From assembly GCA_019637795.1 (NCBI GenBank), contig JAHBUY010000002.1:969606-1033605 (forward strand): a stretch of 64,000 nucleotides of DNA, written 5' to 3'. The translations under genes and the position numbers were made by a program. Shown here piece by piece: positions 1-64,000 of the stretch. How positions within the stretch are numbered: the stretch's first letter is position 1; the number at the start of each line of letters is the position of its first letter. The notes under the pieces were generated by a model that did no database searches, had not been told where the DNA came from, and was given only the letters and a program-made list of their open reading frames with translations. Source of the DNA: a bacterium. Its GTDB lineage: Bacteria > Desulfobacterota > Binatia > HRBIN30 > CADEER01.

Positions 1-45
1 CCCGGTCGCTATGGCTCCCGGCCGCGGTTCAGGCGGATGGCCAGC

Positions 46-258
46 TCATCTGCTGTCCTGCGCCGCCAGGGTGCCCTGCATGAAGTCGAGCAGCTCGGGA
101 ACGCTGGCGAAGCGGGCGGCGCGACCGGAGAGGACGTGCTCGACGCGTCCGACCACCGCTCCGGCCGCCGGGTCGAACCCCGTCGCGAGCTGGATGACGA
201 AGGCGGCGTATGGAACCAGCTTGGGCGGCAGGTCCGGAGTCGAAGCGGAATTCGTCAT
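46..258 (-). CDS. small hypothetical protein (70 aa)
   Basis: Intact ORF with ordinary, non-repetitive amino-acid composition. It lies 47 nt downstream of the regulator gene on the same strand. No recognisable domain. Confidence 0.25.
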   Translation of the reverse strand: MTNSASTPDLPPKLVPYAAFVIQLATGFDPAAGAVVGRVEHVLSGRAARFASVPELLDFMQGTLAAQDSR

Positions 259-304
259 GGCCGCGACGGTAGCCGCAGGCCGGATGCGAAGTCCTTACGA
301 AGTT

Positions 305-3265
305 CTAAAGCTTTTCCAAATCGTCGCGCAGGGCCCTGGCCGTCCGCACGTCGAGAAGCTCGAACCCCTCGCCGAACCAGCCGTAGATGCCGGACAGGAG
401 ATCGCGCGCCGCGATCCGACGGCCCTGCTCGCGCCACAGGCGCGCCAGTCCGGTGGCGGCTTTCAGCTCGAGCCACTTGGCCTTCTGCTCGCGCGCGACG
501 TCGATCGCCCCGTTGAACCCCCGCTCCGCGTCGCCGTTTCGCCCCAGGGCGCGATCGATCTCCGCGCCCAGCCGCAGGACCTCGGGCGCATGCCAGTGCC
601 CGCCGCAGCGGGCGATGTAGGCCGCCGCCTCGTCGATCGCCGTTCGCGCCTCGTCGAGACGGCCGGTGAGCAGAAGGGCATTGGCCAGCATGGCCTTCCA
701 CACCGAACCCGCATCGGGAGCGATCCCAGGATCCTTCCGCAGCCGCCGGACGGCCAATGCGCCCTCGCCGTGGGCGAGGAGCTCCGTTGCCTCGGCCATC
801 GTCGCCAGATTCCGCCAGTTCCGGTGCCCGGTGAGATGCGCCAGCGCGCGGATCTTCGCCGCTCCCTCGGCCGCCACACCGCCCTCGAATGTCAGCCCGG
901 CGACCCGTTGCTGACGGGCGAGCACATAGAACTCCGTATAGGGGTGCCCCAGCGCTTCGGAACGGGCGCACAGGTCGCGGAAGGCGCGCAACGCCTGATC
1001 GGGAAAACCGAGAGCCAGGCGGGCGAACGCGATGTCGGCGGCGGCCGCGAGGTGGAACGCCACCGGCGCGCCCGGCACCAGCGGGGGAAGCTGGAGGGCC
1101 GGCGTCAGATTCTCGACCGCCGACTCGTAGCGACCGCGGGCCAGCTCGACATAGCCTTCCAGGTAGCGCACCACCGGTTCGGCGCCGCGCAGAGCCGGCT
1201 CGGCGTCGAGGCGCCGCATCTGCTCGCGCACGGCATCGGCGGCGCGATCCGGGCGGCCGCAGCCCACGTGGAACGCGACCAGCCCCCCGAGCGCCTGCAT
1301 CGCTTCGAAGGTCGCGACGTCGCCGCGCGCCAGCTCGCCGACGCGGCTGGCGAGCAGCGGCAGCTCGGCGGCGCCAATCCCTTCGCTCTCCATCAGCGGC
1401 CCGATCAGCGCGCCGCGGAGACGCAGCTCGATCTCGTGGCGAGGCGAACCGCTGGGGGCACCCTCGAGGAGCGCGAGGCCCCGGCGTAGCCAGCCCATCG
1501 CCTCCGCGGTGGCGTAGCGGCGCAGGGTCATCCGCGCCGCTTCGTGACACTGGCGGGCGGCGCGCAGGACGTCGCCGCCGCGCTCGAAGTGCAGCGCGAG
1601 CTGCGAGGCGATCTCGGACGCGCGGGCGCCGTACCCGGCTTCCAGCCGCTCCGCGATGCGCAGGTGGAGGGTCGCCCGGCGCGCCGGGGGCACGCGCGCC
1701 GCGAGGACCTGTCGGTAGAGCACGTGACGAAAGGCGAACGACGCAGCGCTGCTCCCGTCGGGCCATGGGCTCGATCGCGCCGCCTCGATGAACTGTCCCG
1801 AGCGCGCCAGACGCGTGCAGAGATCTTCGATCTCCGCCGTGTCCCCGCCCAGCGCGGCGGCGGTCGTTTGCGAGGAGAACACCATGCCCACCAGGCTCGA
1901 GACCTCGAGCGTCTCGCGGGCCCCCGCCGGCAGGCGCTCGAAGCGGTGCTCGATCATGTCGCGCACCGCCGGGGGGACGGCGTCGCGGATCGTGTCGGGC
2001 GAGACCGCGCAGGTCCAGGACCCGTTCTCCTCGCGCAGCCACCCCTCCTGAACGAAGTCGTCCACCGCGGCCTGCAGGAACAACGGATTGCCGGTCGTCT
2101 GCGCCTGCAGCACCTCACACACGTCGGCCGCGAACGCGCCGCGCGGGAAGCGCCACCGCAGGTAGTCGCCGACGGCCTTCGCGTCGAGTCCCTCCAGGGG
2201 GATTTCGAGACATTGCCGCTTCGCCGCCAGCTCGCGCGTCAGCGCGACGATCGGGTGTTGGGCGAGGATGGCGTCGACCGAGCGGTACGTCGCCACCAGC
2301 AGCAACCGCGCCGGCGCGCGCCGCTGCGCCAGGGCGGCGAGCAGGGCGACCGTGGCGGGATCGGACCAGTGCATGTCCTCGAACACGAGGACGAACGGTC
2401 GCTCGCGTGCCAGCACGGCGAGCGCGCTCGACAGCTCGCGGATCATGCGCTCGCTCGTCGACCCGGCCAGGGTCCGCAGGAGATCGGCGCGTTCGTCGCC
2501 GCTCGCCACCCCGGGCAGTTGCACCAGCCAGGCCGGCGCGTGCGATCGCAGCACCCGCTGCACCTCGGCGTCGCCGCACAGGCTCTCCATGGCTTCGAGC
2601 ACCGGCATGTACGGCTCGCCCGGTCCGTACTGCTCGAGGCACTGCCCGCGGCCGAGGAGCGGCGCCGCCGAGGAGCCGCCGCGCGGATCGCGAGCCTCCA
2701 TTGCCGCCGCGCGGCCGTCGACGCCGGCGCAGAACGCGTCGACCAGCGCGGTCTTGCCGATCCCCGGCTCGCCGGTCACGAAGACGAGCTGCCGCCGGCC
2801 CGCCTCGGCCAGCGCGTATGCTCGGCGCAGGGCGGCGACGGCCTCCGAGCGGCCGAAGACGGTTCGAGCTGCCGCGTCATCGAGATCGTGCGAGGACTCG
2901 GGCTCCGGTGTCTCGCCGACGATCGCGATCTGTCCGATCCACCGGTAGCCGCGCCGGTGAGCGGTCTCGATGCAGCGCGGCCGCCTGGCGTCGTCGCCCA
3001 GCGCCTCGCGGAGCTGCGCGACCGCGACGGTCAACACCGCCTCCGAGACGTGGGTGTCGGGCCACACGGCGTCGAGCAGCGCCTGCTTGGTGACGAGCTG
3101 ACCGGCGCAACGGCAGAGGCAGCGCAGCACCTCGTACGCCTTGGGCTTCAGGTCGATCCGCCGCGCTCCGCGCCACAGACACTGACTGCCCTCATCGAGG
3201 CGATACTCGGCCTCCCCCACGAGCTTGGTCATGCCGGACAGGGCCTCGTTGTCGCAGATTCCCAC
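305..3265 (-). CDS. large transcriptional regulator with an OmpR/PhoB-type winged-helix DNA-binding domain, an AAA+ P-loop ATPase and a TPR-like C-terminus (AfsR/EmbR-like architecture)
   Basis: The N-terminus (CLWRGARRIDLKPKAYEVLRCLCRCAGQLVTKQALLDAVWPD) matches the trans_reg_C winged helix. A Walker A motif (GEPGIGKT) and Walker B-like motif (FVLVFEDMHW) are present. The long alpha-helical repeat C-terminus is Leu/Ala-rich. An alternative start lies at Met12. Confidence 0.75.
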   Translation of the reverse strand: MGICDNEALSGMTKLVGEAEYRLDEGSQCLWRGARRIDLKPKAYEVLRCLCRCAGQLVTKQALLDAVWPDTHVSEAVLTVAVAQLREALGDDARRPRCIETAHRRGYRWIGQIAIVGETPEPESSHDLDDAAARTVFGRSEAVAALRRAYALAEAGRRQLVFVTGEPGIGKTALVDAFCAGVDGRAAAMEARDPRGGSSAAPLLGRGQCLEQYGPGEPYMPVLEAMESLCGDAEVQRVLRSHAPAWLVQLPGVASGDERADLLRTLAGSTSERMIRELSSALAVLARERPFVLVFEDMHWSDPATVALLAALAQRRAPARLLLVATYRSVDAILAQHPIVALTRELAAKRQCLEIPLEGLDAKAVGDYLRWRFPRGAFAADVCEVLQAQTTGNPLFLQAAVDDFVQEGWLREENGSWTCAVSPDTIRDAVPPAVRDMIEHRFERLPAGARETLEVSSLVGMVFSSQTTAAALGGDTAEIEDLCTRLARSGQFIEAARSSPWPDGSSAASFAFRHVLYRQVLAARVPPARRATLHLRIAERLEAGYGARASEIASQLALHFERGGDVLRAARQCHEAARMTLRRYATAEAMGWLRRGLALLEGAPSGSPRHEIELRLRGALIGPLMESEGIGAAELPLLASRVGELARGDVATFEAMQALGGLVAFHVGCGRPDRAADAVREQMRRLDAEPALRGAEPVVRYLEGYVELARGRYESAVENLTPALQLPPLVPGAPVAFHLAAAADIAFARLALGFPDQALRAFRDLCARSEALGHPYTEFYVLARQQRVAGLTFEGGVAAEGAAKIRALAHLTGHRNWRNLATMAEATELLAHGEGALAVRRLRKDPGIAPDAGSVWKAMLANALLLTGRLDEARTAIDEAAAYIARCGGHWHAPEVLRLGAEIDRALGRNGDAERGFNGAIDVAREQKAKWLELKAATGLARLWREQGRRIAARDLLSGIYGWFGEGFELLDVRTARALRDDLEKL

Positions 3266-3357
3266 CCGACGATCGAGGCTTGCCGCACGCCGCCTCGAAT
3301 CGCCAGCGAGCGCGGCGCCCGGGCGGGGTCCGGCTCAGGTCGCGCGGAAGGCGAGGC

Positions 3358-4464
3358 TCACGCGCCGCCGTCCGCGATCACCAGCGTGAAGCCGCGCTTG
3401 CCGAAGCGCACGGCGGGGTCGAGGCGGAAGAGCGCCTCGCAGCCGGTGCCGGCGAGGTAGGCGTCGACCGCGGCGCGTTCCGCCGGCGACAGCGCGCGAT
3501 AGGCGTCCAGGGGGCGCTGCACCATCCAGACCGCGTACGGGCTGGTGTAGCGGTTCACCTCGGCGCCGCGCAGCGTCGTGGTGTGGCCGCCGACCATGCG
3601 CGGCGGCTCCTCGCTGCCGGGCGGGCGGGTGGCCGCCCACTCCTCGACGGCGCGCACGGTGTCGAGCAGCAGCGGCACGGCGTCGCGGCCGATCAGCTCG
3701 AGCAGCGGCCGCAGCGTCGGCTGCAGCGCCGCCGGGGCGGCGTATGCGCCGTCCGCATCGGGATCGGGGCAGTTGCAGCGCTGCATCCAGTGGCAGACCA
3801 GCGGCGCGCTCTCGCGCAGGATCTGCCCCGGCACCGCGTCCTGGTAGAGATGGGCATAGAAGGGCCCCATCACCGCGCAGTCGGCGAGCGACGGGCGGCC
3901 GCCGAGCAGGTACGGATGCGCCGCGAAGTGCGCCGACAGCGCCGCCAGCAACTCGCGCGTGTGCGCCTCGATGCCGGGGATCGAGGCCGGAGACACGCCG
4001 AGGAAGCCGATGCTGCCGCCCATGCGGCTGGCGAACCTGTCCGCCGCCACCGGGTCGCCGTTCACCGCCGCGAAGTCGGCGCGCGCCTTGGCGACGCTGG
4101 CGGGAAAGCTCCAGCGGTAGTGCATGGCCGGCAGGACCAGGAACTCGTCGGCGTAGACCTCGAACAGGTAGGCGAGCACGCGCAGCACCGGATCCCGCGG
4201 GTAGAGCGGCGGATCGGGAAAGCGCGCCTCGAGGTGGTCGAGGATGACGCTGGTGTCCTGCCAGGTCTCGTCGCGATCGGTGACGACGATGGGGATGAAC
4301 GACAGCCCGGTGCGCGGCACGATCACCTCGCGGTAGGCGCGCGGCGTCGCCAGCAGCTCCAGGTACGGGATCCGCTTGTAGCGCAGCGCCGGCCGCACCT
4401 TGGCGGTGAAGTACGAGACGTCGGCGCCGTAGAGCCGATAGTAGTGGTCGCGATCGAGGCTCAT
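3358..4464 (-). CDS. glutathione S-transferase family protein (long form, 369 aa)
   Basis: GST N-terminal thioredoxin-like fold (YRLYGADVSYFTAKVRPALRYKRIPYLELL...IPIVVTD). The internal Met (MSLDRD) at 4464 overlaps the stop of the upstream phyH-like gene (ATGA). The ORF upstream of this Met is Arg/Gly-rich junk. Confidence 0.7.
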   Translation of the reverse strand: MSLDRDHYYRLYGADVSYFTAKVRPALRYKRIPYLELLATPRAYREVIVPRTGLSFIPIVVTDRDETWQDTSVILDHLEARFPDPPLYPRDPVLRVLAYLFEVYADEFLVLPAMHYRWSFPASVAKARADFAAVNGDPVAADRFASRMGGSIGFLGVSPASIPGIEAHTRELLAALSAHFAAHPYLLGGRPSLADCAVMGPFYAHLYQDAVPGQILRESAPLVCHWMQRCNCPDPDADGAYAAPAALQPTLRPLLELIGRDAVPLLLDTVRAVEEWAATRPPGSEEPPRMVGGHTTTLRGAEVNRYTSPYAVWMVQRPLDAYRALSPAERAAVDAYLAGTGCEALFRLDPAVRFGKRGFTLVIADGGA

Positions 4465-5276
4465 CCGGCGACCACGTCCCAGACCATCGTCGTCTCCGGG
4501 GAACGCCCGAGCAGCTCCATCGGATGCGTCTTGTCGATGTGACCGATCAGGCCGTTGTACAGCGAGTAGCCGACCAGCTCCTGCAGGCGCGGCGCGAAGC
4601 GGGCCGCGATCTGGCGCGGAATGCCGAGCTGCTGGTTCTCCTGCTGGCGGATGAAGCCGGCGCAGTAGTTCATGGCGATGCCGATGCGCCGGGCCGCGGT
4701 GCGGTTGGCGCCGCCGCCGTGCCACAGGCTGCCGTTGTACACCATGACGCTGCCCTTGGGCATTTCCGCCGGCTTGCTGTCGTACCGGCCGAAGTAGTCC
4801 GGCAGCTCGGCCAGCTTGTGCGAGCCGGGGACGATGCGCGTGGCGCCGTTGGCATCGGTGAAGTCGGTGAGCGCCCACATGGTGTTGCAGACCAGCGGCA
4901 CGTGCGGCCGCGGGATCGGAATCAGTTGGTCGTCGGCGTGCAGCGGCTGCGGCTTCTCGTCGTTGCAGATCGCGATCGACGACAGCGACGACACCAGGCA
5001 GCCGGGATCGAGCACCCGCTCGACGATCGGCAGGATGTTCTCGTGCACCGGAATGCGCTCGTACAGGGCGCCGTGGACGAGCAGGTTGTAGATGCGCACC
5101 GTCTTCGTGCCCTCGAAGCGGTTCTTCGCCGGCACGATCCCGAGCTCGCGCTCGAGACGGCCGAGATCCTCGACCAGGGCGTCGACGAAGTCCGGCTCGA
5201 TGGCGCGCTCGACGATCGAGTAGCCGTCGTTCTCGATGTTGCTGACGTGGCGTTGGATGGTGGCGAGGTCGAGCAT
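4461..5276 (-). CDS. phytanoyl-CoA dioxygenase (PhyH) family Fe(II)/2-oxoglutarate oxygenase
   Basis: PhyH-like sequence (LDLATIQRH...YSIVERAI...ATRIVPGSH...GSLWHGGGANRT). The Met at 5276 is preceded by a GGGGGA Shine-Dalgarno-like stretch. Translationally coupled to the downstream GST gene. Confidence 0.7.
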   Translation of the reverse strand: MLDLATIQRHVSNIENDGYSIVERAIEPDFVDALVEDLGRLERELGIVPAKNRFEGTKTVRIYNLLVHGALYERIPVHENILPIVERVLDPGCLVSSLSSIAICNDEKPQPLHADDQLIPIPRPHVPLVCNTMWALTDFTDANGATRIVPGSHKLAELPDYFGRYDSKPAEMPKGSVMVYNGSLWHGGGANRTAARRIGIAMNYCAGFIRQQENQQLGIPRQIAARFAPRLQELVGYSLYNGLIGHIDKTHPMELLGRSPETTMVWDVVAG

Positions 5277-5368
5277 CGGCAATCCCCCGGAAGCGCTATC
5301 AACCACAGCGGAGCGCGGAGGTACACCGGGGGAGGAGCACGTTGCTCCAACTGGTGCGGTAGTGCAGG

Positions 5369-6160
5369 GTGCAGGGAATGCGCCTCGCTCTCCTCCTGCT
5401 CGCCGCCCTCGCCGCCGCGCCGGCGGCGGCCCAATCGTGCCCGGGCGACTGCAACGGCGACGGCCAGGTGCGGGTGGAGGAGATGATCGTCGGCGTCCGC
5501 ATCGCTCTCGGCGAGGCCGCGCTCGGCGACTGCCCGGCCTTCGACGCCAGCGGCGACGGCGAGCTGTCGATCAACGAGCTGGTGCTGGCGGTGGCCAACC
5601 TGCTCGCCGGCTGCCCGGCGACGCCGGAGCCGACCGCCACGGACCCGGCGCCCGCGACCCCGACGGTCCCGACCCCCACGGCGCCAACCCCGACGGCGCC
5701 AACTCCGACGGTCGCCGACACGCCGGCCGCGCCGGCGACGCCGACCGCCACCCCGACCATCCCGCCGGTGTCCGGGACCTGGATCGAAGCGCCGCTCGTC
5801 GTCGGCGATTCGACCTGCGCCGAGCCGCTCACCGCCGCGTTCGTCGAGGAGCTGGCGGGCCGCGGGCCGTGCGCGCAGGCGGTCGAGCAGACCGGCGAGA
5901 CCAGCGCGCGCGTCACCGACTGCAGCCAGCAGGTGGTGGACGGCACGCTCGATCGCGACGGCACCATCCGTCTCACCTTCCCGCCCAGCGAGAGCTCGGT
6001 GGCGAACTGCACCCTGACGCTCCGCATCAGCTCCGTGATCGCGGCGGGAGCGGCTCCGGTCACCGCCGACTACGCCTTCGCGCTCAGCTTCGGCGGCGAC
6101 GCCTGCCCGCTCGACGACTGCGCCATCGACGCCACCGCCACCTGGACGCGCGCCGAATAG
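5369..6160 (+). CDS. secreted protein with two dockerin/EF-hand-like Ca-binding repeats and a Pro/Thr linker
   Basis: Signal peptide (MRLALLLLAALAAAPAAAQS). Two repeats DCNGDGQVRVEEMIVGV and DASGDGELSINELVLAV of the D-x-N/S-G-D-G type. A (PT)n linker TPTAPTPTAPTPT, then a Cys-containing C-terminal domain. Confidence 0.6.
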   Translation: MQGMRLALLLLAALAAAPAAAQSCPGDCNGDGQVRVEEMIVGVRIALGEAALGDCPAFDASGDGELSINELVLAVANLLAGCPATPEPTATDPAPATPTVPTPTAPTPTAPTPTVADTPAAPATPTATPTIPPVSGTWIEAPLVVGDSTCAEPLTAAFVEELAGRGPCAQAVEQTGETSARVTDCSQQVVDGTLDRDGTIRLTFPPSESSVANCTLTLRISSVIAAGAAPVTADYAFALSFGGDACPLDDCAIDATATWTRAE

Positions 6161-6167
6161 CGAGCGC

Positions 6168-6848
6168 TCAGCGGCGGCGCAGGATGAGCCCGACGACGAC
6201 GGCGATGATGCGCACGGTGTCGCCCCACGGCCGATAGTGGCTGATCCGCTCGGCGGCCGGCGGATAGTAGACGTCGACCGGCACCGAGACGATCTCCACC
6301 CCGGCGCGCGCGGCCCGGATCAGCACCTCGGTCTCGAAGGCGAACCGCCCGGCGGTGGCGCCGAGCCGCAGGGTGTCGGCCAGCGGGTAGACGCGAAAGC
6401 CGGACTGCGTGTCCGGCAGCGCCTGGCCGCAGGCGATCTCGACCCAGCGGTTGGCGAAGCGGTTGCCGAAGAGCTTGATCGGCGTCACCTCCTGGTCGCC
6501 GATGCGGCGGGCGCCGACGATCAACGCCCGCGGCGCCGCCGCCGACGCCGCCAGCAGGGCCGGAATCTCGCGCCCCAGGTGCTGGCCGTCGCCGTCCATG
6601 GTCAGCGCGTGGGTGACCCCCTCGCCCGCCAGGCGCGCGAAGCCGGCGCGCAACGCCTCGCCCTTGCCGCGGTTCACGGGCTGGCAGAGCACGGCCGCCC
6701 CGGCGGCCTCGGCCCGCGCCGCCGTGTCGTCGCGCGACCCGTCGTCGACCACCAGCACCCGATCGACGTGGCGCCGCGCGCCGCCGACCACGTCGGCGAT
6801 CGTCGCCGCGCAGTCGTAGGCCGGAATCAGCACCGCGCAGCGTCGCAT
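6168..6848 (-). CDS. family 2 glycosyltransferase (polyprenyl-phosphate sugar transferase-like)
   Basis: GT2 signature (VLIPAYDCAATIADVV...VLVVDDGSRDDT...MDGDGQH...QSGFRVYP). The ATG at 6846-6848 was verified in the sequence. Confidence 0.8.
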   Translation of the reverse strand: MRRCAVLIPAYDCAATIADVVGGARRHVDRVLVVDDGSRDDTAARAEAAGAAVLCQPVNRGKGEALRAGFARLAGEGVTHALTMDGDGQHLGREIPALLAASAAAPRALIVGARRIGDQEVTPIKLFGNRFANRWVEIACGQALPDTQSGFRVYPLADTLRLGATAGRFAFETEVLIRAARAGVEIVSVPVDVYYPPAAERISHYRPWGDTVRIIAVVVGLILRRR

Positions 6849-6996
6849 CGCCCGAACTTTTCACACGCGGCGGCGGAGCGACAGAGGCGGCCCGGCGCGG
6901 CCTCGCCACCGCCGTTGCGCCGTCTCTCCCCGTGGATCCTCGTTGCGCGGCGAGGCTGAATTGAGGGCGCCGCGCGGGCTATGCTAGCGCCACGCG

Positions 6997-7977
6997 ATGA
7001 CCGCCCCCTCCGCCCCCGTCGCCGCGCGCCTGCGCGCGGCGCTGCGCTTCGACGGCATCTGGTGGCGGAAGCTCGCCTGGCTGGGCTGCGTCTACGGCCC
7101 CGAATGGTGGAAGCAGGGCTCGCCGCCGCTGATCGCGGCGCTCATCTACGCCGGCGTCGGCCGCAACCGCCGCGGCGCCGTCACAAACCTGCAGCGCGTT
7201 CTCGGCGACCCCGATCCGCGGCGGGCGCGCCAGATGGCGCTGCGCATGTACGCCGAGTTCGCCCGCTGCATGACCGAGACGCTGGAGCACTTCGGACCCC
7301 GCCCGCAACCGGTGCGGATCGACGAGCCGACCCGCGACGTCGTCGGCGAGGCCCTGGCCGAGGGCCGCGGCCTGGTGCTGGTGACCGGCCACGTCGGCAA
7401 CTGGGACGTCGCCGCCCGCACCCTCGAGCAGTACGACCGCCCGTTCAACCTGGTGATGGCGCACGAGCGCAACGCCACCACCAGCGCCTACGCGCGCGCC
7501 ATCCGCGAGCGCGCCGGCATGCGGGTGATCTACTCCGACACCTCGGTGTTCTCGTCGCTCAACATGATCCGCGCCCTGCGCGACAACGAGATCGTCGCCA
7601 TCCAGCTCGACCGCACCCTCGGCGTCGGCACCACCCGCATGGTCGAGTTCTTCGGCGCCCCGGCGCCGTTCCCGACCGGGCCGTTCGTTCTCGCCCGCCT
7701 CGCCGGCGCGCCGCTGCTGCCGGTCTTCTTCCCGCGCCTCGGCACCCGCCACTACGCCATCCGCCTCGGCACCCGCCTGACCCTGCCGCGCGACGCCGGC
7801 GACGCGCCGGCGCTGGCGCGCGCCATGCGCGCCGTCGCCGCCGAGCTCGAGGACGTCATCCGCGAGTTCCCGCACCAGTGGTTCCAGTTCGCGCCCTTCT
7901 GGCCGGAGGACGCCGCCCCGAGCGCGCGCCAGCGACCGGCCGACCGCGACGCGCGAGTGCGCGGCCGGCGCGACTAG
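6997..7977 (+). CDS. lipid A biosynthesis (Kdo2-lipid IVA) lauroyl/myristoyl-type acyltransferase family protein (LpxL/HtrB-like)
   Basis: Lip_A_acyltrans features (WWRKLAWLGCVYGPEWW...LVTGHVGNWD...). It is divergent from the GT2 gene. Confidence 0.7.
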   Translation: MTAPSAPVAARLRAALRFDGIWWRKLAWLGCVYGPEWWKQGSPPLIAALIYAGVGRNRRGAVTNLQRVLGDPDPRRARQMALRMYAEFARCMTETLEHFGPRPQPVRIDEPTRDVVGEALAEGRGLVLVTGHVGNWDVAARTLEQYDRPFNLVMAHERNATTSAYARAIRERAGMRVIYSDTSVFSSLNMIRALRDNEIVAIQLDRTLGVGTTRMVEFFGAPAPFPTGPFVLARLAGAPLLPVFFPRLGTRHYAIRLGTRLTLPRDAGDAPALARAMRAVAAELEDVIREFPHQWFQFAPFWPEDAAPSARQRPADRDARVRGRRD

Positions 7978-8014
7978 TCCAGGAGTCGACCAGGATTGCC
8001 GGGAGCGCGTGATG

Positions 8015-8743
8015 CTAGGCCGCCAGCTCGGCGGCGATCTGCGCCCGCACCGTCTCGCGCAGGCGGTCGCGGTCCTCGTACGTCAGGCCGGCGGTGGCGA
8101 TCGGCGGCAGGATCACCAGCTCGGCCGAACCGGGGAGAATCGAGAGATACTGCCCCTTGGGCATGATGCGGGTCGTCCCCTTGCAGACCACGGGGACGAT
8201 GGGGACGCCGAGTTGGATGGCGGCGACGAAGGCGCCCTTGCGGAACGGCAGCAGCTCGCCGTCGGCGCTGCGCGTCCCTTCCGGGAAGATCACCAGCGAG
8301 CCGCCGTCGAGCGTCACCTTCTGCAGCCGCTCGATGGAGGCCAGGGGATCGTCGCGATCGATGGGAATCATCCCCATGGTGCGGAGCACGGCGCCGAGGA
8401 TCGGCTCGGCGAACATCTCGCGCTTGGCGGCGAACCGGGTCACCCCTGGCAGGAGGCCGAGCAGGGCGGCGATGTCGAAGTGGCTCTGGTGGTTGGGTGC
8501 GAAGATGTACGGCCCGGGGCCGAGCTGTTCGCGCCCGCGCACCCGGATGCGCACGCCGCACACCCGCATGAGGTTGCGCGCCTGCAGCTTGGCGAAGCGC
8601 CACGCCAGCGGCCGGCTGATCTGGTACAGGCCGATGGCCACCAGTCCGGACGAGAACAGCATGGCGCGGAAGAGCACGCGGTTGAGGGCGACGCGCAACC
8701 GCGTCGGCTCGGCGGCGCTGACGGCAACGGCATCGGCGGGCAT
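8015..8743 (-). CDS. plsC: 1-acyl-sn-glycerol-3-phosphate acyltransferase (PlsC family)
   Basis: HxxxxD motif (NHQSHFDI) and FPEGTRS motif. The Met (MPADAVAVS) at 8743 was verified. The 30 residues annotated upstream of this Met mirror the neighbouring gene because of a perfect palindrome and are not considered coding. Confidence 0.8.
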   Translation of the reverse strand: MPADAVAVSAAEPTRLRVALNRVLFRAMLFSSGLVAIGLYQISRPLAWRFAKLQARNLMRVCGVRIRVRGREQLGPGPYIFAPNHQSHFDIAALLGLLPGVTRFAAKREMFAEPILGAVLRTMGMIPIDRDDPLASIERLQKVTLDGGSLVIFPEGTRSADGELLPFRKGAFVAAIQLGVPIVPVVCKGTTRIMPKGQYLSILPGSAELVILPPIATAGLTYEDRDRLRETVRAQIAAELAA

Positions 8744-8746
8744 GCG

Positions 8747-8822
8747 GGTAGCAGTATCCAGCGCCCTCCGGCGGGGCAAGATACGCGGCTTGCCCCGCCG
8801 GAGGGCGCTGGATACTGCTACC
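8747..8822. promoter_or_regulatory. perfect 76-bp palindrome (34-bp arms, 8-bp loop) exactly filling the gap between divergent start codons
   Basis: The arm GGTAGCAGTATCCAGCGCCCTCCGGCGGGGCAAG (8747-8780) and the arm 8789-8822 are exact reverse complements. The loop is ATACGCGG. Three nt separate each end from the plsC ATG (8743) and the rSAM GTG (8826). Symmetric GATACT hexamers (-10-like) lie about 10 bp from each start. Confidence 0.6.
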
Positions 8823-8825
8823 GGC

Positions 8826-10178
8826 GTGCGCATCCTCCTCGTATCGCCGACGCACTACAACGCCGACGGCACGTTGCATAAGACGACCCGCTACTGGACC
8901 AGCGGCCTGACGCTGGCGACGCTCAAGGCGCTCACCCCGCCGGGACACGACGTGCGCATGGTCGACGAGCTGTTCCACGACGTCGACCTCGATTTCGACG
9001 GCGACGTCGTCGGCATCACCGCCATGGGACCGCAGATCCGCCGCGCCTACGAGCTCGCCGACCACTTCCGCGGCCGCGGCCGCAAGGTGGTGCTCGGCGG
9101 CACCTGGGTGACGCTCACCGCCGAGGCGTCGCTGCGCCACGCCGACGCCGTGGTCGCCGGCGAGGCCGAATCCGTCTGGCCGCAGGTCCTCGAGGACCTC
9201 GCCGCCGGCCGCAGCCGCGGCATCTACCGCGCCGCCCAGTGGCACGACCTGCGCGGTCTGCCGCGCGTCGATTACACCAGCCTGCCGCTGCTCAAGTACG
9301 ACGCCTTCAAGCGCAGTTGGCTCTACCGCATGTACTTCCACTGGCCGATCGTCTTCTCGCGCGGCTGTCCGCACCCCTGCGAGTACTGCGCCGTGCAGAC
9401 GTTCTACGAGCGCGGCTTCCGCACCCGCCCGGTGGACGAGGTGATCGCCGACCTGGAGGCGATCAAGGCGCTCGGCGCCAACCGCATCCTGTTCCTCGAC
9501 GACAACCCGATCGGCAATCCGACCGCGGCGAAGGAGCTGTTCCGCGCCATGGTTCCGCTGAAGCTGAAGTGGGCCAGCCAGTGCACGATCAACATCGCCC
9601 GCGATCCCGAGCTGCTCGACCTCGCGGCGCGCAGCGGCTGCGTCAGCCTGTCGATCGGCCTCGAGAGCATCAACGAGGACAGCCTCGAGACGATCGGCAA
9701 ACGCTTCAATCAGCCGCGCCGCTTCGACCGCGACCTGGCGGCGATCCGCGCCAAGGGCATCCAGGTGATCGGCCTGCTGATGGTCGGCCTCGACGGCGAC
9801 ACCCTCGATACCTTCCAGCGCTCGCTCGCGTTCCTGATCGACAACAAGGTGTCGTTCCTCAAGCTCTTCACGCCCTGCCCGTACCCCGGCACCAAGTACT
9901 ACGACGACATGCTGGCCGCGGACCGGATCACCATCCAGGACTGGGGCCGCTACGACTACGGCAGCCCGATCATCAAGCCGGCGCAGATGACCGCCGAGGA
10001 GATGATGAGCGGCTTCAAGACCGTCTACGAAGGCTTCTACTCGTCGCGCGCCATCGCCAAGCGCCTCTTCCCCCCGCCCGCCGGCAGCTATCTCGAGACC
10101 CTCGCCTACCTGGTCGCCAACCTGAAGGTGAACCGCTACCTGCGCTCGCACGAGAACGCCTGGGCGACGATCTCGTGA
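8826..10178 (+). CDS. B12-binding (class B) radical SAM enzyme
   Basis: N-terminal cobalamin-binding-like domain (LLVSPTHYN...GITAMGPQ), a CxxxCxxC cluster (CPHPCEYC) and a radical SAM core. A GTG start at 8826 was chosen because the upstream part of the 694-aa ORF is a mirror image of plsC created by the palindrome. Confidence 0.7.
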   Translation: MRILLVSPTHYNADGTLHKTTRYWTSGLTLATLKALTPPGHDVRMVDELFHDVDLDFDGDVVGITAMGPQIRRAYELADHFRGRGRKVVLGGTWVTLTAEASLRHADAVVAGEAESVWPQVLEDLAAGRSRGIYRAAQWHDLRGLPRVDYTSLPLLKYDAFKRSWLYRMYFHWPIVFSRGCPHPCEYCAVQTFYERGFRTRPVDEVIADLEAIKALGANRILFLDDNPIGNPTAAKELFRAMVPLKLKWASQCTINIARDPELLDLAARSGCVSLSIGLESINEDSLETIGKRFNQPRRFDRDLAAIRAKGIQVIGLLMVGLDGDTLDTFQRSLAFLIDNKVSFLKLFTPCPYPGTKYYDDMLAADRITIQDWGRYDYGSPIIKPAQMTAEEMMSGFKTVYEGFYSSRAIAKRLFPPPAGSYLETLAYLVANLKVNRYLRSHENAWATIS

Positions 10179-10208
10179 GAACGGCGCGACGCTCTTGGCT
10201 GACGCGAC

Positions 10209-10372
10209 AAAAGACTTTCACCACGGAGGCACGGAGACACGGAGAGTACTGAGCTCGAAGCCCGCCCAGCGTTCATCCCAACGTTCATTGGAAATGGAGT
10301 GAGAAGAGGCCCCGCGCCTTCGCTGTGGCACCGAGCCCTCCGTGTCTCCGTGCCTCCGTGGTGAGGAGTTTT
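10209..10372. mobile_element. MITE-like inverted-repeat element, copy 1
   Basis: Terminal inverted repeats TTCACCACGGAGGCACGGAGACACGGAG (10217-10244) and its reverse complement (10338-10364) flank a roughly 95-bp core. The same arms recur at 48.8 kb and at the window end. Sits in a convergent intergenic region. Confidence 0.65.
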
Positions 10373-10406
10373 CTGTCTCATCGGCCTGACGGCGGAACAG
10401 CCTCGC

Positions 10407-11726
10407 TCAGAGCTCGCGTAACGTCCCGCGCACCCGGAAGAGCCCGCCGTCGGCGGTGGCGCCGAAACGTCCGCGCGCCGTCGCGTCGTCGAAGCGTCGG
10501 TGGCGCGCCGCCAGCTCGGCGGCGAGCCCGGCGTCGCCGCCGAGCAGGTCGGCGGTGCCGGACATCAGGCGCACGAAGGCGGTGCGCGCCTCGAGCGGTC
10601 CCTCGGGGTTGAGCAGCTTGCGCGCCGTCCAGAAGTACGAGTCGGGATCGGTGTGGTGGTCGTAGAAGAAGTAGAGGAACTGGCGGTAGCGCTCGAAGGC
10701 GGCGCGGTAGCGCCGGTCGTAGTCGGCGAGGGCGTCGGCCGGCGACACGTTCCCGGCCAGCAGGCGCTCGACGGCGCGCGCCGCCAGGTAGCCAGCCATC
10801 GACGCCAGGTGCACGCCCGTGGAGAACACCGGATCGATGAAGCAGGCGGCGTCGCCGGCGAGCAGGTAGCCGGGGCCGTGGAAGGCGCGGCTGTCGTAGG
10901 AGTAATCGCGGATCACCCGCACCGGCGCGACGCGCCGGGCGGCGCGCGTCCGCGCCGCCACCGGCGCGCAGGCGGCGACCAGGCGCTCGTAGAGCGGCGT
11001 CGCGTCGCCGCCCGCCTCGCCGGCGAAACGGGTGGCGTCGACCACCGCGCCGACGCTGGTGGTGCCGTCGTGCAGCGGGATGAACCAGAACCAGCCATCG
11101 GCGAAGGCGGCGGAGAGGATGTTGCCGGCGGTGTCGCCGGCCAGGGGCTCGGCGCCGGTGAAGTAGGAGAAGACCGCCAGGTTCTTGAAGAAGGGATCGA
11201 AGCGACGCTGCCCGTCGCGCCGCCCGAGCAGCGCCTGCTGGCCGCTGGCGTCGATCACCCACGGCGCCCGCGCCTCGACCGCCGCGCCGCGCTCGTCGCG
11301 GGCGGCGACCCGGTTGCACGCGCCGTCGTAGGTCACCGTCTCGACCCGATGCGCCTCGCGGACGTCGACTCCGAGCGCCGCCGCGTGGCGTAGCAGGAGG
11401 TGGTCGAACTCCGCCCGCACGACGTGGAAGGCGTGCGGCCGGCCGCCGGGATCGTCGCGGAAGTAGAAGCTCCACGGTTCGGCGCGCGCCCCCCACACGA
11501 AGGTGCCGCCCGGTTTGCGCACGAACCCGGCCGCCTCGATCGCCGGCAGCACCCCCAGCGCCTCCAGCACCGGCATGGTCGCCGACAGCAGCGACTCGCC
11601 GATGTGGTAGCGCGGAAAGCGCTCGCGCTCGAACAGCAGCACCCGCGCCCCCGCCTGGGCGAGAAACCCGGCCGCGACGCTGCCCGCCGGGCCGCCGCCG
11701 ATGACGATGGCGTCAGCGTCGAGCAT
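10407..11726 (-). CDS. flavin-dependent halogenase (tryptophan-halogenase family)
   Basis: GxGxxG FAD fold (IVIGGGPAGSVAAGFLA) plus the diagnostic WxWxIP motif (GWFWFIPL). The Met (MLDADAIV) at 11726 was verified. The 52 codons upstream are Arg/Gly-rich junk. Confidence 0.8.
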   Translation of the reverse strand: MLDADAIVIGGGPAGSVAAGFLAQAGARVLLFERERFPRYHIGESLLSATMPVLEALGVLPAIEAAGFVRKPGGTFVWGARAEPWSFYFRDDPGGRPHAFHVVRAEFDHLLLRHAAALGVDVREAHRVETVTYDGACNRVAARDERGAAVEARAPWVIDASGQQALLGRRDGQRRFDPFFKNLAVFSYFTGAEPLAGDTAGNILSAAFADGWFWFIPLHDGTTSVGAVVDATRFAGEAGGDATPLYERLVAACAPVAARTRAARRVAPVRVIRDYSYDSRAFHGPGYLLAGDAACFIDPVFSTGVHLASMAGYLAARAVERLLAGNVSPADALADYDRRYRAAFERYRQFLYFFYDHHTDPDSYFWTARKLLNPEGPLEARTAFVRLMSGTADLLGGDAGLAAELAARHRRFDDATARGRFGATADGGLFRVRGTLREL

Positions 11727-11740
11727 GCCGTGCCTTCCGT

Positions 11741-12376
11741 TCAGCGCTTGCGCTTCTTCGCCGGCGCTGGCGTCGGGGCCGCCGCGACCGCCTGCTGCAC
11801 CGGTTCGTTGTTGCTGGGCGCGCCGCCGATGATCGCCGACACCTGACCGTCCGCGCCGAACTTGACCTCGAAGGTCACCCACCGGTTGCGCCAGTAGACC
11901 CAGGTGTCGGCGCTGGTCGATGGCGTGCGGTGGGTCGGCGGATAGCCGAGCGACATCAGCACCTGCTCGCGCGTCATGCCGCGCTCGACGCGGCCGTCAC
12001 GGATGGCCGCCTGCACCGACGGCGAGAACGTCGCGAAGCGCGCGTGCGGGTCGATCTCGACCAGGACCTTGGCGAAGAACTGCTGAGAGGTCTCCTGCTC
12101 CGTCCCGTACGCCTGGGTGAGCGTGACGTTGACGTCGGCGGCGCGAAAGCTCACCGACCTGGCGGTCATGCCCGTGACCGTCGCGGGACTCCCGAACGGC
12201 AGCAGGGCGCCAACCTGATAATTGGCGTCGACCACGTCGGCCGGATTTTCATAGTGGATATTGCAGCACGTGTAGAGCTGCCGCGCCTGCCATTGCTGCA
12301 GAACGCCCGGTGCCACCTTCGCCGCGCAGCCGGCAAGCACGAGCGCCAGCGCCGCGATCGTTCGTCGAAATCGCAT
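11741..12376 (-). CDS. lipoprotein of unknown function
   Basis: Lipobox signal MRFRRTIAALALVLAGCAAK. The Met at 12376 was verified. Ends 15 nt upstream of the halogenase start on the same strand, so likely co-transcribed. Confidence 0.55.
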   Translation of the reverse strand: MRFRRTIAALALVLAGCAAKVAPGVLQQWQARQLYTCCNIHYENPADVVDANYQVGALLPFGSPATVTGMTARSVSFRAADVNVTLTQAYGTEQETSQQFFAKVLVEIDPHARFATFSPSVQAAIRDGRVERGMTREQVLMSLGYPPTHRTPSTSADTWVYWRNRWVTFEVKFGADGQVSAIIGGAPSNNEPVQQAVAAAPTPAPAKKRKR

Positions 12377-12498
12377 GCAGCCTCCTGTCCCCGCCGCCGC
12401 TGCAGTCGGCGCGGGGCGGCTCGCATCTAGACCGCGGCCGGAGCACTTCGCAACCGCCGACTCCCGGCGCGCCGCCAGGCGCATCGCCCGCGACCCCC

Positions 12499-12912
12499 TC
12501 AGCACCCGATGGCGGCGAGGTGTCCCTCCTCGGCGTAGGCGAGCAGACCGGCGTCGCGGGTGACCAGGCGGTAGCCGCAGGCGCGCGCGGTGGCGGCGAG
12601 GATGCGATCCACCGGATCGCGCGGCGGACAGCCGGGCAGGAAGGAGGAGGCGATCAGCGCGGCGGGATCGGTGGCCGCCAGGGCGACGCCGGGCACGGCC
12701 AGCAATCGCCGGAACCACGCTTCCGGGCTGATCGAGATCGTCAGCCGGCTGCGCGCCACCAGCAGGCCGATCTCCCAGGCGCTCATCGGCGACACGAACA
12801 CCGGGCGCCCCGCCGCCGCGGCCGCGTCGAGCGCCGCCGCCGCGGCGCTCGCGATCGGCTGGTCCTCGGCGATCCAGATGGCCGCGCAGGTATCGAGCAG
12901 CAACGGCATCAT
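12499..12912 (-). CDS. vapC: PIN-domain ribonuclease toxin (VapC-like)
   Basis: PIN signature (MPLLLDTCAAIWIAED...ATDPA...LVTRD). A tandem ATGATG start overlaps the stop of the upstream small gene. Confidence 0.7.
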   Translation of the reverse strand: MMPLLLDTCAAIWIAEDQPIASAAAAALDAAAAAGRPVFVSPMSAWEIGLLVARSRLTISISPEAWFRRLLAVPGVALAATDPAALIASSFLPGCPPRDPVDRILAATARACGYRLVTRDAGLLAYAEEGHLAAIGC

Positions 12913-13313
12913 TCGGCGCGGTCGCCCCACTCCGGATCCGCCGGCGCGGCGAGATCGGTGCCGGGCGCGATGCCGAGGAGACCCTTCAGGGCGCCCCGCA
13001 AGGGGTGGCGCCCCCGCGCCACGTAGGCCGGCGCCGCCTCGGCCACCGCGGGCGGCGCCGCCGGCGCCGGCTCGGCAACGCGGCGGAACACCAGCTTCCG
13101 GCCGCTCATGTCGACATTCGCGCTCTCGTAGCCAGCCCGCTTCCAGGCACGGGTGATGACACTGCTCTGCTCGTTGTTGCTCCACCACGCCCGCTGGCCG
13201 GCACTCGGGGGAAGGGGGGCACCGATGATTCGCTCGATGGCCTCGAACGTCATCGGGACCTCCTTCTCCGTCCGACCCTTCAGGTAGTCCTCCAGCGGTC
13301 CGTACTTGGACAT
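12909..13313 (-). CDS. putative antitoxin partner of VapC
   Basis: Small 134-aa ORF immediately upstream, with its stop overlapping the toxin start (ATGATGA). The Ala/Pro-rich acidic C-terminus ending ...DPEWGD is typical of VapB-type tails. Confidence 0.5.
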   Translation of the reverse strand: MSKYGPLEDYLKGRTEKEVPMTFEAIERIIGAPLPPSAGQRAWWSNNEQSSVITRAWKRAGYESANVDMSGRKLVFRRVAEPAPAAPPAVAEAAPAYVARGRHPLRGALKGLLGIAPGTDLAAPADPEWGDRAE

Positions 13314-13431
13314 GACAACTCCCTCTCGAGACTGCTGATAACAGTTTACCTACATTAAGACAACACTGTTGTTCCGCGGTCGGATCACCGCGTCAGCATC
13401 GAGTGGCACGCGAGGCCGCCGCCGATCCGCG

Positions 13432-14862
13432 CTATGCCGCGCGGCGCAGCTTGGCGCGCATGTAGACCGCGGCCGAGCTGGCCATGCGGCCGATGAAGCG
13501 CGGCTCGCTCGCCATCAGGCGGGCCATGCCCCAGAGCACGTCCGGGCGCGAGTAGAAGGCGCGGTAGCAGCGGGTGAAGGCCGCTTCCAACTCGGCCTCG
13601 CTGAGGCCGCGGGGGATGAACACGAACTGCATCGCGTTCATGCGCTGCCAGTCCTCGCTGAAGTCGCCGTGCTGGTGGATGGTCGGGTAGGCGGGGGTGC
13701 CCGGATAGGGCGTGAACTTGGTGATCTGGCAGAAGTCGAGCTCGGCGACGCGCAGGAAGGCTTCGGTCTCGCGCAGGCTGTCGCTGGTCTCGGTGGGGTG
13801 GCCGAGCATGAGGTAGCCCTTGGTGCGGATGCCCGCCTGGCGGGTCAGGCGCAGCGTCTCGCGCATGCGCGGGATGCGCACCTCGCGTTTCACGGTGTCG
13901 AGCACGCGCTGCGAGCCGGATTCGATGCCGTAGGCGATCTGCCAGCAACCGGCGCGCCGCATCAGTTGCAGGGTCGGCAGGTCGAGCAGGTTGGGATGGC
14001 TGTTGCAGCTCCAGGTGAGGTCGAGCTGGGCGTCGATCAGCGCCTGGCAGAGATCGACGACGCGCTGTTTGCGCACCGTGAACAGGTCGTCGAGGAAGAG
14101 GATGTGGCGGGCGCCGCGCTCGGCGAGCTCGCGGCACAGCGCCACGACGCGCGCGACGCCGTGCAGCCGGCCCTTGCGGCCGGAGGTCGAGCGATCGCAG
14201 AAGACGCAGGTGAACGGGCAGCCGCGCGAGGTGATGAGGGTGGCCACCGGCGTCCGCGGGTAGCCGAACAGCGTCGGCTGGAAGCGGTGGGGGAAGTCCG
14301 GCAGCAGGTCCCAGGCGGGCGTCGGCAGCGCGTCGAGATCGTCGATGTACGGGGCGCGCGGGTTGGCAACGACCATTGCGCCGCGGCGGAAGGCGACCCC
14401 CGGCAGGTCGTCGACCGCCGCGCCCTGTTCGAGCCGCTCGAGCAGGGCGAACAGCGCCACCTCGCCCTCGCCGGCGATGCCGTAGTCGAAGCTCGGGAAG
14501 GCGGTCAGCGTCCGCTCGGGCACGGCGCTGACGTGGGCGCCGCCGACGATGGTGACGACGGCGGGCCGCGCCCGCTGCACGCGCTCGGCGATGCGCGCCG
14601 CGTTGGTGACCGAGATCGTCGTCGCCGACAGTCCGAGATAGTCGGGGCGCAGCGCCTCGATGCGGCGGGCGACCTCCTCGACCGGCGTCCCCTGTCCCTT
14701 GGCGTCGATCAGGTGCACGCGATAGCCGCGCTGGCGCGCCACCGCCGCGAGCATCAGCATCCCCATGCCGGGGATCGTCTCCTCGCTCTGGCGCAGGCGG
14801 TCGCGGCGGCGGTCCCAGAAGAGATACGGCGGTTCGCAGAGGACCAGCGTTCGCCCAGCCAT
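13432..14862 (-). CDS. B12-binding (class B) radical SAM enzyme
   Basis: Cobalamin-binding-like N-terminal domain, a CPFTCVFC (CxxxCxxC) cluster and a radical SAM core (LITSRGCPFTCVFCD). 476 aa. Confidence 0.8.
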   Translation of the reverse strand: MAGRTLVLCEPPYLFWDRRRDRLRQSEETIPGMGMLMLAAVARQRGYRVHLIDAKGQGTPVEEVARRIEALRPDYLGLSATTISVTNAARIAERVQRARPAVVTIVGGAHVSAVPERTLTAFPSFDYGIAGEGEVALFALLERLEQGAAVDDLPGVAFRRGAMVVANPRAPYIDDLDALPTPAWDLLPDFPHRFQPTLFGYPRTPVATLITSRGCPFTCVFCDRSTSGRKGRLHGVARVVALCRELAERGARHILFLDDLFTVRKQRVVDLCQALIDAQLDLTWSCNSHPNLLDLPTLQLMRRAGCWQIAYGIESGSQRVLDTVKREVRIPRMRETLRLTRQAGIRTKGYLMLGHPTETSDSLRETEAFLRVAELDFCQITKFTPYPGTPAYPTIHQHGDFSEDWQRMNAMQFVFIPRGLSEAELEAAFTRCYRAFYSRPDVLWGMARLMASEPRFIGRMASSAAVYMRAKLRRAA

Positions 14863-14940
14863 GGGTCAGCGCTTACCCGCACGCCGCCGGCGCGGCAAGA
14901 TGAATCACCGCCGCGCGCCGGCCATCGGCCGCGGACCGCT

Positions 14941-15495
14941 TCACCACACGAAGGGAATCAGACGCTTCACCTGGCGGCAGTACGCGGCGTACGCGGCGCC
15001 GAGTTGCGCGTGCAGGCGCCGCTCCTCCTGCGCGGCGCGCACCGCCAGCGCGGCGAACAGCGCCAGCCAGGTCAGCGCCAGCGGCGGCCGCGCCGCGACG
15101 ATCGCCGGCGCCGCGGCGGCCATCAGGTAGGCGAGGTAGAGCGGATTGCGCACCAGGCCGAAGGGGCCGTCGCGGCGCAGCCCTGACGGCGCCTCGTCGG
15201 GCAGCGGCCGGTGCCGCAGCGGCCCGATCTGCAGCCGGGCGCGCCACCAGAAGATCTGCGCCGCGGCGTAGAGCGCGATGCCGAGGCCGCCGCGCAGGCG
15301 CGGCACCTGCGGCATGACGCTCACCGCGGCGCAGGCGAGGGTGACGTGGACGGCGACCAGCAGCGGCGCGGCGCGCACCCAGAGGCGCTCGCGCGCCGAG
15401 TAGTGGGGCAGCGCCGCGGTCATCGCCTCGGCGCGGAAGGCGAAGAAGGGGATCCAGCCGACGCCGAAGATGGCCCCGAGCGCGATCGGGATCAT
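14941..15495 (-). CDS. isoprenylcysteine carboxyl methyltransferase (ICMT)/phospholipid methyltransferase family membrane protein
   Basis: C-terminal ICMT/PEMT signature (GPFGLVRNPLYLAYL...EERRLHAQLGAAYAAYCRQVKRLIP). The Met (MIPIALG) at 15495 was verified. Its ATGA overlaps the upstream gene. Confidence 0.7.
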   Translation of the reverse strand: MIPIALGAIFGVGWIPFFAFRAEAMTAALPHYSARERLWVRAAPLLVAVHVTLACAAVSVMPQVPRLRGGLGIALYAAAQIFWWRARLQIGPLRHRPLPDEAPSGLRRDGPFGLVRNPLYLAYLMAAAAPAIVAARPPLALTWLALFAALAVRAAQEERRLHAQLGAAYAAYCRQVKRLIPFVW

Positions 15496-16490
15496 GGGCT
15501 CGTCGCCCGGCGCGCCGTCGGCAGGCGCGCCGGCGAGACGCCGAGCAGCGACAGTGCCAGCAGTCCGATCAGGACGAACAGCGTCTCGTGCAGACGCAGG
15601 ATGACGCCGACCACGAAGCCGAGATCGGCGCGCCCGGTGGTGGCGCCGACCGCGAGCACCTGTGTCGCCTCCAGCGCGCCCAGGGCCGCCGGCGTCGGCA
15701 CCGCGCGCGCCATGCCGCCACCGAGCAGCACCATCAGCAGCACCGGCAGCTCGAGGTCGAGGCCGAAGGCGCCGAGCAGCGCCCGGTACTGCAGCACCAC
15801 GACCAGCTCGATCAGCGCCGTGAGCGCGATGCCGGCGACGAAGGTGGCGCGGTGGGCGGCGAAGAACCCCAGCAGGTGGTCCTCGACGCGGCGCAACCCG
15901 TCCAGCCAACCCGCGTGGCGCCCGACCCATCGGCGGGCGCGCGACCCGTACAACGGCGCCAGTGGCCGGCCGCCGCGCCCCAGCCGCACGACCAACGCCG
16001 CCAGCAGGACCAGCAGCGCGGCGACCCCGGCGCCGACGAGCCAGGTGGCGCGCGCCGACGTGCCGGCCATGGCGGCCGAGAACACGGCCAGGTAGGCGGC
16101 CACCGCGAGCAGATTGCCGATGACCTCGAGCAGCCGGTCGATCGCCACCCCCGCGCTCGCCGACGCGAGCGGGGTCGCGCCGGCGCGCGCCAGCACGGCG
16201 CGCAGCGGATCGCCGCCCACCCGCGCCAACGGCAGCAGCGAGGCGACGCCGTCGCCGGCCAGGCGCGCCGCGGCGATCCGCCCCACGCCGACCGGCGCCC
16301 CAACCGCCGCCGCCATCACCCGCCAGCGCCCGGCCTGCAGGCCGAGCACCACCGCCGACCACGCCGCATACTCGACCAGGCCGCGCGGCGAGGCGTGGCG
16401 CAACGCCGCCAGCGCGCCGCCGAGGCCGAACCACCATGCCAGCGCCGCCAGCAGCGCGGCGCCGAGCAGCAGCGGGACGCCGCCCTTCAC
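15492..16490 (-). CDS. UPF0104 / lysylphosphatidylglycerol-synthase-TM-like (flippase-like) membrane protein
   Basis: Multi-TM protein (KGGVPLLLGAALLAALAWWF...). Inferred GTG start at 16490 overlapping the deacetylase stop (GTGA). Further upstream the ORF overlaps the deacetylase in another frame. Confidence 0.6.
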   Translation of the reverse strand: MKGGVPLLLGAALLAALAWWFGLGGALAALRHASPRGLVEYAAWSAVVLGLQAGRWRVMAAAVGAPVGVGRIAAARLAGDGVASLLPLARVGGDPLRAVLARAGATPLASASAGVAIDRLLEVIGNLLAVAAYLAVFSAAMAGTSARATWLVGAGVAALLVLLAALVVRLGRGGRPLAPLYGSRARRWVGRHAGWLDGLRRVEDHLLGFFAAHRATFVAGIALTALIELVVVLQYRALLGAFGLDLELPVLLMVLLGGGMARAVPTPAALGALEATQVLAVGATTGRADLGFVVGVILRLHETLFVLIGLLALSLLGVSPARLPTARRATSP

Positions 16491-17302
16491 TGCCACGGCG
16501 CCGCCTCCCCTGGCGGCGCGGCGACCTGCGGAAAGAGGTCGCGGATGGCGCCGAAGGCGCGCGCGCGCAACAGGCGCTCGAGGCGCGGCGCCAGGCGCGC
16601 GCGGCCGGCGCGCAGCAGCCAGCGCGCCGCGCCCGGCGCGCTCGGCGAATCGGGATCGAGCTCCCACGGATGGAGGTAGAAGACGCCGCTGCCGACGTCG
16701 CGCTCGAAGCCGCGCAGGCCGTGCGCCAGCAGGCGCGGCGGCAGCAGTCGCAGCCCCCAGCCGCTGGCCGCCGGCAGGTGCCAGAAGCGGCAGAGCCGCA
16801 GCACCGCCACCGGCACCTCCCAGAGACCGTTGTGGTGGCGGTACGGCTGCCGCGGCGAGACCAGCTCGAGCCCCGGCGGCCGGTCGTTCGGCAGGACGCT
16901 CGAGTCGTAGGAGTAGCCCGCCGCGGCGAGTTGCTCGATCGGCCAGCGCACGCCGGCGCGGATGGCGAAGTAGGGCGCGCGGTAGCCGCGCACCGGTCGG
17001 CCGCTGACGTCCTCGAGCAGCCGCCGGGCGCGCTCGACGTCGGCGCGGAACTCGCGCCAGAGTTGGTTCGCCAGGTGATGGTGGGCGTGGCCGTGACTGG
17101 CGAGCTCGTGGCCGGCGTCGGCGATGCGCCGCACCAGCGCCGGATGCCGCTCGGCGACGGCGCCGAGCACGAAGAAGGTCGCCCGCGCCCCGGCGGCCGC
17201 GAACTGCTCGAGGAGCGCGTCGGTGTTACGCTCGACCCGGCCGCCGCCGGCGGCGGCCGCGAGGCCGCCGTCGTGAAACCAGTCCTCGACGTCGACCGAC
17301 AT
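16487..17302 (-). CDS. polysaccharide deacetylase (NodB-homology/CE4) family protein
   Basis: Met (MSVDVEDWFH) at 17302 was verified. NodB-type motifs (DVEDWF, HGHAHH). Confidence 0.75.
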   Translation of the reverse strand: MSVDVEDWFHDGGLAAAAGGGRVERNTDALLEQFAAAGARATFFVLGAVAERHPALVRRIADAGHELASHGHAHHHLANQLWREFRADVERARRLLEDVSGRPVRGYRAPYFAIRAGVRWPIEQLAAAGYSYDSSVLPNDRPPGLELVSPRQPYRHHNGLWEVPVAVLRLCRFWHLPAASGWGLRLLPPRLLAHGLRGFERDVGSGVFYLHPWELDPDSPSAPGAARWLLRAGRARLAPRLERLLRARAFGAIRDLFPQVAAPPGEAAPWQ

Positions 17303-17408
17303 GGCGTGGCGCGGCGCTGTCACGGTGCGCGGAACGTAGCCCGCCGGCGGCGCCAGTTCCACGACGGCGCGGTCCCGGCGGGCGCCGCCGCGGCGCGGGC
17401 GCGGGACG

Positions 17409-18602
17409 TTGACGCTTCGCCGCCCGCGGGCTAGCGGAGGCTCGGTGGAGATCTTCACGCTCGATGCCGACGACGTCCAGGCGCGCCTGGCCGCCGCAAC
17501 GCGGGTCGCTGACGCAGCCCGCGACGACGTGCTGGCGCGCGCCCGCGCCGCCCAGCCGCTCGAGGTCGACGACCTCGCGGTGCTGTGGACGGCGCCCTTC
17601 GACGCGGAGACGCTGTACGCCGCCGCGTGCGCGGCGCGCGCCCTTCGCCCGCGTTCGCTCGAGACCTTCGCGCCCCTCTACCTCACCAACACCTGCGACG
17701 CCGAATGCCGGATGTGCGGCATGCGCCGCGACAACGCGGCCCTGCGCCGCGAGACGGTCGACCTGCCGGCGGTCGAGGCCCAGCTCGAGATCCTGCGCCG
17801 GCGCGGCATGCACGGAGTCGCGCTGCTGACCGGCGAGTATCGCGCCGGCGGGCGCGACTGGGCGCTGGCGCACGTCAACCAGGCGCTGCGGCGCGCGACG
17901 ACGCTCGGCTTCCGCCACGTCCTGATCAACATCGGCGCCATCGACGCACACGAGTACGACGCGCTGCTCGCCGGCCTCGCCCGCCACGCCGGCGACGACG
18001 GCGGCCCGAAGCTGACGATGTGCACCTTCCAGGAGACCTACTCGCGGCCGCTGTACCGCGCCTTCATGGGCGACAGCGCGGACAACCCGCGCGCCGATTT
18101 CGAGCGCCGATTGGCGAACTTCGATCGCGCCCGCGCCGCCGGCATGCGGGTCGCCAACCCCGGCATCCTGGTCGGTCTCAATCCCGACCTCGGCTTCGAG
18201 CTGCTGGCGCTCGCGCTGCACACCCGGCACCTGCAGCGCCACGGGATGGAGGTCTACCTGTCGGTGCCGCGCCTGCGGCAGATCGCCGGCCGCGCCAACC
18301 AGCGCGGCGCCGGCGACGCGGCCTTCGTCCGCCTCGTCTCGATCCTGTCGCTCGGCCTGCCGGAGGCGAAGATCGTCCTCACGACGCGCGAGTCGGCGGA
18401 GATCCAGCGCCGCCTGGTGCCGCTGGTCGGCGTGCTCTCCGCCGGCTCGGCCGCGGTCGCGCCCTACACCAGCTCGGGCGCCCGTTTCCCGCTCGAGGCG
18501 AGCCAGTTCGAGGTCGTCGACCAGCGCCCGTTCGAAGCGATCCTCGGCGAGCACCTCCGTCCGGGCGTGCGCATCGAGAACTTCGACCCGCCGGCCGCGT
18601 AG
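17409..18602 (+). CDS. ThiH/HydG-family (tyrosine-lyase type) radical SAM enzyme
   Basis: FAPLYLTNTCDAECRMCGM matches the ThiH/HydG F-x-PLYLSN-C-xxx-C-xx-CGF motif. The downstream ALLTGEY matches ThiH LLVTGEH. The antisense 442-aa ORF is Arg/Gly-rich junk. Confidence 0.7.
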   Translation: MTLRRPRASGGSVEIFTLDADDVQARLAAATRVADAARDDVLARARAAQPLEVDDLAVLWTAPFDAETLYAAACAARALRPRSLETFAPLYLTNTCDAECRMCGMRRDNAALRRETVDLPAVEAQLEILRRRGMHGVALLTGEYRAGGRDWALAHVNQALRRATTLGFRHVLINIGAIDAHEYDALLAGLARHAGDDGGPKLTMCTFQETYSRPLYRAFMGDSADNPRADFERRLANFDRARAAGMRVANPGILVGLNPDLGFELLALALHTRHLQRHGMEVYLSVPRLRQIAGRANQRGAGDAAFVRLVSILSLGLPEAKIVLTTRESAEIQRRLVPLVGVLSAGSAAVAPYTSSGARFPLEASQFEVVDQRPFEAILGEHLRPGVRIENFDPPAA

Positions 18603-18605
18603 CGG

Positions 18606-19805
18606 TCACGGTCGATCGAGGAGCAGGGCGGTCATCGCGCCGCCGCGGGCGCTGCCGCACACCAGGGCGCGGCGGAGATCGGCGGCGGCGGCCTGGCGCG
18701 GCGCCAGGCGCAGCGCGGTGGGGATCGGCGTCTCCAGGTGGCAGAGCGGCGGGACCGCTTGCTCGCGCAGCGCCAGGCAGGCGGCGGCCGCGGTCATGGC
18801 GCCGGCGGCGCCGAAGTCGCCGATCGCGCCCTTGATCGAGGTCACGGTGGCGGCGCGGATCGCCGGCACGGCGGCGAAGAGGTCGAGCTCGCAGGCGTCG
18901 AGACGGCGCGACGAATTGGCGGCGCCGCACACCAGGTCGACCGGCGCCCCGGCGCACAGCGCCGTCAGCGGCGCGATGGCGGCCGGCGCCTGCAGCGGCC
19001 AGTCGTAGCGCGGCGCTTCGCTCGCGCAGGTCGCGGTCGCGACGATGCGGGCATAGATCGGCGCGCCGCGCCGGCGCGCCCGCTCGAGCGGCTCGAGCGC
19101 CAGCATCGCCGCCCCTTCGCCGACCACGACGCCGCTGCGCGCCGCGTCGTAGGGGCTGGCCCATTGGCGACCGCCGCGCTGGCCGGCGAGGGCGCGGGCC
19201 CGGTGCAGGACGCGCACCAGCACGGCCGCGATCTCGTCGGCGCCGCCGGCGAGCACGAGATCGGCGCGGCCGCGGCGCACCGCGTCGACGCCGAGCGCGA
19301 TGGCGGCCTCGCCGGACACCTCCGCCTGCGAGACGGTGAAATTGACGCCGCTGAAGCCGAATTCCATCGCCGCGTAGCTGGCCGGGGCGTTCAGCACCAG
19401 GTTGGGAAACGCCATCGGGCTCACCCCGGCGGGGCCCTTCTGGAACAGGCGGTCGAGTTGCTGCACCGACTCGGTCGCCGCGCCGAGAGCGGAGCCGAAG
19501 ACGATGCCGGCGCGGGCGCGATCGAGCGTCGCCAGGGCGCGCGCGTCGTCGAGCGCCATGCGGCAGGCGGCGACGGTCATGCGCGACAACGCGTCCATGC
19601 GCCGGTAGTGCGTCGAGGCGACGAGCTCGCGGGGGGAGAAGTCGCGCACCGCGGCGGCGCTCGGCGGCAGGCCGTCCGCCAGCGCCAGACCGTCGATCGG
19701 CGCGATGCCGGAGCGGCCGGCGCGCAGCGCGTTCCAGAATTGGCGCGGCCCGACGCCGATCGGACTGACGACGCCGATGCCGGTGACGGCGACGTCGTCG
19801 CTCAT
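18606..19805 (-). CDS. ketosynthase-like protein lacking the active-site Cys (KS-beta / chain-length-factor-like)
   Basis: Thiolase fold is present, but the TACSS position reads FTVSQAEVSG (Gln replaces Cys). The Met (MSDDVAV) at 19805 overlaps the stop of the upstream KS (ATGA). Confidence 0.75.
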   Translation of the reverse strand: MSDDVAVTGIGVVSPIGVGPRQFWNALRAGRSGIAPIDGLALADGLPPSAAAVRDFSPRELVASTHYRRMDALSRMTVAACRMALDDARALATLDRARAGIVFGSALGAATESVQQLDRLFQKGPAGVSPMAFPNLVLNAPASYAAMEFGFSGVNFTVSQAEVSGEAAIALGVDAVRRGRADLVLAGGADEIAAVLVRVLHRARALAGQRGGRQWASPYDAARSGVVVGEGAAMLALEPLERARRRGAPIYARIVATATCASEAPRYDWPLQAPAAIAPLTALCAGAPVDLVCGAANSSRRLDACELDLFAAVPAIRAATVTSIKGAIGDFGAAGAMTAAAACLALREQAVPPLCHLETPIPTALRLAPRQAAAADLRRALVCGSARGGAMTALLLDRP

Positions 19806-21016
19806 GGCGTCGCCTCGGGGGCGGCGCCGAGGACCACGCTCGTATTGTTGCCGCCGAAGCCGTACGAGTTCGAGAGCACGGTGCGCAGGGCCGCCGGGCG
19901 GCTGCGCGCCGGCACGTAGTCGAGATCGCACTCGGGATCCGGCTCGCGCAGGCTGACGGTCGGCGGAAGGAAACCGCCGCGCAGCGCCAGCAGCGCCGCC
20001 AGCGCCTCGATGGCGCCGGCGGCGGCGAGGCAGTGTCCGACCTGCGACTTGGTCGACGACACCGGCACCGCATAGGCGCGCGGTCCGAGCACCGCCTTGA
20101 TGGCGCGCGTCTCGACGGCGTCGTTCAGGGGCGTCCCGGTGCCGTGCGCGTTGACGTAGTCGATGCGGTCGGCGTCGACGCCGGCATCGGCGAGGGCGCG
20201 CCGCATCGCCAGGATGGCGCCGGCGCCGTCGGGGCGCGGCTGGGTGAGATGGTGCGCGTCGGCGCTGACCCCGTAGCCGAGGAGCTCGCCGAGGATCGGC
20301 GCGCCGCGGCGCGCGGCGGCCTCCCACGCCTCGAGCACGAACAGGGCCGCCCCTTCGCCCAGGGTCAGGCCGGCGCGGGCGCGATCGAACGGCCGGCAGG
20401 GGACGCGATCGAGGGCCTGCAGGACGTTGAACCCCGAGTAGGTCATGCGGCACAGCGACTCGGCGCCGCCGCACAGCACCGCGGTCGCCTGGCCGCCGCG
20501 GATCCAGTCGGCGGCGATGCCGAGGGCGTTGGCGCCGGAGGAGCACGCGGTGGACACCGTGACGCGCGGGCCGCGGCTGCCGATCAACGCCGCGACGGCG
20601 TCGGTGGCGACCGCGATCGGCGTCTCGAGCCAATCGCGCAGCGGCGCCCGCGCTCCCGTGCCGGCGCCTTCGATGCGGTAGCTCTCCTCGCCGCCGGCGA
20701 GCCCGCCGGTGGTGGTGCCGAGCACCACGCCGCAGGTCCGGCCGTCGTCGAGCCCGCTGCCCCGCCAGGCCTCCGCGGCGGCGACCACGGCGAGCCGCGC
20801 CGTGTGCGAGAGCCGCCGCGCCGCGCCGCTCGGAATGGCCTCCGGCAGCGGCGGCGGCGGCGCTTCCGCGGCGCAGGCCGTGCGGTAGCCCGCGGCGGCG
20901 AAGCGGGTCAGCGCGCCGATGCCGCACCGGCCCTCGCGCAGGCCGGACGCGAAGGCCTCGACCCCGACGCCGAGGGCGTTGATGCTGCCGATGCCGGTGA
21001 TCGCGACCCGGGTCAT
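19802..21016 (-). CDS. beta-ketoacyl synthase (KS-alpha / FabF-like, active)
   Basis: Active-site Cys (VSTACSS), His (NAHGTGT) and His (KSQVGHCL) motifs are present. Confidence 0.85.
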   Translation of the reverse strand: MTRVAITGIGSINALGVGVEAFASGLREGRCGIGALTRFAAAGYRTACAAEAPPPPLPEAIPSGAARRLSHTARLAVVAAAEAWRGSGLDDGRTCGVVLGTTTGGLAGGEESYRIEGAGTGARAPLRDWLETPIAVATDAVAALIGSRGPRVTVSTACSSGANALGIAADWIRGGQATAVLCGGAESLCRMTYSGFNVLQALDRVPCRPFDRARAGLTLGEGAALFVLEAWEAAARRGAPILGELLGYGVSADAHHLTQPRPDGAGAILAMRRALADAGVDADRIDYVNAHGTGTPLNDAVETRAIKAVLGPRAYAVPVSSTKSQVGHCLAAAGAIEALAALLALRGGFLPPTVSLREPDPECDLDYVPARSRPAALRTVLSNSYGFGGNNTSVVLGAAPEATP

Positions 21017-21169
21017 CTCATCGCCTGGAGGTGGAGCGCGCCTGGACGCCCGGGTGACCGGTCGCGCAGGCGCGGGAGATCTCGCGCAGCCATCGCATCG
21101 ACGGAGGCGAAGTATGACAGAGCGAGCGGACGACGCCAGCGGCGCGGCGGCTGCCCCGCGGCCGCGATC

Positions 21170-21943
21170 TCACGCCATGGTCAGGCCGCCGTCGACGGCG
21201 AGGGTGGCGCCGGTGACGTAGGCGGCGGCCGGCGAGGCGAGGAAGCGGATCGCCTGCGCCACCTCGTCCGGCTGGCCGACGCGGCCGAGCGGGACGTGGC
21301 CGAGGTGGCGCTGGCGCAGCGGCGCCGGCATGTCGGCGATCAGACGGGTGTCGACCAGACCGGGGCAGACGGCGTTGACGGTGATGGCATAGCGCCCGAC
21401 CTCGCGCGCCAGCGACTTGGTGAAGCTGAGCAGCCCGCCCTTGGCGGCGGCGTAGTTGGCCGCGCCCTCCTGGCCGAGCAGCGCCGCCGGCGAGACGACG
21501 TTGATGATCCGCCCCCAGCGCCGCTTGATCATCGGCCGCAACGCCTGCCGGGCGCACAGGAAGGCGCCGCGCAGGTTGACGGCCAGCACCTCGTCCCACT
21601 GGGCGGGGCTGAGCAGCATGGCGAGGCCGTCGCGCGTCACCGCGGCGTTGTTGACCAGGATGTCGACGCCGTCCCAGCGTTTGCGCAGGTGGGCGAACAT
21701 CGCCTCGACCTGCGCCGCGTCGGCGACGTCCGCCTGCACCACCTCGACCTCGCCGCCGTGCGCGCGCAGCCCCTCCGCGGTCTCCTCCGCCTCCAGCGCC
21801 GAGCGCGCGTAGTTGACGGCCACCGCGGCGCCCGCCGCCGCCAGCACCTCGGCGGTGGCGCGGCCGATGCCGCGCGAGGCGCCGGTGACCAGGGCGCGCC
21901 GGCCGTCGAGGCGCCAGGGATCGTTCAGCGCAGCAGGCGCCAC
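21170..21943 (-). CDS. 3-oxoacyl-ACP reductase (FabG-like SDR)
   Basis: Rossmann [12 protein letters not shown], and the YAAAK catalytic motif (NYAAAKGG). A GTG start at 21943 was inferred, giving a 19-nt overlap with the upstream rSAM gene. The rest of the 723-aa ORF overlaps that rSAM out of frame. Confidence 0.75.
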
Positions 21944-23298
21944 AACTGGCCCTTGATGCGGCGGTCGCGCAGGCGGCGCAGCACGGCGATGTTGGTCTTG
22001 ATGCCGAGCCCCGGCACGATCCAGTTCGGCTGCTGGCGGGCATAGGCGTCGATGCGATCGATGAGCGCGTCGCCGAGCCCCGGCGCGACGTAGAAGCGGG
22101 GCTCGATCAACGGGTCGTCGGCGTCGATGAGGCCGTCGCGCAGCGCGATCTCGACCATGCCGGTGCCGGGCAGGATGCGGATGCCGGTCATCGCGATCAC
22201 CGCCGTCGGCCGCAGCTCCTCCATCAGGGCGATGGTCTGGTCGATGCTCTCCGCGGTCTCGCCGGGGCCGCCGAAGATCAGGCTGTGGCAGAACTTGAGC
22301 CCGTGCGCCGCGAACAGCGCCGAGGTGCGGCGCAGATCGTCGAGGGCGAACTCCTTGCGCAGGTTGGCGATCAGGGTCGGCGCTCCGGAATCGGTGCCGA
22401 GCTCGATGGCGCGGCAGCCGGAGCGGGCCATCAGGTCGCACAGCTCGGCGTCGACGAACTTGGGGTTCAGGTAGGCGGACCACTCGATGTCGAGGTCGCG
22501 GGCGATGAGCTCGCGGCAGATCGCCTTGGCGTGGCGCAGCGGCAGATTGAAGATGTTGTCGACGAAGAACCAGTGGCGCGCCCCGGTCTCGCGCCGCGCC
22601 GCCTCGATCTCGTCCACCACCGCCGCCGGGCTGCGCACGCGCACGGTCGCGCCTTCGATCAGCGGATAGCTGCAGAACACGCACTCGAAGACGCAGCCGC
22701 GCTTGGTCTGGATGTTCAGCGCGCCCCCGCGCTCGTAGTAGCGGTGCCAGTCGAAGGCGGCGCGGCGCGGCGCGCCGGCGTCGTCGAGACGGCGGATGCG
22801 ACCGGTCGGGGTGACGCAGACGCCGCGGCCCGCGGGCTCGCAACGCATCGCCGCCGTCGAGCGCAGCGACGCGCCGGCGGCCAGGCGCTCGAGCACCCAG
22901 GGGAAGGCGAGCTCGCCCTCGCCGACCACGCCGACCTCGGCGTCGAGCCAGCGCATCAGCGTGCCCGGCATCACCGTGAAGCCGGCGCCGCCGAGCACGA
23001 TCGGCGCCGGCGTCGCGGCGCGCACGGTCTCGATCAGGGCGCGGTAGTCGGGCACGTAGGAGGTGGTCTGCGGATAGGCCGACGAATCGAGGTTGCGCAG
23101 CGAGATGCCGACCGCGTCGGGCGCGAAGTCGCGCACCTGCGCCGTCAGCGCCGCCCGCGGATCGCCGGCGAAGCAGCAGTCGAACGTGGCCACCGTGTGG
23201 CCGTGCTGCTCGGCGACCGTCGCCATGTAGGCGGCGCCGAGCGGATACACCGGATCGGGGAGGTGTTCCGTGTTGGCGGAGATGAGCAGAACGCGCAT
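21925..23298 (-). CDS. B12-binding (class B) radical SAM enzyme
   Basis: The ATG ([12 protein letters not shown]) at 23298 was verified. Cobalamin-binding-like N-terminal domain and a CVFECVFC cluster. Confidence 0.8.
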
Positions 23299-23414
23299 GG
23301 GAAGCCGCCGCGCGGGGGGCGCGACGGCATCCCGCTAGCACAGGGGTGGCGGTGGGTCACGGTTCGAACGGGCCGCTCGGGCGGCGACGCCGCCCGCCGC
23401 CGCCGCGCCACGGT

Positions 23415-24230
23415 TCAGAACCGGGCTTGCAGCGCCAGGCCCTGGCCGGTGGGGAGCGGGCCGATCCCCCAGCGAACCTGGGGATCGGGTCGAATGCCGC
23501 CGCTGTCGACCTGCTCGCGGTACGCCTGCCAACTGTTCAGCGGCTCCCACGGCGTGAGCAGGATCTGCGCCTCGCCGACCGCGGTGTTGAGGAAGAACAG
23601 CAGCGCCGCGTCGCCGAGATCGTCGCGCGCCACCAGCACCGAGGCGGCGCTGGCGTTGAGGACGACGTTGCCGGTGTGGAGCAGCCAGCCGGTGCGCTGC
23701 TCGGCGCGACCGGCGGCGCGGTAGAGGATCTCCTCGCCGGCGGCCAACTGGGCGGCGCGGTCCTCGTGCGTCGCCGACGGCATCGCCGCCAGCGGATCCG
23801 AGCCGCTGCGTCCGGGCAGCGGATCGAGCAGCAGGTAGGTGGTGCCGATGAGCCCGAGGCTGCTGTTGAGGATGTCGTAGACCTGCTTGTCGTCGTTGCT
23901 CTCGACCGCCGCCGTCGCCGCGCCCGCCGCCATGCCGGCGGCGTTGACGGCGAGGAAGCCGTAGTACCACAGCGACGCGTGCAGCTCGTTGTCGTCGAGC
24001 GAGCGGGTGACGAACGTCAGCCGGTCGAGGATCTCCCGATCGCTGAGTTGCGCCGCCTCCTCGGCGGTCAACGGCTTCTTCCCGGGGACGCCGGGATCGA
24101 GCGCCTTGCGCGCCAGCTCGGCGGCACCGTGGTAGACGGCGCAGCCCTGCACGGCGGCCAGCGCCGCCGCGACGGCGATCAGGCGGAGCAGCCGACGCGC
24201 GACCTCGACCCGCGACCTGCTGGTGGTCAT
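23415..24230 (-). CDS. lipoprotein of unknown function
   Basis: Met at 24230 was verified. Signal peptide with lipobox (LAAVQGCA). Confidence 0.5.
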   Translation of the reverse strand: MTTSRSRVEVARRLLRLIAVAAALAAVQGCAVYHGAAELARKALDPGVPGKKPLTAEEAAQLSDREILDRLTFVTRSLDDNELHASLWYYGFLAVNAAGMAAGAATAAVESNDDKQVYDILNSSLGLIGTTYLLLDPLPGRSGSDPLAAMPSATHEDRAAQLAAGEEILYRAAGRAEQRTGWLLHTGNVVLNASAASVLVARDDLGDAALLFFLNTAVGEAQILLTPWEPLNSWQAYREQVDSGGIRPDPQVRWGIGPLPTGQGLALQARF

Positions 24231-24261
24231 CCTCACTCCTCCGCTTCCGGCGGATGCCGGT

Positions 24262-25503
24262 TCAGATTCGCCCCGCCGCGCCACCCGCGGCTCCTGGCGA
24301 TCTCGTATCACGGCCGATGAGCGCCGCGAGATTGTCGCGCATGATCTTGCGGACCTCGAGCGGCGACATCCCGGGCAGCTCGTCGGCGAGCTCGGCCGGC
24401 CACAGGAGTCCCTCGGGATGGGGATAGTCGGAGCCGCCGAGCACGTGGTCGGCGCCGATCAGCCGCGCCAGCGCCGGGATGTCGTCCTCGAAGAAGGGCG
24501 CCACCCACACGTTGCGCCGGAAGGTGTCGCTCGGCCGCTCCGGCGGCACGCCGAAGCGCCACATGTCCTTGCTGTAGAGGCGCGCCAGGTGATCGAGCTT
24601 GTGCAGCAGCGGCGCCACCCAGCCCGAGCCGTACTCGATGCTCAGCACCCGCAGGCCCGGGAAGCGGCCGAAGAGGTTGTCGGCGATCAGCGCCGTGATG
24701 GTATCGACGACCGGCCGCTCGGTGAACGACAGCGCCCACTCCATCAGGGTGTGGCGGTGCGACGGCGGGTGCGGGCGCAGGCCCCAGGGCGGGTTGTACA
24801 TCTCGCTGAAGGGGGTGCGGCCGATGTGGTAGACGATGTTGAGCGACGCCTCCTGGCAGCGCGCCCAGAAGGGATCGAAGTGGGGATCCGCCGGCGAGCG
24901 GCCGGCGAAGGGCCCGGCGGTCAGGATGGCGAAGCGCGCGCCGCGCGCCAGCAGGCGGTCGAGCTCGGCGACCGCCTGGTCGCGGTCGAACAGCGACAGC
25001 AGCGGCGCGCCGAACACGCGGCCGTCGCCCCCGTAGCCCCAATCCTCCTCCAGCCAGCGGTTGAAGGCGCGCAGGCTCGGGTACAGCACCTCCGGCGTCT
25101 CGCGCAGTTGCGGCTCGACGCCGACGCCGGCGGTGGGTAGCAGCAGGGCGGCCTCGACGCGCTGCGCGTCCATCCGCGCCAGGCGGGCCGCGCGGTCGGT
25201 GAACTCCGGCACGGCGAGGGCGTCGATCGGCTGCAGGCTCGGGCTGCCGCCCTCCTCGGTCTCGCCGCGCAGGAACGCCTTCATGATGCCGGGGGCGCCG
25301 ACGCTGTCGCCGGCGCCGACGCTGAAGAACTGGCAGCGTTCGCGGCCGACGTACATTCTGCCCGGGCGGGTGGTGCCGTCGGGCCCGCGGTCGATCCACA
25401 CCGTCCGTTCCCGCCACGCCGCCTCGATGTGCCGGGTGAAGCAGTCGTCCGGCTCGTAGTAATGGGTGTCGGCGTCGAAGAGCGCGTAGTCGAGCGCGGC
25501 CAT
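24262..25503 (-). CDS. amidohydrolase-2 family metal-dependent hydrolase (ACMSD-like)
   Basis: Met (MAALDYALFDADTHYYEP) at 25503 was verified. Amidohydro_2 motifs (DxHxH-like DADTHY, HIG, GSDYPH). Confidence 0.7.
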   Translation of the reverse strand: MAALDYALFDADTHYYEPDDCFTRHIEAAWRERTVWIDRGPDGTTRPGRMYVGRERCQFFSVGAGDSVGAPGIMKAFLRGETEEGGSPSLQPIDALAVPEFTDRAARLARMDAQRVEAALLLPTAGVGVEPQLRETPEVLYPSLRAFNRWLEEDWGYGGDGRVFGAPLLSLFDRDQAVAELDRLLARGARFAILTAGPFAGRSPADPHFDPFWARCQEASLNIVYHIGRTPFSEMYNPPWGLRPHPPSHRHTLMEWALSFTERPVVDTITALIADNLFGRFPGLRVLSIEYGSGWVAPLLHKLDHLARLYSKDMWRFGVPPERPSDTFRRNVWVAPFFEDDIPALARLIGADHVLGGSDYPHPEGLLWPAELADELPGMSPLEVRKIMRDNLAALIGRDTRSPGAAGGAAGRI

Positions 25504-25508
25504 GGCGG

Positions 25509-25850
25509 TCACTTCACCTTCGTCCCGGGCGCGAAGCGCCGGCCGGGCGCGAGGACGCTGAGCCCGGCCGCGTCGCTGGCGGCGAGCAGCATGCCCTGCG
25601 ACTCGACGCCGCGCAGCACCGCCGGCTTGAGGTTGGCGACCACCACCACCTGCTGGCCGACCAGGAAGCGGTGATCGTAGGCGGCGCGGATGCCCGCCAC
25701 GAGCTGGCGCGGCCGCGCTTCGCCGAGGTCGACGGTGAGCACCAGCAGGCGATCCGCCTTGGGGTGCGGCTCGGCGCTGCGGATGGTGCCGACGCGGAGG
25801 TCGACGCGGGCGAAGTCGTCGATGGAAATCTGCTCGGTCTCGTCGCTCAT
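25509..25850 (-). CDS. tRNA-binding domain protein (CsaA/Trbp111-like)
   Basis: MSDETEQISIDDFARVDLRVGTIRSAEPHPKADRLLVLTVDLGE matches the EMAP/CsaA tRNA-binding fold. Start is placed by frame arithmetic; the reading of the printed sequence disagreed by 1 nt here. Confidence 0.65.
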   Translation of the reverse strand: MSDETEQISIDDFARVDLRVGTIRSAEPHPKADRLLVLTVDLGEARPRQLVAGIRAAYDHRFLVGQQVVVVANLKPAVLRGVESQGMLLAASDAAGLSVLAPGRRFAPGTKVK

Positions 25851-26388
25851 GGAGCCTCCGGGTGGCCGCTCTCGAGCTCCTGGATCTTGCGCTCGAGGGA
25901 GCGGACGCGGTCGCGCAGCTCCTCGACCTCGCCATTCGGCGTCGCCGTCGCCGCCGCACCGACGCTCGGCGGCGGCGCGGCGGTCGGGGTGTCGGGCGCA
26001 TCGAGCAGCGCGATCGCGTCCGGGGTGAGGAGGATCATCTCGCTGTGATCGCGCCACCGGTCGACCGGACCGGTGGCGACGATGGTATGGCCGACGTAGC
26101 TCGGCCAGGTGACCAGCCAGCCGCGCATCAACGTGAGGTAGACGTCGCGGCGCTCGCGGTCGAAGTAGAGGCGGTAGAAGGCGCCGCCGTCCTCCTGTGC
26201 CACGACGCGGCCGCGCAGCGAGCAGACGCGGTCGACGCAGGTGGCGGCGTCGGTCCAGTCGACGGCCTCGTCGGCACGCGCCGCCGGCGCGGCGACGAGC
26301 AGCAGCAGGAGGAGGACACCCGGCACGCTGCTGGCCTATCGCGGATCCAGCGCTGATGCCACGCGCTGGCGCGCCGCCCCCGGCCAGC

Positions 26389-27048
26389 TCACGCCGCGAT
26401 CAGCCGGTCGAAGGCGTCGGCCGCCAGGTCGGTGAGCGCCGCGACCACGACGTCGGCCGCCAACGCCGCATGCGTCGACAGCACGCCGATGGTGGGCATG
26501 CCCGCGCGGCGGCCGGCCTCGATGCCCGGCGGCGCGTCCTCGAGGACGACGCAGCGCGCCGGGGCGACGTCGAGCCGGGCCGCGGCGACGAGGAAGACCT
26601 CGGGGTGGGGCTTGCCGTGGGTGACGTCCTCGGCGGCGGCGACGGCGGCGAAGGCGCCGTCCAGCGCGAGGGCGGCGATGATCGTCTCGGCGTTGGCGCG
26701 CGGCCCGGAGCTGGCGATCGCCTGCCGCCAGCCGACGGCGGCGAGACGGCGCACCCAGTCGAGCGCGCCGGCCAACGGCTGGATGCCGTGCGCGGCGACC
26801 AGGGCGCGGTAGCGCGCTTCCTTCTCGTCGCCGATGCGGGCGATGTCGGCATCGCCGATCGCCGGATCGAGCAGGCGGCGGAGGATGGCGTCGTTGCGCT
26901 GCCCGAAGGTGGCGTCGAACTCGGCGCGGGTGAGGCTCCGGCCGTGCTCCCGCATCGTCTCGCGCCAGGCGAGGAAGTGGAGATCGCCGGAATCGACCAG
27001 CGTGCCGTCCATGTCCCAGAGGACGGCGCGCGGCGGGATGCGGGTCAC
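26389..27048 (-). CDS. HAD-superfamily hydrolase (beta-phosphoglucomutase-like subfamily IA)
   Basis: HAD motif I (VLWDMDGTLVDS), motif II (S/T) and motif III/IV (GKPHPE...EDAPPGIEA). The GTG start at 27048 overlaps the substrate-binding-protein stop (GTGA). Confidence 0.7.
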   Translation of the reverse strand: MTRIPPRAVLWDMDGTLVDSGDLHFLAWRETMREHGRSLTRAEFDATFGQRNDAILRRLLDPAIGDADIARIGDEKEARYRALVAAHGIQPLAGALDWVRRLAAVGWRQAIASSGPRANAETIIAALALDGAFAAVAAAEDVTHGKPHPEVFLVAAARLDVAPARCVVLEDAPPGIEAGRRAGMPTIGVLSTHAALAADVVVAALTDLAADAFDRLIAA

Positions 27049-27869
27049 TTCAGCCGCGTGACCCAGTCGTCCTCCTCGAACCAGGTGTACATCATGTCGT
27101 AGATCGTGCCCGAGTCGTCGAGGTCGGCGAGCTCGTTCTGCGTCCAGTTGACGAGCAGCGGATCGTTGGGTGGCAGGGCGATGCCGAGCGGCTCGAAAGT
27201 GAATGGGGTGTCGAGCGTCGCCAGCTCGTCGCGGTAGCGGTAGACGCTGACCAGGCAGAAGGGATGGTCGGCGAGCAGGGCCTCGACCTTGCCCTCGCGC
27301 ACCTGGGCGACGCCCTCGTCGAGGGTGTCGACCAGCGTCATCTGCGCCTTCGGCAGATGGGTCTGGGCGAACTTCTCCGCCGTCGAGCCGCGCAGCGCCG
27401 CGACCTTCACCGTCGCGGTGTTGATCTCCTCCGCCTTGCGCAGCTTGCTCATGGTCTTCGACTTGGTGAGCAGCGACATGCCGGAGACCAGATAAGGGCC
27501 GACGAACGCCACCTTCAGGTTGCGCTGCGGCGTCATCGTCAGGCCGGAGAGCACCATGTCGACGTCGCCCTTCTGCACCGCCGGCAGGAGGTCGTGAAAG
27601 TCCATCGGCACCAGGGTCAGCTTCACGCCCATCGCGTTCGCCATGGCGTTGGCGATCTCGATGTCGAAGCCCATCAGCGATCCGTCCTTGGCGGTGGCGC
27701 TGAGCGGCGGCTGGGTGCCCGAGGTGCCGACCCGCAGCTCGCCGCGCTGGAGGATCCGATCGATCACCGGCGACGGCGACGTGTCGCTCGACCCGCCCTT
27801 CATCATCGCGCACCCGGCGAGCAGCGCGCTGGCGCACAGCGCCGGGAACAGAGACCACCGCTTCATCAT
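27045..27869 (-). CDS. ABC transporter periplasmic substrate-binding lipoprotein (family 3, polar amino acid type)
   Basis: Lipobox (LLAGCAMM), SBP_bac_3-like sequence, and an AGGAGG Shine-Dalgarno just upstream of the tandem ATGATG start at 27869. Confidence 0.8.
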   Translation of the reverse strand: MMKRWSLFPALCASALLAGCAMMKGGSSDTSPSPVIDRILQRGELRVGTSGTQPPLSATAKDGSLMGFDIEIANAMANAMGVKLTLVPMDFHDLLPAVQKGDVDMVLSGLTMTPQRNLKVAFVGPYLVSGMSLLTKSKTMSKLRKAEEINTATVKVAALRGSTAEKFAQTHLPKAQMTLVDTLDEGVAQVREGKVEALLADHPFCLVSVYRYRDELATLDTPFTFEPLGIALPPNDPLLVNWTQNELADLDDSGTIYDMMYTWFEEDDWVTRLK

Positions 27870-27938
27870 GCGACCTCCTGGTCGAGCGCCGCAGCTATCC
27901 AAGCCGGGCCCCGAACGCAATACGCTGGGGCGCGCCGC

Positions 27939-30005
27939 TCACGCATCGCGGGCGCTGACGGCGAGGCGGTGGATGGCGTCGCTGAGCTCCTGCATGGTGT
28001 TGGGCTTGTAGAGCACCTCGCGCAGGCCGGCGGCGCGGGCCCGCTGCTTCAGGTCCTCGGTCACGTGACCGGAGCAGAGGGCGATCGGCAGGTCGGGCCG
28101 CAGTGCCAGCAGCTCGGCGGCGACGTGCAGCCCGGAGGCGCCGGGCATGTTCAGGTCGGCGATCACGAGGTCGAAGCGGTGCGGATCGTCGCGGAAGGCC
28201 TGCACCGCCTCCGCCGCCGAGGTGAAGGCGCTGATGCGATAACCGAGGCGCTCGAGCATGCGCGAGGCGAGGCGCACCAGCGGCTCCTCGTCGTCGAGAT
28301 AGAGGATGTGCTGGCCGTCGCCCCGCGGCGCCACGGCGGCGGCCGGCGCCGCGTCCTGGGCCGCGTCGGCCGCGGCCGGGAAGTAGACCTCGGCGGTCGT
28401 GCCGCGGCCGGGCTGGCTGCGCACGGCGATCGCCCCGTCGTGTCCCTGGACGATGCCGTGCACCACCGCGAGCCCCATGCCGGTGCCCTTGCCGAGCTCC
28501 TTGGTGGTGAAGAAGGGCTCGAACATGCGCTCGAGCGTCGCCGCGTCCATGCCGGCGCCGGTGTCGGTGACGACCAGGCAGGCCGCGGGTCCGGGGCGCA
28601 GACCGGCGAGGTGGCTGGCCCCCGCGGCGTCCAGCGCGACCCGCCGCAGGCTCACCGCGATGCGGCCGGGCCCGTCCTCGAGCGCGTGCCAGGCGTTGGT
28701 GCAGAGATTGGCGACCACCTGGTGCACCTGCGTCGGGTCGGCGAGCACCGGCGGGGCGGCGGGATCGAGCGTCAGCGCCAGCTCGACGGCGGCGGGGATG
28801 GTGGCGCGCAGAAAGTTGACCGTCTCCTCGACCACCGGCCCGAGCGCGATGACGCGGCGAGTCTGCGGCTGTTGACTGCTGAAGGTGAGGATCTGCTGCA
28901 CCAGCATGCGGGCGCGCGTGCAGGCCTTGAAGATCTCCTCCAGGCTGGTGCGCGCCGGATGATCGGCGGCGGTGTCGGACAGCGCCAACTGCGCGTTGCC
29001 GACGATGGCGGCGAGGATGTTGTTGAAATCGTGCGCCACGCCGCCGGCGAGATGGCCGATCGCTTCCATCTTCTGCGCCTGTCGGATCTGTTCCTCGAGC
29101 TGGCGGCGCTTGGTGACGTCCTCGGCGGTGCCGACGATGCGCCGCACCGTGCCGGCGGGTCCGCGCACCGGGAAGGCGCGGTCGCGGATCCAGCGCACCG
29201 ACTCGTCGGGGCGCAGGATGCGGTAGGTCTCGTCGTACTCGCCCTCGCCCTGACGCGCCGCGGCGGCGGCGACCCGGGCGCGATCCTCGGGGTGGACCGC
29301 CTCCAGCCAGCCCCCCGGGGCGGCGTACAGGCTGGCGCAGGTGCGCCCCCAGATCCGCTCGTAGGCGGGGCTCACGTACAGCATCCGGGTCTTGTCCGGA
29401 TCGGTGATCCAGAACGCTTCCTGGATGGTCTCGGCGAGCTCGCGGAAGCGCTCCTCGCTCTCCCGCAGCTTCTCCTCGGCGCGCTGGCGCTCGGCGATGT
29501 CGCGCTGCAGCGCCTGGTTCGCCTCCTCGAGCTGCAGCGTCTTCTCCTCCAGTTTGCGGATGAGGGTCTCGCTGTAGCTCTTCAGCAGCCCCTCCTCGCC
29601 GCCCGCCGGCGCGCTGGGCGCGGCGGCGCCATGCTCCCCGGGCGCCAGCACGGCGCGGATGCGGGAGAGGAAATCGTCCGGCTCGGCCGGTTTGAGGATG
29701 AACGCGTCGGCGCCGAGGCCCAGCGCCAGCCGCTCGTCCTCCGGCTCGGTGTAGGTGGCGGTGTAGACGATGAACGGCGCCCGGCGCAGGCGCGGATCGG
29801 CCTTCCAGTGCCGCAGCAGCGTGTAGCCGTCCATCACCGGCATCAGCAGATCGGACACCACCAGGTCCGGCGGATCGCGGCGCGCCTTGGCCAGCGCCTC
29901 GGCGCCGTGGCGGGCCGTTTCGACCACCCAGCCGTGACCGCGCAGCAGCGCGTCGAGGTAGTAGAGGTTCTCCTCCTTGTCGTCGACCACCAGGATCCGG
30001 GTCAT
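27939..30005 (-). CDS. hybrid sensor histidine kinase (REC-PAS-HisKA-HATPase_c-REC)
   Basis: N-terminal receiver (MTRILVVDDKEENLYYL...SDLLMP), a PAS domain, an H-box (HDFNNILAAI), the G-boxes of an ATPase, and a C-terminal receiver (ILYLDDEE...DLNMPG). The upstream 1100 codons of the 1820-aa ORF are low-complexity and rejected. The start is from frame arithmetic and overlaps the REC gene stop (ATGA). Confidence 0.8.
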   Translation of the reverse strand: MTRILVVDDKEENLYYLDALLRGHGWVVETARHGAEALAKARRDPPDLVVSDLLMPVMDGYTLLRHWKADPRLRRAPFIVYTATYTEPEDERLALGLGADAFILKPAEPDDFLSRIRAVLAPGEHGAAAPSAPAGGEEGLLKSYSETLIRKLEEKTLQLEEANQALQRDIAERQRAEEKLRESEERFRELAETIQEAFWITDPDKTRMLYVSPAYERIWGRTCASLYAAPGGWLEAVHPEDRARVAAAAARQGEGEYDETYRILRPDESVRWIRDRAFPVRGPAGTVRRIVGTAEDVTKRRQLEEQIRQAQKMEAIGHLAGGVAHDFNNILAAIVGNAQLALSDTAADHPARTSLEEIFKACTRARMLVQQILTFSSQQPQTRRVIALGPVVEETVNFLRATIPAAVELALTLDPAAPPVLADPTQVHQVVANLCTNAWHALEDGPGRIAVSLRRVALDAAGASHLAGLRPGPAACLVVTDTGAGMDAATLERMFEPFFTTKELGKGTGMGLAVVHGIVQGHDGAIAVRSQPGRGTTAEVYFPAAADAAQDAAPAAAVAPRGDGQHILYLDDEEPLVRLASRMLERLGYRISAFTSAAEAVQAFRDDPHRFDLVIADLNMPGASGLHVAAELLALRPDLPIALCSGHVTEDLKQRARAAGLREVLYKPNTMQELSDAIHRLAVSARDA

Positions 30006-30391
30006 GCGGCGGGTCCCCGGCGCGGCGGGCGCAGGCCGATGCGTTCGAGCTCGGCGACGAAGGTGTCGGGATCGATCGGCTTCTCGATGTAGCCGGTGCA
30101 GCCGGCGGCGAGGCACTTCTCGCGATCGCCGACCATCGCGTACGAGGTGACGGCGATGATCGGCGTGTCCGCCAGCGCCGGCACGGCGCGCAGCGCCCGC
30201 GCCACCGCGTAGCCGTCCATCTGCGGCAACTGGATGTCGAGCAGCACGAGGTCGGGCTGGATCCGCCGCGCCAGCTCGATGCCGCTCCGGCCGTCCACCG
30301 CCGCGGCGACCGCGTACCCGTGCTGCTCGAGCAGGAACGTGGCCAGGTAGCGGTTCTGCTCGTTGTCTTCGATGAGGAGGATCGTCGCCAT
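30002..30391 (-). CDS. single-domain CheY-like response regulator
   Basis: MATILLIEDNEQNRYL...LLDIQLPQMDGY...IAVTSYAMVGDREKCLAAGCTGYIEKP is a receiver domain with conserved Asp and Lys. Confidence 0.8.
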   Translation of the reverse strand: MATILLIEDNEQNRYLATFLLEQHGYAVAAAVDGRSGIELARRIQPDLVLLDIQLPQMDGYAVARALRAVPALADTPIIAVTSYAMVGDREKCLAAGCTGYIEKPIDPDTFVAELERIGLRPPRRGPAA

Positions 30392-30394
30392 GGC

Positions 30395-33175
<2,781 letters not shown>

Positions 33176-33300
33176 GCCGGCAGCATAGCCGCGACGGGTC
33201 CGCGGACCAACGGTTTATTGGCTGCCGTGTCCATGCCGGCGATAGCCACGACGCCTGACGGCTTGACCCGCTGCCTCGCGCCGGCGAGGCTCGCCGGCGC

Positions 33301-33537
33301 ATGCATGATGAGCAGTCAGGTCCGGTCGACGTCCCCCTCGCGGCCCTCAGCGCCGCGGCGCTGCGCGGCCTGGTGGAGGAGTTCGTCACCCGCGACGGCA
33401 CCGACTACGGCCGGCGCGAGCGGAGCCTCGACGAGAAGGTGCGCGACGTCATGCGCCAGCTCGAGCGGGGCGAGGCGAAGATCGTCTTCGATCCCGAGTC
33501 GCGCAGCGCGACCATCGTCGTCGCGCGCCGCCCGTGA
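33301..33537 (+). CDS. yheU: YheU/UPF0270 family protein
   Basis: LVEEFVTRDGTDYGRRERSLDEKVRDVMRQLERGEAKIVFD closely parallels E. coli YheU ([40 protein letters not shown]). Confidence 0.6.
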   Translation: MHDEQSGPVDVPLAALSAAALRGLVEEFVTRDGTDYGRRERSLDEKVRDVMRQLERGEAKIVFDPESRSATIVVARRP

Positions 33538-33558
33538 CCTGGCGCGTCCCGACCCGCG

Positions 33559-34803
33559 CTACGGCCGCGCGGACGCCAGCGCCTGGCGGAGCTGCTCGTA
33601 CACGGCGGGATGGGTGAGCAGGTCGAGGTGGGTCGCGGCGCCGACGTGGTGCACGCGCACCCGCGGCAGGCCGGCGTGCGTGGGGCGGCCGCCGGCGCTG
33701 GCGGGGCGAACGAGCAGGTCGCCGACGACGCGCCCGAGCGGATGCCGGCGGTCGCGGGTCACGGTGGCGATGACGAAGTGGTGCGCGGCGCCCTCGAGCA
33801 ACGGCAGGTCCGCGGTATCGTCGCGCAACAGCGCGTCCGCGTCCGTCCGCCAATCCTCGTGGCGCAGCGCGCCGAAGCGGAGATCCTTGATGCCGCGGCT
33901 GCGCCGATTGAACAGCGCGGCGAACGGCCGCGTGACATCGGCGCGCCCGAGCACCCAGGCGGCGAGGTTGGCCGCCTTCTCCAGCGGCGCCCCGCGGTGC
34001 GGCGAGCCGAGGTAGAACACGTGCCGCACGCGCGCCGTCCATCCGGCGCCCGCCGCCTGGTGCGCGGCGCTGCGCAGCACCAGCCCGCCCATGCTGTGGC
34101 CGACGAGGACCAGCTCCTCGATCGCCACCGGCCACTCGCCGACCACGGTCTCCAGCAGGGCCGACAACGCACGGCCATTGTCGGCGATGGGCAGGCCGGT
34201 GTTGTAGCGCACGTGCAGCGCGCTGCAGCCGACGTCGCGCGCGAGGCGGCGGCCGAAGTCGATCCGCGGCGCCCGACCGCGGGCGCAGTGCAGCGCCGGC
34301 CGCCACAGGCTCTCGTTGCAGGCCAGGCCGTGGACGAAGACAACCAGACGCGGCGACGCCGCGGGATGGGCAGCGGCCAGGGCCGCGCGCTGCGCCGCGA
34401 GCGGCGCGCCGCGGTGGCGCAGCCCCATCGTCGCTGCCAGCGGATTGCCGGCGTCGGCCAGGCGGTCGCCGGCGAAGCCGTTGAGCGCCGCGACCGCGAG
34501 ATCGGCCCGCGATCCGGCGCGCGGCGCGCCACCGCCTCCCAGCGCCTCCCCGGCCAATCGCGCCGCGCCACCGAGCGCCTGGCAGCCGGCGGCGACGGCC
34601 GCGTAGACGCCGGTGACGATGGGGTCGTGGACCGCCTGCACCAGCGCCGCGCCGCCGCCGATCGCCGGCAGCCGGCGCAGCGCCGCGAACGGCGTGCGGG
34701 CAATGGCGGCATGCACCGCCGCGACGGTGCGGACGCCGTCGTCGAGCAGCGCGGCGCCGACGTCGATCGCGCCGCGCACCGGGGAGGGCGCGGGTCCGTT
34801 CAT
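33559..34803 (-). CDS. alpha/beta-hydrolase (lipase/esterase-like)
   Basis: Nucleophile elbow GHSMGG, 414 aa. Translationally coupled to the upstream UbiB-like gene (ATGA). Confidence 0.65.
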   Translation of the reverse strand: MNGPAPSPVRGAIDVGAALLDDGVRTVAAVHAAIARTPFAALRRLPAIGGGAALVQAVHDPIVTGVYAAVAAGCQALGGAARLAGEALGGGGAPRAGSRADLAVAALNGFAGDRLADAGNPLAATMGLRHRGAPLAAQRAALAAAHPAASPRLVVFVHGLACNESLWRPALHCARGRAPRIDFGRRLARDVGCSALHVRYNTGLPIADNGRALSALLETVVGEWPVAIEELVLVGHSMGGLVLRSAAHQAAGAGWTARVRHVFYLGSPHRGAPLEKAANLAAWVLGRADVTRPFAALFNRRSRGIKDLRFGALRHEDWRTDADALLRDDTADLPLLEGAAHHFVIATVTRDRRHPLGRVVGDLLVRPASAGGRPTHAGLPRVRVHHVGAATHLDLLTHPAVYEQLRQALASARP

Positions 34804-36305
34804 TCCGCCTCGCCGCCAGCGCGCAGCAGGTACGGCAGCAGGATCTGGAACAGGTTGACGCGCGGCCGGTAGCGCACGAGCAGCCCGCCGAGGGTGGCGA
34901 ACACCCGGCCGAGCAGGACGAAATCGGGCGGCACGGCGACGATCGGATTGTCGCGGGTGAGGCGGAGGATGCGCGCCAGCGCGTCCTCCGGGCGCAGTCC
35001 GGCGAGCGGGTCGGCGGTGTCGACGCGAAACGCCTGCAGGAGCAGGTCGGCGAAGGCGCGCAGGGCCGCGTCGTCACCGCTGCGGCTGCGGAAGCCCATC
35101 GCCGCGAAGTGCTCCGCCATGCGGAGCGGGTCGCCGCTCAGCACCGCCAGCCCCAGCCCGGCATAGGCGCGGCGGCGCGCCGGGGCGTACGGCTGCACGC
35201 AGCCGAAGTCGAGCAGCGCCAGGCGCGGGCCGTCCGGCCCGTCGACGACGAGAAAGTTGCCCGGGTGCGGATCGGCGTGCAGCAACCCGTGCTCGAGCAC
35301 CTGGGCGCAGACGCAGCGGATTAGGATCGCGAACAGGCGGTCGCGATCGGCGGCGCCGGCCGTGCCCCGCGCCGCGCAGGCGTCGAGGTAATCGGTCAGC
35401 CGCGCTCCCTCGATCCGTTCCAGGACCAGCACCCGATCGGTCGAGCACGCCGCGTGGACGCGCGGTACGACGAGATCGTCGTCGGCGGCGAAGGCAGCGG
35501 CGAACGCGGCCGCGTGGACGGCCTCGGCGCGGTAGTCGAGCTCGGCGCGCACCGCGCGTGACAATTCGGCGGCGAACGTCTCCAGGTCGAGAGACGGGAC
35601 CTGATCGCGGAGCGCCGGCGCGACCAGTTGGAGGGCCGCGAGATCGACCTCGACCAGTCGCGCGATCCCGGGAAGCTGGATCTTCACGACCACCGGGGTG
35701 CCGTCGGCGAGGGTGGCGGCGTGAACCTGCGCCAGCGAGGCGGCGGCCAGCGGTTGCGGCTCGAAGCTGGCGAAGCGGTCGAGGTCGCCGCCGTGTTCCT
35801 CGGCGAGTCGCTCGAGGATGGCGTCGAGCGGCGCGGCGGGCACGCGGTCCTGCAGGCGCGACAGGGCGGCGACGTAGGCATCGGGCAGCAGGTCCATGCG
35901 GCTGGAAGCGAACTGCCCGAGCTTCAGCACGCCGCCGCGCAGCTCGACGCAGAGCGCGTAGAGGCGCTCGGCGTGGCGTTGATGGAGGGATGCGAGGTCG
36001 CCAGCGCCGCTGACGGCATGCCAGCGATAGGCGGCGACGAGGCGGAGCATCTCGCCGGCGACGCGGGCGAAGCGCGGCGCGCCGCGCGCGGCGTGGGAGA
36101 CGCCCTGGGCGCCAGCGGCCACCGCGTCCCAGAGCTCGGCGGCATCGGCGGCGACCGCGCGAGCATCGCGGCTCGCCTCGGCGACCAGTCGGTCGACGCG
36201 GGCGAGCAGGTTGTCGATCAGCCCGGCGGCGGCGGCCAGCACCGCGGCGGCGGCATCGACGGCATCGGCGGCGTGGTCACTCGTCCGGCGACCCGGATTC
36301 GCCAT
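34800..36305 (-). CDS. ABC1/UbiB-family atypical kinase
   Basis: ABC1 domain (VVKIQLPGIARLVEVDLA...HADPHPGNFLV...DFGCV). The exact start is uncertain; Met1 overlaps the upstream ORF by 29 nt. Confidence 0.75.
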   Translation of the reverse strand: MANPGRRTSDHAADAVDAAAAVLAAAAGLIDNLLARVDRLVAEASRDARAVAADAAELWDAVAAGAQGVSHAARGAPRFARVAGEMLRLVAAYRWHAVSGAGDLASLHQRHAERLYALCVELRGGVLKLGQFASSRMDLLPDAYVAALSRLQDRVPAAPLDAILERLAEEHGGDLDRFASFEPQPLAAASLAQVHAATLADGTPVVVKIQLPGIARLVEVDLAALQLVAPALRDQVPSLDLETFAAELSRAVRAELDYRAEAVHAAAFAAAFAADDDLVVPRVHAACSTDRVLVLERIEGARLTDYLDACAARGTAGAADRDRLFAILIRCVCAQVLEHGLLHADPHPGNFLVVDGPDGPRLALLDFGCVQPYAPARRRAYAGLGLAVLSGDPLRMAEHFAAMGFRSRSGDDAALRAFADLLLQAFRVDTADPLAGLRPEDALARILRLTRDNPIVAVPPDFVLLGRVFATLGGLLVRYRPRVNLFQILLPYLLRAGGEAE

Positions 36306-36711
36306 CAGGCACCTCGTCGAGACAGGTCCGGCAGCGGATGGGGATGGCGCGGCCGCCGGGCACGATGCCGACGCCGGCCCGCGTGCCCTTGGGCAGGATC
36401 GCGTTGCAGGCCTCGCAGACGGCGTTGACGTTGAGCAGCGCCAGGTGCCAGCCGACGACCTCGCCCGCGCTCGGCTCGGAGCTGCCCCGTTCGCCGGACG
36501 CCGTCCTGGCGCCGCGGGCGCTGCGGGCGATGTCGGCGCTGTCGTGCACGATGTCCTCCACCAGGCCGAAGGTGTTCTGCAGGATGTTGCGCACCAGGTT
36601 GGAGACCGACAGCCCGAGGTCCGTCGCTCGCCGCTTGATCTCGTCGTCGAGCGATTCCGGAACCCGGGTGTGGATCACCCGCTCCTTGCGTGGCCTGGGA
36701 TCGTCGGGCAT
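36277..36711 (-). CDS. putative small DNA-binding regulator (ribbon-helix-helix-like N-terminus plus C-terminal CxxC...CxxC zinc ribbon)
   Basis: MPDDPRPRKERVIHTRVPESLDDEIKRRATDLGLSVSNLVRNIL resembles RHH/CopG-type. Followed by CEAC...CRTC. An AT-rich candidate operator lies 15-30 bp upstream. Confidence 0.4.
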   Translation of the reverse strand: MPDDPRPRKERVIHTRVPESLDDEIKRRATDLGLSVSNLVRNILQNTFGLVEDIVHDSADIARSARGARTASGERGSSEPSAGEVVGWHLALLNVNAVCEACNAILPKGTRAGVGIVPGGRAIPIRCRTCLDEVPDGESGSPDE

Positions 36712-36725
36712 CAGCGTGATCGGTC

Positions 36726-36740
36726 GTATACTTTGTATAC
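36726..36740. promoter_or_regulatory. GTATAC-TTT-GTATAC tandem palindromic hexamers in an AT-rich island (candidate operator/promoter)
   Basis: cgGTATACtttGTATACg sits within a rare AT-rich patch (…tcaaggaatttttccc…) between a divergent regulator-like gene and the CoA-transferase gene. Confidence 0.4.
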
Positions 36741-36890
36741 GATCTCGGTCAAGGAATTTTTCCCGCGCGCCGCGGATGGCGCGCCGCCCCGGGCCGATGA
36801 CGCGGCGGCTCATCGTGCCGCGGCGAGCGCCGCGGCTACCCATTTGCCGGCCGGTCGGATAGCTGCGGTGCGATGACGGGAGGAACGCGG

Positions 36891-38135
36891 ATGCCAGAGA
36901 CCACGAACGGCGGCCTGCTCGCCGGGGTGCGGATCATCGAGAGCTCGCTGCTCGGACCGGCAGCGGTGGGCATGCAGCTCGCCGATCTCGGCGCCGAGGT
37001 GATCAAGGTCGAGAACCCCGGCGGCGACTACGTCCGCAAGATGGCGTTCCCGATCATCGACGGCATCTCGCTGCTCCACTGGCACCTGAACCGTGGCAAG
37101 CGCAGCATCGTCCTCGACCTGCGCAAGCCGGAGGGCGTCGCCGCCTATCTCGACCTGGTGCGCGGCGCCGACGCGGTGATCGAGGCGATGCGCCCGGGGG
37201 CGCTCGAGCGGCGCGGCGTCGGCTTCGCGAAGATGTGCGAGGTCAACCCGCGCATCGTCTTCTGCCAGATCTCCGGCTACGGCATGACCGGGCCGTACAA
37301 GGACATGCCGAGCCACGGCATCGCCTACGACGCCTGGGCCGGCGTCGCGCGGCCGACGATCAACGCCGACGGCCAGCCGACGATCCCCAGCTACACGACC
37401 ATCGGCATCAACGCCGGGCCGCTCTACGCGGCGCTCGGCATCTGCGCCGCGATCATCCGCGCCCGCGCCACCGGCGCGCCGGCCCGCTTCGAGGTCGCGC
37501 AGAGCGACGCCGCGGCGGCGTTCAACTGGAACGGCATCGAGGGCAACAAGGCCTACGAGCGGCCGGAGGACGAGGTCACCGGCAACGACGGCGACGGCAA
37601 GGGCGCGCGCCGCCCGGTGGGCGACAATTCGATGACCGAATCGGTCCGCTACCAGTACTACCGCTCGCGCGACGGCATCGTCCTCTTCATGGCCTCGGAG
37701 CGCGAGTTCTGGAAGAACTTCTGCGAGGGCGTCGGCCGGCCCGACCTGTTCGAGCAGAACCCCGGCGCGAAGTACGCCGATCACGCGCGCGGCAACGTCG
37801 CCCTGCGGCGCACCCTCGACGAGATCTTCGCCACCCGCAGCACCGCCGAGTGGGTGCGCTTCGGCCAGGAGGTCAACACCCCGCTCTGCCCGGTGAACGA
37901 CGTGAAGTCGATCACCCGCGATCCGCAGTTCCTCGATCGCCTGCCGCTGCGCCCGTACCGGGACGCGGGTACGGACCTGATGCCGTCGCCGATCAAGCCG
38001 ATCGGCGAGTCGCTGCCGGTGCCGGCAAAGGCGGCCGTGGAAGCCGGCCGCGATACCGACGCCGTGCTGCGCGACGTGCTCGGGTACGACAGCGCGCGGA
38101 TCGCCGCCCTGCGCGCCGCCGGTGCCCTCGGATGA
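36891..38135 (+). CDS. CoA-transferase family III (CaiB/BaiF) protein
   Basis: LAGVRIIE...GPAAVGMQLADLGAEVIKVE is the family III signature, and the catalytic-Asp region is present. Start taken at Met7 (MPETTNGG). Confidence 0.8.
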   Translation: MPETTNGGLLAGVRIIESSLLGPAAVGMQLADLGAEVIKVENPGGDYVRKMAFPIIDGISLLHWHLNRGKRSIVLDLRKPEGVAAYLDLVRGADAVIEAMRPGALERRGVGFAKMCEVNPRIVFCQISGYGMTGPYKDMPSHGIAYDAWAGVARPTINADGQPTIPSYTTIGINAGPLYAALGICAAIIRARATGAPARFEVAQSDAAAAFNWNGIEGNKAYERPEDEVTGNDGDGKGARRPVGDNSMTESVRYQYYRSRDGIVLFMASEREFWKNFCEGVGRPDLFEQNPGAKYADHARGNVALRRTLDEIFATRSTAEWVRFGQEVNTPLCPVNDVKSITRDPQFLDRLPLRPYRDAGTDLMPSPIKPIGESLPVPAKAAVEAGRDTDAVLRDVLGYDSARIAALRAAGALG

Positions 38136-38536
38136 GCGCCGGCGATCCGGATCTCACCCGCCTGCGACTGGCGCTGCGCGTCTTCGGCGTCGTCTTCGTC
38201 GTCGGCCTGTGGCCGCTGACGCGGCTGTGGCCGTCGGGCTGGGCGTGGCACGCCGGCGATCCGTCGCAGTCGCATTACCTGCAGATGATCATCGGCATCT
38301 ACGCCACGCTCGGCGTGTTCCTGTACCGCGCCGCGCGCGACCCACTCGCGCACCGCAGCCTGATCTGGTTCACCGTCTGGTCGAGCATCGTCCACGGCCT
38401 GATCATGGCGGCGCAGGCGGTGCTCCACCCCGGCAATCTCGGCCACCTGCTGGGCGACGTGCCGGCGCTCTTCCTCGTCGCCGCCGTCCTGGCCTGGCTG
38501 ATGCCGCGCGCCCGCTCCCAGGTCGCCGCCGCCTGA
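38132..38536 (+). CDS. small integral membrane protein
   Basis: Four predicted TM helices (LALRVFGVVFVVGLWPL..., MIIGIYATLGVFLY..., IWFTVWSSIVHGLIMAA..., ALFLVAAVLAWLM). Its ATGA overlaps the CoA-transferase stop. Confidence 0.5.
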   Translation: MSAGDPDLTRLRLALRVFGVVFVVGLWPLTRLWPSGWAWHAGDPSQSHYLQMIIGIYATLGVFLYRAARDPLAHRSLIWFTVWSSIVHGLIMAAQAVLHPGNLGHLLGDVPALFLVAAVLAWLMPRARSQVAAA

Positions 38537-38545
38537 TCCAGCGGC

Positions 38546-39115
<570 letters not shown>

Positions 39116-39407
39116 GCTTGATCCCACCTGTTTCCCTGCTGGCGCCCGGGGCGCAATATCGCTTCGCTTGCGCCCGTGCCAGAGCCGTCGGGACTGTGAT
39201 CGATCTGCAAGGGCTCGTCTCACATCGCGGCGAGTGATCGCAATCGCGCAGGGCCATAAATGCCGTATTCTACGGGGCCTTTCGCGCGGCACGATCCGTG
39301 CGAATTCGTTTGACAAACTCAGACCGCGAAGTGAATCTTTGATCCGTTGCGTTCCTGTTCGGAGCCGTCGGCTTCGGCCAATCGCCAACACGAAAGAGGG
39401 GTCCCGC

Positions 39408-41681
39408 ATGCTTCGTCCTCGCGTTGTACTCGGCGCGCTGTTGTCCACACTGCTGACCGCGCACTCGGCGCTGGCAGTGATCAACTTCGTCGGCGCCGAC
39501 TTGACGAGTGTTCCGCCGCAGCCAGACTTCATGGCCACCGGGGACCTCAACAACGATGGCCTCGCGGACGTCGTGGTGATCAGTCCGGCCAGCAAGGACG
39601 TCACCACCTACCTCGCGAGCACCACCTCGCCATCGCGCTTCGCACCGGCGCGGTCGATCCGGGTCGGTGACACACTGCGCGGGCTGGCCCTGGGCGACAT
39701 CAACCGGGACGGCCGGCTGGACGTCGTGGTGGCCGATCAGGCGGCGAACGGCGTGCACGTTCTGCTCGGCCGCGGTGACGGCACCTATCAGGATCCGTAC
39801 TTCATCACCGTCCCCAGCTCGCGCAACCCCTACGGCGTCGCGATCGCCAACTTCGACGATTCGGGCGCGCCGGACCTGGCGGTGATCGATCGCCGGCAGA
39901 ACAAGGTCTTCATCCTCCTCAACGACAACGGCTCGCCGCCGCGGTTTCGCCGCGGCGGGGACTTCGAGGTGGGGGTCGGTCCCGAACAGATCTTGGCGAT
40001 CGACCTCAACAAAGACGGCAAACCCGACATCGTGACTCTGGATCTCGGCGGTCCACGAGTGAAGGACGTCTCGGTCGCCCTGTTCAAGCGCGTCCAGCAG
40101 GGCTTCCCCGAGTTCGAGAAGGCGGTGCAGTATGTCGCGGGCGCGAATCCGAGCGACATGATCTCGGCCGACTTCAACGGTGACGGCGTGCCCGACGTCG
40201 CCATGCTGAATCGCCCGAGCGGTTCCGCGCGGGCGAGCCAGATCGACGTCATGATGGCAACCGGCACGGGGACCTTGCTGCCGCCGCCGGGAATCCAGGT
40301 GCCGTGCCCGTTCTTCACCAATGGACAGCCCTGCCGAGCGCTGGCGCTGTCCAGCGGCGACTATGACGGCAACGGCACGATCGACCTGGTCGTCGCCCTG
40401 ACCGACCCGCGGTCGCGGGGGTCAGGCGCCCAACTGATCGATGCGTTGTACGCGCTCGGCGGTCGCGGCGATGGCGGCTTCGTTCCCGGTCCCGTGTTCG
40501 CGATCCAGAAGGCGCCGCGATCGATCGCGACCGGTGACGTCACGGGTGACGGCAAGCCGGACGTGATGATCGGTTCCCAGCGCTCGCTCAGTTTGCAAGC
40601 GTTCATCAACGTCGGCTCGCCGGGCGGTTCCGGCAACGGGGCCTCCTGCCAGACCGGCGACGAGTGTCTCTCCGCCCGTTGCACCAATGGCGTCTGCTGC
40701 GGCTCGCAGTGCGCGGCGAGCGAAGTCTGCAACATTCCCGGCCGGGAAGGGGTCTGCGTGCCGGAATCGACCGGGATGCTGACCGACTGCCAGGACCCCC
40801 GCGACTGCGGCGAGGGGCAGCCGTACTGCGTCGGCAACGTCTGTTGCGACAGCCCGTGCGACGGGGGCACCTGCGCGCAGCCCGGGTACGAGGGCGTGTG
40901 CGTGCCGCTGCTCGGCGACGGCTCCGAGTGCACGCAGGACGCGAAGTGCGCCTCGGGCTTCTGCAGCGACAACGGCCGCTGCTGCAAGGAGGCGTGCGAG
41001 GGCGGTTTCTGCGACGAGTTCGGCACCTGCTCGCCGCTCGCCAGCAATGGCTCGGACTGCACCGAGAACGCGCAGTGCGCCTCCAACGTCTGCGACGCCT
41101 TCGACCTGATCTGCTGCAATCGCAAGTGTCTGGCCGATGAGGAATTCTGCAATCCCGACGGCCGCTGCACGTCGTTCAATCCCGCCACTCCCGCGGTCAC
41201 CGTCACCGGGACGGGCGGCAATCGAACCTCGACCCCGACGCCGACCCGCACGCCGCGACCGAACCCGGCGCCCGACGGCGAGCTGTGCTCGGTGGAAGGC
41301 GATTGCCAGTCGGGCAACTGCGTCAACGAGGTGTGCTGCGCGGTCAGCCAGTGCTTGACGAATCAGCACTGCGCCGAGGGCAGCGGCCAGTGCGTCGACG
41401 GCGGCACGCCGACCCGCACCTTCACGCCGACCCGCATTCCGACCGAGCCGCAAGCGAACCCCTGTCAGCCCAGTCCGTGCCCGAAGGGCCAGAAGTGCGT
41501 CGTCGGCACGGACGGCGGGCCGATCTGCATCGCCACCAGCTCGAGCAGCGGCTGCTCGACGAGCGACAGCGGTGGCCCTGGGAACCTCCTGGTGCTGACG
41601 GCGATGCCGCTGCTCTTCTGGGCCGGCCGCCGCTGGCAATTGCAGCGCGCCAGCGTGCGCGCCCAGCGCTCGTCGCGCTGA
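39408..41681 (+). CDS. secreted FG-GAP/VCBS-repeat protein with tandem Cys-rich modules and a C-terminal sorting-signal-like tail
   Basis: ATG at 39408 was verified with an upstream AAGAGGGG Shine-Dalgarno and a signal peptide. Repeated D-x-N-x-D-G-x-x-D FG-GAP loops, at least 10 C-x5-C-x-S-x-x-C-x-x-G-x-CC type modules separated by (PT)n linkers, and a tail GCSTSDSGGPGNLLVLTAMPLLFWAGRRW. Confidence 0.75.
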   Translation: MLRPRVVLGALLSTLLTAHSALAVINFVGADLTSVPPQPDFMATGDLNNDGLADVVVISPASKDVTTYLASTTSPSRFAPARSIRVGDTLRGLALGDINRDGRLDVVVADQAANGVHVLLGRGDGTYQDPYFITVPSSRNPYGVAIANFDDSGAPDLAVIDRRQNKVFILLNDNGSPPRFRRGGDFEVGVGPEQILAIDLNKDGKPDIVTLDLGGPRVKDVSVALFKRVQQGFPEFEKAVQYVAGANPSDMISADFNGDGVPDVAMLNRPSGSARASQIDVMMATGTGTLLPPPGIQVPCPFFTNGQPCRALALSSGDYDGNGTIDLVVALTDPRSRGSGAQLIDALYALGGRGDGGFVPGPVFAIQKAPRSIATGDVTGDGKPDVMIGSQRSLSLQAFINVGSPGGSGNGASCQTGDECLSARCTNGVCCGSQCAASEVCNIPGREGVCVPESTGMLTDCQDPRDCGEGQPYCVGNVCCDSPCDGGTCAQPGYEGVCVPLLGDGSECTQDAKCASGFCSDNGRCCKEACEGGFCDEFGTCSPLASNGSDCTENAQCASNVCDAFDLICCNRKCLADEEFCNPDGRCTSFNPATPAVTVTGTGGNRTSTPTPTRTPRPNPAPDGELCSVEGDCQSGNCVNEVCCAVSQCLTNQHCAEGSGQCVDGGTPTRTFTPTRIPTEPQANPCQPSPCPKGQKCVVGTDGGPICIATSSSSGCSTSDSGGPGNLLVLTAMPLLFWAGRRWQLQRASVRAQRSSR

Positions 41682-41699
41682 GCGCGAGCGCCTGACGCG

Positions 41700-43658
41700 T
41701 CACATCGGGGCGGGCCCGTGGAGGGCCCGCCCCTTTTTTTCGCCGTTCGCCCGCTCGTCATCCGGCGACGGCTCGGCGGCGGCGCGGTCGACCACGACGA
41801 TCGACGCCAGCGCCGCCGACCACTCGCCGAGCTGCGCCGCCACCGGCACCGCCTCGTTCAGCCGGAAGACGTAGCCGTCGCGTTCGCCGCGGCCGCGCAG
41901 CCAGGCGGCGAGGATGATCGTGCCCTCCACGTCCTCGGGTTGGAGGGCTCGCGTGCCGGGCAGCGTCAGCTCGCTCTGCACGCGCGCCGCGAAGGCGGTC
42001 AGCTCGTCGACGGCGCGCGCCTCGGCGCGCGCGATCAGCCGGCCGTGAGCGACGGCGTAGAGCAGCGCCCGGCCGCCGTCCGCGGCCGGCTGCATGGCGA
42101 CGAAGTGCTGGCGCTCGACGATCCAGCTCATGGTCCGCTGGCGACGCCGCATGCGCCGCACCAGCTCGAGGTCGCGCTGCAGCCGCGCCGCCGCCTCGAA
42201 GCGGTGCGCCGCGCTGTGCGCGTCGCGCCGCTGTTCGAGCTGGCGCTGCGCGGCGCCGATCTCGCCGTCGAAGAAGCGCGCCGCCGCCGCGACCTGCTGG
42301 GCGTAGGCGGCGCGGTCGACGCGCGCCGCGCAGGGCGCGCTGCAGGCGCCGATCTGCCCGTGCAGGCAGGGCGAGACGTCCGCCGACGGCCGCAGGCCGC
42401 CGGTGCAGGTGCGCAGGCGGAACAGCCGCGCCACCAGCGCCTGCGCCTCGACCGCGGCGAGGCGGCTGCGGAAGGGGCCGAAGTAGCGCCCGGCGCGGCC
42501 GGTCAGTCGGTTGACGACCGCCAGGCGCGGAAACGCGTCGCCGAGCATCAGCTTGAGGAAGGCGATCTGCGGCAGGTGCTTGCTGAGCCGGTTGTACGGC
42601 GGCTTCAGGCGGCGGATCTCGTCCGCCTCGCACAGCGAGGCTTCGAGCTCCGAGCCCGCCACCGCCACCTCGACGTCGGCGATGTGGCGGATCAGGTCGA
42701 GCACCTTGCCGCGGTGCGCCGCGGCGTTGGTCAGGTAGCTGCCGACGCGCTGGCGGAGATTCTTCGCCTTGCCGACGTAGAGCAGACGGCCGTCGGCGTC
42801 GCGGAAGCGGTAGATGCCCGGCGCGGTGGGCAGCGCCGCGACGCGCGCCCGCGGCAGGGCGCAGGCGAAGCGCCGGCCATCGCTGGCGCTGTGCTGCAGA
42901 TCGAGCAGCTCCGCCACCCGCCGGACGCCGCGCCGGCGCGCCAGCTCGAGGAGCTGGAAGAGGATCTCGACCGTGATGCGCGCGTCGCCGAGGGCGCGGT
43001 GGCGGTCGACCAGCGGAATGCCGAAGTGCCCGCCCAGCGCGTCGAGCGACTTGCGCCGCACCTGCGGCAGAAGGCGACGCGCCAGGCGCAGCGTGCAGGC
43101 ATGGGGCTGGTCGAACGTCGTGCCGGCCAGCGCCAGGCGGGCGGCGTCGAGGAAGCCGAGGTCGAAGCCGGCATTGTGCGCGACGAGGACGGCGCCGGCG
43201 GCGAAGTCGATGAAGCGCGGCAGCACCGCCGCGATCCCCGGCTGCCCCGCCAGCATCGCGTCGGTGATTCCGGTCAGCCCGGTGATGAACGGCGGCAGGC
43301 GGCGGCCGGGATGCACGAGCTGCGCGAAGCGGTCGACCACGCGCCCGCCCACGACCTTGAGGGCGCCGATCTCGATGATGCCGTGGCCGCGCGTCGGCGC
43401 GCCGCCGGTGGTCTCGAGATCCACCACCACCCAGGTGGCCGCGTCGAGCGGCTGCGCCAGGGCGGCGTGCGCGGTGGCGATCCAGCGGCCGGTCGCCTCG
43501 CTGTAGGCGAAACGGCCGTCGCCACCGAGCAGCGCCTGCAGGAAGCGCGGCCCGAGCTCGCGATCGGCGCCCGGCCGGGTGAAGACCAGATCCAGCAGCT
43601 CGCCGGCCGTCGCCCCGGACGGCCGCTCCATGAGGTAGCGGTGGACTTTCTCGCGCAT
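41700..43658 (-). CDS. DnaQ-like 3'-5' exonuclease fused to a GIY-YIG (UvrC/Cho-like) nuclease domain
   Basis: Exo motifs (VVVDLETTG, LVAHNAGFDLGFL, HRALGDA) and GIY-YIG (PGIYRFRDADGRLLYVGKAKNLRQRV). The start is uncertain (Met41 chosen), because Met1 lies only 4 nt from the prfB stop. Confidence 0.7.
   Translation of the reverse strand: MREKVHRYLMERPSGATAGELLDLVFTRPGADRELGPRFLQALLGGDGRFAYSEATGRWIATAHAALAQPLDAATWVVVDLETTGGAPTRGHGIIEIGALKVVGGRVVDRFAQLVHPGRRLPPFITGLTGITDAMLAGQPGIAAVLPRFIDFAAGAVLVAHNAGFDLGFLDAARLALAGTTFDQPHACTLRLARRLLPQVRRKSLDALGGHFGIPLVDRHRALGDARITVEILFQLLELARRRGVRRVAELLDLQHSASDGRRFACALPRARVAALPTAPGIYRFRDADGRLLYVGKAKNLRQRVGSYLTNAAAHRGKVLDLIRHIADVEVAVAGSELEASLCEADEIRRLKPPYNRLSKHLPQIAFLKLMLGDAFPRLAVVNRLTGRAGRYFGPFRSRLAAVEAQALVARLFRLRTCTGGLRPSADVSPCLHGQIGACSAPCAARVDRAAYAQQVAAAARFFDGEIGAAQRQLEQRRDAHSAAHRFEAAARLQRDLELVRRMRRRQRTMSWIVERQHFVAMQPAADGGRALLYAVAHGRLIARAEARAVDELTAFAARVQSELTLPGTRALQPEDVEGTIILAAWLRGRGERDGYVFRLNEAVPVAAQLGEWSAALASIVVVDRAAAEPSPDDERANGEKKGRALHGPAPM
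41707..41740 (+). terminator. Rho-independent terminator
   Basis: GGGGCGGGCCC-gtgga-GGGCCCGCCCC perfect 11-bp GC stem followed by TTTTTTT. It is 26 nt after the FG-GAP gene stop and overlaps the 3' codons of the convergent gene. Confidence 0.75.
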
Positions 43659-43782
43659 GACCGGGCGCGGCCATAGCACGGCGCGAACAGAAAGCGAAAA
43701 CGGACACTTCGCCGCGGCGAGGCGGAGGGGCCGAGCGTCGGCGAAGGATCCGCCCTCCCGGCGCGGCGCGGAGGCCAATCGC

Positions 43783-44899
43783 TCAGTGCGGGGCGGTGCC
43801 GGCGGTCTGCTGCAGGTACTCTTCGATGAAGGGATCGATCTCGCCGTCGAGCACGGCGTCGGCGTTGCCGATCTCCTTGCCGGTGCGGTGGTCCTTCACC
43901 AGGCGGTAGGGGTGGAGGACGTAGGAGCGGATCTGGCTGCCGAAGGCGATGTCCTTCTTGGTCTTGTTCATCGCATCGATCTGCTCGCGCTGCTTCTGCA
44001 TCTCGAGCTCGTAGAGACGGGCGCGCAGGATCTTGAAGGCCATTGCCTTGTTCTTGTGCTGGGAGCGTTCGTTCTGGCAGGCGACGACGATGCCGGTGGG
44101 CATGTGCGTGATGCGCACGGCGGAGTCGGTCTTGTTGACGTGCTGGCCGCCGGCGCCGCTCGAGCGGTAGGTGTCGATGCGCAGGTCCTTCTCGTCGATC
44201 TCCACCTCCACGGCATCGTCGATCTCGGGATAGACGAACACCGAGGCGAACGAGGTGTGGCGGCGGGCGTTGGCGTCGAAGGGCGAGATGCGCACCAGCC
44301 GGTGCACGCCGACCTCGCTCTTCAGGTAGCCGAAGGCGTACGGGCCCTCGACGGTGAACGAGGCGCTCTTGATGCCCGCGCCCTCGCCGGGCTGCACGTC
44401 GACCAGCTCGGTCTTGTAGTCGTGGCGCTCGCACCAGCGCAGGTACTGGCGCAGCAGCATCTCGGCCCAGTCCTGCGCCTCGGTGCCGCCGGCGCCGGCC
44501 TGTAGCTGGACGATGGCGTTGCCCGGATCGTGCTCGCCGCCGAGCAGGCGCTGCAGGTCCATCTGGTGCAGCGCCTCTTCGATGCCGGCCAGCGTCTTCT
44601 GCGCTTCGGCGAGGGAATCGGCGTCACCCTCGGCGGCCATCTCGAGGTAGAGCTCCGCCTCCTCGAGCGCCTCGACCTGCTTGCGCCAGCCGGTGAGCGG
44701 CGCCGTCAGTTGCGCGCGCTCGCGGCTGACCGTCTGCGCCTTCTCGGGGTCGTTCCAGAAGTCGGGCTCGGACGAGATGGCGTCGAGCTCCTGAATGCGA
44801 GCCTCCCGTTTCGGGAGGTCAAAGATACCTCCCGAACGCCTGGAGGCGTTCGCGCAGGGCAGCGATGCGGTCCTTCAGCTCGGATGTTTCGATGGCCAT
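43783..44899 (-). CDS. prfB: peptide chain release factor 2 with +1 programmed frameshift
   Basis: ORF0 [26 protein letters not shown] ends in GGGAGG-UAU-CUU-UGA-C at ~44818-44833. The +1 frame continues [16 protein letters not shown]... into the 285-aa ORF containing SPF and GGQ ([11 protein letters not shown]). Confidence 0.85.
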
Positions 44900-44951
44900 G
44901 GTCGGGGAATGTAGCGGCTTTGCGCGCTGCGGTCGACGGCGTCCGGCGCGG

Positions 44952-45542
44952 CTATTTCTTGATCAGCTCGATGTCGAGCGTGACGTCGACGTCGTCGCCG
45001 ACCACCACGCCGCCGCCGTCGAGCGCTTTGCTCCAGTTGAGGCCGAAGTCCTTGCGGTTGATGCGGGTGGTCGCGGTGCCGCCGAGCTTGGTGTTGCCGA
45101 ACGGGTCCCGCATCGGCGTCGGCGAGCCCTCGACCTTCAGGGTCACCGGCTTGGTGACGCCGTGCAGCGTCAGATCGCCGCGCACCGCGTAGGCGCCGTC
45201 GCCCGCCTTCTCGATCGCCGTCGAGGTGAAGGTGATGGCGGGGAACGTGGCGACGTCGAAGAATTCGGGGCTGCGCAGGTGGTCGTCGCGCTTCTGGTTG
45301 CGGGTGTCGATGCCCTTGGCGTCGATCGAGGCCGTCACCGACGACTTGGTGAGGTCGCCGTCGTCGATCGTCACCGTGCCGGTCACCGGCCCGATGGTGC
45401 CGCGGACGGTCGACACCATGAGGTGCTTGATCGCGAACTGCGCGCTGCTGTGGTCGGGATCGATCTGCCAGGTGGCGGTACCGGCGAACGCCGGCGCGGC
45501 GAGCAGCAGGGCGAGGGCGCTGAGGCGGGCGATGCGATGCAT
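44952..45542 (-). CDS. YceI-family periplasmic polyisoprenoid-binding protein
   Basis: Signal peptide MHRIARLSALALLLAAPAFA, then a YceI-like body (WQIDPDHSSAQFAIKHLMVSTVRG...). Confidence 0.75.
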   Translation of the reverse strand: MHRIARLSALALLLAAPAFAGTATWQIDPDHSSAQFAIKHLMVSTVRGTIGPVTGTVTIDDGDLTKSSVTASIDAKGIDTRNQKRDDHLRSPEFFDVATFPAITFTSTAIEKAGDGAYAVRGDLTLHGVTKPVTLKVEGSPTPMRDPFGNTKLGGTATTRINRKDFGLNWSKALDGGGVVVGDDVDVTLDIELIKK

Positions 45543-45615
45543 GGACAGTCCTCCAGTCAGGGTCCCCGCCATGCTCCGGATTGCGCGCGCCGGCGCAAGG
45601 GCGGATTCCGTCGGG

Positions 45616-46836
45616 TCAGGGGCGGCGTTGGAACGCGAATCCGGCGGTGGTCGTGTTGGCCACCATCAGGATCTCCATCGGCGGCTCGGCAACGGCCGCG
45701 GACGGGTCGATGACCACCTCCCACGCCAGCCGCTCGCCGCCGCGCGGCGTTGCCGGCTCCAGGCGGGCGCGCGGATTCACCGCCTGCGCCATGGCGTCGA
45801 GGGCGGGCAGCGACTGCTCGCCGAGCAGCGCGTACCAACTGTACGGATCGCCCTCGCGCAGCGCCTCCGAGTCCATCACCGCCAGCCGGCCGCCGGCGAT
45901 GCCGACGTCCAGGTACTCCGGGACGAACGCCGGGTGGAGGGCGAGGACGCGGCTGATCGCCTCCACGTCGTCGCCGGCGATGCCGAGGGCGCGGCGCAGT
46001 CGGCTCGCCGCCACGGCGCCGGCGCCCATCCACTGCGCGGCGGCGATGCGCTGCGCGGTGGCGTCGTCGGCGCGCTCGGCGATGGCGATCATCAGCGACC
46101 GCACCAGCAGGTGGTTCTGTGCCAGGAGCTCGCGGCAGACGCGGCGCAGCGCCGTGCGCGACAGCCGCTCGAGGACGAACTCCGGATCGAACGCGCCGCG
46201 GTAGTCGTTCCAGCCGCTGCCGTCGTCGGCGGGCAGGGGGCTGAAGCGGAAGCGCGCCAGCCGCGACGCGCCGACCCGGCGGGTGATGGCGGCCTCCACC
46301 ACCGGCTCGACCTCGGGATCGATCACCACCTCCCAGTGGCAGTGCGGCAGGCGATCGGCCGGCACGCGCGGTGGCCGGTGCCGCGGACGGCAGCGCGCCC
46401 GGGGATTGCTCGCCACCGCGCTGGCGTCGAACGTCGGATCCTCGATGGCGTGACACATCGAGCGCACCGCGGCGTCGCCGTACTGCTCCACTTCGAGCAG
46501 CGCGCCGCAGTGCGGCAACCAGAACTCGCCGCGCTGCGGGGTCTCGAGCCGGTAGCGGACGTCCATGTACTGGTGCGGGAATCCGACGTCGAGCTGAAAC
46601 CCCTTGAAGATGGTCTCGACCGTGTCCCCGGCGAAACCCATCTCGCGCTGCATGCGGCGGGTGTAGACCGGGCTCGCGCCCATCCACTCGTCGATGGCGA
46701 CCGCCTCGCGCGCCGCGGCGCCGAGCTGCAGGTGCACGTGCGGCAGGGCGGCGCGATTGAGGAGGTGCCCGAACAACAGGTACTCGCGCCCGAGGGCCGC
46801 GAGCTCGCCGTGGCTGAGGCGATCGGCGTCGATCAT
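45616..46836 (-). CDS. conserved hypothetical protein with internal two-fold repeat
   Basis: 406 aa with normal composition. Two related halves (REYLLFGHLLNRAAL... / RELLAQNHLLVRSLM...). No family recognised. Confidence 0.45.
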   Translation of the reverse strand: MIDADRLSHGELAALGREYLLFGHLLNRAALPHVHLQLGAAAREAVAIDEWMGASPVYTRRMQREMGFAGDTVETIFKGFQLDVGFPHQYMDVRYRLETPQRGEFWLPHCGALLEVEQYGDAAVRSMCHAIEDPTFDASAVASNPRARCRPRHRPPRVPADRLPHCHWEVVIDPEVEPVVEAAITRRVGASRLARFRFSPLPADDGSGWNDYRGAFDPEFVLERLSRTALRRVCRELLAQNHLLVRSLMIAIAERADDATAQRIAAAQWMGAGAVAASRLRRALGIAGDDVEAISRVLALHPAFVPEYLDVGIAGGRLAVMDSEALREGDPYSWYALLGEQSLPALDAMAQAVNPRARLEPATPRGGERLAWEVVIDPSAAVAEPPMEILMVANTTTAGFAFQRRP

Positions 46837-46888
46837 CTTGCCGTGCGCTGCCGGGTCGGCGGCGGCGAAGAGCGGCGCTCGGGCGCGC

Positions 46889-47404
46889 TCACTCGCTGAT
46901 GGTGACGCGCAGGACCTTCACCGGCGTGGTCGGCCGGTCGTTGGCATCGGTCGGCGTCGATTCGATCTGCCGCACGACCTCCATGCCGCTGGTCACCTTG
47001 CCGAACACCGGGTGCTTCGACTGGCCGGGCGTGAACCAGTCGAGGTAGGCGTTGTGCTTGGTGTTGATGAAGAACTGCGCGCCGCCGCTGTTGGGCCGTC
47101 CGGTGTTCGCCATCGACAGCGTGCCGATCTCGTTCGAGGCCCTGAAGGCCGGCGGATGCTCGTCCTGGATGGTGCCGAGCGGCGAACCGCCCATGCCGCA
47201 GCGCGGGCTCTTCGGATCGCGGCTGTTCTCGCAGCCGAACTGGATCATGAAGTCCTTGATCACGCGGTGGAAGTGCAGGCCGTCGTAGAAGCCCTGCGTG
47301 GCCAGCGCGATGAAGTTGCCGGCGGTGATCGGCATCTGGTCGCGGTAGATCTCGGCGCTGAAGGAGCCGAGCGAGGTGTCGAAGGTCGCGGTGGGATTCG
47401 CCAT
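46889..47404 (-). CDS. peptidyl-prolyl cis-trans isomerase, cyclophilin type
   Basis: [13 protein letters not shown]...[20 protein letters not shown] is the canonical cyclophilin signature. Confidence 0.9.
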
Positions 47405-47454
47405 CGTTCGTCGCTAGCGCGCGCGTGCCGTCGCCGCAAGCCGCCGGGCGACGG

Positions 47455-47883
47455 TCACGGCGCGCGGCGCAGCGAGGCCGCGAGGGCGGCGACCAGGATC
47501 GGCAGCGCCACCAGCACCGCGTAGTGTTCGGGGGGGTGATGGGCGGCGCCGCCGGTGAAGACCCAGCCGTTGAGGGCGTGCAGCGTCCGCTCGAGGATCG
47601 CCAGCGCCAGTAGCAGCGGCACCAGCTCGCGGTAGCGCAGGGAGACGATGAGGGCGGTGAGCCCGAAGGCGATCTGGGTCGCCCCCGCCCAGGCGAAGAC
47701 GGCGACGATGACCCGGCCGTTCTGGCTCAGGTCGATGCCGGCGATGCTGCCGGCCCCGCCGTCGGGCAGGAAGGTGTGGATGCAGCCGGGGAGCAGCGAC
47801 AGGACGCCGAAAGCGGTGAGGACGTAGGCGGCGACCGGCGAGCCCGCATAGCGCCCGTTGGTGCTCGGCGGCAGCAGCGGCAT
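47455..47883 (-). CDS. small membrane protein
   Basis: 142 aa with four hydrophobic helices. Same strand as, and abutting, the neighbouring genes. Confidence 0.4.
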   Translation of the reverse strand: MPLLPPSTNGRYAGSPVAAYVLTAFGVLSLLPGCIHTFLPDGGAGSIAGIDLSQNGRVIVAVFAWAGATQIAFGLTALIVSLRYRELVPLLLALAILERTLHALNGWVFTGGAAHHPPEHYAVLVALPILVAALAASLRRAP

Positions 47884-47889
47884 CGCGGC

Positions 47890-48792
47890 TCAGGCGCCCG
47901 CGGCGACGCGGTGCAGGAGGTCGGCGATCGCCTCGGGCGCATCCTCCTGCAGGAAGTGTCCGGCGTTGGCGATGGTCACGTGCGCCTGCCCTCGGGCGCC
48001 CGGGATGCGCTCCTGGAAGACCCGCTCGCCGCCGCGCGTCACCGGGTCGGCGTCGCTGAAGGCGGTGACGCAGGGCCGCGTGAACTGCTCGAGCACCCGC
48101 CAGGCGGCCTGGTTCTCGGCCACCGAGGGATGCTGGGGGGTGATCGGAACGAGGGTGGGGAAGCGCCGCGCACCGGCCTTGTAGCGCTCCTCGGGGAACG
48201 GCGCCTCGTAGGCGGCGCGCTCGGCGGCGGTCAGCGGACGCCGGCAGCCCATCGCGATGATGTTGCCGACCGGCAGCTCGGGCACCGACTGGCTGAAGTC
48301 GAGCCACGCCTTGAACGCGTCGCCGAAGCCGGTGCCGACCGGCAGCCCGGTGTTGGCGACGACGAGGCGGGCGAAGCGCTCCGGGAACGCGGCCACCAGG
48401 CGCAGGCCGATGAGGCCGCCCCAGTCCTGGCCGAAGATCGTGATCCGCTGCAGGTTCAGCGCCAGCAGCCAGTCGCTCATCCACCGCACATGCCGCTCGT
48501 AGGTGTAGTCGGCGGCGGCGCTCGGCTTGTCGGAGCGACCGAAGCCGATCAGGTCCGGCGCCACGACGCGGTGCCCGGCGGCCGCCAGGCGGGCGATGAT
48601 GTGGCGATAGAGGAACGACCACGACGGTTCGCCGTGCATGAGCAGGATGGGCGCCGCCTCGCGCGGCCCTTCGTCGATGTAGGCGATGCGCAGCGCCGTG
48701 CCGTCCGCGTCGTGGATCTCGCGGTAGCGCGGCGCGAAGGGAAAGTCGGGCAGATCGCGAAAGCGCGACTCCGGGGTTCGCAACACGTCCAT
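47890..48792 (-). CDS. haloalkane dehalogenase (alpha/beta-hydrolase, DhaA/DhlA-like)
   Basis: [19 protein letters not shown]...[12 protein letters not shown]...GQDWGG nucleophile elbow. High similarity pattern to haloalkane dehalogenases. Start at Met18. Confidence 0.8.
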
Positions 48793-48810
48793 GATTGGCC
48801 TCGATGTGGC

Positions 48811-48975
48811 AGAAATAAGTTCACCACGGAGGCACGGAGACACGGAGGGTACCGCGTCGGGCTGGCTGGTTGGTGGGAATCCGTACGGTCATTGCTGATG
48901 GGGTTGGGATCCCGGCCCCGTGCCCCTCATTCTCCGGGCTGTTCCGCGTCTCCGTGCCTCCGTGGTGAGAGTGCT
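48811..48975. mobile_element. MITE-like inverted-repeat element, copy 2
   Basis: Same 28-bp arms TTCACCACGGAGGCACGGAGACACGGAG (48820-48847) and near-perfect reverse complement (48943-48968, one mismatch). The flanking GACAAAAGCAC motif is shared with copy 1. The core differs. Confidence 0.65.
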
Positions 48976-49096
48976 TTTGTCAGCCCTCGCCGATGTCGCA
49001 AAAGTGGCACCACCAGTGCCACTATGTCAATCGACGCGACCGCGGCTGATCGCCTGCAGGGCCGCGCGGCCGTGACGCTCGCCGCCGGCGGCCGCG

Positions 49097-49540
49097 TCAG
49101 GCGGCGAGCTGGCGCAGCAGCGCGCGCTGCCTGGCGAACATCCGCCGCGCCTCGGCGGGCGAGCGTTCGTGATCGTAGCCGAGGAGGTGGAGGATGCCGT
49201 GGGCGAGGAGGACGCGCACCTCGTCGGCGGCGGTGGCGCCGCGCGCCGCGGCCTGGCGCGCGGCGGTGTCGAGCGAGATCACGACATCGCCCAGCACGTC
49301 GGCGTGGACCGCGGCGTCCTCCCCCTCGCGCAGGGCGAAGGCGAGGACGTCGGTGGGCCGATCCTTGCGGCGCCAGTCGCGATTCAGCGCCTGCATCTCG
49401 GCGTCGCCGACCAGGGCGATGCTGAGCTCGCCGGTGACGCCGAGCAGCGCGAGCGCGCGCCGGGCGTCGCGCCGCACGGCGGCGGCGCGGACGCCGGGAA
49501 CGCGGCGGCGGGCGACCAGGCTGACCGTCGCCGCCGGCAT
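49097..49540 (-). CDS. ybeY: rRNA maturation endoribonuclease YbeY
   Basis: Met at 49540 was verified. HGxLHLxGYDH zinc motif (AHGILHLLGYDHE). Confidence 0.85.
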   Translation of the reverse strand: MPAATVSLVARRRVPGVRAAAVRRDARRALALLGVTGELSIALVGDAEMQALNRDWRRKDRPTDVLAFALREGEDAAVHADVLGDVVISLDTAARQAAARGATAADEVRVLLAHGILHLLGYDHERSPAEARRMFARQRALLRQLAA

Positions 49541-49563
49541 CGATCGACGCGGCGTCGGCGACG

Positions 49564-49992
49564 TCACTTGTACGCGCCGCCGGTCGCCGCCTTCCACTCG
49601 CCGATCACCTGGTCGGTCTCGACCCGATTGTAGATGTCCTCCTGGAACGAGAACTGGCCGTTGCCGGCGTACTCCATGGCGGTGAAGCCGGCGAACTCGA
49701 AGTGGGAGCCGTCGGCGCGGCGGCCGGGCAGGCGGTTGAGCCACTTGTGCACGACGCGGTTGCCGTCGATGCACACCCACTCGACCGGATAGGTCCAGCC
49801 CTTGCAGTACGCCATCACCGGCACCAGCCAATCGAGGATCGCGGCGCGGCCGCGGAAGATGCCGTAGTGGTGCTCGTGGTAGACCGCGTCCTCGGTGAAC
49901 GTGTTGCCGAAACCGGCCCAGTCGTCGGCGTCCTGCAGGGCCATGCGCCGCTGCCAGGCGGCATGGATCTCCTCGCGGCTGAAGGTGCTCAT
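49564..49992 (-). CDS. SnoaL/NTF2-like fold protein
   Basis: Met at 49992 was verified. 142 aa with NTF2-like Trp/Tyr-rich pattern (EIHAAWQRRMALQDADDWAGF...). Confidence 0.55.
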   Translation of the reverse strand: MSTFSREEIHAAWQRRMALQDADDWAGFGNTFTEDAVYHEHHYGIFRGRAAILDWLVPVMAYCKGWTYPVEWVCIDGNRVVHKWLNRLPGRRADGSHFEFAGFTAMEYAGNGQFSFQEDIYNRVETDQVIGEWKAATGGAYK

Positions 49993-50197
49993 GGGGTGTC
50001 GTCCTCCGGCGCCACTTGGTCGCCGCTCCATGCGGCGACGGCTGCATCGTTCACGTCGAAATGGCCGCGATCCCCGACGGTCGTGAATCGGCGGCGGTGG
50101 CGCGCCGCCGCGTCGACCATGGATGGCTCCTCCGTGGCTCCCGCCATCGCCCGCCCCGCCGCCGTTCGTCAAGCGCGGCGCGCGCCGGGCGCGGCGG

Positions 50198-51166
<969 letters not shown>

Positions 51167-51252
51167 CTTTCACCGCAGAGACGCAGAGGCGCGGAGATGC
51201 GGAGCTGCGCCGGAGGCTGCCCGTCTCTGCGCCTCTGCGGTGAAGAACCGTG

Positions 51253-53880
51253 TCACGAGACCAGCTCGACGGCGCGCTGCAGCGCGGCGTCGATCTTCGA
51301 CGCATCGCTGCCGCCGGCCTGGGCGAGCTCGGGGCGGCCGCCGCCCCTGCCGCCGACGATCGGGGCGATCTCGCCCACCAGCTTGCCGGCGTGCACCTGG
51401 CCGGCGAGGTCCTTGGTGACCGCCGCGAGCAGGCGCACCTGCCCGTCGTGGGCGCCGGCGAGGACGACGATCCCGGAGCCGAGCCGCTCGCGGAGCTGGT
51501 CGGCGAGCTCGAGCAGGCGCTTCGGATCCGACTCGTCCACCCGCGCCGCGATCACCGTGCGGCCCTTGATGGTCTGCGCCCGCGACAGCAGGTCGCCGGA
51601 CTGACTGCCGGCCACCTGGCGCTGCAACTGCTGGAGCTGGCGTTCGAGCTGCTTCTGCTGCGCCAGCAGGCGCTCGACGCGCTCGGCGACGTCCTCCTCG
51701 CTGCCGCGCAGCAGCTCGCCGAGCCTGCGCAGCGACTGCTCCGAGGCGCGCACCCATTCGAGCGCGCCGATCCCGGTGATCGCCTCGATGCGGCGCGTGC
51801 CGGCGGCGACGCCGGCCTCGCCGCGCAGCTTGAAGAGGCCGATGTCGCCGGTGCGCCGCACGTGCGTGCCGCCGCACAGCTCGGTGGAGAAGTCGCCCAT
51901 CCGCACCACCCGCACGCGGTCGCCGTACTTGTCGCCGAAGAAGGCGAGGGCGCCGGCCTTGATGGCGGCGTCGTAGGCCATCTCCTCGACCGTCACCTCG
52001 GCGTTCTCGCGGATGTGCGCGTTGACCTCGTCCTCGATGCGCCGCAGCGCCGGCTCGTCGATCGGCGTCGGTTGCGTGAAATCGAAGCGCAGGCGGTCGG
52101 GGGCCACCAGCGACCCGGCCTGGCGGACCTGGTCGCCGAGCACGCGCCGCAGCACGCCGTGCAGGATGTGGGTGACCGAGTGGTTCAGGCGCGTCGCCTC
52201 GCGGCGCTCGCGGTCGACCAGCAGGCGCGCCGTCTGGCCGGTCCGCAGCGCGCCGCGCACCACCGTGCCGACGTGCACGGTGAGGTCGGCCCGCGGTTTC
52301 AGGGTGTCGGTGATCTCCACCAACGCCCCGTCGGCGGTCTCGATGACGCCGCGGTCGCCGACCTGGCCGCCGGACTCGCCGTAGAAGGGGGTCTCGGCGG
52401 CGACGACGTGCACGGTCTCGCCGGCGCGCACTTCGTCGCGCGCCTCGCCGTCAACCGCCAGGGCGGCGATCGGCGACTCGTAGTCGTAGACGCGATCGCC
52501 GACGAAGCGCGACGAGGCGGCGCTGCCGACGATCTGGCCTTCGCCGGCGGCCTTGCGGGCGTCGCGGGCGCGCTGCTTCTGGGCCGCCATCGCCGCCGTG
52601 AAGCCGGCCTGGTCGACGGTGATGCCGTGATCGCGCAGGATGTCCTCGGTCATGTCGACCGGAAAGCCGTAGGTATCGTAGAGCTTGAAGGCGACGTCGC
52701 CGGGCAGGACCGTCTGCCGCGCCTTCTGGAGCGCGGCGCGCTCCTGGGCGAGCAGGGCGAGGCCGCGGTCGAGCGTTTCGGCGAAGCGCTCCTCCTCGCT
52801 GCGCACGACCTCCTCGATGTAGGCGCGGCGCTCGACCAGCTCCGGGTAGGCGCCGCCGAGGACGGCGCAGACCGGCTCCGACATCGCGTAGAGGAACGGC
52901 TGCTCGAAGCCGAGGACGCGGGCGTGCCGCGCGGCGCGGCGCAGGATGCGGCGCAGCACGTAGCCGCGACCCTCGTTTCCCGGCACGACGCCGTCGGCGA
53001 TCATGCAGTTGAGGGCGCGGCTGTGGTCGGCGATGACGCGCATCGCCAGGTCGCTCTCCTCGTCGGCGCCGTAGCGGCGACCGGCTCGCTCCTCGGTGAA
53101 GGCGATGAGGCGGCGGAAGAGGTCGGTGTCGTAGTTCGAGGCGACGTGCTGGAGGACGGCGGTGACGCGCTCGAGGCCCATGCCGGTGTCGACGTGCTTG
53201 CTCTTCAGCTCGACCAGATCGCCGTTCGCCTGCCGGTCGTACTGGATGAACACCAGGTTCCACAGCTCGATGAAGCGCGAGCAGCCGACGTTCACCGCGC
53301 ACTGGTGGCCGGCGACGTGCTGCTTGTCGCAGGCCGCCGGGCCGCGGTCGATGTGGATCTCCGAGCACGGGCCGCACGGACCGGTGTCGCCCATCTCCCA
53401 GAAGTTGTCCTTCTCGTCGAAGCGCAGGACCTGCGCCGGGTCGATGTCGGTCTCGCGCTTCCACAGCGACTCGGCTTCGTCGTCGGTGCGGAAGACGGTC
53501 GCCCACAGCTTGTCCTTGGGCAGCTTCCAGACGTCGGTGAGCAGCTCCCAGGCCCAGGCGATCGCCTCCCGCTTGTAGTACTCGCCGAACGACCAGTTGC
53601 CGAGCATCTCGAACAGCGTGTGGTGGTACGTGTCGCGCCCCACCTCCTCGAGATCGTTGTGCTTGCCGCTCAGCCGCAGGCACTTCTGCGCGCTCGCGGC
53701 GCGCGGATTGGCGCGCTGTTCCTGGCCGAGGAAGACGTTCTTGAACTGCACCATGCCGGCGTTGGTGAACAGCAGGGTCGGGTCGTTGCTCGGCACGATC
53801 GAGGAGCTGCGCACCAGCTCGTGCCCGCGGGCCCGGAAGAACTCGAGAAAACTGCTGCGAACCTCGGCGCCGGTCATCAT
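51253..53880 (-). CDS. alaS: alanine--tRNA ligase
   Basis: Class II motifs, FTNAGMVQFK and a WHCGH-type zinc motif region, editing and C-Ala domains. About 875 aa. Start at tandem Met38/39. Confidence 0.9.
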   Translation of the reverse strand: MMTGAEVRSSFLEFFRARGHELVRSSSIVPSNDPTLLFTNAGMVQFKNVFLGQEQRANPRAASAQKCLRLSGKHNDLEEVGRDTYHHTLFEMLGNWSFGEYYKREAIAWAWELLTDVWKLPKDKLWATVFRTDDEAESLWKRETDIDPAQVLRFDEKDNFWEMGDTGPCGPCSEIHIDRGPAACDKQHVAGHQCAVNVGCSRFIELWNLVFIQYDRQANGDLVELKSKHVDTGMGLERVTAVLQHVASNYDTDLFRRLIAFTEERAGRRYGADEESDLAMRVIADHSRALNCMIADGVVPGNEGRGYVLRRILRRAARHARVLGFEQPFLYAMSEPVCAVLGGAYPELVERRAYIEEVVRSEEERFAETLDRGLALLAQERAALQKARQTVLPGDVAFKLYDTYGFPVDMTEDILRDHGITVDQAGFTAAMAAQKQRARDARKAAGEGQIVGSAASSRFVGDRVYDYESPIAALAVDGEARDEVRAGETVHVVAAETPFYGESGGQVGDRGVIETADGALVEITDTLKPRADLTVHVGTVVRGALRTGQTARLLVDRERREATRLNHSVTHILHGVLRRVLGDQVRQAGSLVAPDRLRFDFTQPTPIDEPALRRIEDEVNAHIRENAEVTVEEMAYDAAIKAGALAFFGDKYGDRVRVVRMGDFSTELCGGTHVRRTGDIGLFKLRGEAGVAAGTRRIEAITGIGALEWVRASEQSLRRLGELLRGSEEDVAERVERLLAQQKQLERQLQQLQRQVAGSQSGDLLSRAQTIKGRTVIAARVDESDPKRLLELADQLRERLGSGIVVLAGAHDGQVRLLAAVTKDLAGQVHAGKLVGEIAPIVGGRGGGRPELAQAGGSDASKIDAALQRAVELVS

Positions 53881-54136
53881 CGGAGGCACGCTAGAGCCGG
53901 GTCGGAGGGAATTCAACGGGGCGCCACGGGTGGACACGGATGGCCACCGATGAACACGGATCCACGAAGAGCACGAACCCCGCCTCCTCACCCCCCCAAT
54001 GCCACGAAGCCCCGCCCAACCCCGGGAGAATGGGACGGGTGGAGTGGGGATTCGTGTTCTTCGTGGCTTCGCCGGCCGGCGGCGGTGCTGACATTGGTCA
54101 TGGCGGACCGGCCGCTCCGCTGCTTGAGATCCCTCG

Positions 54137-54964
54137 ATGGCAGCAGGGCGATCGAACCATCGCCTGTCGCGGCGGGCGGCGGCGCGGGCGGTGCTCGAGC
54201 GCTTCGATCCCGCCGCCGCCGACCTGTGGATGGGCCGGGTGCGAGCGGTCCTCTGGCCCTACTTCCGGCCGCAGTTGATCGGCACCGAGCATCTGCCGAC
54301 GGGGCGGGCGCTGCTCATCGGCCGCCATTCCGGCGTCATTCCCTACGATGCGGCGTGCGCCATGGCGGCCATCCACGAAGCCACTGGTCGGGTGTGTCGC
54401 GCCTTCGGCGACCGTTTCTTCGCCCTCATCCCCGGCATGGAACGGTTGCTCAATCGCTGTGGCGCCGGCATCGCCGATCCGGCCGTGGTCGAGGCGGCGC
54501 TGCGCGAGGAGCACGCGGTCCTGGTGTTCCCGGGCGGCACGCTCGACATGCAGCGACCGTACCTGAGCGACGCCTATCGGGTCGTCCCCCACCGCGGCTT
54601 CGCGCCCGGCCACGGCGGCTACGTCAAGCTGGCGCTGCGCACCGGCGCGCCGATCGTGCCGCTGGCGGTGGTCGGCGCCGAGGAGGCGCACGTCCTGCTC
54701 GGCAATTGGGCGGCCGGCGCCCGCCTGCTGGGAACGCCGCTGCTGCCATTCGTGCTCTTCCCGCTGCCCCTGCCGGTGAAGCTCTACCTCCGCCTCGGCC
54801 GGCCGATCCACCTGCGCGGCACGCCGGCCGACGCCGCGCGGCAGGATCGCGTCGACGCGCTCAACCGGGTGGTGCAGCGCCGCCTGCAGCGCCTGATCGA
54901 CGACACCGTGCGGCGCCGGCGCGGCATCGTCTTCAGCCGCTTCGATCAACGAGGAACCCGATGA
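54137..54964 (+). CDS. PlsC-family lysophospholipid acyltransferase-like protein
   Basis: HxxxxD motif (RHSGVIPYD) and FPGGT motif. The stop overlaps the downstream start (ATGA). The true start may be Met32 (54230). Confidence 0.6.
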   Translation: MAAGRSNHRLSRRAAARAVLERFDPAAADLWMGRVRAVLWPYFRPQLIGTEHLPTGRALLIGRHSGVIPYDAACAMAAIHEATGRVCRAFGDRFFALIPGMERLLNRCGAGIADPAVVEAALREEHAVLVFPGGTLDMQRPYLSDAYRVVPHRGFAPGHGGYVKLALRTGAPIVPLAVVGAEEAHVLLGNWAAGARLLGTPLLPFVLFPLPLPVKLYLRLGRPIHLRGTPADAARQDRVDALNRVVQRRLQRLIDDTVRRRRGIVFSRFDQRGTR

Positions 54965-55905
54965 CCACGCCGCCGCGCCGCATCCGCTTCGGCATCCAGA
55001 CCGGACAGCAGTTCGCGAGCTGGCCGGAGATCGTCCGCGTCTGGCAGCGCGCCGAGGCGCTCGGGTACGACACCGCCTGGACCTACGACCACTTCGTCGC
55101 CGTGATGATGGATCCGTACGATCCCTGCCTCGAGGCCTGGACCTGCCTGGCGGCGCTGGCGGTGCAGACGACGCGGATCCGCATCGGCGCCCTGGTGACC
55201 GGCAACACCTACCGCCATCCGGCGATCCTGGCCAAGATGGCGACCACCGTCGACGTCATCAGCGGCGGCCGCCTCGAGCTCGGCATCGGCGCCGGCTGGT
55301 ACGAGCCCGAGCACGCCATGTTCGGCCTCCGCTTCGGCAGCGCGCGCGAGCGCTGCGAGCGCCTCGACGAGGCCCTGACGGTCATCCGCGCCCTCTGGAG
55401 CGAGCGCCAGGCGAGCGTCAGCGGCCGGCACTACCAGTTGCGGGGCGCGGTCGCCGAGCCCAAGCCGGTGCAGCGTCCGCACCCGCCGATCACCGTCGCC
55501 GGCAGCGGCGAGCGGCGCCTGCTGCCGATCGTCGCCCGCCACGCCGACGCCTGGAGCGGCTTCGGCTCGCCGGCGGTGTGCCGGCGCAAGATCGAGATCC
55601 TGCGCCGCTGCGGCGACGCGATCGGGCGTGACGTCGACGCGATCGAGAAGGGCGTGCTGTTGCCGGCGCAGATCACCGACGACCTCGCCACCGCCGCGCC
55701 GCTGATCCAGGGCTACGCCATGTACCAGGGCATCGCGGAGGACGAGGCCCGCGACTGGATGCTGCTCGGCAGCGCCGACGAGATCTCCCGCCACCTCGAG
55801 TCCTTCGTCGCCGCCGGCGTCAGCCACTTCGTGCTGACGCTGTCGCCCTACAACTTCGACGTCTTCGAGCGCTTCGCCGCCGAGGTGATGCCGCGTTTCC
55901 GCTGA
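54961..55905 (+). CDS. luciferase-like monooxygenase (LLM) class F420/flavin-dependent oxidoreductase
   Basis: LLM signature (RFGIQTG...GYDTAWTYDHF...GRLELGIGAGW). C-terminal 314 codons of a 1551-aa artifactual ORF. Translationally coupled to the acyltransferase. Confidence 0.75.
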   Translation: MTTPPRRIRFGIQTGQQFASWPEIVRVWQRAEALGYDTAWTYDHFVAVMMDPYDPCLEAWTCLAALAVQTTRIRIGALVTGNTYRHPAILAKMATTVDVISGGRLELGIGAGWYEPEHAMFGLRFGSARERCERLDEALTVIRALWSERQASVSGRHYQLRGAVAEPKPVQRPHPPITVAGSGERRLLPIVARHADAWSGFGSPAVCRRKIEILRRCGDAIGRDVDAIEKGVLLPAQITDDLATAAPLIQGYAMYQGIAEDEARDWMLLGSADEISRHLESFVAAGVSHFVLTLSPYNFDVFERFAAEVMPRFR

Positions 55906-56031
55906 CGGCGGCCCGGCCGGCGGTCGCGCGGGCGCGGCGGCGGTGCTAGCGTTGCAGGCCACGCCCATGCGCATCGGCCGGTCGCTTCCGCCCTCCTCCC
56001 CGCACCGCGCCGCGCCGCCGGAGCGCCGCTG

Positions 56032-57534
56032 GTGAGTCCCGCCCCGTCGCCGCGCCCGCGGCGCTCTCTCTGGAGCATCTGGGCGCCGCTGCCGCTGCTG
56101 GTGCTGGTCCTGCTCGACTGGACCTTCCCGCTCTACTTCTGGCGCATTCCGAAGATCACCGGGCGCGCCGCCGATTACGGCTACCAGTTCCTCTACGACG
56201 TCTCGCGGATGGGCCCCAAGGCGGAGGGCGCGGTCCGCATCCTCGCCTGCGGCAGCTCGGTGGCCGGCGCCTTCGACCCGGCGCAGGTGCAGGGCCTGTT
56301 GCAGGCGCGCTTCCCGGACGTCCCGATCGATGTCCAGCGCCTGCTCAAGCCGAGCATGAAGCCGTCCGACTACCGGCTGTTCCTGCGCAGCGAGCTGTCG
56401 ACGCTGCAGCCGGACATCGTGCTCCTGATGGTCAACCTGCAGGACTTCCTCCACTCCAACTTCGAGCGCGAGATCCGGCCGGACGTGCAGGCCGTCCTGC
56501 CGCCCTGGCCGACGTTGCGCGAGCGCTATCCCCACATCCCGCTCTCCGATTCGCTCGCCCTGCTGCTCGCCTCGGGGAGCAACTTCTTCCGCTATCGCCA
56601 GCCGCTGCGCTCGAGCATCGAGGATCACGCCCGCGCCCTGGTGAGCTGGGCGCGCAGCCCCGCCGTGTCCGGGGGCTACGGCGTCTACCCGGACGGCTAC
56701 GCCCGCCGACGGTTCGGCATCCCCGTGCAGCGCGGCAAGCCGCTCGATCTCGACTACTTCATCGATCCGGCCTGGATTGCCCAGCGCGGCGCGGTGCGGC
56801 TCGACTTCCGCCTCGGCCGGACGTCGCTGGCCACGCGCAGCGAAACGACTCCCGGCTGGAAGACGGTGCACCTCGACCTGCCCGGCGACGGCACCGCCGT
56901 GCTGCAGGTGAGCAGCGACAGCGCGTGGAACCGACGCGCCGCCGGTCTCGCCGACGACCTGCGCCTGCTCGGCGTGCGGCTGCGCGCCGCGCCCGGCGCT
57001 CCGCCCGACGGCGGACCGCAGCCGTTCCACTATCCGCCCACCGACCAGCGCGACCTCGACGCATTCCTCCGCATGGGCGGCGCCACCGGCGCCGCCTACG
57101 CCGAACGCTGGCAGGCGGCGCTGGCGCGCGACGACGACTTCGGCGGCCGCCTGCGCGCCTGGCGCGACACCCGCCTGGCGCTGCGCGACACGCCTTTCGC
57201 GCCGACCGACGAGTTCCGCGAGCTCGCCGGCATGGTCGACGAGCTCGCCGCCCAGGGCACGGCGGTGATCCTCGTCAACACGCCCGAGAACCCGCTGATG
57301 ACCGAGTACCAGCACGGCGCGTACTACCAGGGCTACCGCGACTTCTTCCGCCGCCTCGCCGAGGCGCATCCGGGAGTCTGGTTCGTCGATCTGCTGGACA
57401 GCCTGCCGGCGCAGGACTTCAACGATCTCATGCACGCGACCTACATCGGCGTGATCACGCTCGGCCCCACGTACGCCGACGTCATCGCCGAGGTGATGCG
57501 CGCCCGCGGGCTCGCGCCCGCGTCTCCGCCCTGA
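56032..57534 (+). CDS. membrane-anchored hypothetical protein (possible DltD/AlgJ-like SGNH-fold accessory protein)
   Basis: N-terminal TM anchor, balanced composition rich in Trp/Tyr/Phe. Convergent with the MBOAT-ACP module. Family assignment is inference from context. Confidence 0.45.
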   Translation: MSPAPSPRPRRSLWSIWAPLPLLVLVLLDWTFPLYFWRIPKITGRAADYGYQFLYDVSRMGPKAEGAVRILACGSSVAGAFDPAQVQGLLQARFPDVPIDVQRLLKPSMKPSDYRLFLRSELSTLQPDIVLLMVNLQDFLHSNFEREIRPDVQAVLPPWPTLRERYPHIPLSDSLALLLASGSNFFRYRQPLRSSIEDHARALVSWARSPAVSGGYGVYPDGYARRRFGIPVQRGKPLDLDYFIDPAWIAQRGAVRLDFRLGRTSLATRSETTPGWKTVHLDLPGDGTAVLQVSSDSAWNRRAAGLADDLRLLGVRLRAAPGAPPDGGPQPFHYPPTDQRDLDAFLRMGGATGAAYAERWQAALARDDDFGGRLRAWRDTRLALRDTPFAPTDEFRELAGMVDELAAQGTAVILVNTPENPLMTEYQHGAYYQGYRDFFRRLAEAHPGVWFVDLLDSLPAQDFNDLMHATYIGVITLGPTYADVIAEVMRARGLAPASPP

Positions 57535-57554
57535 CGCCCCTCCTCCGGCCGAGG

Positions 57555-59024
57555 TCAGAAGCGGACGTAGATGAACTGCTTGGCGCCGGTCTCGCCCCAG
57601 AGGAGGATGGCGAAGCCGAGCGTCGCGTACGCCGCCCAGCGCGCCCAGCCGGGCGCCGCCTGCAGCACCGCCGGCACCTGGCCGCGCCGTTGCAGCAGGT
57701 GGACCGTCTCCATGACGATCAGCGCGAAGACGATCAGCGGCACGTCCGCCGCCGACCAGGCGAGCCCGCGCACGCCGATGCCGTGCGGGGCGCCGACGCC
57801 GAGCAGCGGCCCGCAGAGGCCGGCCGCGGCGCGTTGCAGGACCTGCCAGGCGGCGGCGACGGAGTCGGCGCGGAAGAAGACGAACGACGCCACCACCATG
57901 TTGAAGGTGATCAACGGCCCGCTGATGCGGTGCGCCCGGGCCAGCCACGGCGCGCCGCGCAAGCGCTTGGTGCGGGTGCGCAGCGTCAGCGAGGAGCCGA
58001 TCAGATACGCCGCGTGGATCAAGCCGAAGACGACGTACGTCAGGCGCGGCCCGTGCCAGACGCCGATCGCCAGCATGTTGATCGTCAGGCTGGCGATCAG
58101 GCCGGCCTGTCCCCAGTTCCGCAGCGCCATGCGCAAGGGCGTGAAGACGTACTCGCCGAGCCAGGAGGTCAGCGTCATGTGCCAGCGCCGCCAGAAGTCC
58201 TGGATGTTGTCGGCGTAGAACGGCGAGTCGAAGTTCGGCGGCGACCGCAGGCCGAACAGGCGGGCCGAGCCGATGGCGATGTCGGTCAGACCGGAGAAGT
58301 CGGCGTACAGTTGGATGGCGAAACCATACGTGGCCAGCGCGACCACGCCGCCCGAGAACTGCTGCGGCGCGGCGAAGACCTGGTCGACCATCACCCCGAG
58401 CCGGTCGGCCAGCACCAGCTTCTTGAACAGTCCGAAGAGGATGAGCTGGAAGGCGCTGCCGACCACCGCCGGCCGCGGTCGCCGCAGCGGCTCGATCTGG
58501 GCGAGAAAATCGCCGGCGCGTTGGATCGGACCGCTGAGGATCTGCGGAAAGAAGGCGGCGTAGGTGGCGAGGGAGGTGAAATGGCGGCACGGCTCCAGCC
58601 GCTGCCAGTACACGTCGACCACGTAGCTGATCAGCTTCAGCGTGTAGTAGGAGATGCCGACCGCGCCGGCGAACTGCGCGATCACCGCGCCGCCGAACGT
58701 CGAGCCGCCGAGCCACCCGCCCGTCGCGGCGTCGACGCCGCTCAGGTACTTGAACGCGAGCAGCGGCAGGAGCAGCACCGCCAGGCCGATCCGCAGGGTC
58801 GCCAGCCGCGCCGCCTCGTCGGTCTGCCGGTGCAGGCGGTGGCCGACGGCGTAGGCGGCGCCGCTGACGCCGAGCAGCAGCGCCGCGAAGGGCACGCTCC
58901 AGGTGCAGTAGAACGCGTATGAGGCGACGAGCAGGATGGCGCGCCGCCAGGCGAGCGGCGCCAGGTGGTAGGCGATCGCCGTCAGGGCGAGGAACGCCCC
59001 GTAGGCGAGCGAGTTGTACAGCAC
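57555..59024 (-). CDS. MBOAT-family membrane O-acyltransferase (AlgI/DltB-like)
   Basis: Multi-TM protein with the conserved WRRWHMTL...W...Y MBOAT His region. Confidence 0.8.
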   Translation of the reverse strand: MLYNSLAYGAFLALTAIAYHLAPLAWRRAILLVASYAFYCTWSVPFAALLLGVSGAAYAVGHRLHRQTDEAARLATLRIGLAVLLLPLLAFKYLSGVDAATGGWLGGSTFGGAVIAQFAGAVGISYYTLKLISYVVDVYWQRLEPCRHFTSLATYAAFFPQILSGPIQRAGDFLAQIEPLRRPRPAVVGSAFQLILFGLFKKLVLADRLGVMVDQVFAAPQQFSGGVVALATYGFAIQLYADFSGLTDIAIGSARLFGLRSPPNFDSPFYADNIQDFWRRWHMTLTSWLGEYVFTPLRMALRNWGQAGLIASLTINMLAIGVWHGPRLTYVVFGLIHAAYLIGSSLTLRTRTKRLRGAPWLARAHRISGPLITFNMVVASFVFFRADSVAAAWQVLQRAAAGLCGPLLGVGAPHGIGVRGLAWSAADVPLIVFALIVMETVHLLQRRGQVPAVLQAAPGWARWAAYATLGFAILLWGETGAKQFIYVRF

Positions 59025-59046
59025 CCCCGCGGCCCGCCGCTGCCAG

Positions 59047-59289
59047 CTAGCCCAGCTTGCTGCCGATCAGGGCGATGAATTCGCCCACGTTGGCGAGCGC
59101 GCTCACTTCCTTGGTGGTGAACTTGACCCGAAAGGCGCGCTCCACCGCCACGATCAGGTTGATGTGATTGAGCGAGTCCCACTCCTCGACGTCCTTGGCC
59201 GTCATGGCGTCGTGGATCTCGATCGTGTCGTCGTCGAACACCTCGCGGAAGATCGCGGTCAGCCGCGTCGTGATCTCAGTGCGCTCCAT
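59047..59289 (-). CDS. acyl carrier protein
   Basis: 80 aa. The DVEEWDSLNHINLIV phosphopantetheine-attachment Ser motif (DSL) is of the type paired with FkbH/MBOAT systems. Confidence 0.75.
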   Translation of the reverse strand: MERTEITTRLTAIFREVFDDDTIEIHDAMTAKDVEEWDSLNHINLIVAVERAFRVKFTTKEVSALANVGEFIALIGSKLG

Positions 59290-61075
59290 CGCTCGTCCCG
59301 CTCCCGGCCGACTCCACCGCCACCATCGGCACCTCGCGCGGCGCGTAGGCCGCGACGTCGAGTTGCCAGGTCGCCTCTCCCGTCGGGCTCTCGTCGACCT
59401 TGTCGAACCCGAACTGGGCGTAAAACTCCCGCACCATGCCGTTCTTCGCCGTCGGCAGGTAGCGACCGATCACCGTCCGGTAGCCGTGCGCGCGGGCCCA
59501 CTCGACGACCCGGTTCATGGCGAACGCCTCCACCCCGCGTCCCAGCACCCGGCAGCTCATGAGCCAGGCATCGATCACCAGCGCATCCGGCCGGCGCTCG
59601 AGGATGACGACCGAGATCAGGCCGTTGTCGCCGAAGCGGTCCGTCAGCTTCGCGTACCACGGCACCCAGGTCGCGTCGTCCGCCATCATGGCGCGGCACT
59701 CGGCCAGGTTGTACCGCCGGGTGGTCAGGTTGAACTGGTTGCTGCGTTGCAGCAGTTGGACGATGCGCGTCAGGTGCAGCTCGTCGAAGGGCGCCAGGGT
59801 GATGCGCATGTCGAGCGAGCGCAGGTAGGCGCCGAGGTCGGTGGCTTCGCTCTCGAGGCGCTGGCGCTCGGCGTTGGCGCGGTACAGGTCGGCGCGGCGG
59901 CGATCCTCGTCGGAGAACGACGTCGCCTCGAAGAGATTGAGCTCGGCCAGGACGCGGACGTAGTCGGAGGCGTCCTCCGGCAGCTCCGGCACGATCACCT
60001 CGGGCAGCTCGGCGCGCACCAGGTTGCGCTCGAACGGGTTGTCGTCGACGAACACCATGCTGTCGAAACCGATGTTGAGGGTCTCGCGGATGCGACGGAT
60101 GTTGTCCGGCTTGGGGTTCCAGTTGGCGACGAAGACCGCGAGGTCCTCCTCGCGCAGCACCATCTCGGGGTGGCTGCGGAACGGCTCGAGCGCCGTGGCG
60201 TGGTCGTTCTTGCTGCACACCGCCAGGATGATGCCGCGGCGCTTCAGCTCGCGCAGGTAGAACTGCAGCCGGTGGTACGGTTCGCCGTCGCCGTAGGGCC
60301 CGATGGCGATGCCCTCGAGCCCGTCGTCGCCGACCACCCCTCCCCACAGCGTATTGTCGAGATCGAGCACCAGGCACTTGACCACGTGCCCGAGGCTGGC
60401 GAGGACGATGTCGGCGATGTTCTGCGCCACCAGCGGCAGGTGGTCGAAGGCGCAGAAGGCCTTGTAGAGCGTCCACATCCGCTCGTCGCACCACTGCCGG
60501 CGGCCGACGTAGGAGGCCAGCGCCTCGACGTCGTTGATCAGCACGTGGGGGCGCTCGCGCGCCAGCGCGGTGAGGCGCGCGTTGAGCGCGGCGACGACGG
60601 CGTACAGCGACTCCGCCACCTTGTGGTCGAAGTTGCCGAACTGGCGCTCGTACGGCAGCACGTAGGTCGACTGCAGCACCAGGGCCGGGCACCGGCCGGC
60701 GAGCGTGTCCCACAGCCCGGCGAGCCGCTGCGCCACCTCGTCCGCGAACCCGGCGCGCTCGCCCGGGCTGCCGTAGTACTTCAGGCGCAGGGCGTTGGTG
60801 CTGTTGAGGATGACGACGACCTCGGGGCGGAACGCGTAGAGCGCCGAGCCCGGGTCGAGGATCGCGAGCTCGGTCGTATCGTACTCGCCGAGGTGGATCT
60901 CGGCGCGCACCCGATGCTGGGCCAGCAGCACCTCGAGCAGCGGCGCGAGCTGCGGCACCGCCGCGTCCGACAGCACGGCGATCCGGACGGTGCGCGTGCA
61001 GGTCGAGAAGTCGAGCGTCCGCCGCGCCTTCACCAGCGCGCCGTAGTCGAGATGGGTGGCGTCGTGCCTCAGCAC
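59276..61075 (-). CDS. FkbH-like / HAD-superfamily subfamily IIIC enzyme with C-terminal acetyltransferase-like domain
   Basis: HAD-IIIC core (VLDLDNTLWGGVVGDDG...AVCSKND...NWNPKPDNI...VFVDDNP). An N-terminal SGNH-like region and a C-terminal GNAT-like region. Its 3' end overlaps the ACP start. Confidence 0.75.
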   Translation of the reverse strand: MLRHDATHLDYGALVKARRTLDFSTCTRTVRIAVLSDAAVPQLAPLLEVLLAQHRVRAEIHLGEYDTTELAILDPGSALYAFRPEVVVILNSTNALRLKYYGSPGERAGFADEVAQRLAGLWDTLAGRCPALVLQSTYVLPYERQFGNFDHKVAESLYAVVAALNARLTALARERPHVLINDVEALASYVGRRQWCDERMWTLYKAFCAFDHLPLVAQNIADIVLASLGHVVKCLVLDLDNTLWGGVVGDDGLEGIAIGPYGDGEPYHRLQFYLRELKRRGIILAVCSKNDHATALEPFRSHPEMVLREEDLAVFVANWNPKPDNIRRIRETLNIGFDSMVFVDDNPFERNLVRAELPEVIVPELPEDASDYVRVLAELNLFEATSFSDEDRRRADLYRANAERQRLESEATDLGAYLRSLDMRITLAPFDELHLTRIVQLLQRSNQFNLTTRRYNLAECRAMMADDATWVPWYAKLTDRFGDNGLISVVILERRPDALVIDAWLMSCRVLGRGVEAFAMNRVVEWARAHGYRTVIGRYLPTAKNGMVREFYAQFGFDKVDESPTGEATWQLDVAAYAPREVPMVAVESAGSGTSDGAH

Positions 61076-61785
61076 GCCTGGCCTCCGGCGACCGGCAGGT
61101 TGACGCCGGTGATGTAGCTCGCCGCGGGCGACAGCAGGAAGGCGATCACGCCGGCGACCTCGGCGGGCGTCGCCAGGCGTTCCATCGGCAGGGTCGCGGC
61201 GAGCTCCTCGACGAAGCGCTCCGGCAGGTCGGCGTTGAACGCCGTGGCGGTCATCGACGGCGCGACGGCATTGACCCGCACGCCGTGGCGGACGAGCTCG
61301 ACCGCCATGGCGCGCGTCAGGCCGAGCAGCGCGTACTTCGCGCTCACGTAGGCCGCCTGCTTGGCCGGGGGCATGCCGAGGGTCACCGACGACAGCACGG
61401 TGACGATCGCGCCGGGCGCGCCGCGCGCCTTGAGCTGGCTGGCCAGCGCGCTCGACAGCGTCAACACGCCGCGCAGCGCCTCGGCCTGATAGGCGATGAA
61501 CGCCTCGGGGTCGGTCTTCAGCAGCAGCCGGCGCGGGCTGGGCCGGGCGGCATTGTTGACCAGCGCGTCGAACGGCTCCTCGCGCAGCAGGGCGGCGAGC
61601 GCCGCCAGCGAGGCCGGATCGCCCTGGTCGTAGTGCCGGGCGCGCGCGCCGGTGGCGTCCTGCAGCGCCTCCGCCGACTCCCGGCCACGGCAGTAGGTGA
61701 ACAGCACGTCGTGCCCCTGCCCGGCGAGATGGCGCACCGTCGCGGCGCCGATGCCGCCGCTGCCGCCGGTGACCGCGACCCGCAT
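61069..61785 (-). CDS. SDR-family oxidoreductase
   Basis: TGGSGGIG Rossmann motif, NNAA, and YVSAK catalytic motif. Confidence 0.75.
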   Translation of the reverse strand: MRVAVTGGSGGIGAATVRHLAGQGHDVLFTYCRGRESAEALQDATGARARHYDQGDPASLAALAALLREEPFDALVNNAARPSPRRLLLKTDPEAFIAYQAEALRGVLTLSSALASQLKARGAPGAIVTVLSSVTLGMPPAKQAAYVSAKYALLGLTRAMAVELVRHGVRVNAVAPSMTATAFNADLPERFVEELAATLPMERLATPAEVAGVIAFLLSPAASYITGVNLPVAGGQAC

Positions 61786-62207
61786 CAGAGCAGCCCCACC
61801 TGGACCTTCGCCCGCGCCGCGACCCGGCCGCGGGTGACGTTGGTCAGCACCAGGTCCATCGCCACCACCCGCACCGCCTCCACCACCTGCGTGACCGTGG
61901 CGGCGATCTCGATCTCGTCGCCGACGTGCGACGGGCTCTTGAGCTGGGTGTGCACGGAGTGCAGCAGCGTCCGTTCGCCCGGAAAGTGCATGCCGACGAA
62001 GTGCGAGATGAACCCGGCGAGGATCATGCCGTGCGCCACCTTCTCCGGGAAGCCGTGCGCCCGCGCCGCCGCGTCGTCGACGTGCAGGGCGTTGGCGTCG
62101 CCGAAGGCGGCGAGGAAGTGCGCATGGACGGCCGGCGTGATGCGGTAGCTGCGGTTGGTCCGGTGGCCTTCGACGATGCCGCGCAGGGCGACCTCGGGTC
62201 CGCTCAT
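61785..62207 (-). CDS. MaoC-like (hot-dog) dehydratase
   Basis: Met at 62207 was verified. FGDANALHVDDAAARAHGFPEKVAHGM is typical of MaoC/(R)-hydratase. Confidence 0.7.
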   Translation of the reverse strand: MSGPEVALRGIVEGHRTNRSYRITPAVHAHFLAAFGDANALHVDDAAARAHGFPEKVAHGMILAGFISHFVGMHFPGERTLLHSVHTQLKSPSHVGDEIEIAATVTQVVEAVRVVAMDLVLTNVTRGRVAARAKVQVGLL

Positions 62208-62643
62208 GACGGCGTTCACGGCGGCGTCGCCACCGGGATCAGCGACCGCACGACGGGTGGCCGCGGAGGATACGGCCGCGTCCAGCTCGCCGCCGCGCAG
62301 CCAGCGGCCATCCCCACGGACAGCCCGGAAGTGGTGGTGAATCCCATGATCGGCAGTATCGGATGCGCGGTTCTCGGCTCCGCGAGCGCGGCAGAAAAGT
62401 TGTACCCCGCGCCAACTGGCGCGAGCAAGGACCAACTGCCCCGAGACGGCCGGCGCCGCCGTCGCGGAACCGCCGCCCCGGTCTCGGGCCTGTCCGGCCG
62501 GTGTCCGCCACCAGGACCCTTCCCCGCCGCCCCGGTCCGGCGCGGGGGACGGGGATCCGCATGTGCCCGGGCGGGGTCCGAGGGGTCGCGGGAGCGGCGA
62601 CGGAGTGGCCATCGCCGGCCATGGGCGGCTATAGAGCCGCCGC

Positions 62644-63891
62644 ATGTCCGAGCCGACGCGGGTCCGCCAGCGGGTGCTCGCGTTCACGCTGACGCTGACC
62701 GCGATCGCCTACCTCGATCGCGTCTGCATCTCGATGGCGGCGCCGGCGATGAAAGCGGAGCTGGCGATCAGCGACGCCCAGATGGGCTGGGTGTTCAGCG
62801 CCTTCACCTTCGCCTACGCGCTGTTCGAGGTGCCGAGCGGCTGGCTCGCCGACCGTTTCGGCGCCCGGCTCATGCTGACCCGCGTCGTCGTCTGGTGGTC
62901 GGCGATGACCGCGGCGACGGGCGCGGTGTGGAGCATCGCCTCGCTGATCGGCGTCCGCTTCCTGTTCGGCATGGGCGAGGCCGGCTGCTTCCCCAGCATG
63001 GCGCGCGCCTATGCGCGCTGGCTGCCCCTGCGCGAGCGCGGGCGCGCCTTCGGTCTGACCCTGATGGCGGGGGCGCTCGGCGGCGCGGCGACCCAGCCGC
63101 TGGTGGTGGCGCTGCTCGAATGGATGCACTGGCGCCACACCTTCATGGTCTTCGGCGTCGTCGGCATGGTCTGGGCGGTGGTCTGGTTCTGGTGGTTCCG
63201 CGACGAACCGCGCGCGCACCCGGGGGTCAATCGGGCCGAGCTGGCATTGATCGGCGCCCAGCCCGCCGATCCCCATCACCACGTGCCCTGGGCGACGCTG
63301 CTGCGCGACCGCAACCTGCTCGCCATCTGCTTCATGTACCTGTTCGCGATCTACGGCTGGTACTTCTACCTCACCTGGCTGCCGACCTACCTGCTGCGGG
63401 CGCGCGGCTTCGACCTCAAACACGTCGGCTGGCTGGCGGCGTTGCCGCTGCTCAGCATCGCCAGCGGCGTCCTGGTCGGCGGCTGGCTGAGCGACGTCCT
63501 GGCGCGGCGCTGGGGCGTGCGGCGCGGCCGCCGCGCGCCCGGCATCGTCGGACTGCCGCTGGCGGCGGTGGCGATCGTCGCCGGCATCGCGACCCCGACG
63601 GCGACCAGCTCGGCGCTGTTCTTCGCCGCGGCCGCGGGCCTGGCCGCGCTCGGCGTCAGCCCGGCCTGGGCCGTCTGCCTCGAGATCGGCGGCCGCCACG
63701 CCGGCGTGGTGAGCGGCGCGATGAACATGTTCGGCAACTTCGGCGGCGCGCTCAGTCCGGTGGTGATCGGCTTCACGCTCGAGCAGGGGGGCGGCTGGAC
63801 GCCGTCGCTGCTCTCGATCGCCGTCTGCTACCTGCTCGCCGCCGGCTGCTGGATGCTGATCGACCCCGAACGCCCGATCGACGGCTGCTGA
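62644..63891 (+). CDS. MFS transporter (anion:cation symporter-like)
   Basis: 12 TM segments. MFS motif region (GWLADRFGARLM). Divergent from the MaoC-SDR-FkbH operon. Confidence 0.8.
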   Translation: MSEPTRVRQRVLAFTLTLTAIAYLDRVCISMAAPAMKAELAISDAQMGWVFSAFTFAYALFEVPSGWLADRFGARLMLTRVVVWWSAMTAATGAVWSIASLIGVRFLFGMGEAGCFPSMARAYARWLPLRERGRAFGLTLMAGALGGAATQPLVVALLEWMHWRHTFMVFGVVGMVWAVVWFWWFRDEPRAHPGVNRAELALIGAQPADPHHHVPWATLLRDRNLLAICFMYLFAIYGWYFYLTWLPTYLLRARGFDLKHVGWLAALPLLSIASGVLVGGWLSDVLARRWGVRRGRRAPGIVGLPLAAVAIVAGIATPTATSSALFFAAAAGLAALGVSPAWAVCLEIGGRHAGVVSGAMNMFGNFGGALSPVVIGFTLEQGGGWTPSLLSIAVCYLLAAGCWMLIDPERPIDGC

Positions 63892-63971
63892 TCCGCGCCG
63901 CCGCCCGCCCGGGCGGGTGCCGAGGGTCGGCAGCGGAGCGCGGGCGCAGTCGTGAAACGAACCTCGAGACG

Positions 63972-64000
63972 ACAAGCACCTTCACCACGGAGGCACGGAG
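63972..64000. mobile_element. MITE-like inverted-repeat element, copy 3 (left arm only, truncated by window end)
   Basis: GACAAGCACCTTCACCACGGAGGCACGGAG matches the flank and arm of copies 1 and 2. Confidence 0.5.

Follow-up and report, generated by a model that had tools for sequence, protein, structure and literature searches.

A gene island rich in cobalamin radical SAM enzymes as the probable half of an aryl-polyene-type pigment-lipid pathway in a Binatia-like bacterium

Gene content of the island

The DNA analysed was a single stretch of 64,000 nucleotides (the window) with a GC content of about 72%, and genes were therefore called by third-position GC frame and the calls checked against Pfam and NCBIfam. 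The island in this window (Table 1) carries chain-building, tailoring and lipid-anchoring genes. Catalytic motifs are intact in the radical SAM enzymes, the ketosynthase (KS) and the halogenase, and CxxxCxxC is present in each of the four radical SAM proteins. At four gene pairs start and stop overlap by 4-19 nt, among them the KS and CLF-like genes (4 nt) and the ICMT-like and LPG_synthase_TM genes (4 nt), which suggests translational coupling. Genes for an ACP, FabA/FabZ, an AMP-binding enzyme and an aromatic lyase are absent from the island, the last giving no Pfam match in the island and no tblastn match in the window at E 1e-8. Binatia queries for ACP, LolA, ApeP-like dehydratase, MMPL and AMP-ligase gave no tblastn match in the whole 64 kb. 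The sequence-only reading had likewise reported an island without ACP, ammonia lyase or adenylation enzyme, and Pfam and tblastn agree with it.

Table 1. Coordinates of the island and its features, as positions in the window
Feature	Position	Strand	Evidence
Island	6168-25512	both	every gene named in the sequence-only reading found
Short GT2, polyprenyl-phosphate/lipid-sugar synthase type, C-terminal TM helix	6168..6833	-	Pfam Glycos_transf_2, 62.8 bits
LpxL/LPLAT-family acyltransferase	6997..7977	+	Pfam Lip_A_acyltrans, 110 bits
PlsC-type glycerolipid acyltransferase	8015..8833	-	Pfam Acyltransferase, 113.8 bits
rSAM1, B12-binding radical SAM	8826..10178	+	Radical_SAM, 74 bits; B12-binding, 35.7 bits
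Flavin-dependent halogenase, Trp_halogenase family, CndH/CmlS type	10407..11726	-	152 bits
BamE/SmpA-like outer-membrane lipoprotein	11741..12376	-	lipobox LAGC; weak BamE match
PIN (VapC-like) + DUF7662 toxin-antitoxin pair	12499..13313	-	Pfam PIN, 43.7 bits; DUF7662, 57.8 bits
rSAM2, B12-binding radical SAM	13432..14862	-	B12-binding, 82 bits; Radical_SAM, 77.5 bits
ICMT/PEMT-like integral-membrane methyltransferase	14941..15495	-	NCBIfam isoprenylcysteine O-methyltransferase, 39.9 bits, E 3.8e-10
LPG_synthase_TM (UPF0104) flippase-like membrane protein	15492..16490	-	Pfam, 67.6 bits (cut-off 33.4)
NodB-type deacetylase + DUF3473	16487..17458	-	Polysacc_deac_1, 78 bits; DUF3473, 73 bits
NosL-like radical SAM (ThiH/HydG superfamily), Radical SAM + BATS	17445..18602	+	PDB NosL, 240 bits
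CLF-like partner, FabF homologue	18606..19805	-	ketoacyl-synt domains
KS, FabF-like	19802..21016	-	TACSS / HGTGT / GH; Cys-His-His triad
FabG-type 3-oxoacyl-ACP reductase	21170..21943	-	adh_short_C2, 223 bits
rSAM3, B12-binding radical SAM, TIGR04072 'rSAM_ladder_B12'	21925..23298	-	381.8 bits (cut-off 360)
Predicted lipoprotein, family-less	23415..24236	-	lipobox-like QGC
Amidohydro_2 (ACMSD-type hydrolase/decarboxylase family)	24262..25512	-	Pfam, 71 bits

The PIN/DUF7662 pair is an insertion outside the pathway. It is missing from the closest relative (L083) and every other locus, and it lies between rSAM2 and the halogenase, a position that a MIO lyase fills in several relatives (e.g. L004, L007, L009, L017, L018). 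Whether the predicted lipoprotein upstream of rSAM3 belongs to the island is uncertain; it has no match in Pfam or NCBIfam and is kept in L083 and the near-identical contigs L001/L002. A 262-aa gene without a Pfam match upstream of rSAM3 in L094 is a possible counterpart by position. The Amidohydro_2 gene is possibly associated with the island; L090 has an Amidohydro_2 gene upstream of its KS module that is only 24% identical to it.

Radical SAM enzymes and ketosynthase pair

The three B12-binding radical SAM enzymes lie exactly where they had been read from the sequence, and their roles are assigned here by analogy with the nearest relatives, their family matches being below cut-off in all cases but one. 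rSAM3 passes TIGR04072, a family labelled as lipid biosynthesis B12-binding/radical SAM protein ('ladderane-type lipid biosynthesis'); BzaD and a tryptophan 2-C-methyltransferase come next among its family matches, and its top PDB match is TsrM (141 bits). The best NCBIfam matches of the other two fell short, with BchE for rSAM1 (110 versus a cut-off of 481; no named family) and HpnJ for rSAM2 (185.6 versus 577.6; top PDB match AprD4, 110 bits). rSAM1, with the motif CPHPCEYC, is the island's most conserved protein, at 80-86% identity in most type A loci and lower in L030 (73%) and the error-rich L083 (62-67%). We propose rSAM2 as a candidate aminosugar head-group modifying enzyme.

The fourth radical SAM protein had been read as ThiH/HydG-type; the superfamily stands, whereas the ThiH type does not, NosL being much closer (240 bits versus 82-92 for HydG and 86 for ThiH). 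The enzyme has the motif CDAECRMC, scores 245 against a TIGR04158 cut-off of 400, and its gene adjoins an AMP-ligase gene in L089 and L093. We propose that it is a radical SAM aromatic-amino-acid lyase and a candidate starter-unit enzyme. The TIGR04072 membership of rSAM3, the likeness to NosL and the hopanoid parallel described below had gone unremarked in the sequence-only reading.

A KS pair with FabG had also been recognised correctly. With its intact triad the KS is predicted to be an active FabF-like ketosynthase, and its top PDB matches are FabF (296 bits), 9s5h_B (276), the ishigamide KS (239) and 6qsp (176), which we take to be the E. coli APE KS. The CLF-like FabF homologue has Glu in place of the active-site Cys and no His at the aligned His positions, as expected of a catalytically dead partner. 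FabG scores 278.7 against a TIGR01830 cut-off of 297.75 and passes that of the FabG subfamily NF009466.

Halogenase, acyltransferases and head-group genes

The halogenase, whose WxWxIP motif had been noted before, keeps it as WFWFIP, together with GGGPAGS and the catalytic Lys (the counterpart of the CndH residue numbered here K76). Its top PDB match is 3e1t ('Halogenase', 337 bits), presumably CndH. It is kept in 11 of 25 relatives' loci, and in L008 a vanadium-haloperoxidase-like (VCPO-like) protein stands at its position, so that halogenation appears integral to the pathway. The LpxL-like protein, a candidate ApeD analogue, has orthologs in L016, L019, L025, L030, L061, L083 and L093. The divergent rSAM1/PlsC pair is retained in all type A loci with sequence extending that far. 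Most type A and B loci encode BamE-like homologues (BamEl/xBamE2/F4), and the N-terminal CCN(I/L)HYE motif of the BamE-like lipoprotein is conserved.

The GT2, a candidate ApeJ analogue, matched AglJ (94) and PpgS (87) best in NCBIfam, both under cut-off, and in many type B/D loci its gene is the neighbour of the rSAM2 ortholog. The NodB deacetylase (TIGR03006, 218 versus a cut-off of 276) likely starts near 17320, judging from the N-terminal alignment. The flippase-like protein scores 44.9 bits for TIGR00374 (cut-off 43.2) and 31 bits for HpnL, below cut-off. An ICMT-type methyltransferase was found as previously described, though the match is weak, with NCBIfam below cut-off and the PEMT match weak too. 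These four proteins are best read as an aminosugar head-group module, and in 26 of 34 loci rSAM2 has a GT2, LPG_synthase_TM or NodB gene within 3 kb. The GT2, NodB and flippase-like proteins together with the B12-rSAM parallel the HpnI/K/L/J head-group logic of hopanoids. Radical SAM enzymes that contract a sugar ring on a lipid head group have precedents in HpnJ and Cds (PMC13459092).

Conservation in relatives and a second locus

Orthologs of rSAM2 at an identity of at least 61% were present in 59 fetched loci, nearly all from Binatia MAGs. The homologues found all came from metagenomes or MAGs, with no cultured host among them. The island gene set recurs in many uncultured Binatia-type MAGs in rearranged order, at 55-86% protein identity; synteny across genomes is conserved for the set. 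Co-location was counted in the 25 loci whose sequence extends 8 kb or more to both sides of the rSAM2 ortholog. At least two further island families lie within 10 kb of it in 17, so the clustering is not chance and the earlier view of a single functional lipid or polyketide-like tailoring island is upheld; the other eight hold the ortholog in other contexts. L083, L004 and L017 have nearly the complete set, and no locus holds every family. Types A, B and D bring the same families together in differing order and orientation, and in some genomes the island's two halves stand apart. A MIO lyase with the ASG motif is present in nine of the 25. The lyase, halogenase, GT2 and NosL-like genes stay with rSAM2 in type B loci, where a KS is absent within 10 kb, so that chain extension may be dispensable for the aromatic and sugar chemistry.

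Orthologs of rSAM3 (about 70% identity) sit inside APE-type clusters of relatives. In L089, L091 and L092 the rSAM3-FabG-KS-CLF module is fused to genes for ACP, LolA, ApeP-like dehydratase, MMPL and AMP-ligase; the order in L089 is KS-KS-rSAM3-FabG-ACP-KS-KS-LolA-ApeP-like/FabA-x-MMPL-AMP-binding-(NosL-like), and L091 and L092 are similar. Many relatives also encode a MIO ammonia-lyase/aminomutase, and the relatives' genes together are the aryl-polyene (APE/xanthomonadin/flexirubin) gene set. An aryl-polyene reading had earlier been discounted for lack of an ACP, an ammonia lyase and an adenylation enzyme; that objection falls, the gap being specific to the window's locus.

A further locus, L095 (Omp85-like, ACP, LolA, LolA-like, MMPL, AMP-ligase), comes from run SRR28740823, which also contains the window's exact rSAM3. 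Neither a dehydratase nor a thioesterase was found in L095 or the window. The MMPL protein P0514 is on a contig of 1,066,592 bp; the window's rSAM2 lies on a contig of identical size and label, and from this identity, rather than from coordinates, we infer that both loci are on one contig. The window's own organism thus very probably has a second, Omp85-like/ACP/LolA/MMPL/AMP-ligase locus, which would explain the parts "missing" from the island.

Interpretation

Taken as a whole, the island probably represents one half of an APE-type pigment-lipid pathway of a Binatia-like bacterium (probability about 0.6), best read as a variant split across at least two loci. The sequence-only reading was right to leave the product unnamed; of its two suggestions, an aryl-polyene-like pigment anchored via LpxL/PlsC is favoured and lipid tailoring only is less so. 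The most likely product is an aryl-polyene-type pigment-lipid, halogenated and methylated, that is destined for the outer envelope. The NosL-like enzyme would convert an aromatic amino acid to an aromatic acid starter, with the MIO lyase/aminomutase as an additional source in many relatives, and the AMP-ligase would activate the starter and load it on ACP. Extension of the starter into a polyene or hydroxy-acyl chain would fall to the FabF-like KS and its dead partner together with FabG and a dehydratase, the CndH-type halogenase would act on the electron-rich head, and rSAM3, whose nearest solved relative is TsrM, may methylate carbon on ring or chain. The LpxL-like and PlsC acyltransferases would transfer the chain to a lyso-(glyco)lipid. 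For the head group, the GT2 would add a HexNAc that NodB deacetylates, the HpnJ/AprD4-like rSAM2 may rearrange or deoxygenate the aminosugar, and the ICMT-like enzyme would methylate it. Flippase-like, MMPL, LolA-like and BamE-like/Omp85-like proteins would carry out transfer to the outer membrane. Beyond known APE systems, the pathway would have three B12 radical SAM enzymes, the NosL-like radical SAM enzyme and the aminosugar module.

Against an APE pathway speak the lack of a dehydratase and a thioesterase in the window and L095, the type B loci without a nearby KS, the eight rSAM2 orthologs in other contexts and the origin of all homologues from metagenomes or MAGs. The KS, too, is nearer to housekeeping FabF than to the solved E. 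coli APE KS (296 versus 176 bits). This FabF likeness would suit fatty-acid tailoring without an aromatic cap, in which the KS/dead-KS pair, FabG and rSAM3 make methyl-branched or cyclised (ladderane-related) chains that PlsC and LpxL put into glycerolipids, and the halogenase, lyase and NosL-like enzyme form a separate, co-travelling small-molecule pathway. The separation of the island's halves in some genomes and the TIGR04072 score of rSAM3 fit this account, as does anammox Cluster I, which combines a B12-rSAM with an active and a dead FabF in a KS/CLF-like heterodimer (bioRxiv 10.64898/2026.05.19.726425). The CLF's top PDB match, 9s5h_C, has Cys-to-Val and His-to-Glu changes consistent with amxFabFmut, but E. 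coli FabF scores practically as high (157 versus 159 bits), and amxACP-, amxFabZ- and phytoene-desaturase-like genes were not found. Relatives' KS modules are moreover fused to LolA, ApeP-like dehydratase, MMPL and AMP-ligase. Ordinary membrane fatty-acid synthesis has no need of such genes for export and starter loading, and we consider this explanation unlikely.

LPS or lipid A remodelling is more doubtful still. Here the GT2, NodB and flippase-like protein would yield a polyprenyl-phosphate aminosugar in the manner of ArnC/ArnD, LgmA/LgmC or PpgS. The LpxL-like protein would attach a specialised secondary acyl chain synthesised by the two FabF homologues, with the rhizobial acpXL-fabF2XL-fabF1XL-lpxXL cluster as a model. 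The GT2's top families are indeed polyprenyl-phosphate sugar synthases (AglJ, PpgS; ArnC weakly), the deacetylase and flippase-like genes are adjacent, a Lip_A_acyltrans member is present, and the BamE-like lipoproteins and Omp85-like neighbour indicate the outer membrane. Yet the LpxL-like protein matches PIM acyltransferase best (104.6 versus a cut-off of 209) rather than LpxL, there is no widely conserved GT-C (ArnT-like) transferase (a multi-TM candidate occurs in L009 only), and the halogenase, MIO lyase, NosL-like enzyme, AMP-ligase and MMPL/LolA are left without a role. That unrelated operons lie together by chance or lineage-specific synteny is very improbable: the loci are porous (unrelated NIDO, beta-lactamase, FG-GAP, sigma factor, SpoIID, AsmA and toxin-antitoxin genes interrupt the island genes in various MAGs) and eight of the 25 hold the rSAM2 ortholog alone, but the repeated re-association of the families in types A, B and D at a protein identity of only 55-85%, the gene overlaps and the non-orthologous replacement of the halogenase argue against it.

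On the APE-type reading, the island matters because it would put a member of the "ladderane-lipid" family of cobalamin radical SAM enzymes into a non-anammox pathway.

Results

Gene content of the island

At about 72% GC, the window yields plain ORF lists that are full of artefacts, so genes were called from the third-position GC frame and each call was checked with Pfam and NCBIfam. These calls bore out the gene inventory of the sequence-only reading, in which the island had been taken for a lipid- or polyketide-like tailoring system. All four radical SAM proteins of the island carry CxxxCxxC, and overlaps of 4-19 nt join the genes for the ICMT-like methyltransferase, the LPG_synthase_TM (UPF0104) flippase-like protein and the NodB deacetylase, the ketosynthase (KS) and its chain-length-factor-like partner (CLF), and the third B12-binding radical SAM protein (rSAM3) and FabG.

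Features of the island and of other parts of the window
Feature	Coordinates	Strand	Basis or remark
Secreted protein	5369-6160		adjoins GT2
Short GT2, LpxL-family acyltransferase, PlsC (island start)	within 6168-25512		Pfam/NCBIfam
B12-binding radical SAM protein 1 (rSAM1)	8826-10178	+	Pfam/NCBIfam
Inverted repeat	10218-10364		27-nt arms, 93-nt spacer
Flavin halogenase, BamE-like lipoprotein			Pfam/NCBIfam
PIN (VapC-like)/DUF7662 toxin-antitoxin pair	12499-13313		Pfam/NCBIfam; 1-nt overlap
B12-binding radical SAM protein 2 (rSAM2)	13432-14862	-	Pfam/NCBIfam
ICMT/PEMT-like membrane methyltransferase, LPG_synthase_TM flippase-like protein, NodB + DUF3473 deacetylase			Pfam/NCBIfam
Radical SAM + BATS enzyme (NosL-like)	17445-18602	+	Pfam/NCBIfam; opposite strand to the deacetylase
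Dead FabF homologue (CLF)	18606-19805	-	Pfam/NCBIfam
Active FabF-like KS	19802-21016	-	Pfam/NCBIfam
FabG	21170-21943	-	Pfam/NCBIfam
B12-binding radical SAM protein 3 (rSAM3)	21925-23298	-	Pfam/NCBIfam
Lipoprotein with no family assignment, Amidohydro_2 protein (island end)	to 25512
Second repeat element	48825-48964		termini shared with 10218-10364
Small separate module	57555-61075
ORF of 489 aa	57555-59024
ORF of 80 aa	59047-59289		between its two neighbours
ORF of 599 aa	59276-61075

The island had also been said to contain no acyl carrier protein (ACP), and this was upheld, as Pfam gave no PP-binding match in it and GxDS[LIVM] was absent from a six-frame motif scan; a hidden ACP was rejected on that scan and on the gaps, which are too short. 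No ACP, dehydratase, AMP-ligase or lyase was found elsewhere in the 64-kb window, where the genes are mostly housekeeping genes. LolA and MMPL are absent from the window as well, and no class I SAM ring methyltransferase, thioesterase, squalene-hopene cyclase or HpnH was seen in it. No Rfam RNA family was found at 5-27 kb.

Several other elements lie in or near the island. The convergent rSAM1 and halogenase genes are separated by a perfect 27-nt inverted repeat (TCACCACGGAGGCACGGAGACACGGAG) that takes up the whole gap, and a second element at about 48.8 kb has the same termini of about 30 nt and a diverged interior; shuffles gave 0 expected matches, and the two copies look like a MITE/REP-like element. 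The secreted protein that adjoins GT2 combines a pair of dockerin/EF-hand-like DxDxDG repeats with a long Pro/Thr linker; it is kept beside the island in the closest related locus (L083), and a 43% homologue lies beside a stand-alone rSAM2 ortholog in locus L013. The small separate module, whose gene set includes MBOAT-family and FkbH_N-domain proteins (families scored for the set as a whole), might be a DltB/DltC-like O-acylation system.

Radical SAM enzymes

Comparison with NCBIfam placed rSAM3 over the cut-off of TIGR04072 (rSAM_ladder_B12) with 381.8 vs 360 bits, spanning model positions 1-439 of 443, whereas rSAM1 (65.7 bits) and rSAM2 (126.1 bits) fell below it. NCBIfam describes this family as 'lipid biosynthesis B12-binding/radical SAM protein'; we found no usable literature on TIGR04072 or on PDB 9S5H, a structure that recurs below. 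The solved structure nearest to rSAM3 is TsrM, a tryptophan C2-methyltransferase. A 50%-representative search for anammox sequences near rSAM3 (E <= 1e-30) returned 1200 relatives, and the ten that were looked up were either unnamed or from Nitrospirota or Schekmanbacteria MAGs. rSAM2 fits no named family, with HpnJ (TIGR03471, 185.6 bits over the full length vs a cut-off of 577.6) as its top family match and AprD4 as its best solved relative; both of these enzymes act on a glucosamine ring. Weak family matches only were obtained for rSAM1. The view that this is not a BchE, HpnP or HpnR context agrees with the scores, since rSAM1, rSAM2 and rSAM3 lie far under the cut-offs for BchE (TIGR02026; 109.7, 160.1 and 67.3 bits vs 481.35) and HpnR (65.7, 96.5 and 51.2 bits vs 650), and the HpnP model is not among their NCBIfam matches. 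With TIGR04072 for rSAM3 as the sole pass, identities as BchE, HpnP/HpnR, PhpK, GenK-like, AprD4 or TsrM were rejected on NCBIfam scores far under cut-off. An analogy of rSAM1-PlsC with the MSS/Tes tetraether enzymes was dropped for want of support; the MSS/Tes paper that was searched makes no mention of B12, cobalamin or PlsC in relation to these enzymes.

The remaining enzyme had been read as ThiH-type, and it does prove to be a radical SAM + BATS protein, but not a ThiH: its best PDB match is NosL (240 bits), which is much closer than ThiH or HydG. It stays under the equivalog cut-off of NosL TIGR04158 (245.0 vs 400 bits) and under the cut-off of ThiH TIGR02351 (150.7 vs 380 bits), and is called NosL-like here.

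Ketosynthase pair and halogenase

The KS keeps the Cys-His-His triad, while the CLF has Glu for the active-site Cys and residues other than His at the aligned His positions. In PDB searches the KS scored 296 bits with FabF, 276 with 9s5h chain B, 239 with the ishigamide KS, 231 with the actinorhodin KS and 176 with 6qsp, which we take to be the KS of the E. coli aryl polyene (APE) system. The best match of the CLF, 9s5h chain C, is practically level with E. coli FabF (159 vs 157 bits). Judging from its two-chain composition and its Cys-to-Val and His-to-Glu changes, 9s5h would be amxFabF-het. The pair does not have the marks of an aromatic type II PKS, as the CLF position is Glu rather than Gln and the island has neither ACP nor cyclase by Pfam; with the actinorhodin KS also scoring below FabF, the earlier exclusion of a canonical type II PKS stands.

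The halogenase matched PDB 3e1t, presumably CndH (the chondrochloren halogenase), with 337 bits, and it conserves GGGPAGS, WFWFIP and the catalytic Lys, which aligns with the CndH residue numbered K76 here. In its WxWxIP and Lys motifs it is like the flavin-dependent halogenases of the CndH/CmlS type, but the island has no NRPS/PKS assembly line. Aminomutase and halogenase pairs of the SgcC4/SgcC3 type are called to mind by an MIO enzyme (aromatic ammonia-lyase/aminomutase family) in relatives of the island, which carries the ASG motif and the NLVRSH motif of the tyrosine aminomutase SgTAM and scores 326 bits with SgTAM; however, it scores equally as a histidine ammonia-lyase (348 bits) and is missing from the window. 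NLVRSH fails as a discriminator of HAL from TAL/TAM, being common to HAL 6v6h and SgTAM. One related locus (L008, rSAM2 82%) has no flavin halogenase, and the same stretch encodes a vanadium-haloperoxidase-like protein (DUF6851 + VCPO_2nd + PAP2, 15151-16776 of that locus); its location at the halogenase position suggests that halogenation itself is selected.

Conservation of the island

Orthologs of rSAM2 with at least 61% identity were present in 59 fetched loci, the next identities being at most 40%. Their hosts are mostly Candidatus Binatia/Binatota MAGs, many of the rest being labelled 'delta proteobacterium'/Deltaproteobacteria or Thermodesulfobacteriota and a few otherwise; no cultured organism was found among them. 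Context maps drawn from tblastn and our own gene calls showed four kinds of context. Type A has the order [KS CLF] rSAM3 FabG KS CLF NosL-like NodB LPG_synthase_TM ICMT rSAM2 (lipoproteins) MIO lyase (lipoproteins) halogenase rSAM1<>PlsC LpxL GT2. The compact type B holds the NosL-like gene, LPG_synthase_TM, a SAM methyltransferase, a PLP decarboxylase, an rSAM3-like protein, halogenase, BamE-like protein, lyase, rSAM2 and GT2, and no KS. In type C, rSAM2 keeps LPG_synthase_TM as its sole neighbour, and type D reads rSAM2-LpxL-PlsC-GT2. At least two other island families lie within 10 kb of rSAM2 in 17 of the 25 loci whose sequence extends 8 kb or more to both sides, and in 26/34 loci the distance from rSAM2 to a GT2, LPG_synthase_TM or NodB gene is at most 3 kb. 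Synteny across genomes, a check proposed in the sequence-only reading, is conserved to this extent. L083, which is the closest relative with 77-91% DNA identity, shows the gene order of the window except that the PIN/DUF7662 pair is missing.

In this long-read MAG (contig CAVWTK010000009.1), many apparent frameshifts break rSAM1, rSAM2, rSAM3 and the NosL-like gene into several frames, giving a pseudogene-like appearance that is probably due to assembly error. The PIN/DUF7662 pair of the window is an insertion that separates rSAM2 from the BamE-like gene, and several relatives have the MIO lyase in this interval between rSAM2 and halogenase; DUF433/DUF5615 toxin-antitoxin pairs interrupt the island in another locus, L090. 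Conserved genes downstream in type B loci (GTPase, racemase, SecA, ArgJ) were rejected as pathway parts and put down to lineage synteny. A GT-C transferase conserved across the loci was not found, and one candidate, a conserved neighbour after PlsC, was rejected as a soluble di-haem protein with two CxxCH.

Aryl-polyene-type genes in relatives and at a probable second locus

On long contigs, we inspected what surrounds the orthologs of rSAM3 (about 70% identity). In locus L089 (GCA_023150935.1, Candidatus Binatia) the order is Omp85, KS, KS, rSAM3, FabG, ACP, KS, KS, LolA, ApeP-like/FabA dehydratase, LolA-like, MMPL, AMP-ligase, NosL-like. In L089 and L091 the orthologous module has ACP, AMP-ligase, LolA and MMPL genes next to it, and so it does in L092 except for the AMP-ligase, whose counterpart is in L093, about 20-35 kb off on one contig; the dehydratase (PF22817 ApeP-like + FabA) occurs in L089 and L092. 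The half with the KS (L092) and the half with the head-group and halogenase genes (L093) are about 17 kb apart on that contig, and in L090 and L007 the two halves are on separate contigs of one metagenome. In L089 and L093 the NosL-like gene adjoins the AMP-ligase, which recalls NosL/NosI/NosJ of nosiheptide biosynthesis.

Searching with a profile built from three Binatia MMPLs, we found an MMPL protein (P0514) on a 1,066,592-bp contig, of the same size and label as the 1.07-Mb contig with a protein 100% identical to the rSAM2 of the window. The exact P0514 sequence also occurs on a 7-kb contig (L095) from run SRR28740823, a run that holds the exact rSAM3 of the window too, in the order Omp85-like, ACP, LolA, LolA-like, MMPL, AMP-ligase. 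Neither the window nor this 7-kb contig showed a dehydratase. The ACP, LolA, MMPL and AMP-ligase missing from the window are very probably encoded elsewhere in its genome.

In L089 (4607-7294), L092 (4845-7496) and L095 (1-1485), the APE-type genes are directly preceded by one for an Omp85/ShlB-type outer-membrane beta-barrel, and this barrel and the several BamE-like lipoproteins of the islands may form a dedicated outer-membrane insertion/export pair.

Discussion

APE-type clusters belong to the most common kinds of biosynthetic gene cluster in bacteria and comprise an ACP, AMP-ligase, KS/CLF, ketoreductase, ApeP-type dehydratase, LolA-like protein, MMPL, lysophospholipid-type acyltransferase and GT2, to which flexirubin-type clusters add an MIO lyase and xanthomonadin-type clusters a halogenase. 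The window has the KS with its dead partner and a ketoreductase, an acyltransferase and a glycosyltransferase at the family level (Lip_A_acyltrans, 110 bits; Glycos_transf_2, 62.8 bits), and the flavin halogenase of xanthomonadin clusters; relatives or the second locus have the ACP, AMP-ligase, ApeP-like dehydratase (PF22817), LolA-like protein and MMPL, and relatives the MIO lyase of flexirubin clusters. In contrast to APE clusters, the island adds three B12-binding radical SAM enzymes and the NosL-like one, a NodB deacetylase, an LPG_synthase_TM protein and an ICMT-like methyltransferase, has BamE-like lipoproteins and an Omp85-like neighbour, and belongs to a pathway that very probably occupies at least two loci of its genome. 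The island is best classed as a variant of the APE-type pigment-lipid clusters, split over at least two loci in its genome, a classification that rests on what was observed: the gene content and motifs, the conserved linkage, and the fusion with hallmark genes of APE clusters in relatives. The product class is probably a known one, an aryl-polyene-like pigment having been among the options of the sequence-only reading; what is new lies in the tailoring by radical SAM enzymes, in the head-group module and in the link to a ladderane-family enzyme. Our literature searches turned up no APE-type cluster that carries radical SAM and head-group genes of this kind, a full-text query combining aryl polyene with radical SAM, halogenase and ammonia lyase returned no papers, and a Binatota genome survey makes no mention of aryl polyenes (PMC8262859).

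The substrates and all radical-SAM chemistry of the pathway, as proposed here, are what we infer from this gene set. An aromatic acid starter would be made from an aromatic amino acid by the NosL-like enzyme, in many relatives also with the MIO enzyme, and the AMP-ligase would load it onto the ACP. In nosiheptide biosynthesis, 3-methyl-2-indolic acid is made, adenylated and loaded by NosL, NosI and NosJ, and the NosL-like gene beside an AMP-ligase in relatives, with an ACP in the cluster, appears to match this logic by analogy, although the island context has no thiopeptide genes; a heteroaryl starter, namely an indolic acid from the NosL-like enzyme, is conceivable though unlikely. The KS/dead-KS pair, FabG and a dehydratase would then lengthen the chain, the halogenase and the TIGR04072 enzyme would tailor its ring or chain, and the LpxL-like and PlsC acyltransferases would transfer it to a lyso-(glyco)lipid. 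Here a pure fatty-acid tailoring system keeps a minority share: the window KS is nearer FabF (296 bits) than the E. coli APE KS (176 bits), and the APE hallmark genes of the relatives stand on the other side.

The head group of the pigment-lipid would be a modified aminosugar built by GT2, NodB, rSAM2 and the ICMT-like enzyme, following HpnI/HpnK/HpnJ and calditol synthase logic. Like hopanoid HpnI/K/J/L, the island combines a glycosyltransferase, a deacetylase, a B12-binding radical SAM enzyme with HpnJ as its best match and an HpnL-like membrane protein, but the scores are far under cut-off, for the LPG_synthase_TM protein (TIGR03476, 31.1 vs 195.65 bits) as for rSAM2, and the island deacetylase is a NodB + DUF3473 protein, whereas HpnK, to our knowledge, is not of NodB type. 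Ring contraction of lipid-linked sugars by radical SAM enzymes has precedent in HpnJ and the archaeal calditol synthase Cds (PMC13459092). LPS remodelling also holds a minority share, with parts of ArnC/ArnD type (GT2, NodB, flippase-like protein) in the island and an ArnC score of 32.7 bits vs a cut-off of 529. Export of the pigment-lipid to the outer membrane would fall to the flippase-like, MMPL, LolA-like, BamE-like and Omp85-like proteins. Chance juxtaposition, to which the toxin-antitoxin insertions might be thought to lend colour, likewise has a minority share, and the linkage across relatives marks the island as a genuine, conserved system.

The proposed ladderane cluster of anammox bacteria (Cluster I, KustE3603-3608) contains an ACP, FabZ, two FabFs, a phytoene-dehydrogenase-like enzyme and a B12-binding radical SAM enzyme; its FabF2/FabFmut form a KS/CLF-like heterodimer, and it has been called unique to ladderane producers (bioRxiv 10.64898/2026.05.19.726425). 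The island shares with it a radical SAM enzyme passing TIGR04072 near an active and a dead FabF, the link of rSAM3 to the anammox enzyme being the TIGR04072 family name and score alone. However, the window has no homologue of amxACP, amxFabZ or the phytoene dehydrogenase and is therefore not a member of the Cluster I type; PP-binding, FabA/FabZ and amine-oxidase/phytoene-desaturase Pfam families were found neither in the island nor among the 25 listed of 39 families for the genes at 33-64 kb. It also differs in its order rSAM3-FabG-KS-CLF, with the KS upstream of the CLF and FabG present, in its 72% GC Binatia-like host as opposed to an anammox planctomycete, and in the APE-type context of the module. 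Ladderane-type antiSMASH calls outside anammox bacteria, of unknown function, have been reported before (PMC9902471). The terms arylpolyene, ladderane and hybrid also occur together in 48 papers, which may describe hybrid clusters. It is conceivable, though in our judgement unlikely, that enzymes of the TIGR04072 type take as substrates the ACP-bound polyene or enoyl chains of a FabF-like KS/dead-KS heterodimer, that anammox Cluster I and the Binatia island both descend from one polyene-type pathway, and that the Binatia enzyme cyclises or C-methylates an aryl- or indolyl-capped polyene. Such a common origin, if true, would provide a model outside the anammox bacteria, of high GC and possibly expressible, for the unsolved radical chemistry of ladderanes.

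The Binatota survey counts bchE as ubiquitous in the phylum (PMC8262859), and some of the 'bchE' calls used for bacteriochlorophyll may be paralogues of the rSAM2 or rSAM1 type. Recent ladderane literature has taken the grouping of a B12-binding radical SAM enzyme, an active FabF and a dead FabF to be anammox-specific; here that grouping, with a protein over the same family cut-off, occurs in another phylum and in a pigment-lipid context, which gives a comparative route to the long-open role of the TIGR04072 enzyme, and the Binatota, an uncultured phylum, gain a candidate pigment/envelope-lipid pathway.

Follow-up and report, generated by a model that had tools for sequence, protein, structure and literature searches.

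A long palindrome in a 64-kb stretch of Binatia DNA (the window, to which all positions below refer) probably consists of two back-to-back promoters, the core promoter of a B12-binding radical SAM (rSAM) gene having been copied in inverted orientation over that of a divergent acyltransferase (plsC) gene, most likely by a template switch. We place the probability of this reading, which is drawn from the comparison of DNA sequences, at roughly 70%. The comparison covered orthologous loci from metagenomes and species-representative genomes (>100 loci, designated by L numbers), among which the closest relatives were found through members of 90% protein clusters and a PlsC search.

The palindrome and its flanking genes

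The two arms of the palindrome (8747-8780 and 8789-8822) are exact reverse complements at 34 of 34 nt around an 8-nt loop, ATACGCGG (8781-8788), and the window from 8740 to 8830 reads CATGCG-GGTAGCAGTATCCAGCGCCCTCCGGCGGGGCAAG-ATACGCGG-CTTGCCCCGCCGGAGGGCGCTGGATACTGCTACC-GGCGTG. This reproduces the coordinates and complementarity of the perfect 76-bp palindrome (34-bp arms, 8-bp loop) that a first-pass annotation of this DNA had described as bridging two starts. Its edges lie 3 nt from each of the divergent start codons (ATG 8743 on the minus strand, GTG 8826), and imperfect complementarity extends to 8740-8829 (41-nt arms, 95%, by repeat finder), with both start codons inside. Folded as single-stranded DNA, this region reaches -58.6 kcal/mol (z = -12.6), with 0 of 200 shuffles as low. 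The palindrome is genuine and far above chance expectation. Such palindromes had been called rare and unstable: the former is borne out, since no other perfect hairpin (loop <=30 nt) in 866 kb of DNA from related Binatia is as long (the runners-up have arms of 27, 21 and 18 nt), and the latter seems too strong a word for arms of 34 bp around an 8-nt spacer, given the work on SbcCD and palindromes in E. coli.

Within the 64-kb window, a search that tolerated up to 3 mismatches returned the arm only at its two sites, and 0 of 100 shuffled controls gave a match to it. An exact 22-mer of the arm had no match in 185,579 GTDB species-representative genomes. Likewise, no second assembly with the palindrome was found by exact look-ups of the 450-aa and 478-aa rSAM forms or by the arm 22-mer, nor did a homolog search with the over-extended 272-aa PlsC reading frame, which includes the palindrome-encoded peptide, return another assembly carrying it.

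A hairpin of this kind could in principle act at the RNA level, as a terminator, attenuator or small RNA. Hairpin-like Rfam matches do span 8735-8833, but all are to miRNA precursor models and score far under the gathering threshold (e.g., 52 vs. 268 bits), and nothing in the whole 64-kb window reached that threshold. Moreover, a scan of 8400-9200 found neither a T-tract nor a terminator-like site, and since the two genes diverge, the element would lie upstream of both predicted transcription starts. An RNA-level role, scarcely credible on these grounds, was rejected, the terminator features being absent and the Rfam matches sub-threshold noise.

On the minus strand, the palindrome is flanked by a gene for a PlsC/LPLAT-type acyltransferase of 242 aa (8015-8743, ATG at 8743-8741; PF01553, E = 6e-33). 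Its score falls slightly under the TIGR00530 cutoff, so that the equivalog level is not reached (NCBIfam), and "plsC" is used here as a family-level label only. On the plus strand lies a gene for a B12-binding radical SAM protein of 450 aa (8826-10178, GTG start; PF04055 and PF02310), for which NCBIfam has no curated equivalog and whose homologs, where named, belong to Candidatus Binatia. The nearest PlsC homologs measure 242-246 aa, as compared to 242 aa from ATG 8743, and the first 15 coding nucleotides at the plsC start (ATGCCCGCCGATGCC) are identical in L147 and L148. The rSAM orthologs are nearly all 450 aa long with V or M kept at the start position, and over-extended rSAM calls in relatives keep V at the VRILL position. 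Together, these ortholog lengths, start residues and first codons place the true starts at 8743 and 8826.

In the list of open reading frames, both genes can be extended through the palindrome, to 272 instead of 242 aa (PlsC) and to 478 instead of 450 aa (rSAM). The mirror-image N-terminal extensions that result had been taken for an artefact of translation, rightly so, as the conserved true starts exclude them. Gene callers that read through such a palindrome would put false mirror-image N-terminal extensions on both proteins, which calls for caution with start codons. The same region also holds spurious reading frames of up to 725 aa that are antisense to or ahead of the real genes (7974-10151 on the minus strand; 8094-10178 and 8009-8881 on the plus strand), and that are so long because stop codons are scarce at 72% GC.

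The palindrome sits within a conserved lipid/pigment-type gene cluster (6168-20927), also seen in L003, L147 and L150. Its members include genes for a GT2 glycosyltransferase, an LpxL-like and a PlsC-like acyltransferase, a CmlS-like FAD halogenase/monooxygenase, an LPG_synthase_TM protein, a polysaccharide deacetylase and a ketosynthase, together with two B12-radical-SAM genes; in L003, an aromatic ammonia-lyase adjoins the cluster.

Promoter boxes and their spacing across orthologous loci

Each arm carries a putative promoter of its own. In the right arm (8789-8822, plus strand), which is homologous to the rSAM-side promoters of relatives and would be the native rSAM core promoter, a -35 box TTGCCC (8790-8795) is followed by a 17-nt spacer, a -10 box TACTGC (8813-8818) and 7 nt to the GTG. 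In the left arm (8747-8780, minus strand), which would be an inverted copy of that promoter now serving plsC and is complementary to 8789-8822 at 34 of 34 nt, the same boxes lie at 8779-8774 and 8756-8751, with a 17-nt spacer and 7 nt to the ATG. The 8-nt centre (8781-8788) between the two -35 boxes is asymmetric; a distance of 56 bp separates the -10 boxes (8756 to 8813), and one of 82 bp the start codons.

The positions of the symmetric hexamers pointed out earlier were confirmed (GATACT at 8811-8816 and 8753-8758, TTGCCC at 8790-8795 and 8774-8779), as was the lack of a Shine-Dalgarno motif within 20 nt of either start. The proposal that these hexamers are promoter boxes holds insofar as boxes are conserved in position in dozens of orthologs, but not in its -10 register: the conserved register is TAnnnn (here TACTGC, with a 17-nt spacer and 7 nt to the start) rather than GATACT with a 15-nt spacer. 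A strict consensus scan of 8400-9200 returned no site matching the canonical TTGACA/TATAAT, and TACTGC lacks the canonical T at position 6; such a scan is too stringent for a lineage of 72% GC, and the comparison of orthologs takes its place.

PlsC and rSAM genes are widely found in this divergent orientation, separated by 47-319 bp and often by 81-110 bp. Of 102 distinct rSAM-side regions, 54 contained the motif TTGNNN-N16-18-TANNNN-N5-9-start, compared to 0.6% at arbitrary ATG/GTG codons of the same loci, and on the plsC side the same TTGNNN-TANNNN pattern, ending 5-12 nt before the start, was present in 39 of 71, i.e., in about half of the orthologs rather than in all. Counts that do not presuppose the pattern gave a similar picture. 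Upstream of rSAM, a TA starting at -16 to -11 was found in 75 of 101 regions (5 of 101 in a control window) and a TTG starting at -42 to -35 in 84 (control 5 of 101), while the plsC side had TA in 47 and TTG in 48 of 70 regions (control windows 2 of 70). The modal positions among the 101 rSAM-side orthologs are -13 for TA and -36 for TTG, with which the right arm of the window agrees, and the distance from the -10 box to the start peaks at 7 nt in orthologs, the value of both window arms. Boxes stay adjacent to the start codon at every spacer length from 47 to 319 bp, including spacers of 200-300 bp. A Shine-Dalgarno-like 4-mer at -18 to -4 was seen in only 11 of 102 regions on the rSAM side and in 10 of 71 on the plsC side.

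With box positions conserved and no room for a Shine-Dalgarno sequence, the reading of the spacer as a symmetric divergent promoter for leaderless mRNAs, first put forward from the window's sequence, holds up, and the conservation of boxes and start spacing in orthologs adds support to it. The comparison thereby supports a conserved back-to-back pair of sigma-70-type promoters, predicted to give leaderless or nearly leaderless mRNAs that start on the initiation codon or no more than one or two nucleotides away from it; promoter activity and leaderless starts in this uncultured lineage are what we infer from these sequences. If so, uncultured Binatota would widely use start-codon-anchored promoters, implying leaderless mRNAs. 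The Binatota genome paper (PMC8262859) makes no mention of leaderless mRNAs, radical SAM enzymes, flexirubin or aryl polyenes.

Six further genes of the window, against 0.9 expected, have a start-anchored promoter motif (starts at 6997 and 17445 on the plus strand, and at 14862, 33175, 47404 and 53880 on the minus strand), with TTGNNN-N17-18-TA(G/A/T)NNN-N6-7 before an ATG or GTG that is mostly the first possible start of its reading frame. This suggests that start-anchored, leaderless-type promoters may be common in this Binatia genome. As for the rSAM start codon itself, 41 of 102 distinct orthologs have GTG and 61 have ATG; GTG is commoner in closer relatives (>= ~78% identity) and is unusually stable for a presumed leaderless start.

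Closest relatives and the origin of the symmetry

When orthologous intergenic regions were compared, a check proposed in the first-pass annotation, the promoter layout proved to be kept but the palindrome was found in 0 of 70 other spacers. In the whole set of 71 distinct spacers, perfect hairpin arms reach 34 nt in the window but only 13 nt in L001 and <=10 nt in every other. Similarly, the plsC-side and rSAM-side promoters of the window are identical at 37 of 41 positions, whereas those of a single locus in relatives have a median of 17 of 41; promoters taken from different loci, as a control, have a median of 16 and a maximum of 24 of 41. Hence a conserved dyad was not detected in relatives, the two promoters of a locus being no more alike than promoters of unrelated loci. 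The palindrome is, as judged from this sample of spacers, a lineage-specific derived change, and the two-promoter layout is apparently ancestral in the Binatia lineage.

Close relatives allow this change to be followed at the level of single boxes. The rSAM proteins of L147 and L148 are 94% identical to that of the window, the PlsC of L149 is 93% identical, and L150-L154 have a PlsC 92% identical and an rSAM protein identical at 411 of 450 positions, with an 84-bp spacer (82 bp in the window) that is itself identical in five independent samples (sequencing runs). At the nucleotide level, the flanking coding DNA is 91-92% (rSAM) and 87% (plsC) identical to that of close relatives. In these relatives, the plsC-side promoter is well conserved (TTGCCG/C-ACCCGCG...GCGGGA-TAGCGT/TACGGT; 29 of 37 positions among L147, L149 and L150), and the one on the rSAM side is also conserved but distinct in sequence (TTGCCC/TTGCTC-...GCGCTGGG-TACTGC).

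In a matrix of five relatives, agreement of the two window arms with the rSAM-side promoters is 25-28 of 37 positions, as compared to a background-level 17-21 of 37 with the plsC-side promoters. Taken separately, the right arm matches the rSAM-side promoters of L148, L150, L149 and L147 at 26-28 of 37, with an identical TACTGC, and the plsC-side arm matches the relatives' own plsC-side promoters at only 18-20 of 37. The motif TACTGCTACC is common to the rSAM side of L149 and to the window arms. Closer to the centre, GCAAGAT (8777-8783) is common to the window and to the plsC-side -35 region of L147 and L148, and the window centre ATACGCGG aligns with GACGCGGTCGTC in L150. At the outer end, the ancestral plsC flank (cgc on the minus strand, 8744-8746) would mark the limit of the copied tract: perfect symmetry stops exactly where cgcATG, common to L147 and L148, resumes. 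A gapped alignment with L150 gave a modest contrast between the outer left arm (15 of 27) and the outer right arm (19 of 27), so that the argument for direction rests mainly on the five-relative matrix.

That both arms are of the rSAM type, that the flanks are intact and that the boundary falls at cgcATG together point to the rSAM core promoter having been copied inverted over the plsC core promoter, and the direction shown by this comparison is from the rSAM side to the plsC side. The opposite direction had been considered in view of a CTTGCCC on the plsC side of L005; it was dropped, as TTGCCC also occurs on the rSAM side in L085, L148 and L150, and the matrix of five relatives is clearly opposite.

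How such a copy could arise is suggested by the L150 spacer, which reads GGCAAGACG-cggt-CGTCTTGCC: here the -35 boxes pair without mismatch over 9 bp as an inverted repeat with a 4-nt loop and imperfect flanking arms, lying between distinct plsC-type and rSAM-type promoters. L150 thus shows a quasipalindrome, in what would be a pre-event-like state. The -35 boxes of L149 also form an inverted repeat (GCAAGACGCG...CGCGTCTTGC). Use of the nascent strand as template is known to turn quasipalindromes into perfect inverted repeats (PMC7202029). In the proposed event, a stalled nascent strand would form a hairpin at the short inverted repeat that the pair of -35 boxes provides: the CTTGCCC of the plsC -35 box, just made on the nascent minus strand, would anneal to the GGGCAAG lying only a few nucleotides back, and the strand would then copy itself outward over ~27-34 nt, starting with the -35 box and taking in the spacer, -10 box and discriminator of rSAM, before a return to the normal template at cgcATG, 3 nt ahead of the plsC ATG. 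Such an event would reproduce the window sequence exactly, leave the 8-nt centre asymmetric, and place both genes under identical promoters, without the symmetry itself having to be functional. As the window centre differs from that of L150, the seed was presumably the 7-bp pair GGGCAAG/CTTGCCC. In the derived sequence, the 7 nt just beyond each arm agree at 5 of 7 positions (xGCxTGC), which may represent microhomology at the return point. It is the template-switch route that we infer for the copying, and conversion of the RecA type would be a less likely route with homologies this short. The absence of any difference over 2 x 34 nt could reflect recency, though selection for symmetry would have the same result.

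Because polymerases also switch templates in vitro, a similar fold-back could have been produced during amplification, sequencing or assembly, in which case the palindrome would be a chimera and the true spacer L150-like. The source is evidently a metagenome-derived Binatia genome, and the lack of an independent assembly with the palindrome (see above) fits this explanation as well. It would, however, take two precise switches 34 nt apart, with collinear plsC sequence resuming exactly 3 nt before the ATG, and a de Bruijn assembler would need reads with both new junctions (loop/left arm and left arm/plsC flank), while the genes and flanks are intact and collinear with relatives. We consider an artefact very unlikely.

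Alternatively, the symmetry itself could be functional, with both genes under the joint control of a dimeric regulator, for which it would be the operator, or of a cruciform driven by supercoiling. The perfect symmetry spans both core promoters, the predicted hairpin is very stable, divergent transcription generates negative supercoiling between promoters, and a winged-helix/AAA regulator gene lies ~5.5 kb away (305-3265). Yet relatives lack the dyad, 34-bp arms far exceed any usual half-site, OmpR-type domains usually bind direct repeats, and the conserved neighbourhood of L001 and L147 holds no recognizable regulator; in addition, the copying event would fully account for the symmetry, with the pre-event allele seen in L150. 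A functional dyad is unlikely in view of these points, and the single dyad-binding regulator proposed at first finds no support in relatives without the palindrome, whose two promoters are alike at control level only and next to which a one-off copying explains the symmetry. The candidate nearby (305-3265, minus strand) encodes a 986-aa protein with an OmpR-type winged-helix domain followed by an AAA_16 ATPase (AfsR/SARP-like architecture); it is conceivable as a regulator of the cluster, and is absent from the conserved neighbourhood of relatives.

Beyond its origin by copying, the symmetry may also be non-neutral in other ways. A 34-bp cruciform extruded by the negative supercoiling that two outward-directed promoters generate might hide both sets of -35 and -10 boxes, and so act as a self-limiting supercoil-sensing switch, or a dimeric factor might bind the new dyad, or the -35/-35 repeat might be a preferred landing site for CACGGAG-type elements (see below), making the spacer a hotspot of promoter remodelling. 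We regard these ideas, taken together, as quite unlikely.

Finally, a mobile or repetitive palindromic element of the REP or MITE type could have inserted between the genes: CACGGAG-type hairpin elements are present in this genome and its relatives, four of which have one in this very spacer. The palindrome, however, has no similarity to the CACGGAG family, and its arm is single-copy in the searches described above (64-kb window with <=3 mismatches; 185,579 genomes for the 22-mer). Nothing foreign has been inserted, the right arm being the ortholog of the relatives' native rSAM promoter, and the 82-bp spacer matches that of the element-free L150 (84 bp), with no insertion relative to this empty site. 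An inserted element, highly improbable, was rejected on account of the single-copy arm and the native promoter in the right arm.

The CACGGAG-type elements are themselves of some interest. In the window, two MITE-like copies (10218-10364 and 48821-48968) have terminal inverted repeats of CACGGAG heptads (TCACCACGGAGGCACGGAGACACGGAG), which are 27 nt and perfect in the former and 26 nt and 96% in the latter, ~93-96 nt apart, around internal sequences that look unrelated by eye. One copy of this type lies directly 3' of the rSAM gene, and a CGCAGAG variant forms a hairpin with 28-nt arms at 51169-51244. No Rfam family matched the CACGGAG-type elements. In 4 of the 6 closest lineages, a hairpin element of the CACGGAGG/CACAGAGG type, differing in structure, lies between the -35 boxes of the plsC-rSAM spacer (locus coordinates 337-384 in L148, 3968-4023 in L001, 3841-3965 in L147 and 18-139 in L149); in L149 it occupies the centre of the -35 inverted repeat, and the window and L150 are without it. 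This suggests that the -35/-35 inverted repeat may be an insertion hotspot for this hairpin family. A further lineage, represented by two assemblies with spacers of 157 and 211 bp (L002, at 2355-2410, and L005), has three tandem 18-nt units (gcgccgcgggggcccggc) just upstream of the rSAM -35 box.

Comparison with known systems

The locus described here is best explained by two phenomena already known, the divergent promoter pair of leaderless type and the quasipalindrome template switch, of which it would be a new instance, and not a new biological system. Back-to-back divergent promoters for leaderless mRNAs occur in Actinobacteria and Deinococcus. As in that class, the -10 box lies 6-8 nt from an ATG or GTG, a Shine-Dalgarno sequence is lacking and the two genes have separate sets of -35 and -10 boxes; mirror-identical promoters, by contrast, are not a feature of the class but are present here, and the Binatia case is known from sequence alone. 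The bidirectional promoters of Warman et al. (bioRxiv 10.1101/2020.01.31.928960) likewise tie divergent transcription to DNA symmetry, but their divergent start sites are 7-25 bp apart (mostly 18) with overlapping -10 elements, whereas here ~83 bp lie between the predicted starts and no -35 or -10 box is shared, which places the locus outside that class. To REP/MITE-like repeats of the CACGGAG type, the palindrome is similar as a long intergenic inverted repeat in a spacer that hosts such elements in relatives, and it differs in being single-copy, unrelated in sequence and, as it seems, derived from native promoter DNA.

The mechanism proposed has closer counterparts. Short-range template switches recognized by genome comparison (PMC7954356; bioRxiv 10.1101/2021.11.26.470150) are similar in that a cluster of substitutions is explained by one nearby inverted copy; those surveys concern human and great-ape genomes, while the present case is a bacterial divergent promoter pair. 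As in quasipalindrome template-switch mutations (Ripley model; E. coli thyA hotspot, lacZ QP reporters; PMC7202029), an imperfect repeat would have been made perfect by rewriting one arm, over a short tract with collinear flanks and with a short perfect stem as seed, and the differences from relatives do cluster in the plsC-side arm, the other arm and the flanks being orthologous. Laboratory cases usually involve one to a few nucleotides within a gene, as compared to ~27-34 nt and a whole core promoter here, and the present event belongs to a natural lineage and is reconstructed rather than observed, with the pre-event allele surviving in relatives. More generally, the -35 boxes of divergent promoters inevitably form a small inverted repeat, which can seed the growth of a palindrome and equalise both promoters. 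This spacer would be an unusually clean natural case of a template switch that replaced a whole bacterial core promoter, with the pre-event allele still visible in sister lineages.

Follow-up and report, generated by a model that had tools for sequence, protein, structure and literature searches.

The window, by which we mean the whole 64-kb stretch of DNA analysed here, has a G+C content of 72% and carries palindromic elements at four places, numbered 1 to 4 (Table 1). All four are intergenic according to Pfam annotation, in agreement with the preliminary description of this DNA, which had placed non-coding copies between genes. Element 1 is flanked by the stop codons (10178 and 10407) of two convergent genes, one for a B12-binding radical-SAM protein and one for a halogenase-like FAD enzyme, and element 2 separates two minus-strand genes, with the stop codon of ybeY at 49097 and the start codon (ATG) of an alpha/beta-hydrolase gene at 48792. 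Element 4 fills the alaS-phoH spacer, between the alaS stop codon at 51253 and the phoH ATG, which ends at 51166 and abuts the arm of the element. Element 3 starts about 77 nt past the stop codon (63891) of an MFS transporter gene; a short-read contig with the same MFS gene stops 2 nt beyond that stop codon. The nearest named relatives of the PhoH and halogenase proteins of the window come from metagenome-assembled genomes (MAGs) labelled Candidatus Binatia, 'Myxococcota' and 'Deltaproteobacteria'.

Table 1 Elements and arm matches in the window, and inter-arm cores with the gene for the ~125-aa protein at other loci.
Feature	Position in window	Strand	Core length	Lineage	Description
Element 1	10206..10377	.	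93 nt		complete gene-less palindrome; left arm 10206-10244, core 10245-10337, right arm 10338-10377
Element 1, first arm, 28-mer	10217-10244	+			0 mismatches
Element 1, second arm, 28-mer	10338-10365	-			1 mismatch
Element 2	48808..48981	.	94 nt		complete gene-less palindrome; left arm 48808-48847, right arm 48942-48981
Element 2, first arm, 28-mer	48820-48847	+			0 mismatches
Element 2, second arm, 28-mer	48942-48969	-			3 mismatches
Element 3	63968..64000	+			left arm only (GACGACAAGCACC TTCACCACGGAGGCACGGAG), ended by window edge
Element 3, fifth arm of the window	63981-64000				ended by window edge
Element 4	51167..51247	.			short hairpin with CGCAGAG/CGCGGAG words; same grammar; found by repeat search
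L069			598 nt	Dehalococcoidia	intact ~125-aa protein
L080			502 nt	Terriglobales	intact ~125-aa protein
L026			431 nt	Sulfotelmatobacter	intact ~125-aa protein
L021				Planctomycetota	decayed copy of the gene for the ~125-aa protein

Two complete arm pairs and one cut arm were recovered with the 28-nt sequence TTCACCACGGAGGCACGGAGACACGGAG, matches to which had a mean of 0.00 in 100 dinucleotide shuffles, confirming the earlier proposal of a dispersed arm family with at least three copies in the window. Element 4, which is absent from that description, is built on other words and reads TTCACC-GCAGAGA-CGCAGAGG-CGCGGAG...CTCTGCGCCTCTGCGGTGAA. The arms in the window are about 30-40 nt long and consist of an A-rich outer tract, TTCACC and then three to four 8-nt words, namely CACGGAG plus one base (N), or CGCAGAG plus one base in element 4, and all of them fit the grammar TTCACC + (7-nt word ending in AG + 1-3-nt spacer) x 3-5. 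The tandem CACGGAG repeat reported before is real, but its period is 8 nt (CACGGAG and one spacer base, three times) and it is not a pure heptad. The outer flanks, previously described as shared, are alike only loosely (GACAAAAGAC, GACAGAAAAC, GGCAGAAATAAG, GACAAAAGCAC and GACGACAAGCAC): among 186 arms from many genomes, conservation is limited to wTT-CACC-(ACGGAGN)x3-AA and information falls outside it, with a weak A-rich tract at positions -11 to -4 outside the arm. These looser outer parts (GACAAAAGnnnTT and variants) extend elements 1 and 2 to the limits given in Table 1. The cores of the two elements share no similarity with each other, as had been stated, nor with 40 other cores. Folding as RNA gave predicted energies of -95.8 kcal/mol for element 1 (z -9.4 versus shuffles), -86.6 kcal/mol for element 2 (z -6.4) and -52.8 kcal/mol for element 4 (z -4.3), the predicted fold of element 4 pairing the sequence directly before the phoH ATG. 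The purine-rich strand of the arm is stop-free in all frames and public gene calls read it as a peptide MIHHGDTE..., which bears out the suspicion that spurious ORFs traverse the arms.

In a search of one genome per species, the exact 26-mer of the arm was found in at least 120 loci, which represent eight or more phylum-level lineages, so that the arm is neither confined to three loci nor a duplicated gene fragment, as would have spoken against a dispersed repeat. Among the matches listed, the carriers belong to Acidobacteriota (Terriglobia, Blastocatellia), Planctomycetota (Phycisphaerae, Planctomycetia), Chloroflexota (Chloroflexia, Dehalococcoidia), Nitrospirota, Verrucomicrobiota/Lentisphaeria, Alphaproteobacteria and Actinomycetota MAGs; the G+C content of the loci ranges from 51 to 74% and several of them lie on megabase contigs. 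An inverted partner within 900 nt was present for 75 of 131 arms, giving 66 distinct hairpins with a CACC-to-GGTG span of 58-598 nt and a loop length that varies continuously from 12 nt upward, and the other 56 arms (about 40%) are solo arms without a partner within that distance. Arms of the general grammar occur at a density of 109 per Mb in the window and about 46 per Mb in other arm-bearing genomes, seed neighbourhoods excluded, versus none in shuffled sequence. The exact arm sequences were not found in 8 million papers of the searchable open-access literature, and a BLAST search of element 1 against plasmids gave no match, to which low-complexity masking may contribute. Unbiased clustering of the ORFs near arms in 120 loci, where most gene calls rest on a crude ORF rule, returned only ABC transporters and dcw genes as recurrent clusters, because the loci concerned are orthologous.

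Within the arm-selected DNA (about 0.93 Mb, comprising the first 120 loci and the window), the longest inter-arm cores encode a conserved protein of about 125 aa (L069, L080 and L026; Table 1). The three intact proteins match PDDEXK_3 (PF13366, E ~1e-41) and the NCBIfam family TIGR04256 'GxxExxY protein', and together with the decayed copy in L021, whose core is also among the four longest, they are the only GxxExxY ORFs in this DNA, all of them lying exactly between arms. Gene-less hairpins far outnumber the gene-bearing ones (62 of 66), and some inter-arm cores hold other small ORFs.

The association was then approached in reverse, from the protein to the arms. Eighty metagenomic loci were chosen by protein similarity alone, and the two 200-nt flanks of the gene were searched for their best mutual inverted repeat, with a score of at least 26 as the cut-off. 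Among these loci, which are the best 80 of at least 591 confirmed relatives and represent the closest relatives of the three seed proteins, not a whole-family sample, a flanking inverted repeat reaching the cut-off was observed in 69 of 77 testable cases, compared to 1 of 90 shifted control windows. The word-arm grammar, in which three to five words, each spaced by 1-3 nt, come after TTCACC, flanks 65 of the 77 protein-selected genes. Typing of these 65 cassettes gave CACGGAG (28), CACAGAG (15) and CGCNGAG (14) as the arm words, with CACAAAG, CACGAAG and CAGTGAG being rarer. The left arm of one cassette (L187) holds the 28-mer of the window exactly, an AT-rich relative with 49% protein identity has CACCAAG/CACAAAG arms, and one further GxxExxY relative is flanked by an unrelated GC-rich repeat. 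The comparison shows, at the level of sequence, that the hairpins in the window belong to the arm family that brackets GxxExxY genes. Protein identity is 63.7% within an arm word type and 60.1% between types (permutation p <= 0.0005), a small excess. The two arms of a cassette co-vary and stay complementary: 92.6% of the positions pair versus 85.7% in shuffles, both-side changes amount to 82 cells versus 32.4 expected, and compensatory change is present in 11 of 20 arm pairs, each of these observed values being reached in 0 of 500 shuffles, while slid controls of the pairing gave only 33-51% paired positions.

The GxxExxY family is very large, with 22,821 representative clusters (50% identity) at E <= 1e-3 and 8,490 at 1e-10, and PF13366 is listed with unknown function and 'multiple transfers' between divisions (PMC3424549). 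Among 38 close homologues there is no variation at the putative catalytic residues (D79, E89 and K91) or in the G36..E39..Y42 motif; in 65 more diverse homologues G36, L37 and E39 are invariant and the other motif and putative catalytic residues are at least 90% conserved. An AlphaFold2 model based on a 65-sequence alignment has a pLDDT of 91.7, the arm-encoded N-terminus excepted. No fold match in the PDB was obtained at E <= 0.001. The best match, a weak one, is the Holliday-junction resolvase Hjc (2wiw_A; E 3.8e-3, TM 0.42/0.47), and the other weak matches are Cas4, alkaline exonuclease, MGME1, tRNA-splicing endonuclease and I-Bth0305I, all of which are PD-(D/E)XK nucleases. No GxxExxY relatives were found in viral contigs, PADLOC gave a weak Cas4 match only and PHROGs gave no match; the GxxExxY protein does not belong to the known defence or phage families.

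The order within a cassette is arm, about 15-16 nt, the GxxExxY ORF of about 125 aa, about 7 nt and the inverted arm, with a median span of 462 nt, where the gap on the left (about 16 nt) is measured to the conserved protein region and that on the right (about 7 nt) from the stop codon. The GxxExxY gene runs in the direction of its upstream neighbour in 42 of 46 cases and in that of its downstream neighbour in 43 of 49; both neighbours are on the strand of the GxxExxY gene in 26 cassettes and on the opposite strand in none. The median gaps between arm and neighbour are 3 and 5 nt, so that the cassettes sit flush with the stop and start codons of the host. According to database gene calls, one cassette lies inside a leucine-catabolism operon between carboxyltransferase and HMG-CoA-lyase genes, its left arm beginning at the upstream stop codon (ACATGA followed directly by TTCACC...) and the downstream start being at most about 5 nt past the right arm. 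A cassette is present at this same carboxyltransferase/HMG-CoA-lyase site in about ten metagenomic loci, and no empty hairpin was found at the site (MCCase/HMG-CoA-lyase) among the arm-selected loci. An in-frame start codon is located a median of 14 nt past the last GGAG/GAG arm word in 47 of 65 cassettes; in 17 of the 65 there is no start codon other than one ahead of or within the arm, which is therefore translated.

Orthologous junctions were compared for gain, loss and persistence of the elements. At alaS-phoH, the relative L209 (PhoH 94% identical) carries a CGCAGAG hairpin like that in the window, with an unrelated loop and a compensatory C:G to A:T change (CACC/GGTG versus CAAC/GTTG). 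The hairpin is missing from L210/L211 (PhoH 92% identical) and L212 (90%), where PhoH has 8-12 additional codons and its start overlaps the alaS stop codon. The spacer between the halogenase and radical-SAM genes measures 228 nt in the window versus 6 nt in L216 (88% identical), and all of element 1, core included, is therefore extra DNA; in L213 this spacer has 65 nt and a hairpin of a different word type. Judged from these junctions, elements 1 and 4 are shown to be insertions relative to close relatives. In Terriglobales genomes, elements persist at mraY-murD and murD-ftsW in the dcw cluster, where the flanking genes are 72-82% identical, and at these orthologous junctions the arms are kept, with anything between them from a loop of about 20 nt to a core of more than 300 nt. 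Directly ahead of ftsW, some of the conserved arms are solo, a hint that they serve the host.

All cassette pairs with at least 77% DNA identity share their flanks and therefore represent orthologous sites and vertical inheritance, and no recent movement or fresh transposition was seen among the cassette pairs compared. Given both the differences at junctions and the long persistence, turnover is real but slow. Among orthologous sites, none was found whose hairpin is empty in one genome but holds the gene in another. Target-site duplications, for which a check had been recommended in the preliminary description, were not detected, the longest direct match averaging 4.31 nt versus 4.23 +/- 0.11 nt in controls (25-nt flanks, 65 hairpins); a listing of the junctions revealed no consistent short repeat, and a duplication of 2-4 bp would be compatible with it. 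An ATGATT repeat at one operon junction was considered as a duplication and did not generalise.

A search with hmmsearch found no GxxExxY ORF in the 64-kb window, and the cores in the window contain no remnant of a nuclease gene at the protein or DNA level and are also unlike cassette interiors. Short tblastn matches of the window elements to GxxExxY proteins arise because arm-encoded peptides are included in over-extended ORFs. The copies in the window, about four in number (elements 1, 2 and 4 and the cut element 3), are therefore gene-less members of the family. As the window has no GxxExxY gene, a cognate nuclease is assumed to exist in the source genome, and it is probable that the window copies are non-autonomous members made, spread or kept by such a GxxExxY nuclease encoded elsewhere. 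They may be cassettes that lost or never had the gene, or arm pairs copied alone. The nuclease would act on the palindrome at the DNA level, where an extruded cruciform or hairpin is a plausible substrate, and repair with the arms as homology would follow. Because the elements lie inside transcription units, the mRNA would gain a stem of 25-35 bp, which RNase III could cut or which could mask a neighbouring start codon; such an effect on the RNA would be incidental or secondarily co-opted and not the reason for sequence conservation across phyla. The solo arms, the persistence of elements at dcw junctions, the cores in the window free of gene remnants, the small excess of protein identity within word types, the weakness of the fold similarity to Hjc and the absence of recent movement among the compared cassettes are counted against this non-autonomous-copy reading. 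The physical linkage would also fit arms that help to express the gene between them, with the GGAG words as its ribosome-binding site, in place of an action of the nuclease on the arms.

More tentatively, the GxxExxY proteins could be the nucleases of an unrecognised class of mobile or selfish element, a minimal palindrome cassette dwelling in operons that would spread through structure-specific cutting of its own palindrome, use no transposase of a known class, make no target duplication and leave many gene-less hairpins behind, those in the window among them. In a more extreme version, the nuclease would act on RNA, excising the stem-bounded cassette from the operon transcript like an intron. 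ORF-carrying intervening sequences (IVS) of 23S rRNA, such as S23p in Coxiella burnetii (PMC4990558), resemble the cassettes in being compact selfish-looking inserts of about 430-460 nt with complementary ends, in which a long stem surrounds one small ORF that is transcribed only within the host transcript. Unlike the cassettes, which lie between protein genes and encode a different protein family, these IVS are located in rRNA helices and are excised by RNase III, and a consensus query for the four-helix-bundle gene of 23S IVS had no match in the loci analysed.

It is rather unlikely that the order of events was the reverse, with the hairpins coming first and the gene being a guest. A homing-type GxxExxY nuclease would then cut the centre of an empty palindrome and be copied into the loop by arm-homology repair, and the window copies would be uninvaded targets. 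This would fit the gene being always exactly bracketed by arms, empty hairpins being far commoner, the loop at one orthologous site varying from about 20 nt to more than 300 nt with other small ORFs in some cores, and the lack of a detectable target-site duplication; in addition, the homing endonuclease I-Bth0305I is among the weak fold matches, and the sense orientation of the gene could stem from selection for read-through expression. Free-standing or intron-borne PD-(D/E)XK homing endonuclease genes (I-Bth0305I, I-Ssp6803I) are like GxxExxY genes in being small, in sharing the fold superfamily, in occupying precise recurring sites and in a patchy distribution across phyla that suggests horizontal transfer (PMC3424549). 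Unlike them, the GxxExxY cassettes have no intron or intein context, and the target would be a dispersed palindrome, not a unique site in a gene. Moreover, the missing pair of empty and filled orthologous hairpins argues against a guest gene, 30-nt arms offer little length for recombinational repair, and both the spread of empty hairpins and the sharing of their sequence across phyla would be left unexplained. As to the gene-less copies themselves, they may be either derivatives or uninvaded targets. An immobile structure in RNA or DNA selected by the host, acting as an operon-internal RNase III site, mRNA stabiliser, translational gate or bidirectional terminator, is an improbable origin of the elements. 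The very stable predicted stems, the position flush with stop and start codons, the persistence at orthologous junctions across genera (solo arms before ftsW included) and the pairing by element 4 of the region directly before the phoH ATG would all be expected of it, but 26-nt identity across phyla of 51-74% G+C would be unexpected for a signal made of structure only, and the corresponding junction in close relatives is without the element. Neither terminators nor promoters turned up in consensus scans of any of the elements; an intrinsic bidirectional terminator was rejected since no U tract directly follows the stem, the TTTT of the outer arm lying 5-7 nt beyond GGTG and being itself paired with the A tract. 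Rfam gave nothing at the gathering threshold in the window and, at E <= 1, only chance-level matches for element 1 (E ~0.5). G.U/A.C mismatches have no strand bias with respect to transcription (25 sense, 31 antisense) in a test of low power, many mismatches being swapped spacer bases in pairs, and give no sign of selection on a single RNA strand.

In the preliminary description, the elements had been likened to REP and MITE families, and an IS200/IS605 or REP-associated tyrosine transposase was suggested as the partner. A GTAG or CGTC tag marks REP families, and in Acidobacteria there are tyrosine transposases between long inverted repeats (PMC3733652); Planctomycetes and Acidobacteria also have a class 3 Y1 family, to which about 600 structures in Solibacter usitatus are linked (PMC6006769). 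REP/REPIN-RAYT systems (PMC3733652, PMC3116915) share with the elements their short, intergenic, multi-copy and hairpin-forming nature without detectable target duplication, their location between co-directional or convergent genes and their persistence at orthologous sites, and the 'REPtron' is like the cassette in that the repeats themselves bracket a single-copy-type gene and non-coding copies outnumber gene-bearing ones. Unlike REPs, which consist of two short palindromes and are largely lineage-specific, the elements form one long stem of 8-nt words, have arms near-identical across phyla and loops from 12 nt to a whole gene, and bracket a PD-(D/E)XK nuclease, not a Y1 HuH enzyme. Neither tag is present in the consensus of 186 arms, which does not support the suggested likeness to REP in this respect, and a single arm, beginning wTT-CACC, is not self-complementary. 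A Y1 HuH motif, searched with a regular expression, had no match in 4557 ORFs from the ~0.93 Mb of arm-selected DNA, and no transposase recurs near arms in 120 loci. The structures associated with class 3 Y1 transposases (Quentin et al.) were rejected as relatives given that their sequence C[AG]GAGCCGCGACCGTAAGGGAGCG differs from the arm, as were the TIRYT repeats, whose published GGGGWSAS motif is absent from the arms. It is quite improbable that these are REP/REPIN-type repeats moved by a HuH enzyme (RAYT, TIRYT or class 3 TnpA-Y1) encoded elsewhere, with an incidental link to GxxExxY; intergenic hairpins without target-site duplication and the known Y1 transposases in Acidobacteria and Planctomycetes would agree with it, but the linkage in 69 of 77 loci would be unexplained, and the linked gene encodes a GxxExxY nuclease instead of the tyrosine transposase that had been proposed. 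Bacterial MITEs (Correia/NEMIS, RUP, ERIC and Nezha) are like the elements in having terminal inverted repeats, a length of about 150 nt, no coding capacity, a position next to genes, co-transcription into stable stems and a longer gene-bearing relative with the same ends. A target-site duplication is a defining feature of a MITE, and MITE copies normally share their cores. The term MITE-like therefore holds for the elements in part: the inverted repeats, the non-coding nature, the gene-bearing form with the same arms and the element-less junctions in relatives agree with it, but no duplication was detected, internal sequence is not common to the copies and the gene-bearing relative has no recognised transposase. 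A classical MITE, that is, an internally deleted IS moved by a DDE transposase that recognises terminal inverted repeats, is very improbable, even if the 28-40-nt inverted repeats at the ends, the overall size of about 145-175 nt and the lack of coding capacity would suit it, since no IS with these ends was found among recurrent ORFs or plasmids and loop length is continuous from 12 nt up, in addition to the undetected duplication and the unrelated cores.

We found no paper in the searchable open-access literature that links the GxxExxY family to repeats or palindromic arms, and the connection between these arms and GxxExxY genes appears to be undescribed there. To our knowledge, only tyrosine HuH and DDE enzymes have been implicated so far in the REP/MITE field, to which GxxExxY proteins would add a candidate enzyme class if the link holds. 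It would also give a first functional context to PF13366/TIGR04256, a very large family without assigned function, and account for intergenic hairpins common to soil and sediment bacteria of many phyla, as well as for an annotation artefact, in which hypothetical proteins or over-long N-termini read HGDTEAR or SVSPW through the arms. The 30-nt arm hairpin and the 125-aa protein are simple test substrates. For assembly, the arms flag likely break points in short-read data. In the source genome, the elements alter operon junctions, as at alaS-phoH, where an 81-nt hairpin together with a new start codon takes the place of the overlapping stop and start.

Among the 66 hairpins collected from the window and from the loci carrying an exact 26-mer arm (L001-L120), the lengths of the gene-less ones were bimodal, falling at 58-91 nt and about 138-158 nt. 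Both complete copies in the window (145-146 nt) belong to the longer group, despite having cores unrelated in sequence. Relatives of the window organism also carry hairpins at gene junctions that are built from other words, GTCAGC/GCTGAC, CGCCAGGA, CACAAAG and CACAGAG, and periodic-word palindromes may therefore be a class broader than the GxxExxY-linked arms.

Further small ORFs lie within or adjoining arm pairs at dcw junctions, namely one of 91 AA residues without a Pfam match and one of approximately 130 AA residues that resembles a secreted protein; the arms may bracket cargo besides GxxExxY. Among the GxxExxY proteins themselves, when clustered at 50%, the representatives with the highest scores (P0121-P0130) are 240-295 AA residues in length and contain two tandem GxxExxY domains; they may represent genuine fusions or result from reading through neighbouring cassettes. 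In one Terriglobales genome (L105), a second small insert of about 30 nt (CCCTTCGGCaTCGCTCAGGGCAGGCTCCGA) was present within a CACGGAG/CACAGAG arm at two different dcw junctions, pointing to a further element nested within the arms. Several genomes retain a solo right arm (CTCCGTGTCTCCGTGCCTCCGTGGTGAAATGAAnTTCCCATGG) directly 5' of the start of ftsW, its partner arm being absent or distant, and many right arms are followed by AAATGA.

Near element 3, the left arm at the window's end, a Logan short-read contig of 10131 nt (L217) stops 2 nt past the stop codon of an MFS gene identical to that of the window. Comparison with window 63891-64000 places the contig end about 75 nt short of element 3, consistent with an assembly break near this repeat.

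Mechanically called ORFs in this high-GC window were too long at the 5' end for alaS, ybeY, the halogenase and the radical-SAM gene. The last of these probably begins at GTG 8827 (VRILLVSPTHYNADG), and just 5' of this codon lies a near-perfect palindrome that is distinct from the word-arm elements. It reads GCATGCGGGTAGCAGTATCCAGCGCCCTCCGGCGGGGCAAG..., with arms of 41 nt (95% complementary) and a loop of 8 nt, contains GTAG within its left arm, and occurs once in the window.

Coordinates of hairpins, arms, small ORFs and over-extended ORFs
Feature	Sequence	Position	Remark
Other-word hairpin	L213	4342-4406
Other-word hairpin	L215	4345-4459
Other-word hairpin	L210	7969-8033
Other-word hairpin	L212	7362-7433
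Small ORFs at dcw-junction arms	L074	2984-3353
Small ORFs at dcw-junction arms	L099	2962-3612
Insert in arm	L105	5230-5300, 6795-6850
Solo right arm before ftsW	L099	3600-3660
Solo right arm before ftsW	L101	6930-6965
Solo right arm before ftsW	L105	5225-5262
Solo right arm before ftsW	L081	2503-2535
Palindrome	window	8740-8829
alaS ORF	window	51253-53991	912 aa vs 875 in relatives
ybeY ORF	window	49097-50047	316 aa vs about 135-165
Halogenase ORF	window	10407-11882	491 aa vs 439
Radical-SAM ORF	window	8094-10178	5' over-extended

Follow-up and report, generated by a model that had tools for sequence, protein, structure and literature searches.

The genes considered here lie in a 64,000-nucleotide stretch of bacterial DNA (the window), in which a preliminary description had delineated four adjacent genes, here called A, B, C and D. 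All four are indeed present on the minus strand, in agreement with a GC3 frame plot, and are arranged with their junctions as follows:

16487..17302, minus strand: A, 271-aa cytoplasmic deacetylase of the CE4 family (NodB fold), ending in a DUF3473 domain (PF01522, PF11959)
16487..16490, minus strand: A/B junction, GTGA, the start codon of B overlapping the stop codon of A
15492..16490, minus strand: B, 332-aa polytopic membrane protein of the "flippase-like" PF03706/UPF0104 family, starting with GTG
15492..15495, minus strand: B/C junction, ATGA, the start codon of C overlapping the stop codon of B
14941..15495, minus strand: C, 184-aa SAM methyltransferase of the ICMT/PEMT superfamily, integral to the membrane (assigned from sub-threshold Pfam matches and motifs)
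14863..14940, minus strand: C-D spacer, 78 nt
13432..14862, minus strand: D, 476-aa radical SAM enzyme of class B (cobalamin-binding), from an unnamed, highly conserved subfamily (PF02310, PF04055)

Both overlaps, as described earlier, can be read directly in the sequence, and the translational coupling proposed for four genes thus stands for A, B and C and fails for D, which follows C uncoupled after the spacer. In 43 of 53 related loci B and C meet in a 4-nt NTGA overlap, and in 5 more they share a single nucleotide (48/53 overlapping); A and B overlap by 4 nt in 14 of 33 loci, with possible longer overlaps in 10 more. Because these overlaps recur across related loci, the A/B and B/C couplings exceed chance. 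A 4-nt overlap is never found between C and D, which are separated by 19-110 nt or by about 480-750 nt, the longer interval (36 loci) containing an antisense gene for a BamE-like lipoprotein. Scanning of positions 10200-17700 returned no promoter-like or terminator-like sites, a result made uninformative by the 72% GC content.

Conservation of the gene order was assessed on metagenome loci anchored on C, the carriers of the cassette all being MAGs or metagenome contigs. B lies directly upstream of C in 28 of 30 such loci, A upstream of B in 11 of 13, and D at most 1 kb downstream of C in 17 of 23. The scattering in relatives that had been named as a possible refutation is thus not what these loci display, A-B-C order and overlaps being conserved. 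That the adjacency reflects chance, or synteny without functional coupling, is hardly credible: order and overlaps are kept in dozens of independent loci, spanning several phylum-level labels, while protein identity drops to 42-60%. The limit drawn around four genes does not hold, with a ThiH/NosL-like radical SAM gene, divergent and upstream of A in 21 of 22 loci, being linked as tightly as D. Nor do the four form a self-contained operon, as D is uncoupled, often lies behind the antisense lipoprotein gene and frequently occurs apart from A-B-C, and the likely glycosyltransferase and acyltransferases are encoded 7-10 kb off in the same cluster.

Deacetylase A matches PF01522 (78.5 bits, 5.4e-22) and DUF3473 (PF11959; 73.3 bits, 2.3e-20), has an alternative GTG start at 17323, and retains, as do 20 homologues, the metal-binding and catalytic motifs DvEDW, GhE..sHG..H, RAPyf and fYlHPWElD. 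A hydrophobicity check revealed no signal peptide in A and no hydrophobic segment in A, D or the small GT2 glycosyltransferase listed below; C, like B, is polytopic. Protein B exceeds the cut-offs of PF03706 (69.2 bits, cut-off 33.4) and TIGR00374 (45.3 bits, cut-off 43.2) and has at least 6-8 hydrophobic helices. For C, the Pfam scores are below the cut-offs (PEMT 21.2 bits, ICMT 17.3 bits), NF040696 gives 40.8 bits, and the canonical ICMT C-terminal motifs (RRDGPFGLVRNPLY and QEERRLHAQLG..Y..YC..V..LIPFVW) are kept; its family profile matches Ma-ICMT (4a2n, E=2.7e-5), and the family is narrow, comprising 271 clusters at E<=1e-5, every one 181-186 aa long. Enzyme D matches PF02310 (82.2 bits, 3.3e-23) and PF04055 (77.5 bits, 1.8e-21), carries its CX3CX2C motif as CPFTCVFC at residue 215, and belongs to a subfamily of more than 120 clusters at 71% identity or above. 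A, C and D all keep their catalytic or cofactor motifs.

The cassette is not autonomous, being part of a conserved lipid cluster of about 18 kb that is typical of uncultured Binatia-like bacteria and whose complete order in the window is repeated on three independent long contigs (L002, L062 and L121). Its further features are:

6168..6833, minus strand: small soluble GT2 glycosyltransferase, candidate head-group synthase (PF00535, 2e-16)
6997..7977, plus strand: LpxL/PatA-family acyltransferase (PF03279, 1.5e-31)
8015..8743, minus strand: PlsC-type acyltransferase, start at 8743 or 8833 (PF01553, 7.1e-33)
8742..10178, plus strand: second B12-binding radical SAM enzyme, conserved in the cluster
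10407..11726, minus strand: flavin-dependent halogenase (PF04820, 2.3e-44)
11741..12340, minus strand: lipoprotein with LAGC as its lipobox and a segment resembling BamE/SmpA
17303-17444: intergenic region of about 140 nt common to A and the divergent radical SAM gene
17445..18602, plus strand: ThiH/NosL/HydG-type radical SAM enzyme (aromatic amino-acid lyase type; TIGR04158 and ThiH matches)
18606-19805, minus strand: CLF-like partner of the KS, overlapping its gene by 4 nt
19802-21016, minus strand: KS, paired with the CLF-like gene
21170-21943, minus strand: FabG-type ketoreductase (TIGR01830, 278.6 bits)
21925-23298, minus strand: TIGR04072 "lipid biosynthesis B12-binding/radical SAM protein" (381.8 bits, above the cut-off of 360)

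The TIGR04072 match above its cut-off and the two acyltransferases support a lipid context. The LpxL-type acyltransferase has a PIM acyltransferase as its best NCBIfam match (104.6 bits, cut-off 209) and in D clades below 69% identity lies directly 3' of D in 12 of 20 loci; the PlsC-type enzyme is 68% identical to the acyltransferase of L002. A 694-aa reading frame for the second B12-binding radical SAM enzyme was rejected as an over-extension. The halogenase is CmlS-like (332 bits) with GGGPAG and WFWFIP motifs, the ThiH-like protein scores 245 bits against TIGR04158 (cut-off 400) and 150.7 bits against ThiH and has a CDAECRMC motif, and the lipoprotein, whose homologues give faint BamE matches, has a conserved position after D. 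The GT2 enzyme is best matched by AglJ (91 bits) and the polyprenyl-P-GalNAc synthase PpgS (86 bits), both below cut-off, and is co-clustered in eight loci (L025, L036-38, L056, L066, L079 and L121).

Parts of this arrangement are familiar. In the ArnC/ArnD/ArnEF and PpgS pathways a small GT2 enzyme loads a lipid phosphate with an N-acylated aminosugar, from which a CE4-family enzyme (ArnD) takes the acyl group at the cytoplasmic face before a dedicated membrane protein carries out the flip; unlike in the cassette, the lipid serves as a carrier only, the flippase is of another family, and neither methyltransferase nor radical SAM enzyme takes part. A glycosyltransferase, a deacetylase and a UPF0104 protein produce HexN-glycolipid in hexSDF and GlcN-PG in gpgSDF (PMC10128005, PMC12713373). 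HexSDF of Clostridioides difficile, in which one operon encodes a lipid glycosyltransferase, an enzyme of the polysaccharide-deacetylase family and a protein consisting only of an MprF flippase domain (PF03706-type), makes its hexosamine glycolipid via an N-acetyl intermediate (PMC10128005) and resembles the cassette in these described components. Its glycosyltransferase is adjacent and of the MGDG-synthase type whereas the candidate GT2 here is 9 kb away, and HexSDF lacks the methyltransferase, radical SAM and dedicated acyl-chain genes of our cluster. GpgSDF of Pseudomonas aeruginosa converts PG via GlcNAc-PG into GlcN-PG, with deacetylase and glycosyltransferase predicted to be cytoplasmic and the UPF0104 flippase in the inner membrane (PMC12713373), as in the cassette; its components are analogous, not orthologous, GpgD being a deacetylase of COG3233 type and GpgS belonging to GT4, and its three genes provide for neither methylation nor radical chemistry. 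Only hpnI-J-K-L is known to unite a GT2, a deacetylase, a B12-binding radical SAM enzyme, thought to remodel the deacetylated aminosugar, and a PF03706 protein (PMC13459092; 10.1101/2025.07.29.667474). In a genuine operon of this kind the deacetylase gene, beside that for the radical SAM enzyme, shares 4 nt with the PF03706 gene.

GalNAc is a constituent of aryl-polyene lipids, which an acyltransferase and a glycosyltransferase build (10.1101/2020.12.19.423268), and the aryl-polyene and "ladderane-type" (TIGR04072) clusters share KS/CLF, ketoreductase, acyltransferase(s) and GT2 with the window, the Kuenenia lipid cluster also having a polysaccharide-deacetylase-like gene and B12/radical SAM genes (10.1101/2020.12.19.423268; PMC2649909). 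The described clusters are without the A-B-C-D cassette, the ThiH-like enzyme and the halogenase; conversely, the window's cluster showed no gene for an ACP, a dehydratase, an adenylating enzyme, or a LolA-like or MMPL exporter. The earlier view that the gene order belongs to no described system therefore needs dividing: since a deacetylase with a UPF0104 protein is the core of HexSDF, GpgSDF and hpnIJKL, the logic of the cassette is already known, down to the overlapping genes, and its extension by a methyltransferase and a B12-binding radical SAM enzyme, together with the cluster context, appears to be undescribed.

The likeness to the hpn operon raises the question of orthology. That the genes are hpnJ, hpnK and hpnL orthologues making the bacteriohopanetetrol cyclitol ether would account for the shared functional classes, for the deacetylase/PF03706 coupling and for HpnJ and HpnL being the best NCBIfam matches of D and B, but these matches fall well short of the family cut-offs (HpnJ: 185.6 bits, cut-off 577.6; HpnL, TIGR03476: 32.2 bits, cut-off 195.65), which contradicts hopanoid side-chain orthology and makes it very improbable. 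D is only 26% identical to genuine HpnJ and 28-29% identical to BchE, A is a CE4 enzyme and not of the HpnK family, the order J-K-L differs from A-B-C-D, the ICMT-like gene is extra, and the lipid of this cluster would stem from FAS/PKS genes rather than being a hopanoid; the scanned window proteins included neither a squalene-hopene cyclase nor any other hpn product. It is also unlikely, if less so, that the cassette modifies an XrtA/PEP-CTERM-type exopolysaccharide or a cell-envelope polysaccharide intermediate instead of a glycolipid end product. The best NCBIfam model for A, that of the XrtA-system polysaccharide deacetylases (TIGR03006), would favour this, as would its nearest named relatives, exopolysaccharide-locus deacetylases (those from cultured organisms, 37-44% identical, are annotated as XrtA-type), and the similarity of the GT2 to polyprenyl-phosphate sugar synthases. 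The score of A, 215.8 bits, is however below the cut-off of 276.2, exosortase, polymerase, chain-length and polysaccharide-export genes were not found among the 18 cluster genes or the conserved neighbours, and the constant partners are a KS, acyltransferases, a halogenase and radical SAM enzymes.

A more serious contender, to which we give perhaps half the credence of the reading preferred below, is that two functions lie side by side, A-B-C forming a head-group cassette and D, like the two other B12-binding radical SAM enzymes of the cluster, C-methylating or cyclising a hydrocarbon chain and not a sugar. The lack of coupling to C and the frequent intervening antisense gene agree with this, as does the TIGR04072 enzyme within the cluster. 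D orthologues of at least 70% identity occur with neither A-B-C nor another cluster gene within 10 kb (L004, L011, L019, L021-24 and L026), so that D may have a more general substrate; in clade T2 the gene order joins D to LpxL and PlsC acyltransferases, and on Azoarcus pAZKH a 35%-identical radical SAM gene adjoins those for a KS, an ACP and an ICMT-family methyltransferase. Against it, D recurs beside two unrelated types of PF03706 sequence, as HpnJ does beside HpnL, a third D clade (7 species) pairing divergently with a PF03706 protein that BLAST finds unrelated to B, and the nearest, weakly similar relatives of D, HpnJ and AprD4 (6fd2, the nearest solved structure, E=1.3e-30), act on glucosaminyl substrates.

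On balance we consider it somewhat probable that A-B-C, with or without D, belongs to the synthase-deacetylase-flippase kind of system and, within a lipid cluster, serves to tailor and translocate a head group. The pathway on a membrane-embedded substrate that had been suggested before fits both this lipid-synthesis context and the characterised deacetylase-UPF0104 systems (PMC10128005, PMC12713373). Each step of the following scheme is conditional, being drawn from gene content, linkage and intact motifs. The KS/CLF, FabG and radical SAM genes, the ThiH/NosL-like enzyme and the halogenase would provide an unusual acyl chain, probably aromatic-primed and halogenated, and the LpxL- and PlsC-type acyltransferases would assemble or acylate the anchor. 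The PpgS/AglJ-like GT2 would add an N-acetylhexosamine to the membrane lipid at the cytoplasmic face, where soluble A would strip the N-acetyl group to expose the amine. C may then methylate the membrane-embedded intermediate, at the new amine or at a carboxylate, and D may act on the aminosugar or on the lipid beside it by radical C-methylation or by rearranging a ring, for which HpnJ, GenK and AprD4, acting on aminosugars, would be the model. B would finally move the finished lipid to the outer leaflet, a flippase role that is putative for PF03706 proteins, those of HexSDF and GpgSDF included, and BamE-like lipoproteins may carry it further. Soluble A, D and GT2 next to polytopic B and C fit cytoplasmic-face chemistry followed by flipping; counting against the scheme are the distance of the GT2, beyond other genes, the loss of C from one natural variant (L025) and the fact that D is no nearer to HpnJ than to BchE. 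Should D act on the chain after all, the four genes would share a product and not a substrate moiety.

Raw ORF lists for the window are noisy because of its G+C content of about 72%; four consecutive minus-strand genes, designated A–D, are backed by a GC3 frame plot together with a GC3-scored gene call:

A, 17302 to 16487, minus strand: polysaccharide deacetylase (PF01522) with a DUF3473 domain
B, 16490 to 15492, minus strand: PF03706 (LPG_synthase_TM/UPF0104) protein
C, 15495 to 14941, minus strand: methyltransferase-like membrane protein, with sub-threshold PEMT/ICMT scores and ICMT motifs in the family alignment
D, 14862 to 13432, minus strand: B12-binding and radical SAM (rSAM) domains

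The preliminary description had read these as a translationally coupled four-gene operon. Its GTGA and ATGA stop/start overlaps are both present in the sequence, and coupling holds for A, B and C; D lies 78 nt from C and the coupled genes therefore number three, not four. A scan for promoters and terminators returned none, 72% G+C making such a scan uninformative, and an Rfam search covering the whole window, aimed at a cobalamin riboswitch or any other RNA, gave no match.

Conserved linkage, proposed earlier as the check on this operon, was assessed from two anchors, D in GTDB species representatives and C in metagenome contigs, and the A-B-C order recurs with both. With D as anchor, A-B-C lies upstream in 10 of the 16 loci whose D shares 69% identity or more with the window D, and in 1 of the 16 in which identity is below 69%. 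With C as anchor, the gene directly upstream is B in 28/30 loci, preceded by A in 11/13, and D follows at most 1 kb downstream in 17/23. Across relatives the B/C junction is a 4-nt overlap in 43 of 53 loci and a 1-nt overlap in five more, the A/B junction a 4-nt overlap in 14 of 33, and the C/D junction a 4-nt overlap in none. The C–D interval of 36 related loci (L015, L018, L020, L052, L120 and 31 others) measures 480–750 nt and is occupied by a conserved antisense gene encoding a BamE/SmpA-like lipoprotein of ~125 aa; the window lacks this gene and has the compact 78-nt variant of the interval. Divergent from A in 21 of 22 loci is a gene for a ThiH/NosL-like rSAM (window 17445–18602). A, B and C form a tight, co-translated unit. 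Its constant neighbors, D and the ThiH-like gene, are each initiated separately, and D is distributed more widely than A-B-C. Natural variants comprise a tandem duplication of C (L071), A-B-D with C missing (L025) and KS-CLF-C with A and B missing (L098), KS and CLF being the ketosynthase pair. The exact window proteins carry KF840_ locus tags in an NCBI MAG. The relatives are all MAGs or metagenome contigs, the majority labeled Candidatus Binatia and the remainder Deltaproteobacteria, Myxococcales/Polyangiaceae, Thermodesulfobacteriota or Terriglobales.

Pfam and NCBIfam scans of the neighboring proteins give the following map of the surroundings:

6168–6833, minus strand: glycosyltransferase GT2; AglJ and the polyprenyl-P-GalNAc synthase PpgS score highest, each short of its cut-off
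6997–7977, plus strand: LpxL/PatA-type acyltransferase
8015–8743 or 8015–8833, minus strand: PlsC-type acyltransferase (PF01553, 7e-33)
~8742–10178, plus strand: second B12-rSAM
10407–11726, minus strand: flavin halogenase with GxGxxG and WxWxIP motifs
11741–12340, minus strand: BamE-like lipoprotein
12499–13313, minus strand: PIN (12499–12912) and DUF7662 (12909–13313) pair
13432–17302, minus strand: D, C, B and A
17445–18602, plus strand: ThiH/NosL-like rSAM
18606–21016, minus strand: CLF-like KS and KS
21170–21943, minus strand: FabG
21925–23298, minus strand: B12-rSAM passing TIGR04072 "lipid biosynthesis" (381.8 vs cut-off 360 bits)
23415–24236, minus strand: second lipoprotein

A single plus-strand B12-rSAM of 673–694 aa over 8094–10178 was rejected, its first third being the antisense of the real PlsC-type gene. 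The rSAM probably starts at ATG 8742 (478 aa), which places the starts of the two genes back to back. Independent long contigs (L002, L062/63 and L121) carry the same gene set in nearly the window order, and A–D therefore forms a sub-cassette within a conserved ~18-kb cluster for lipid biosynthesis. Several of these contigs carry an aromatic ammonia-lyase at the place of the PIN/DUF7662 pair; no such gene (PF00221) is found anywhere in the window. The PIN/DUF7662 pair itself, which resembles a toxin-antitoxin system and sits between D and the lipoprotein gene inside the lipid cluster, occurs among about 115 related loci only in the window and in the near-identical Logan contig L001. The TIGR04072 family was first linked to the anammox "ladderane" cluster, and its member here, in a Binatia-like genome of 72% G+C, adjoins the KS/CLF pair and FabG. 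Just past the lipid cluster, a single-domain response regulator lies between two large hybrid histidine kinases rich in PAS domains (27939–33175, minus strand). A separate small cluster at 57555–61075 (minus strand), unrelated to A–D, consists of an MBOAT acyltransferase, an 80-aa ORF that may encode a carrier protein, and an FkbH-like protein.

A scores 78.5 bits against PF01522 (gathering score 23.1) with the CE4 metal and catalytic motifs conserved. B exceeds the cut-offs of PF03706 (69.2 vs 33.4 bits) and TIGR00374 (45.3 vs 43.2 bits), is polytopic by hydropathy and thus belongs to the PF03706/UPF0104 flippase-like domain family, with flipping as the predicted activity. C falls below the Pfam gathering scores of PEMT (21.2 vs 25 bits) and ICMT (17.3 vs 24 bits); in an alignment of 20 family sequences the SAM-binding C-terminal motifs R[HN]PxY ... 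EE..L...G..Y..Y are invariant or nearly so, and the family profile matches the solved Methanosarcina ICMT 4a2n with E=2.7e-5 over residues 31–183. D has a B12-binding domain at its N terminus, followed by a radical SAM core with the CX3CX2C motif, and is assigned to the class B (cobalamin-binding) radical SAM enzymes, cobalamin binding being predicted. Besides CX3CX2C, five further cysteines (C243, C272, C286, C306 and C378) are invariant in 24 D sequences and could ligate an auxiliary Fe-S cluster. The best relatives of D from cultured organisms are at most 35% identical; for B and C, tblastn searches of plasmids from cultured organisms gave no match, and no tractable host was found for A-B-C. 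On plasmid pAZKH of the cultured Azoarcus sp. KH32C (L117, 9.9–14.4 kb), a 35%-identical B12-rSAM adjoins an ICMT-family methyltransferase, a KS, an ACP and a PAP2 phosphatase. As a distant counterpart of the C-D pairing this locus might prove tractable, the methyltransferase having the generic C-terminal motif alone in common with C.

The closest parallel in characterized systems is offered by the synthase-deacetylase-flippase (SDF) operons, defined by a deacetylase and PF03706 gene in one operon, a lipid HexNAc-transferase in that operon and a hexosamine lipid made via an N-acetyl intermediate. In C. difficile hexSDF, a glycosyltransferase, a polysaccharide deacetylase and an MprF-flippase-domain protein are required for a hexosamine glycolipid (PMC10128005), and P. 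aeruginosa gpgSDF, which includes a UPF0104 protein, converts PG via GlcNAc-PG into GlcN-PG (PMC12713373). The window has the same deacetylase and PF03706/UPF0104 core in one operon, joined by the GTGA overlap of A and B, and its predicted product would be an aminosugar-bearing lipid; hexSDF and gpgSDF are experimentally characterized. The A–D run itself contains no glycosyltransferase, and the PpgS/AglJ-like GT2 at 6168–6833, in the same conserved cluster, is the candidate. Hopanoid hpnI-J-K-L likewise pairs an SDF-like core with a B12-rSAM, the roles of HpnI, HpnK and HpnJ being taken from PMC13459092 and HpnL having no assigned function to date (10.1101/2025.07.29.667474). On Mycetohabitans plasmid pBRH01, hpnK overlaps the PF03706 gene by 4 nt, as A overlaps B. 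From family scores and pairwise identity we reject hopanoid orthology of the cassette: D reaches 185.6 bits against the 577.6 cut-off of HpnJ (TIGR03471), with 26% identity to annotated HpnJ and equal distance from HpnJ and BchE, B reaches 32.2 bits against the 195.65 cut-off of HpnL (TIGR03476), and no hopanoid genes (shc, hpnH and others) occur among the window proteins scanned or in related loci. An exopolysaccharide reading would draw on annotated XrtA-system deacetylases as the closest named relatives of A (37–44% identity); it was rejected, as A scores 215.8 bits against the TIGR03006 cut-off of 276.2 and no EPS genes or other supporting neighbors turned up in the scanned cluster or in the related loci. 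In aryl-polyene clusters KS/CLF is accompanied by ACPs, dehydratases, an enzyme that activates the aryl group and genes for LolA/MMPL export. The window cluster shows KS/CLF, ketoreductase, acyltransferases and GT2, some relatives add the ammonia-lyase, and Pfam and NCBIfam scans found no ACP, dehydratase, adenylating-enzyme or exporter genes in the cluster. GalNAc is found in aryl-polyene lipids, which an acyltransferase and a GT assemble (10.1101/2020.12.19.423268), and the Kuenenia "ladderane" cluster has a deacetylase-like gene (PMC2649909), which makes it plausible that a lipid of this kind bears an N-acetylhexosamine.

On balance we lean toward a role of A-B-C(-D) in tailoring and translocating a lipid head group. 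A, D and GT2 are without hydrophobic segments and B and C are polytopic, and the chemistry should therefore take place at the cytoplasmic face. GT2 would place a HexNAc onto a membrane lipid, A would free the amine, C would methylate this amine (PEMT-like) or a carboxylate (ICMT-like), D would perform radical C-methylation or a ring rearrangement, and B would translocate the product, which the lipoproteins may carry outward. Alternatively, the LpxL-type enzyme might re-acylate the freed amine with the aryl or halogenated acyl chain of the cluster, in the manner of Nod factor and lipid A synthesis. The main rival to the head-group model has D acting on the acyl chain and not on the sugar.

A neighbor-joining tree of D resolves three clades that match three gene contexts: A-B-C-D in T1, D followed directly by LpxL-type acyltransferase, PlsC-type acyltransferase and GT2 in T2, and, in seven species, a different PF03706 protein (Pfam 1.8e-34, no BLAST similarity to B) divergent from D in T3. 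D thus recurs in association with PF03706 proteins and glycolipid-assembly enzymes. In two T1 sub-clades, viewed over 10 kb on each side, D has no A-B-C, acyltransferases, GT2 or PF03706 partner, which either limits this association or reflects relocation. The T3 loci (L028, L030, L032, L034, L043, L047 and L051, about 8.9–11.5 kb in each) have a gene for a PCMT-type carboxyl methyltransferase next, in an otherwise housekeeping neighborhood. A bolder proposal, which we consider less likely than not, is that a B12-rSAM and a PF03706 protein form a general two-component unit for lipid head-group remodeling (HpnJ/HpnL, D/B, and D with the PF03706 protein of T3), the latter presenting or accepting the lipid for radical chemistry, and that in Binatia-like bacteria this unit, with a CE4 deacetylase and an ICMT-type methyltransferase, would equip a halogenated aryl-polyketide lipid with a methylated or carbocyclic aminosugar head group not seen before.

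Searches of the literature for the gene combination, for DUF3473 with rSAM and for lipid clusters of Binatia turned up no description. The view that this is not a described system thus stands for the full combination and gives way for the core, the logic of which is known from hexSDF/gpgSDF; undescribed are its extension by a methyltransferase and a B12-rSAM, the ThiH-like gene as a constant partner and the setting in a Binatia lipid cluster. Should the head-group model be wrong, a widely conserved and well-delimited orphan lipid cluster is still at hand. If it is right, the SDF route to cationic aminoglycolipids (HexSDF 2023, GpgSDF 2025) would gain methylation and cobalamin-radical chemistry and would reach an uncultured phylum (Binatia). 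Two long-unassigned proteins would acquire a testable hypothesis, with HpnL-type PF03706 proteins as partners of HpnJ-type rSAMs and the very conserved D family modifying lipid head groups, and the compact set of GT2, A, B, C and D could be expressed heterologously in the search for a new lipid class.
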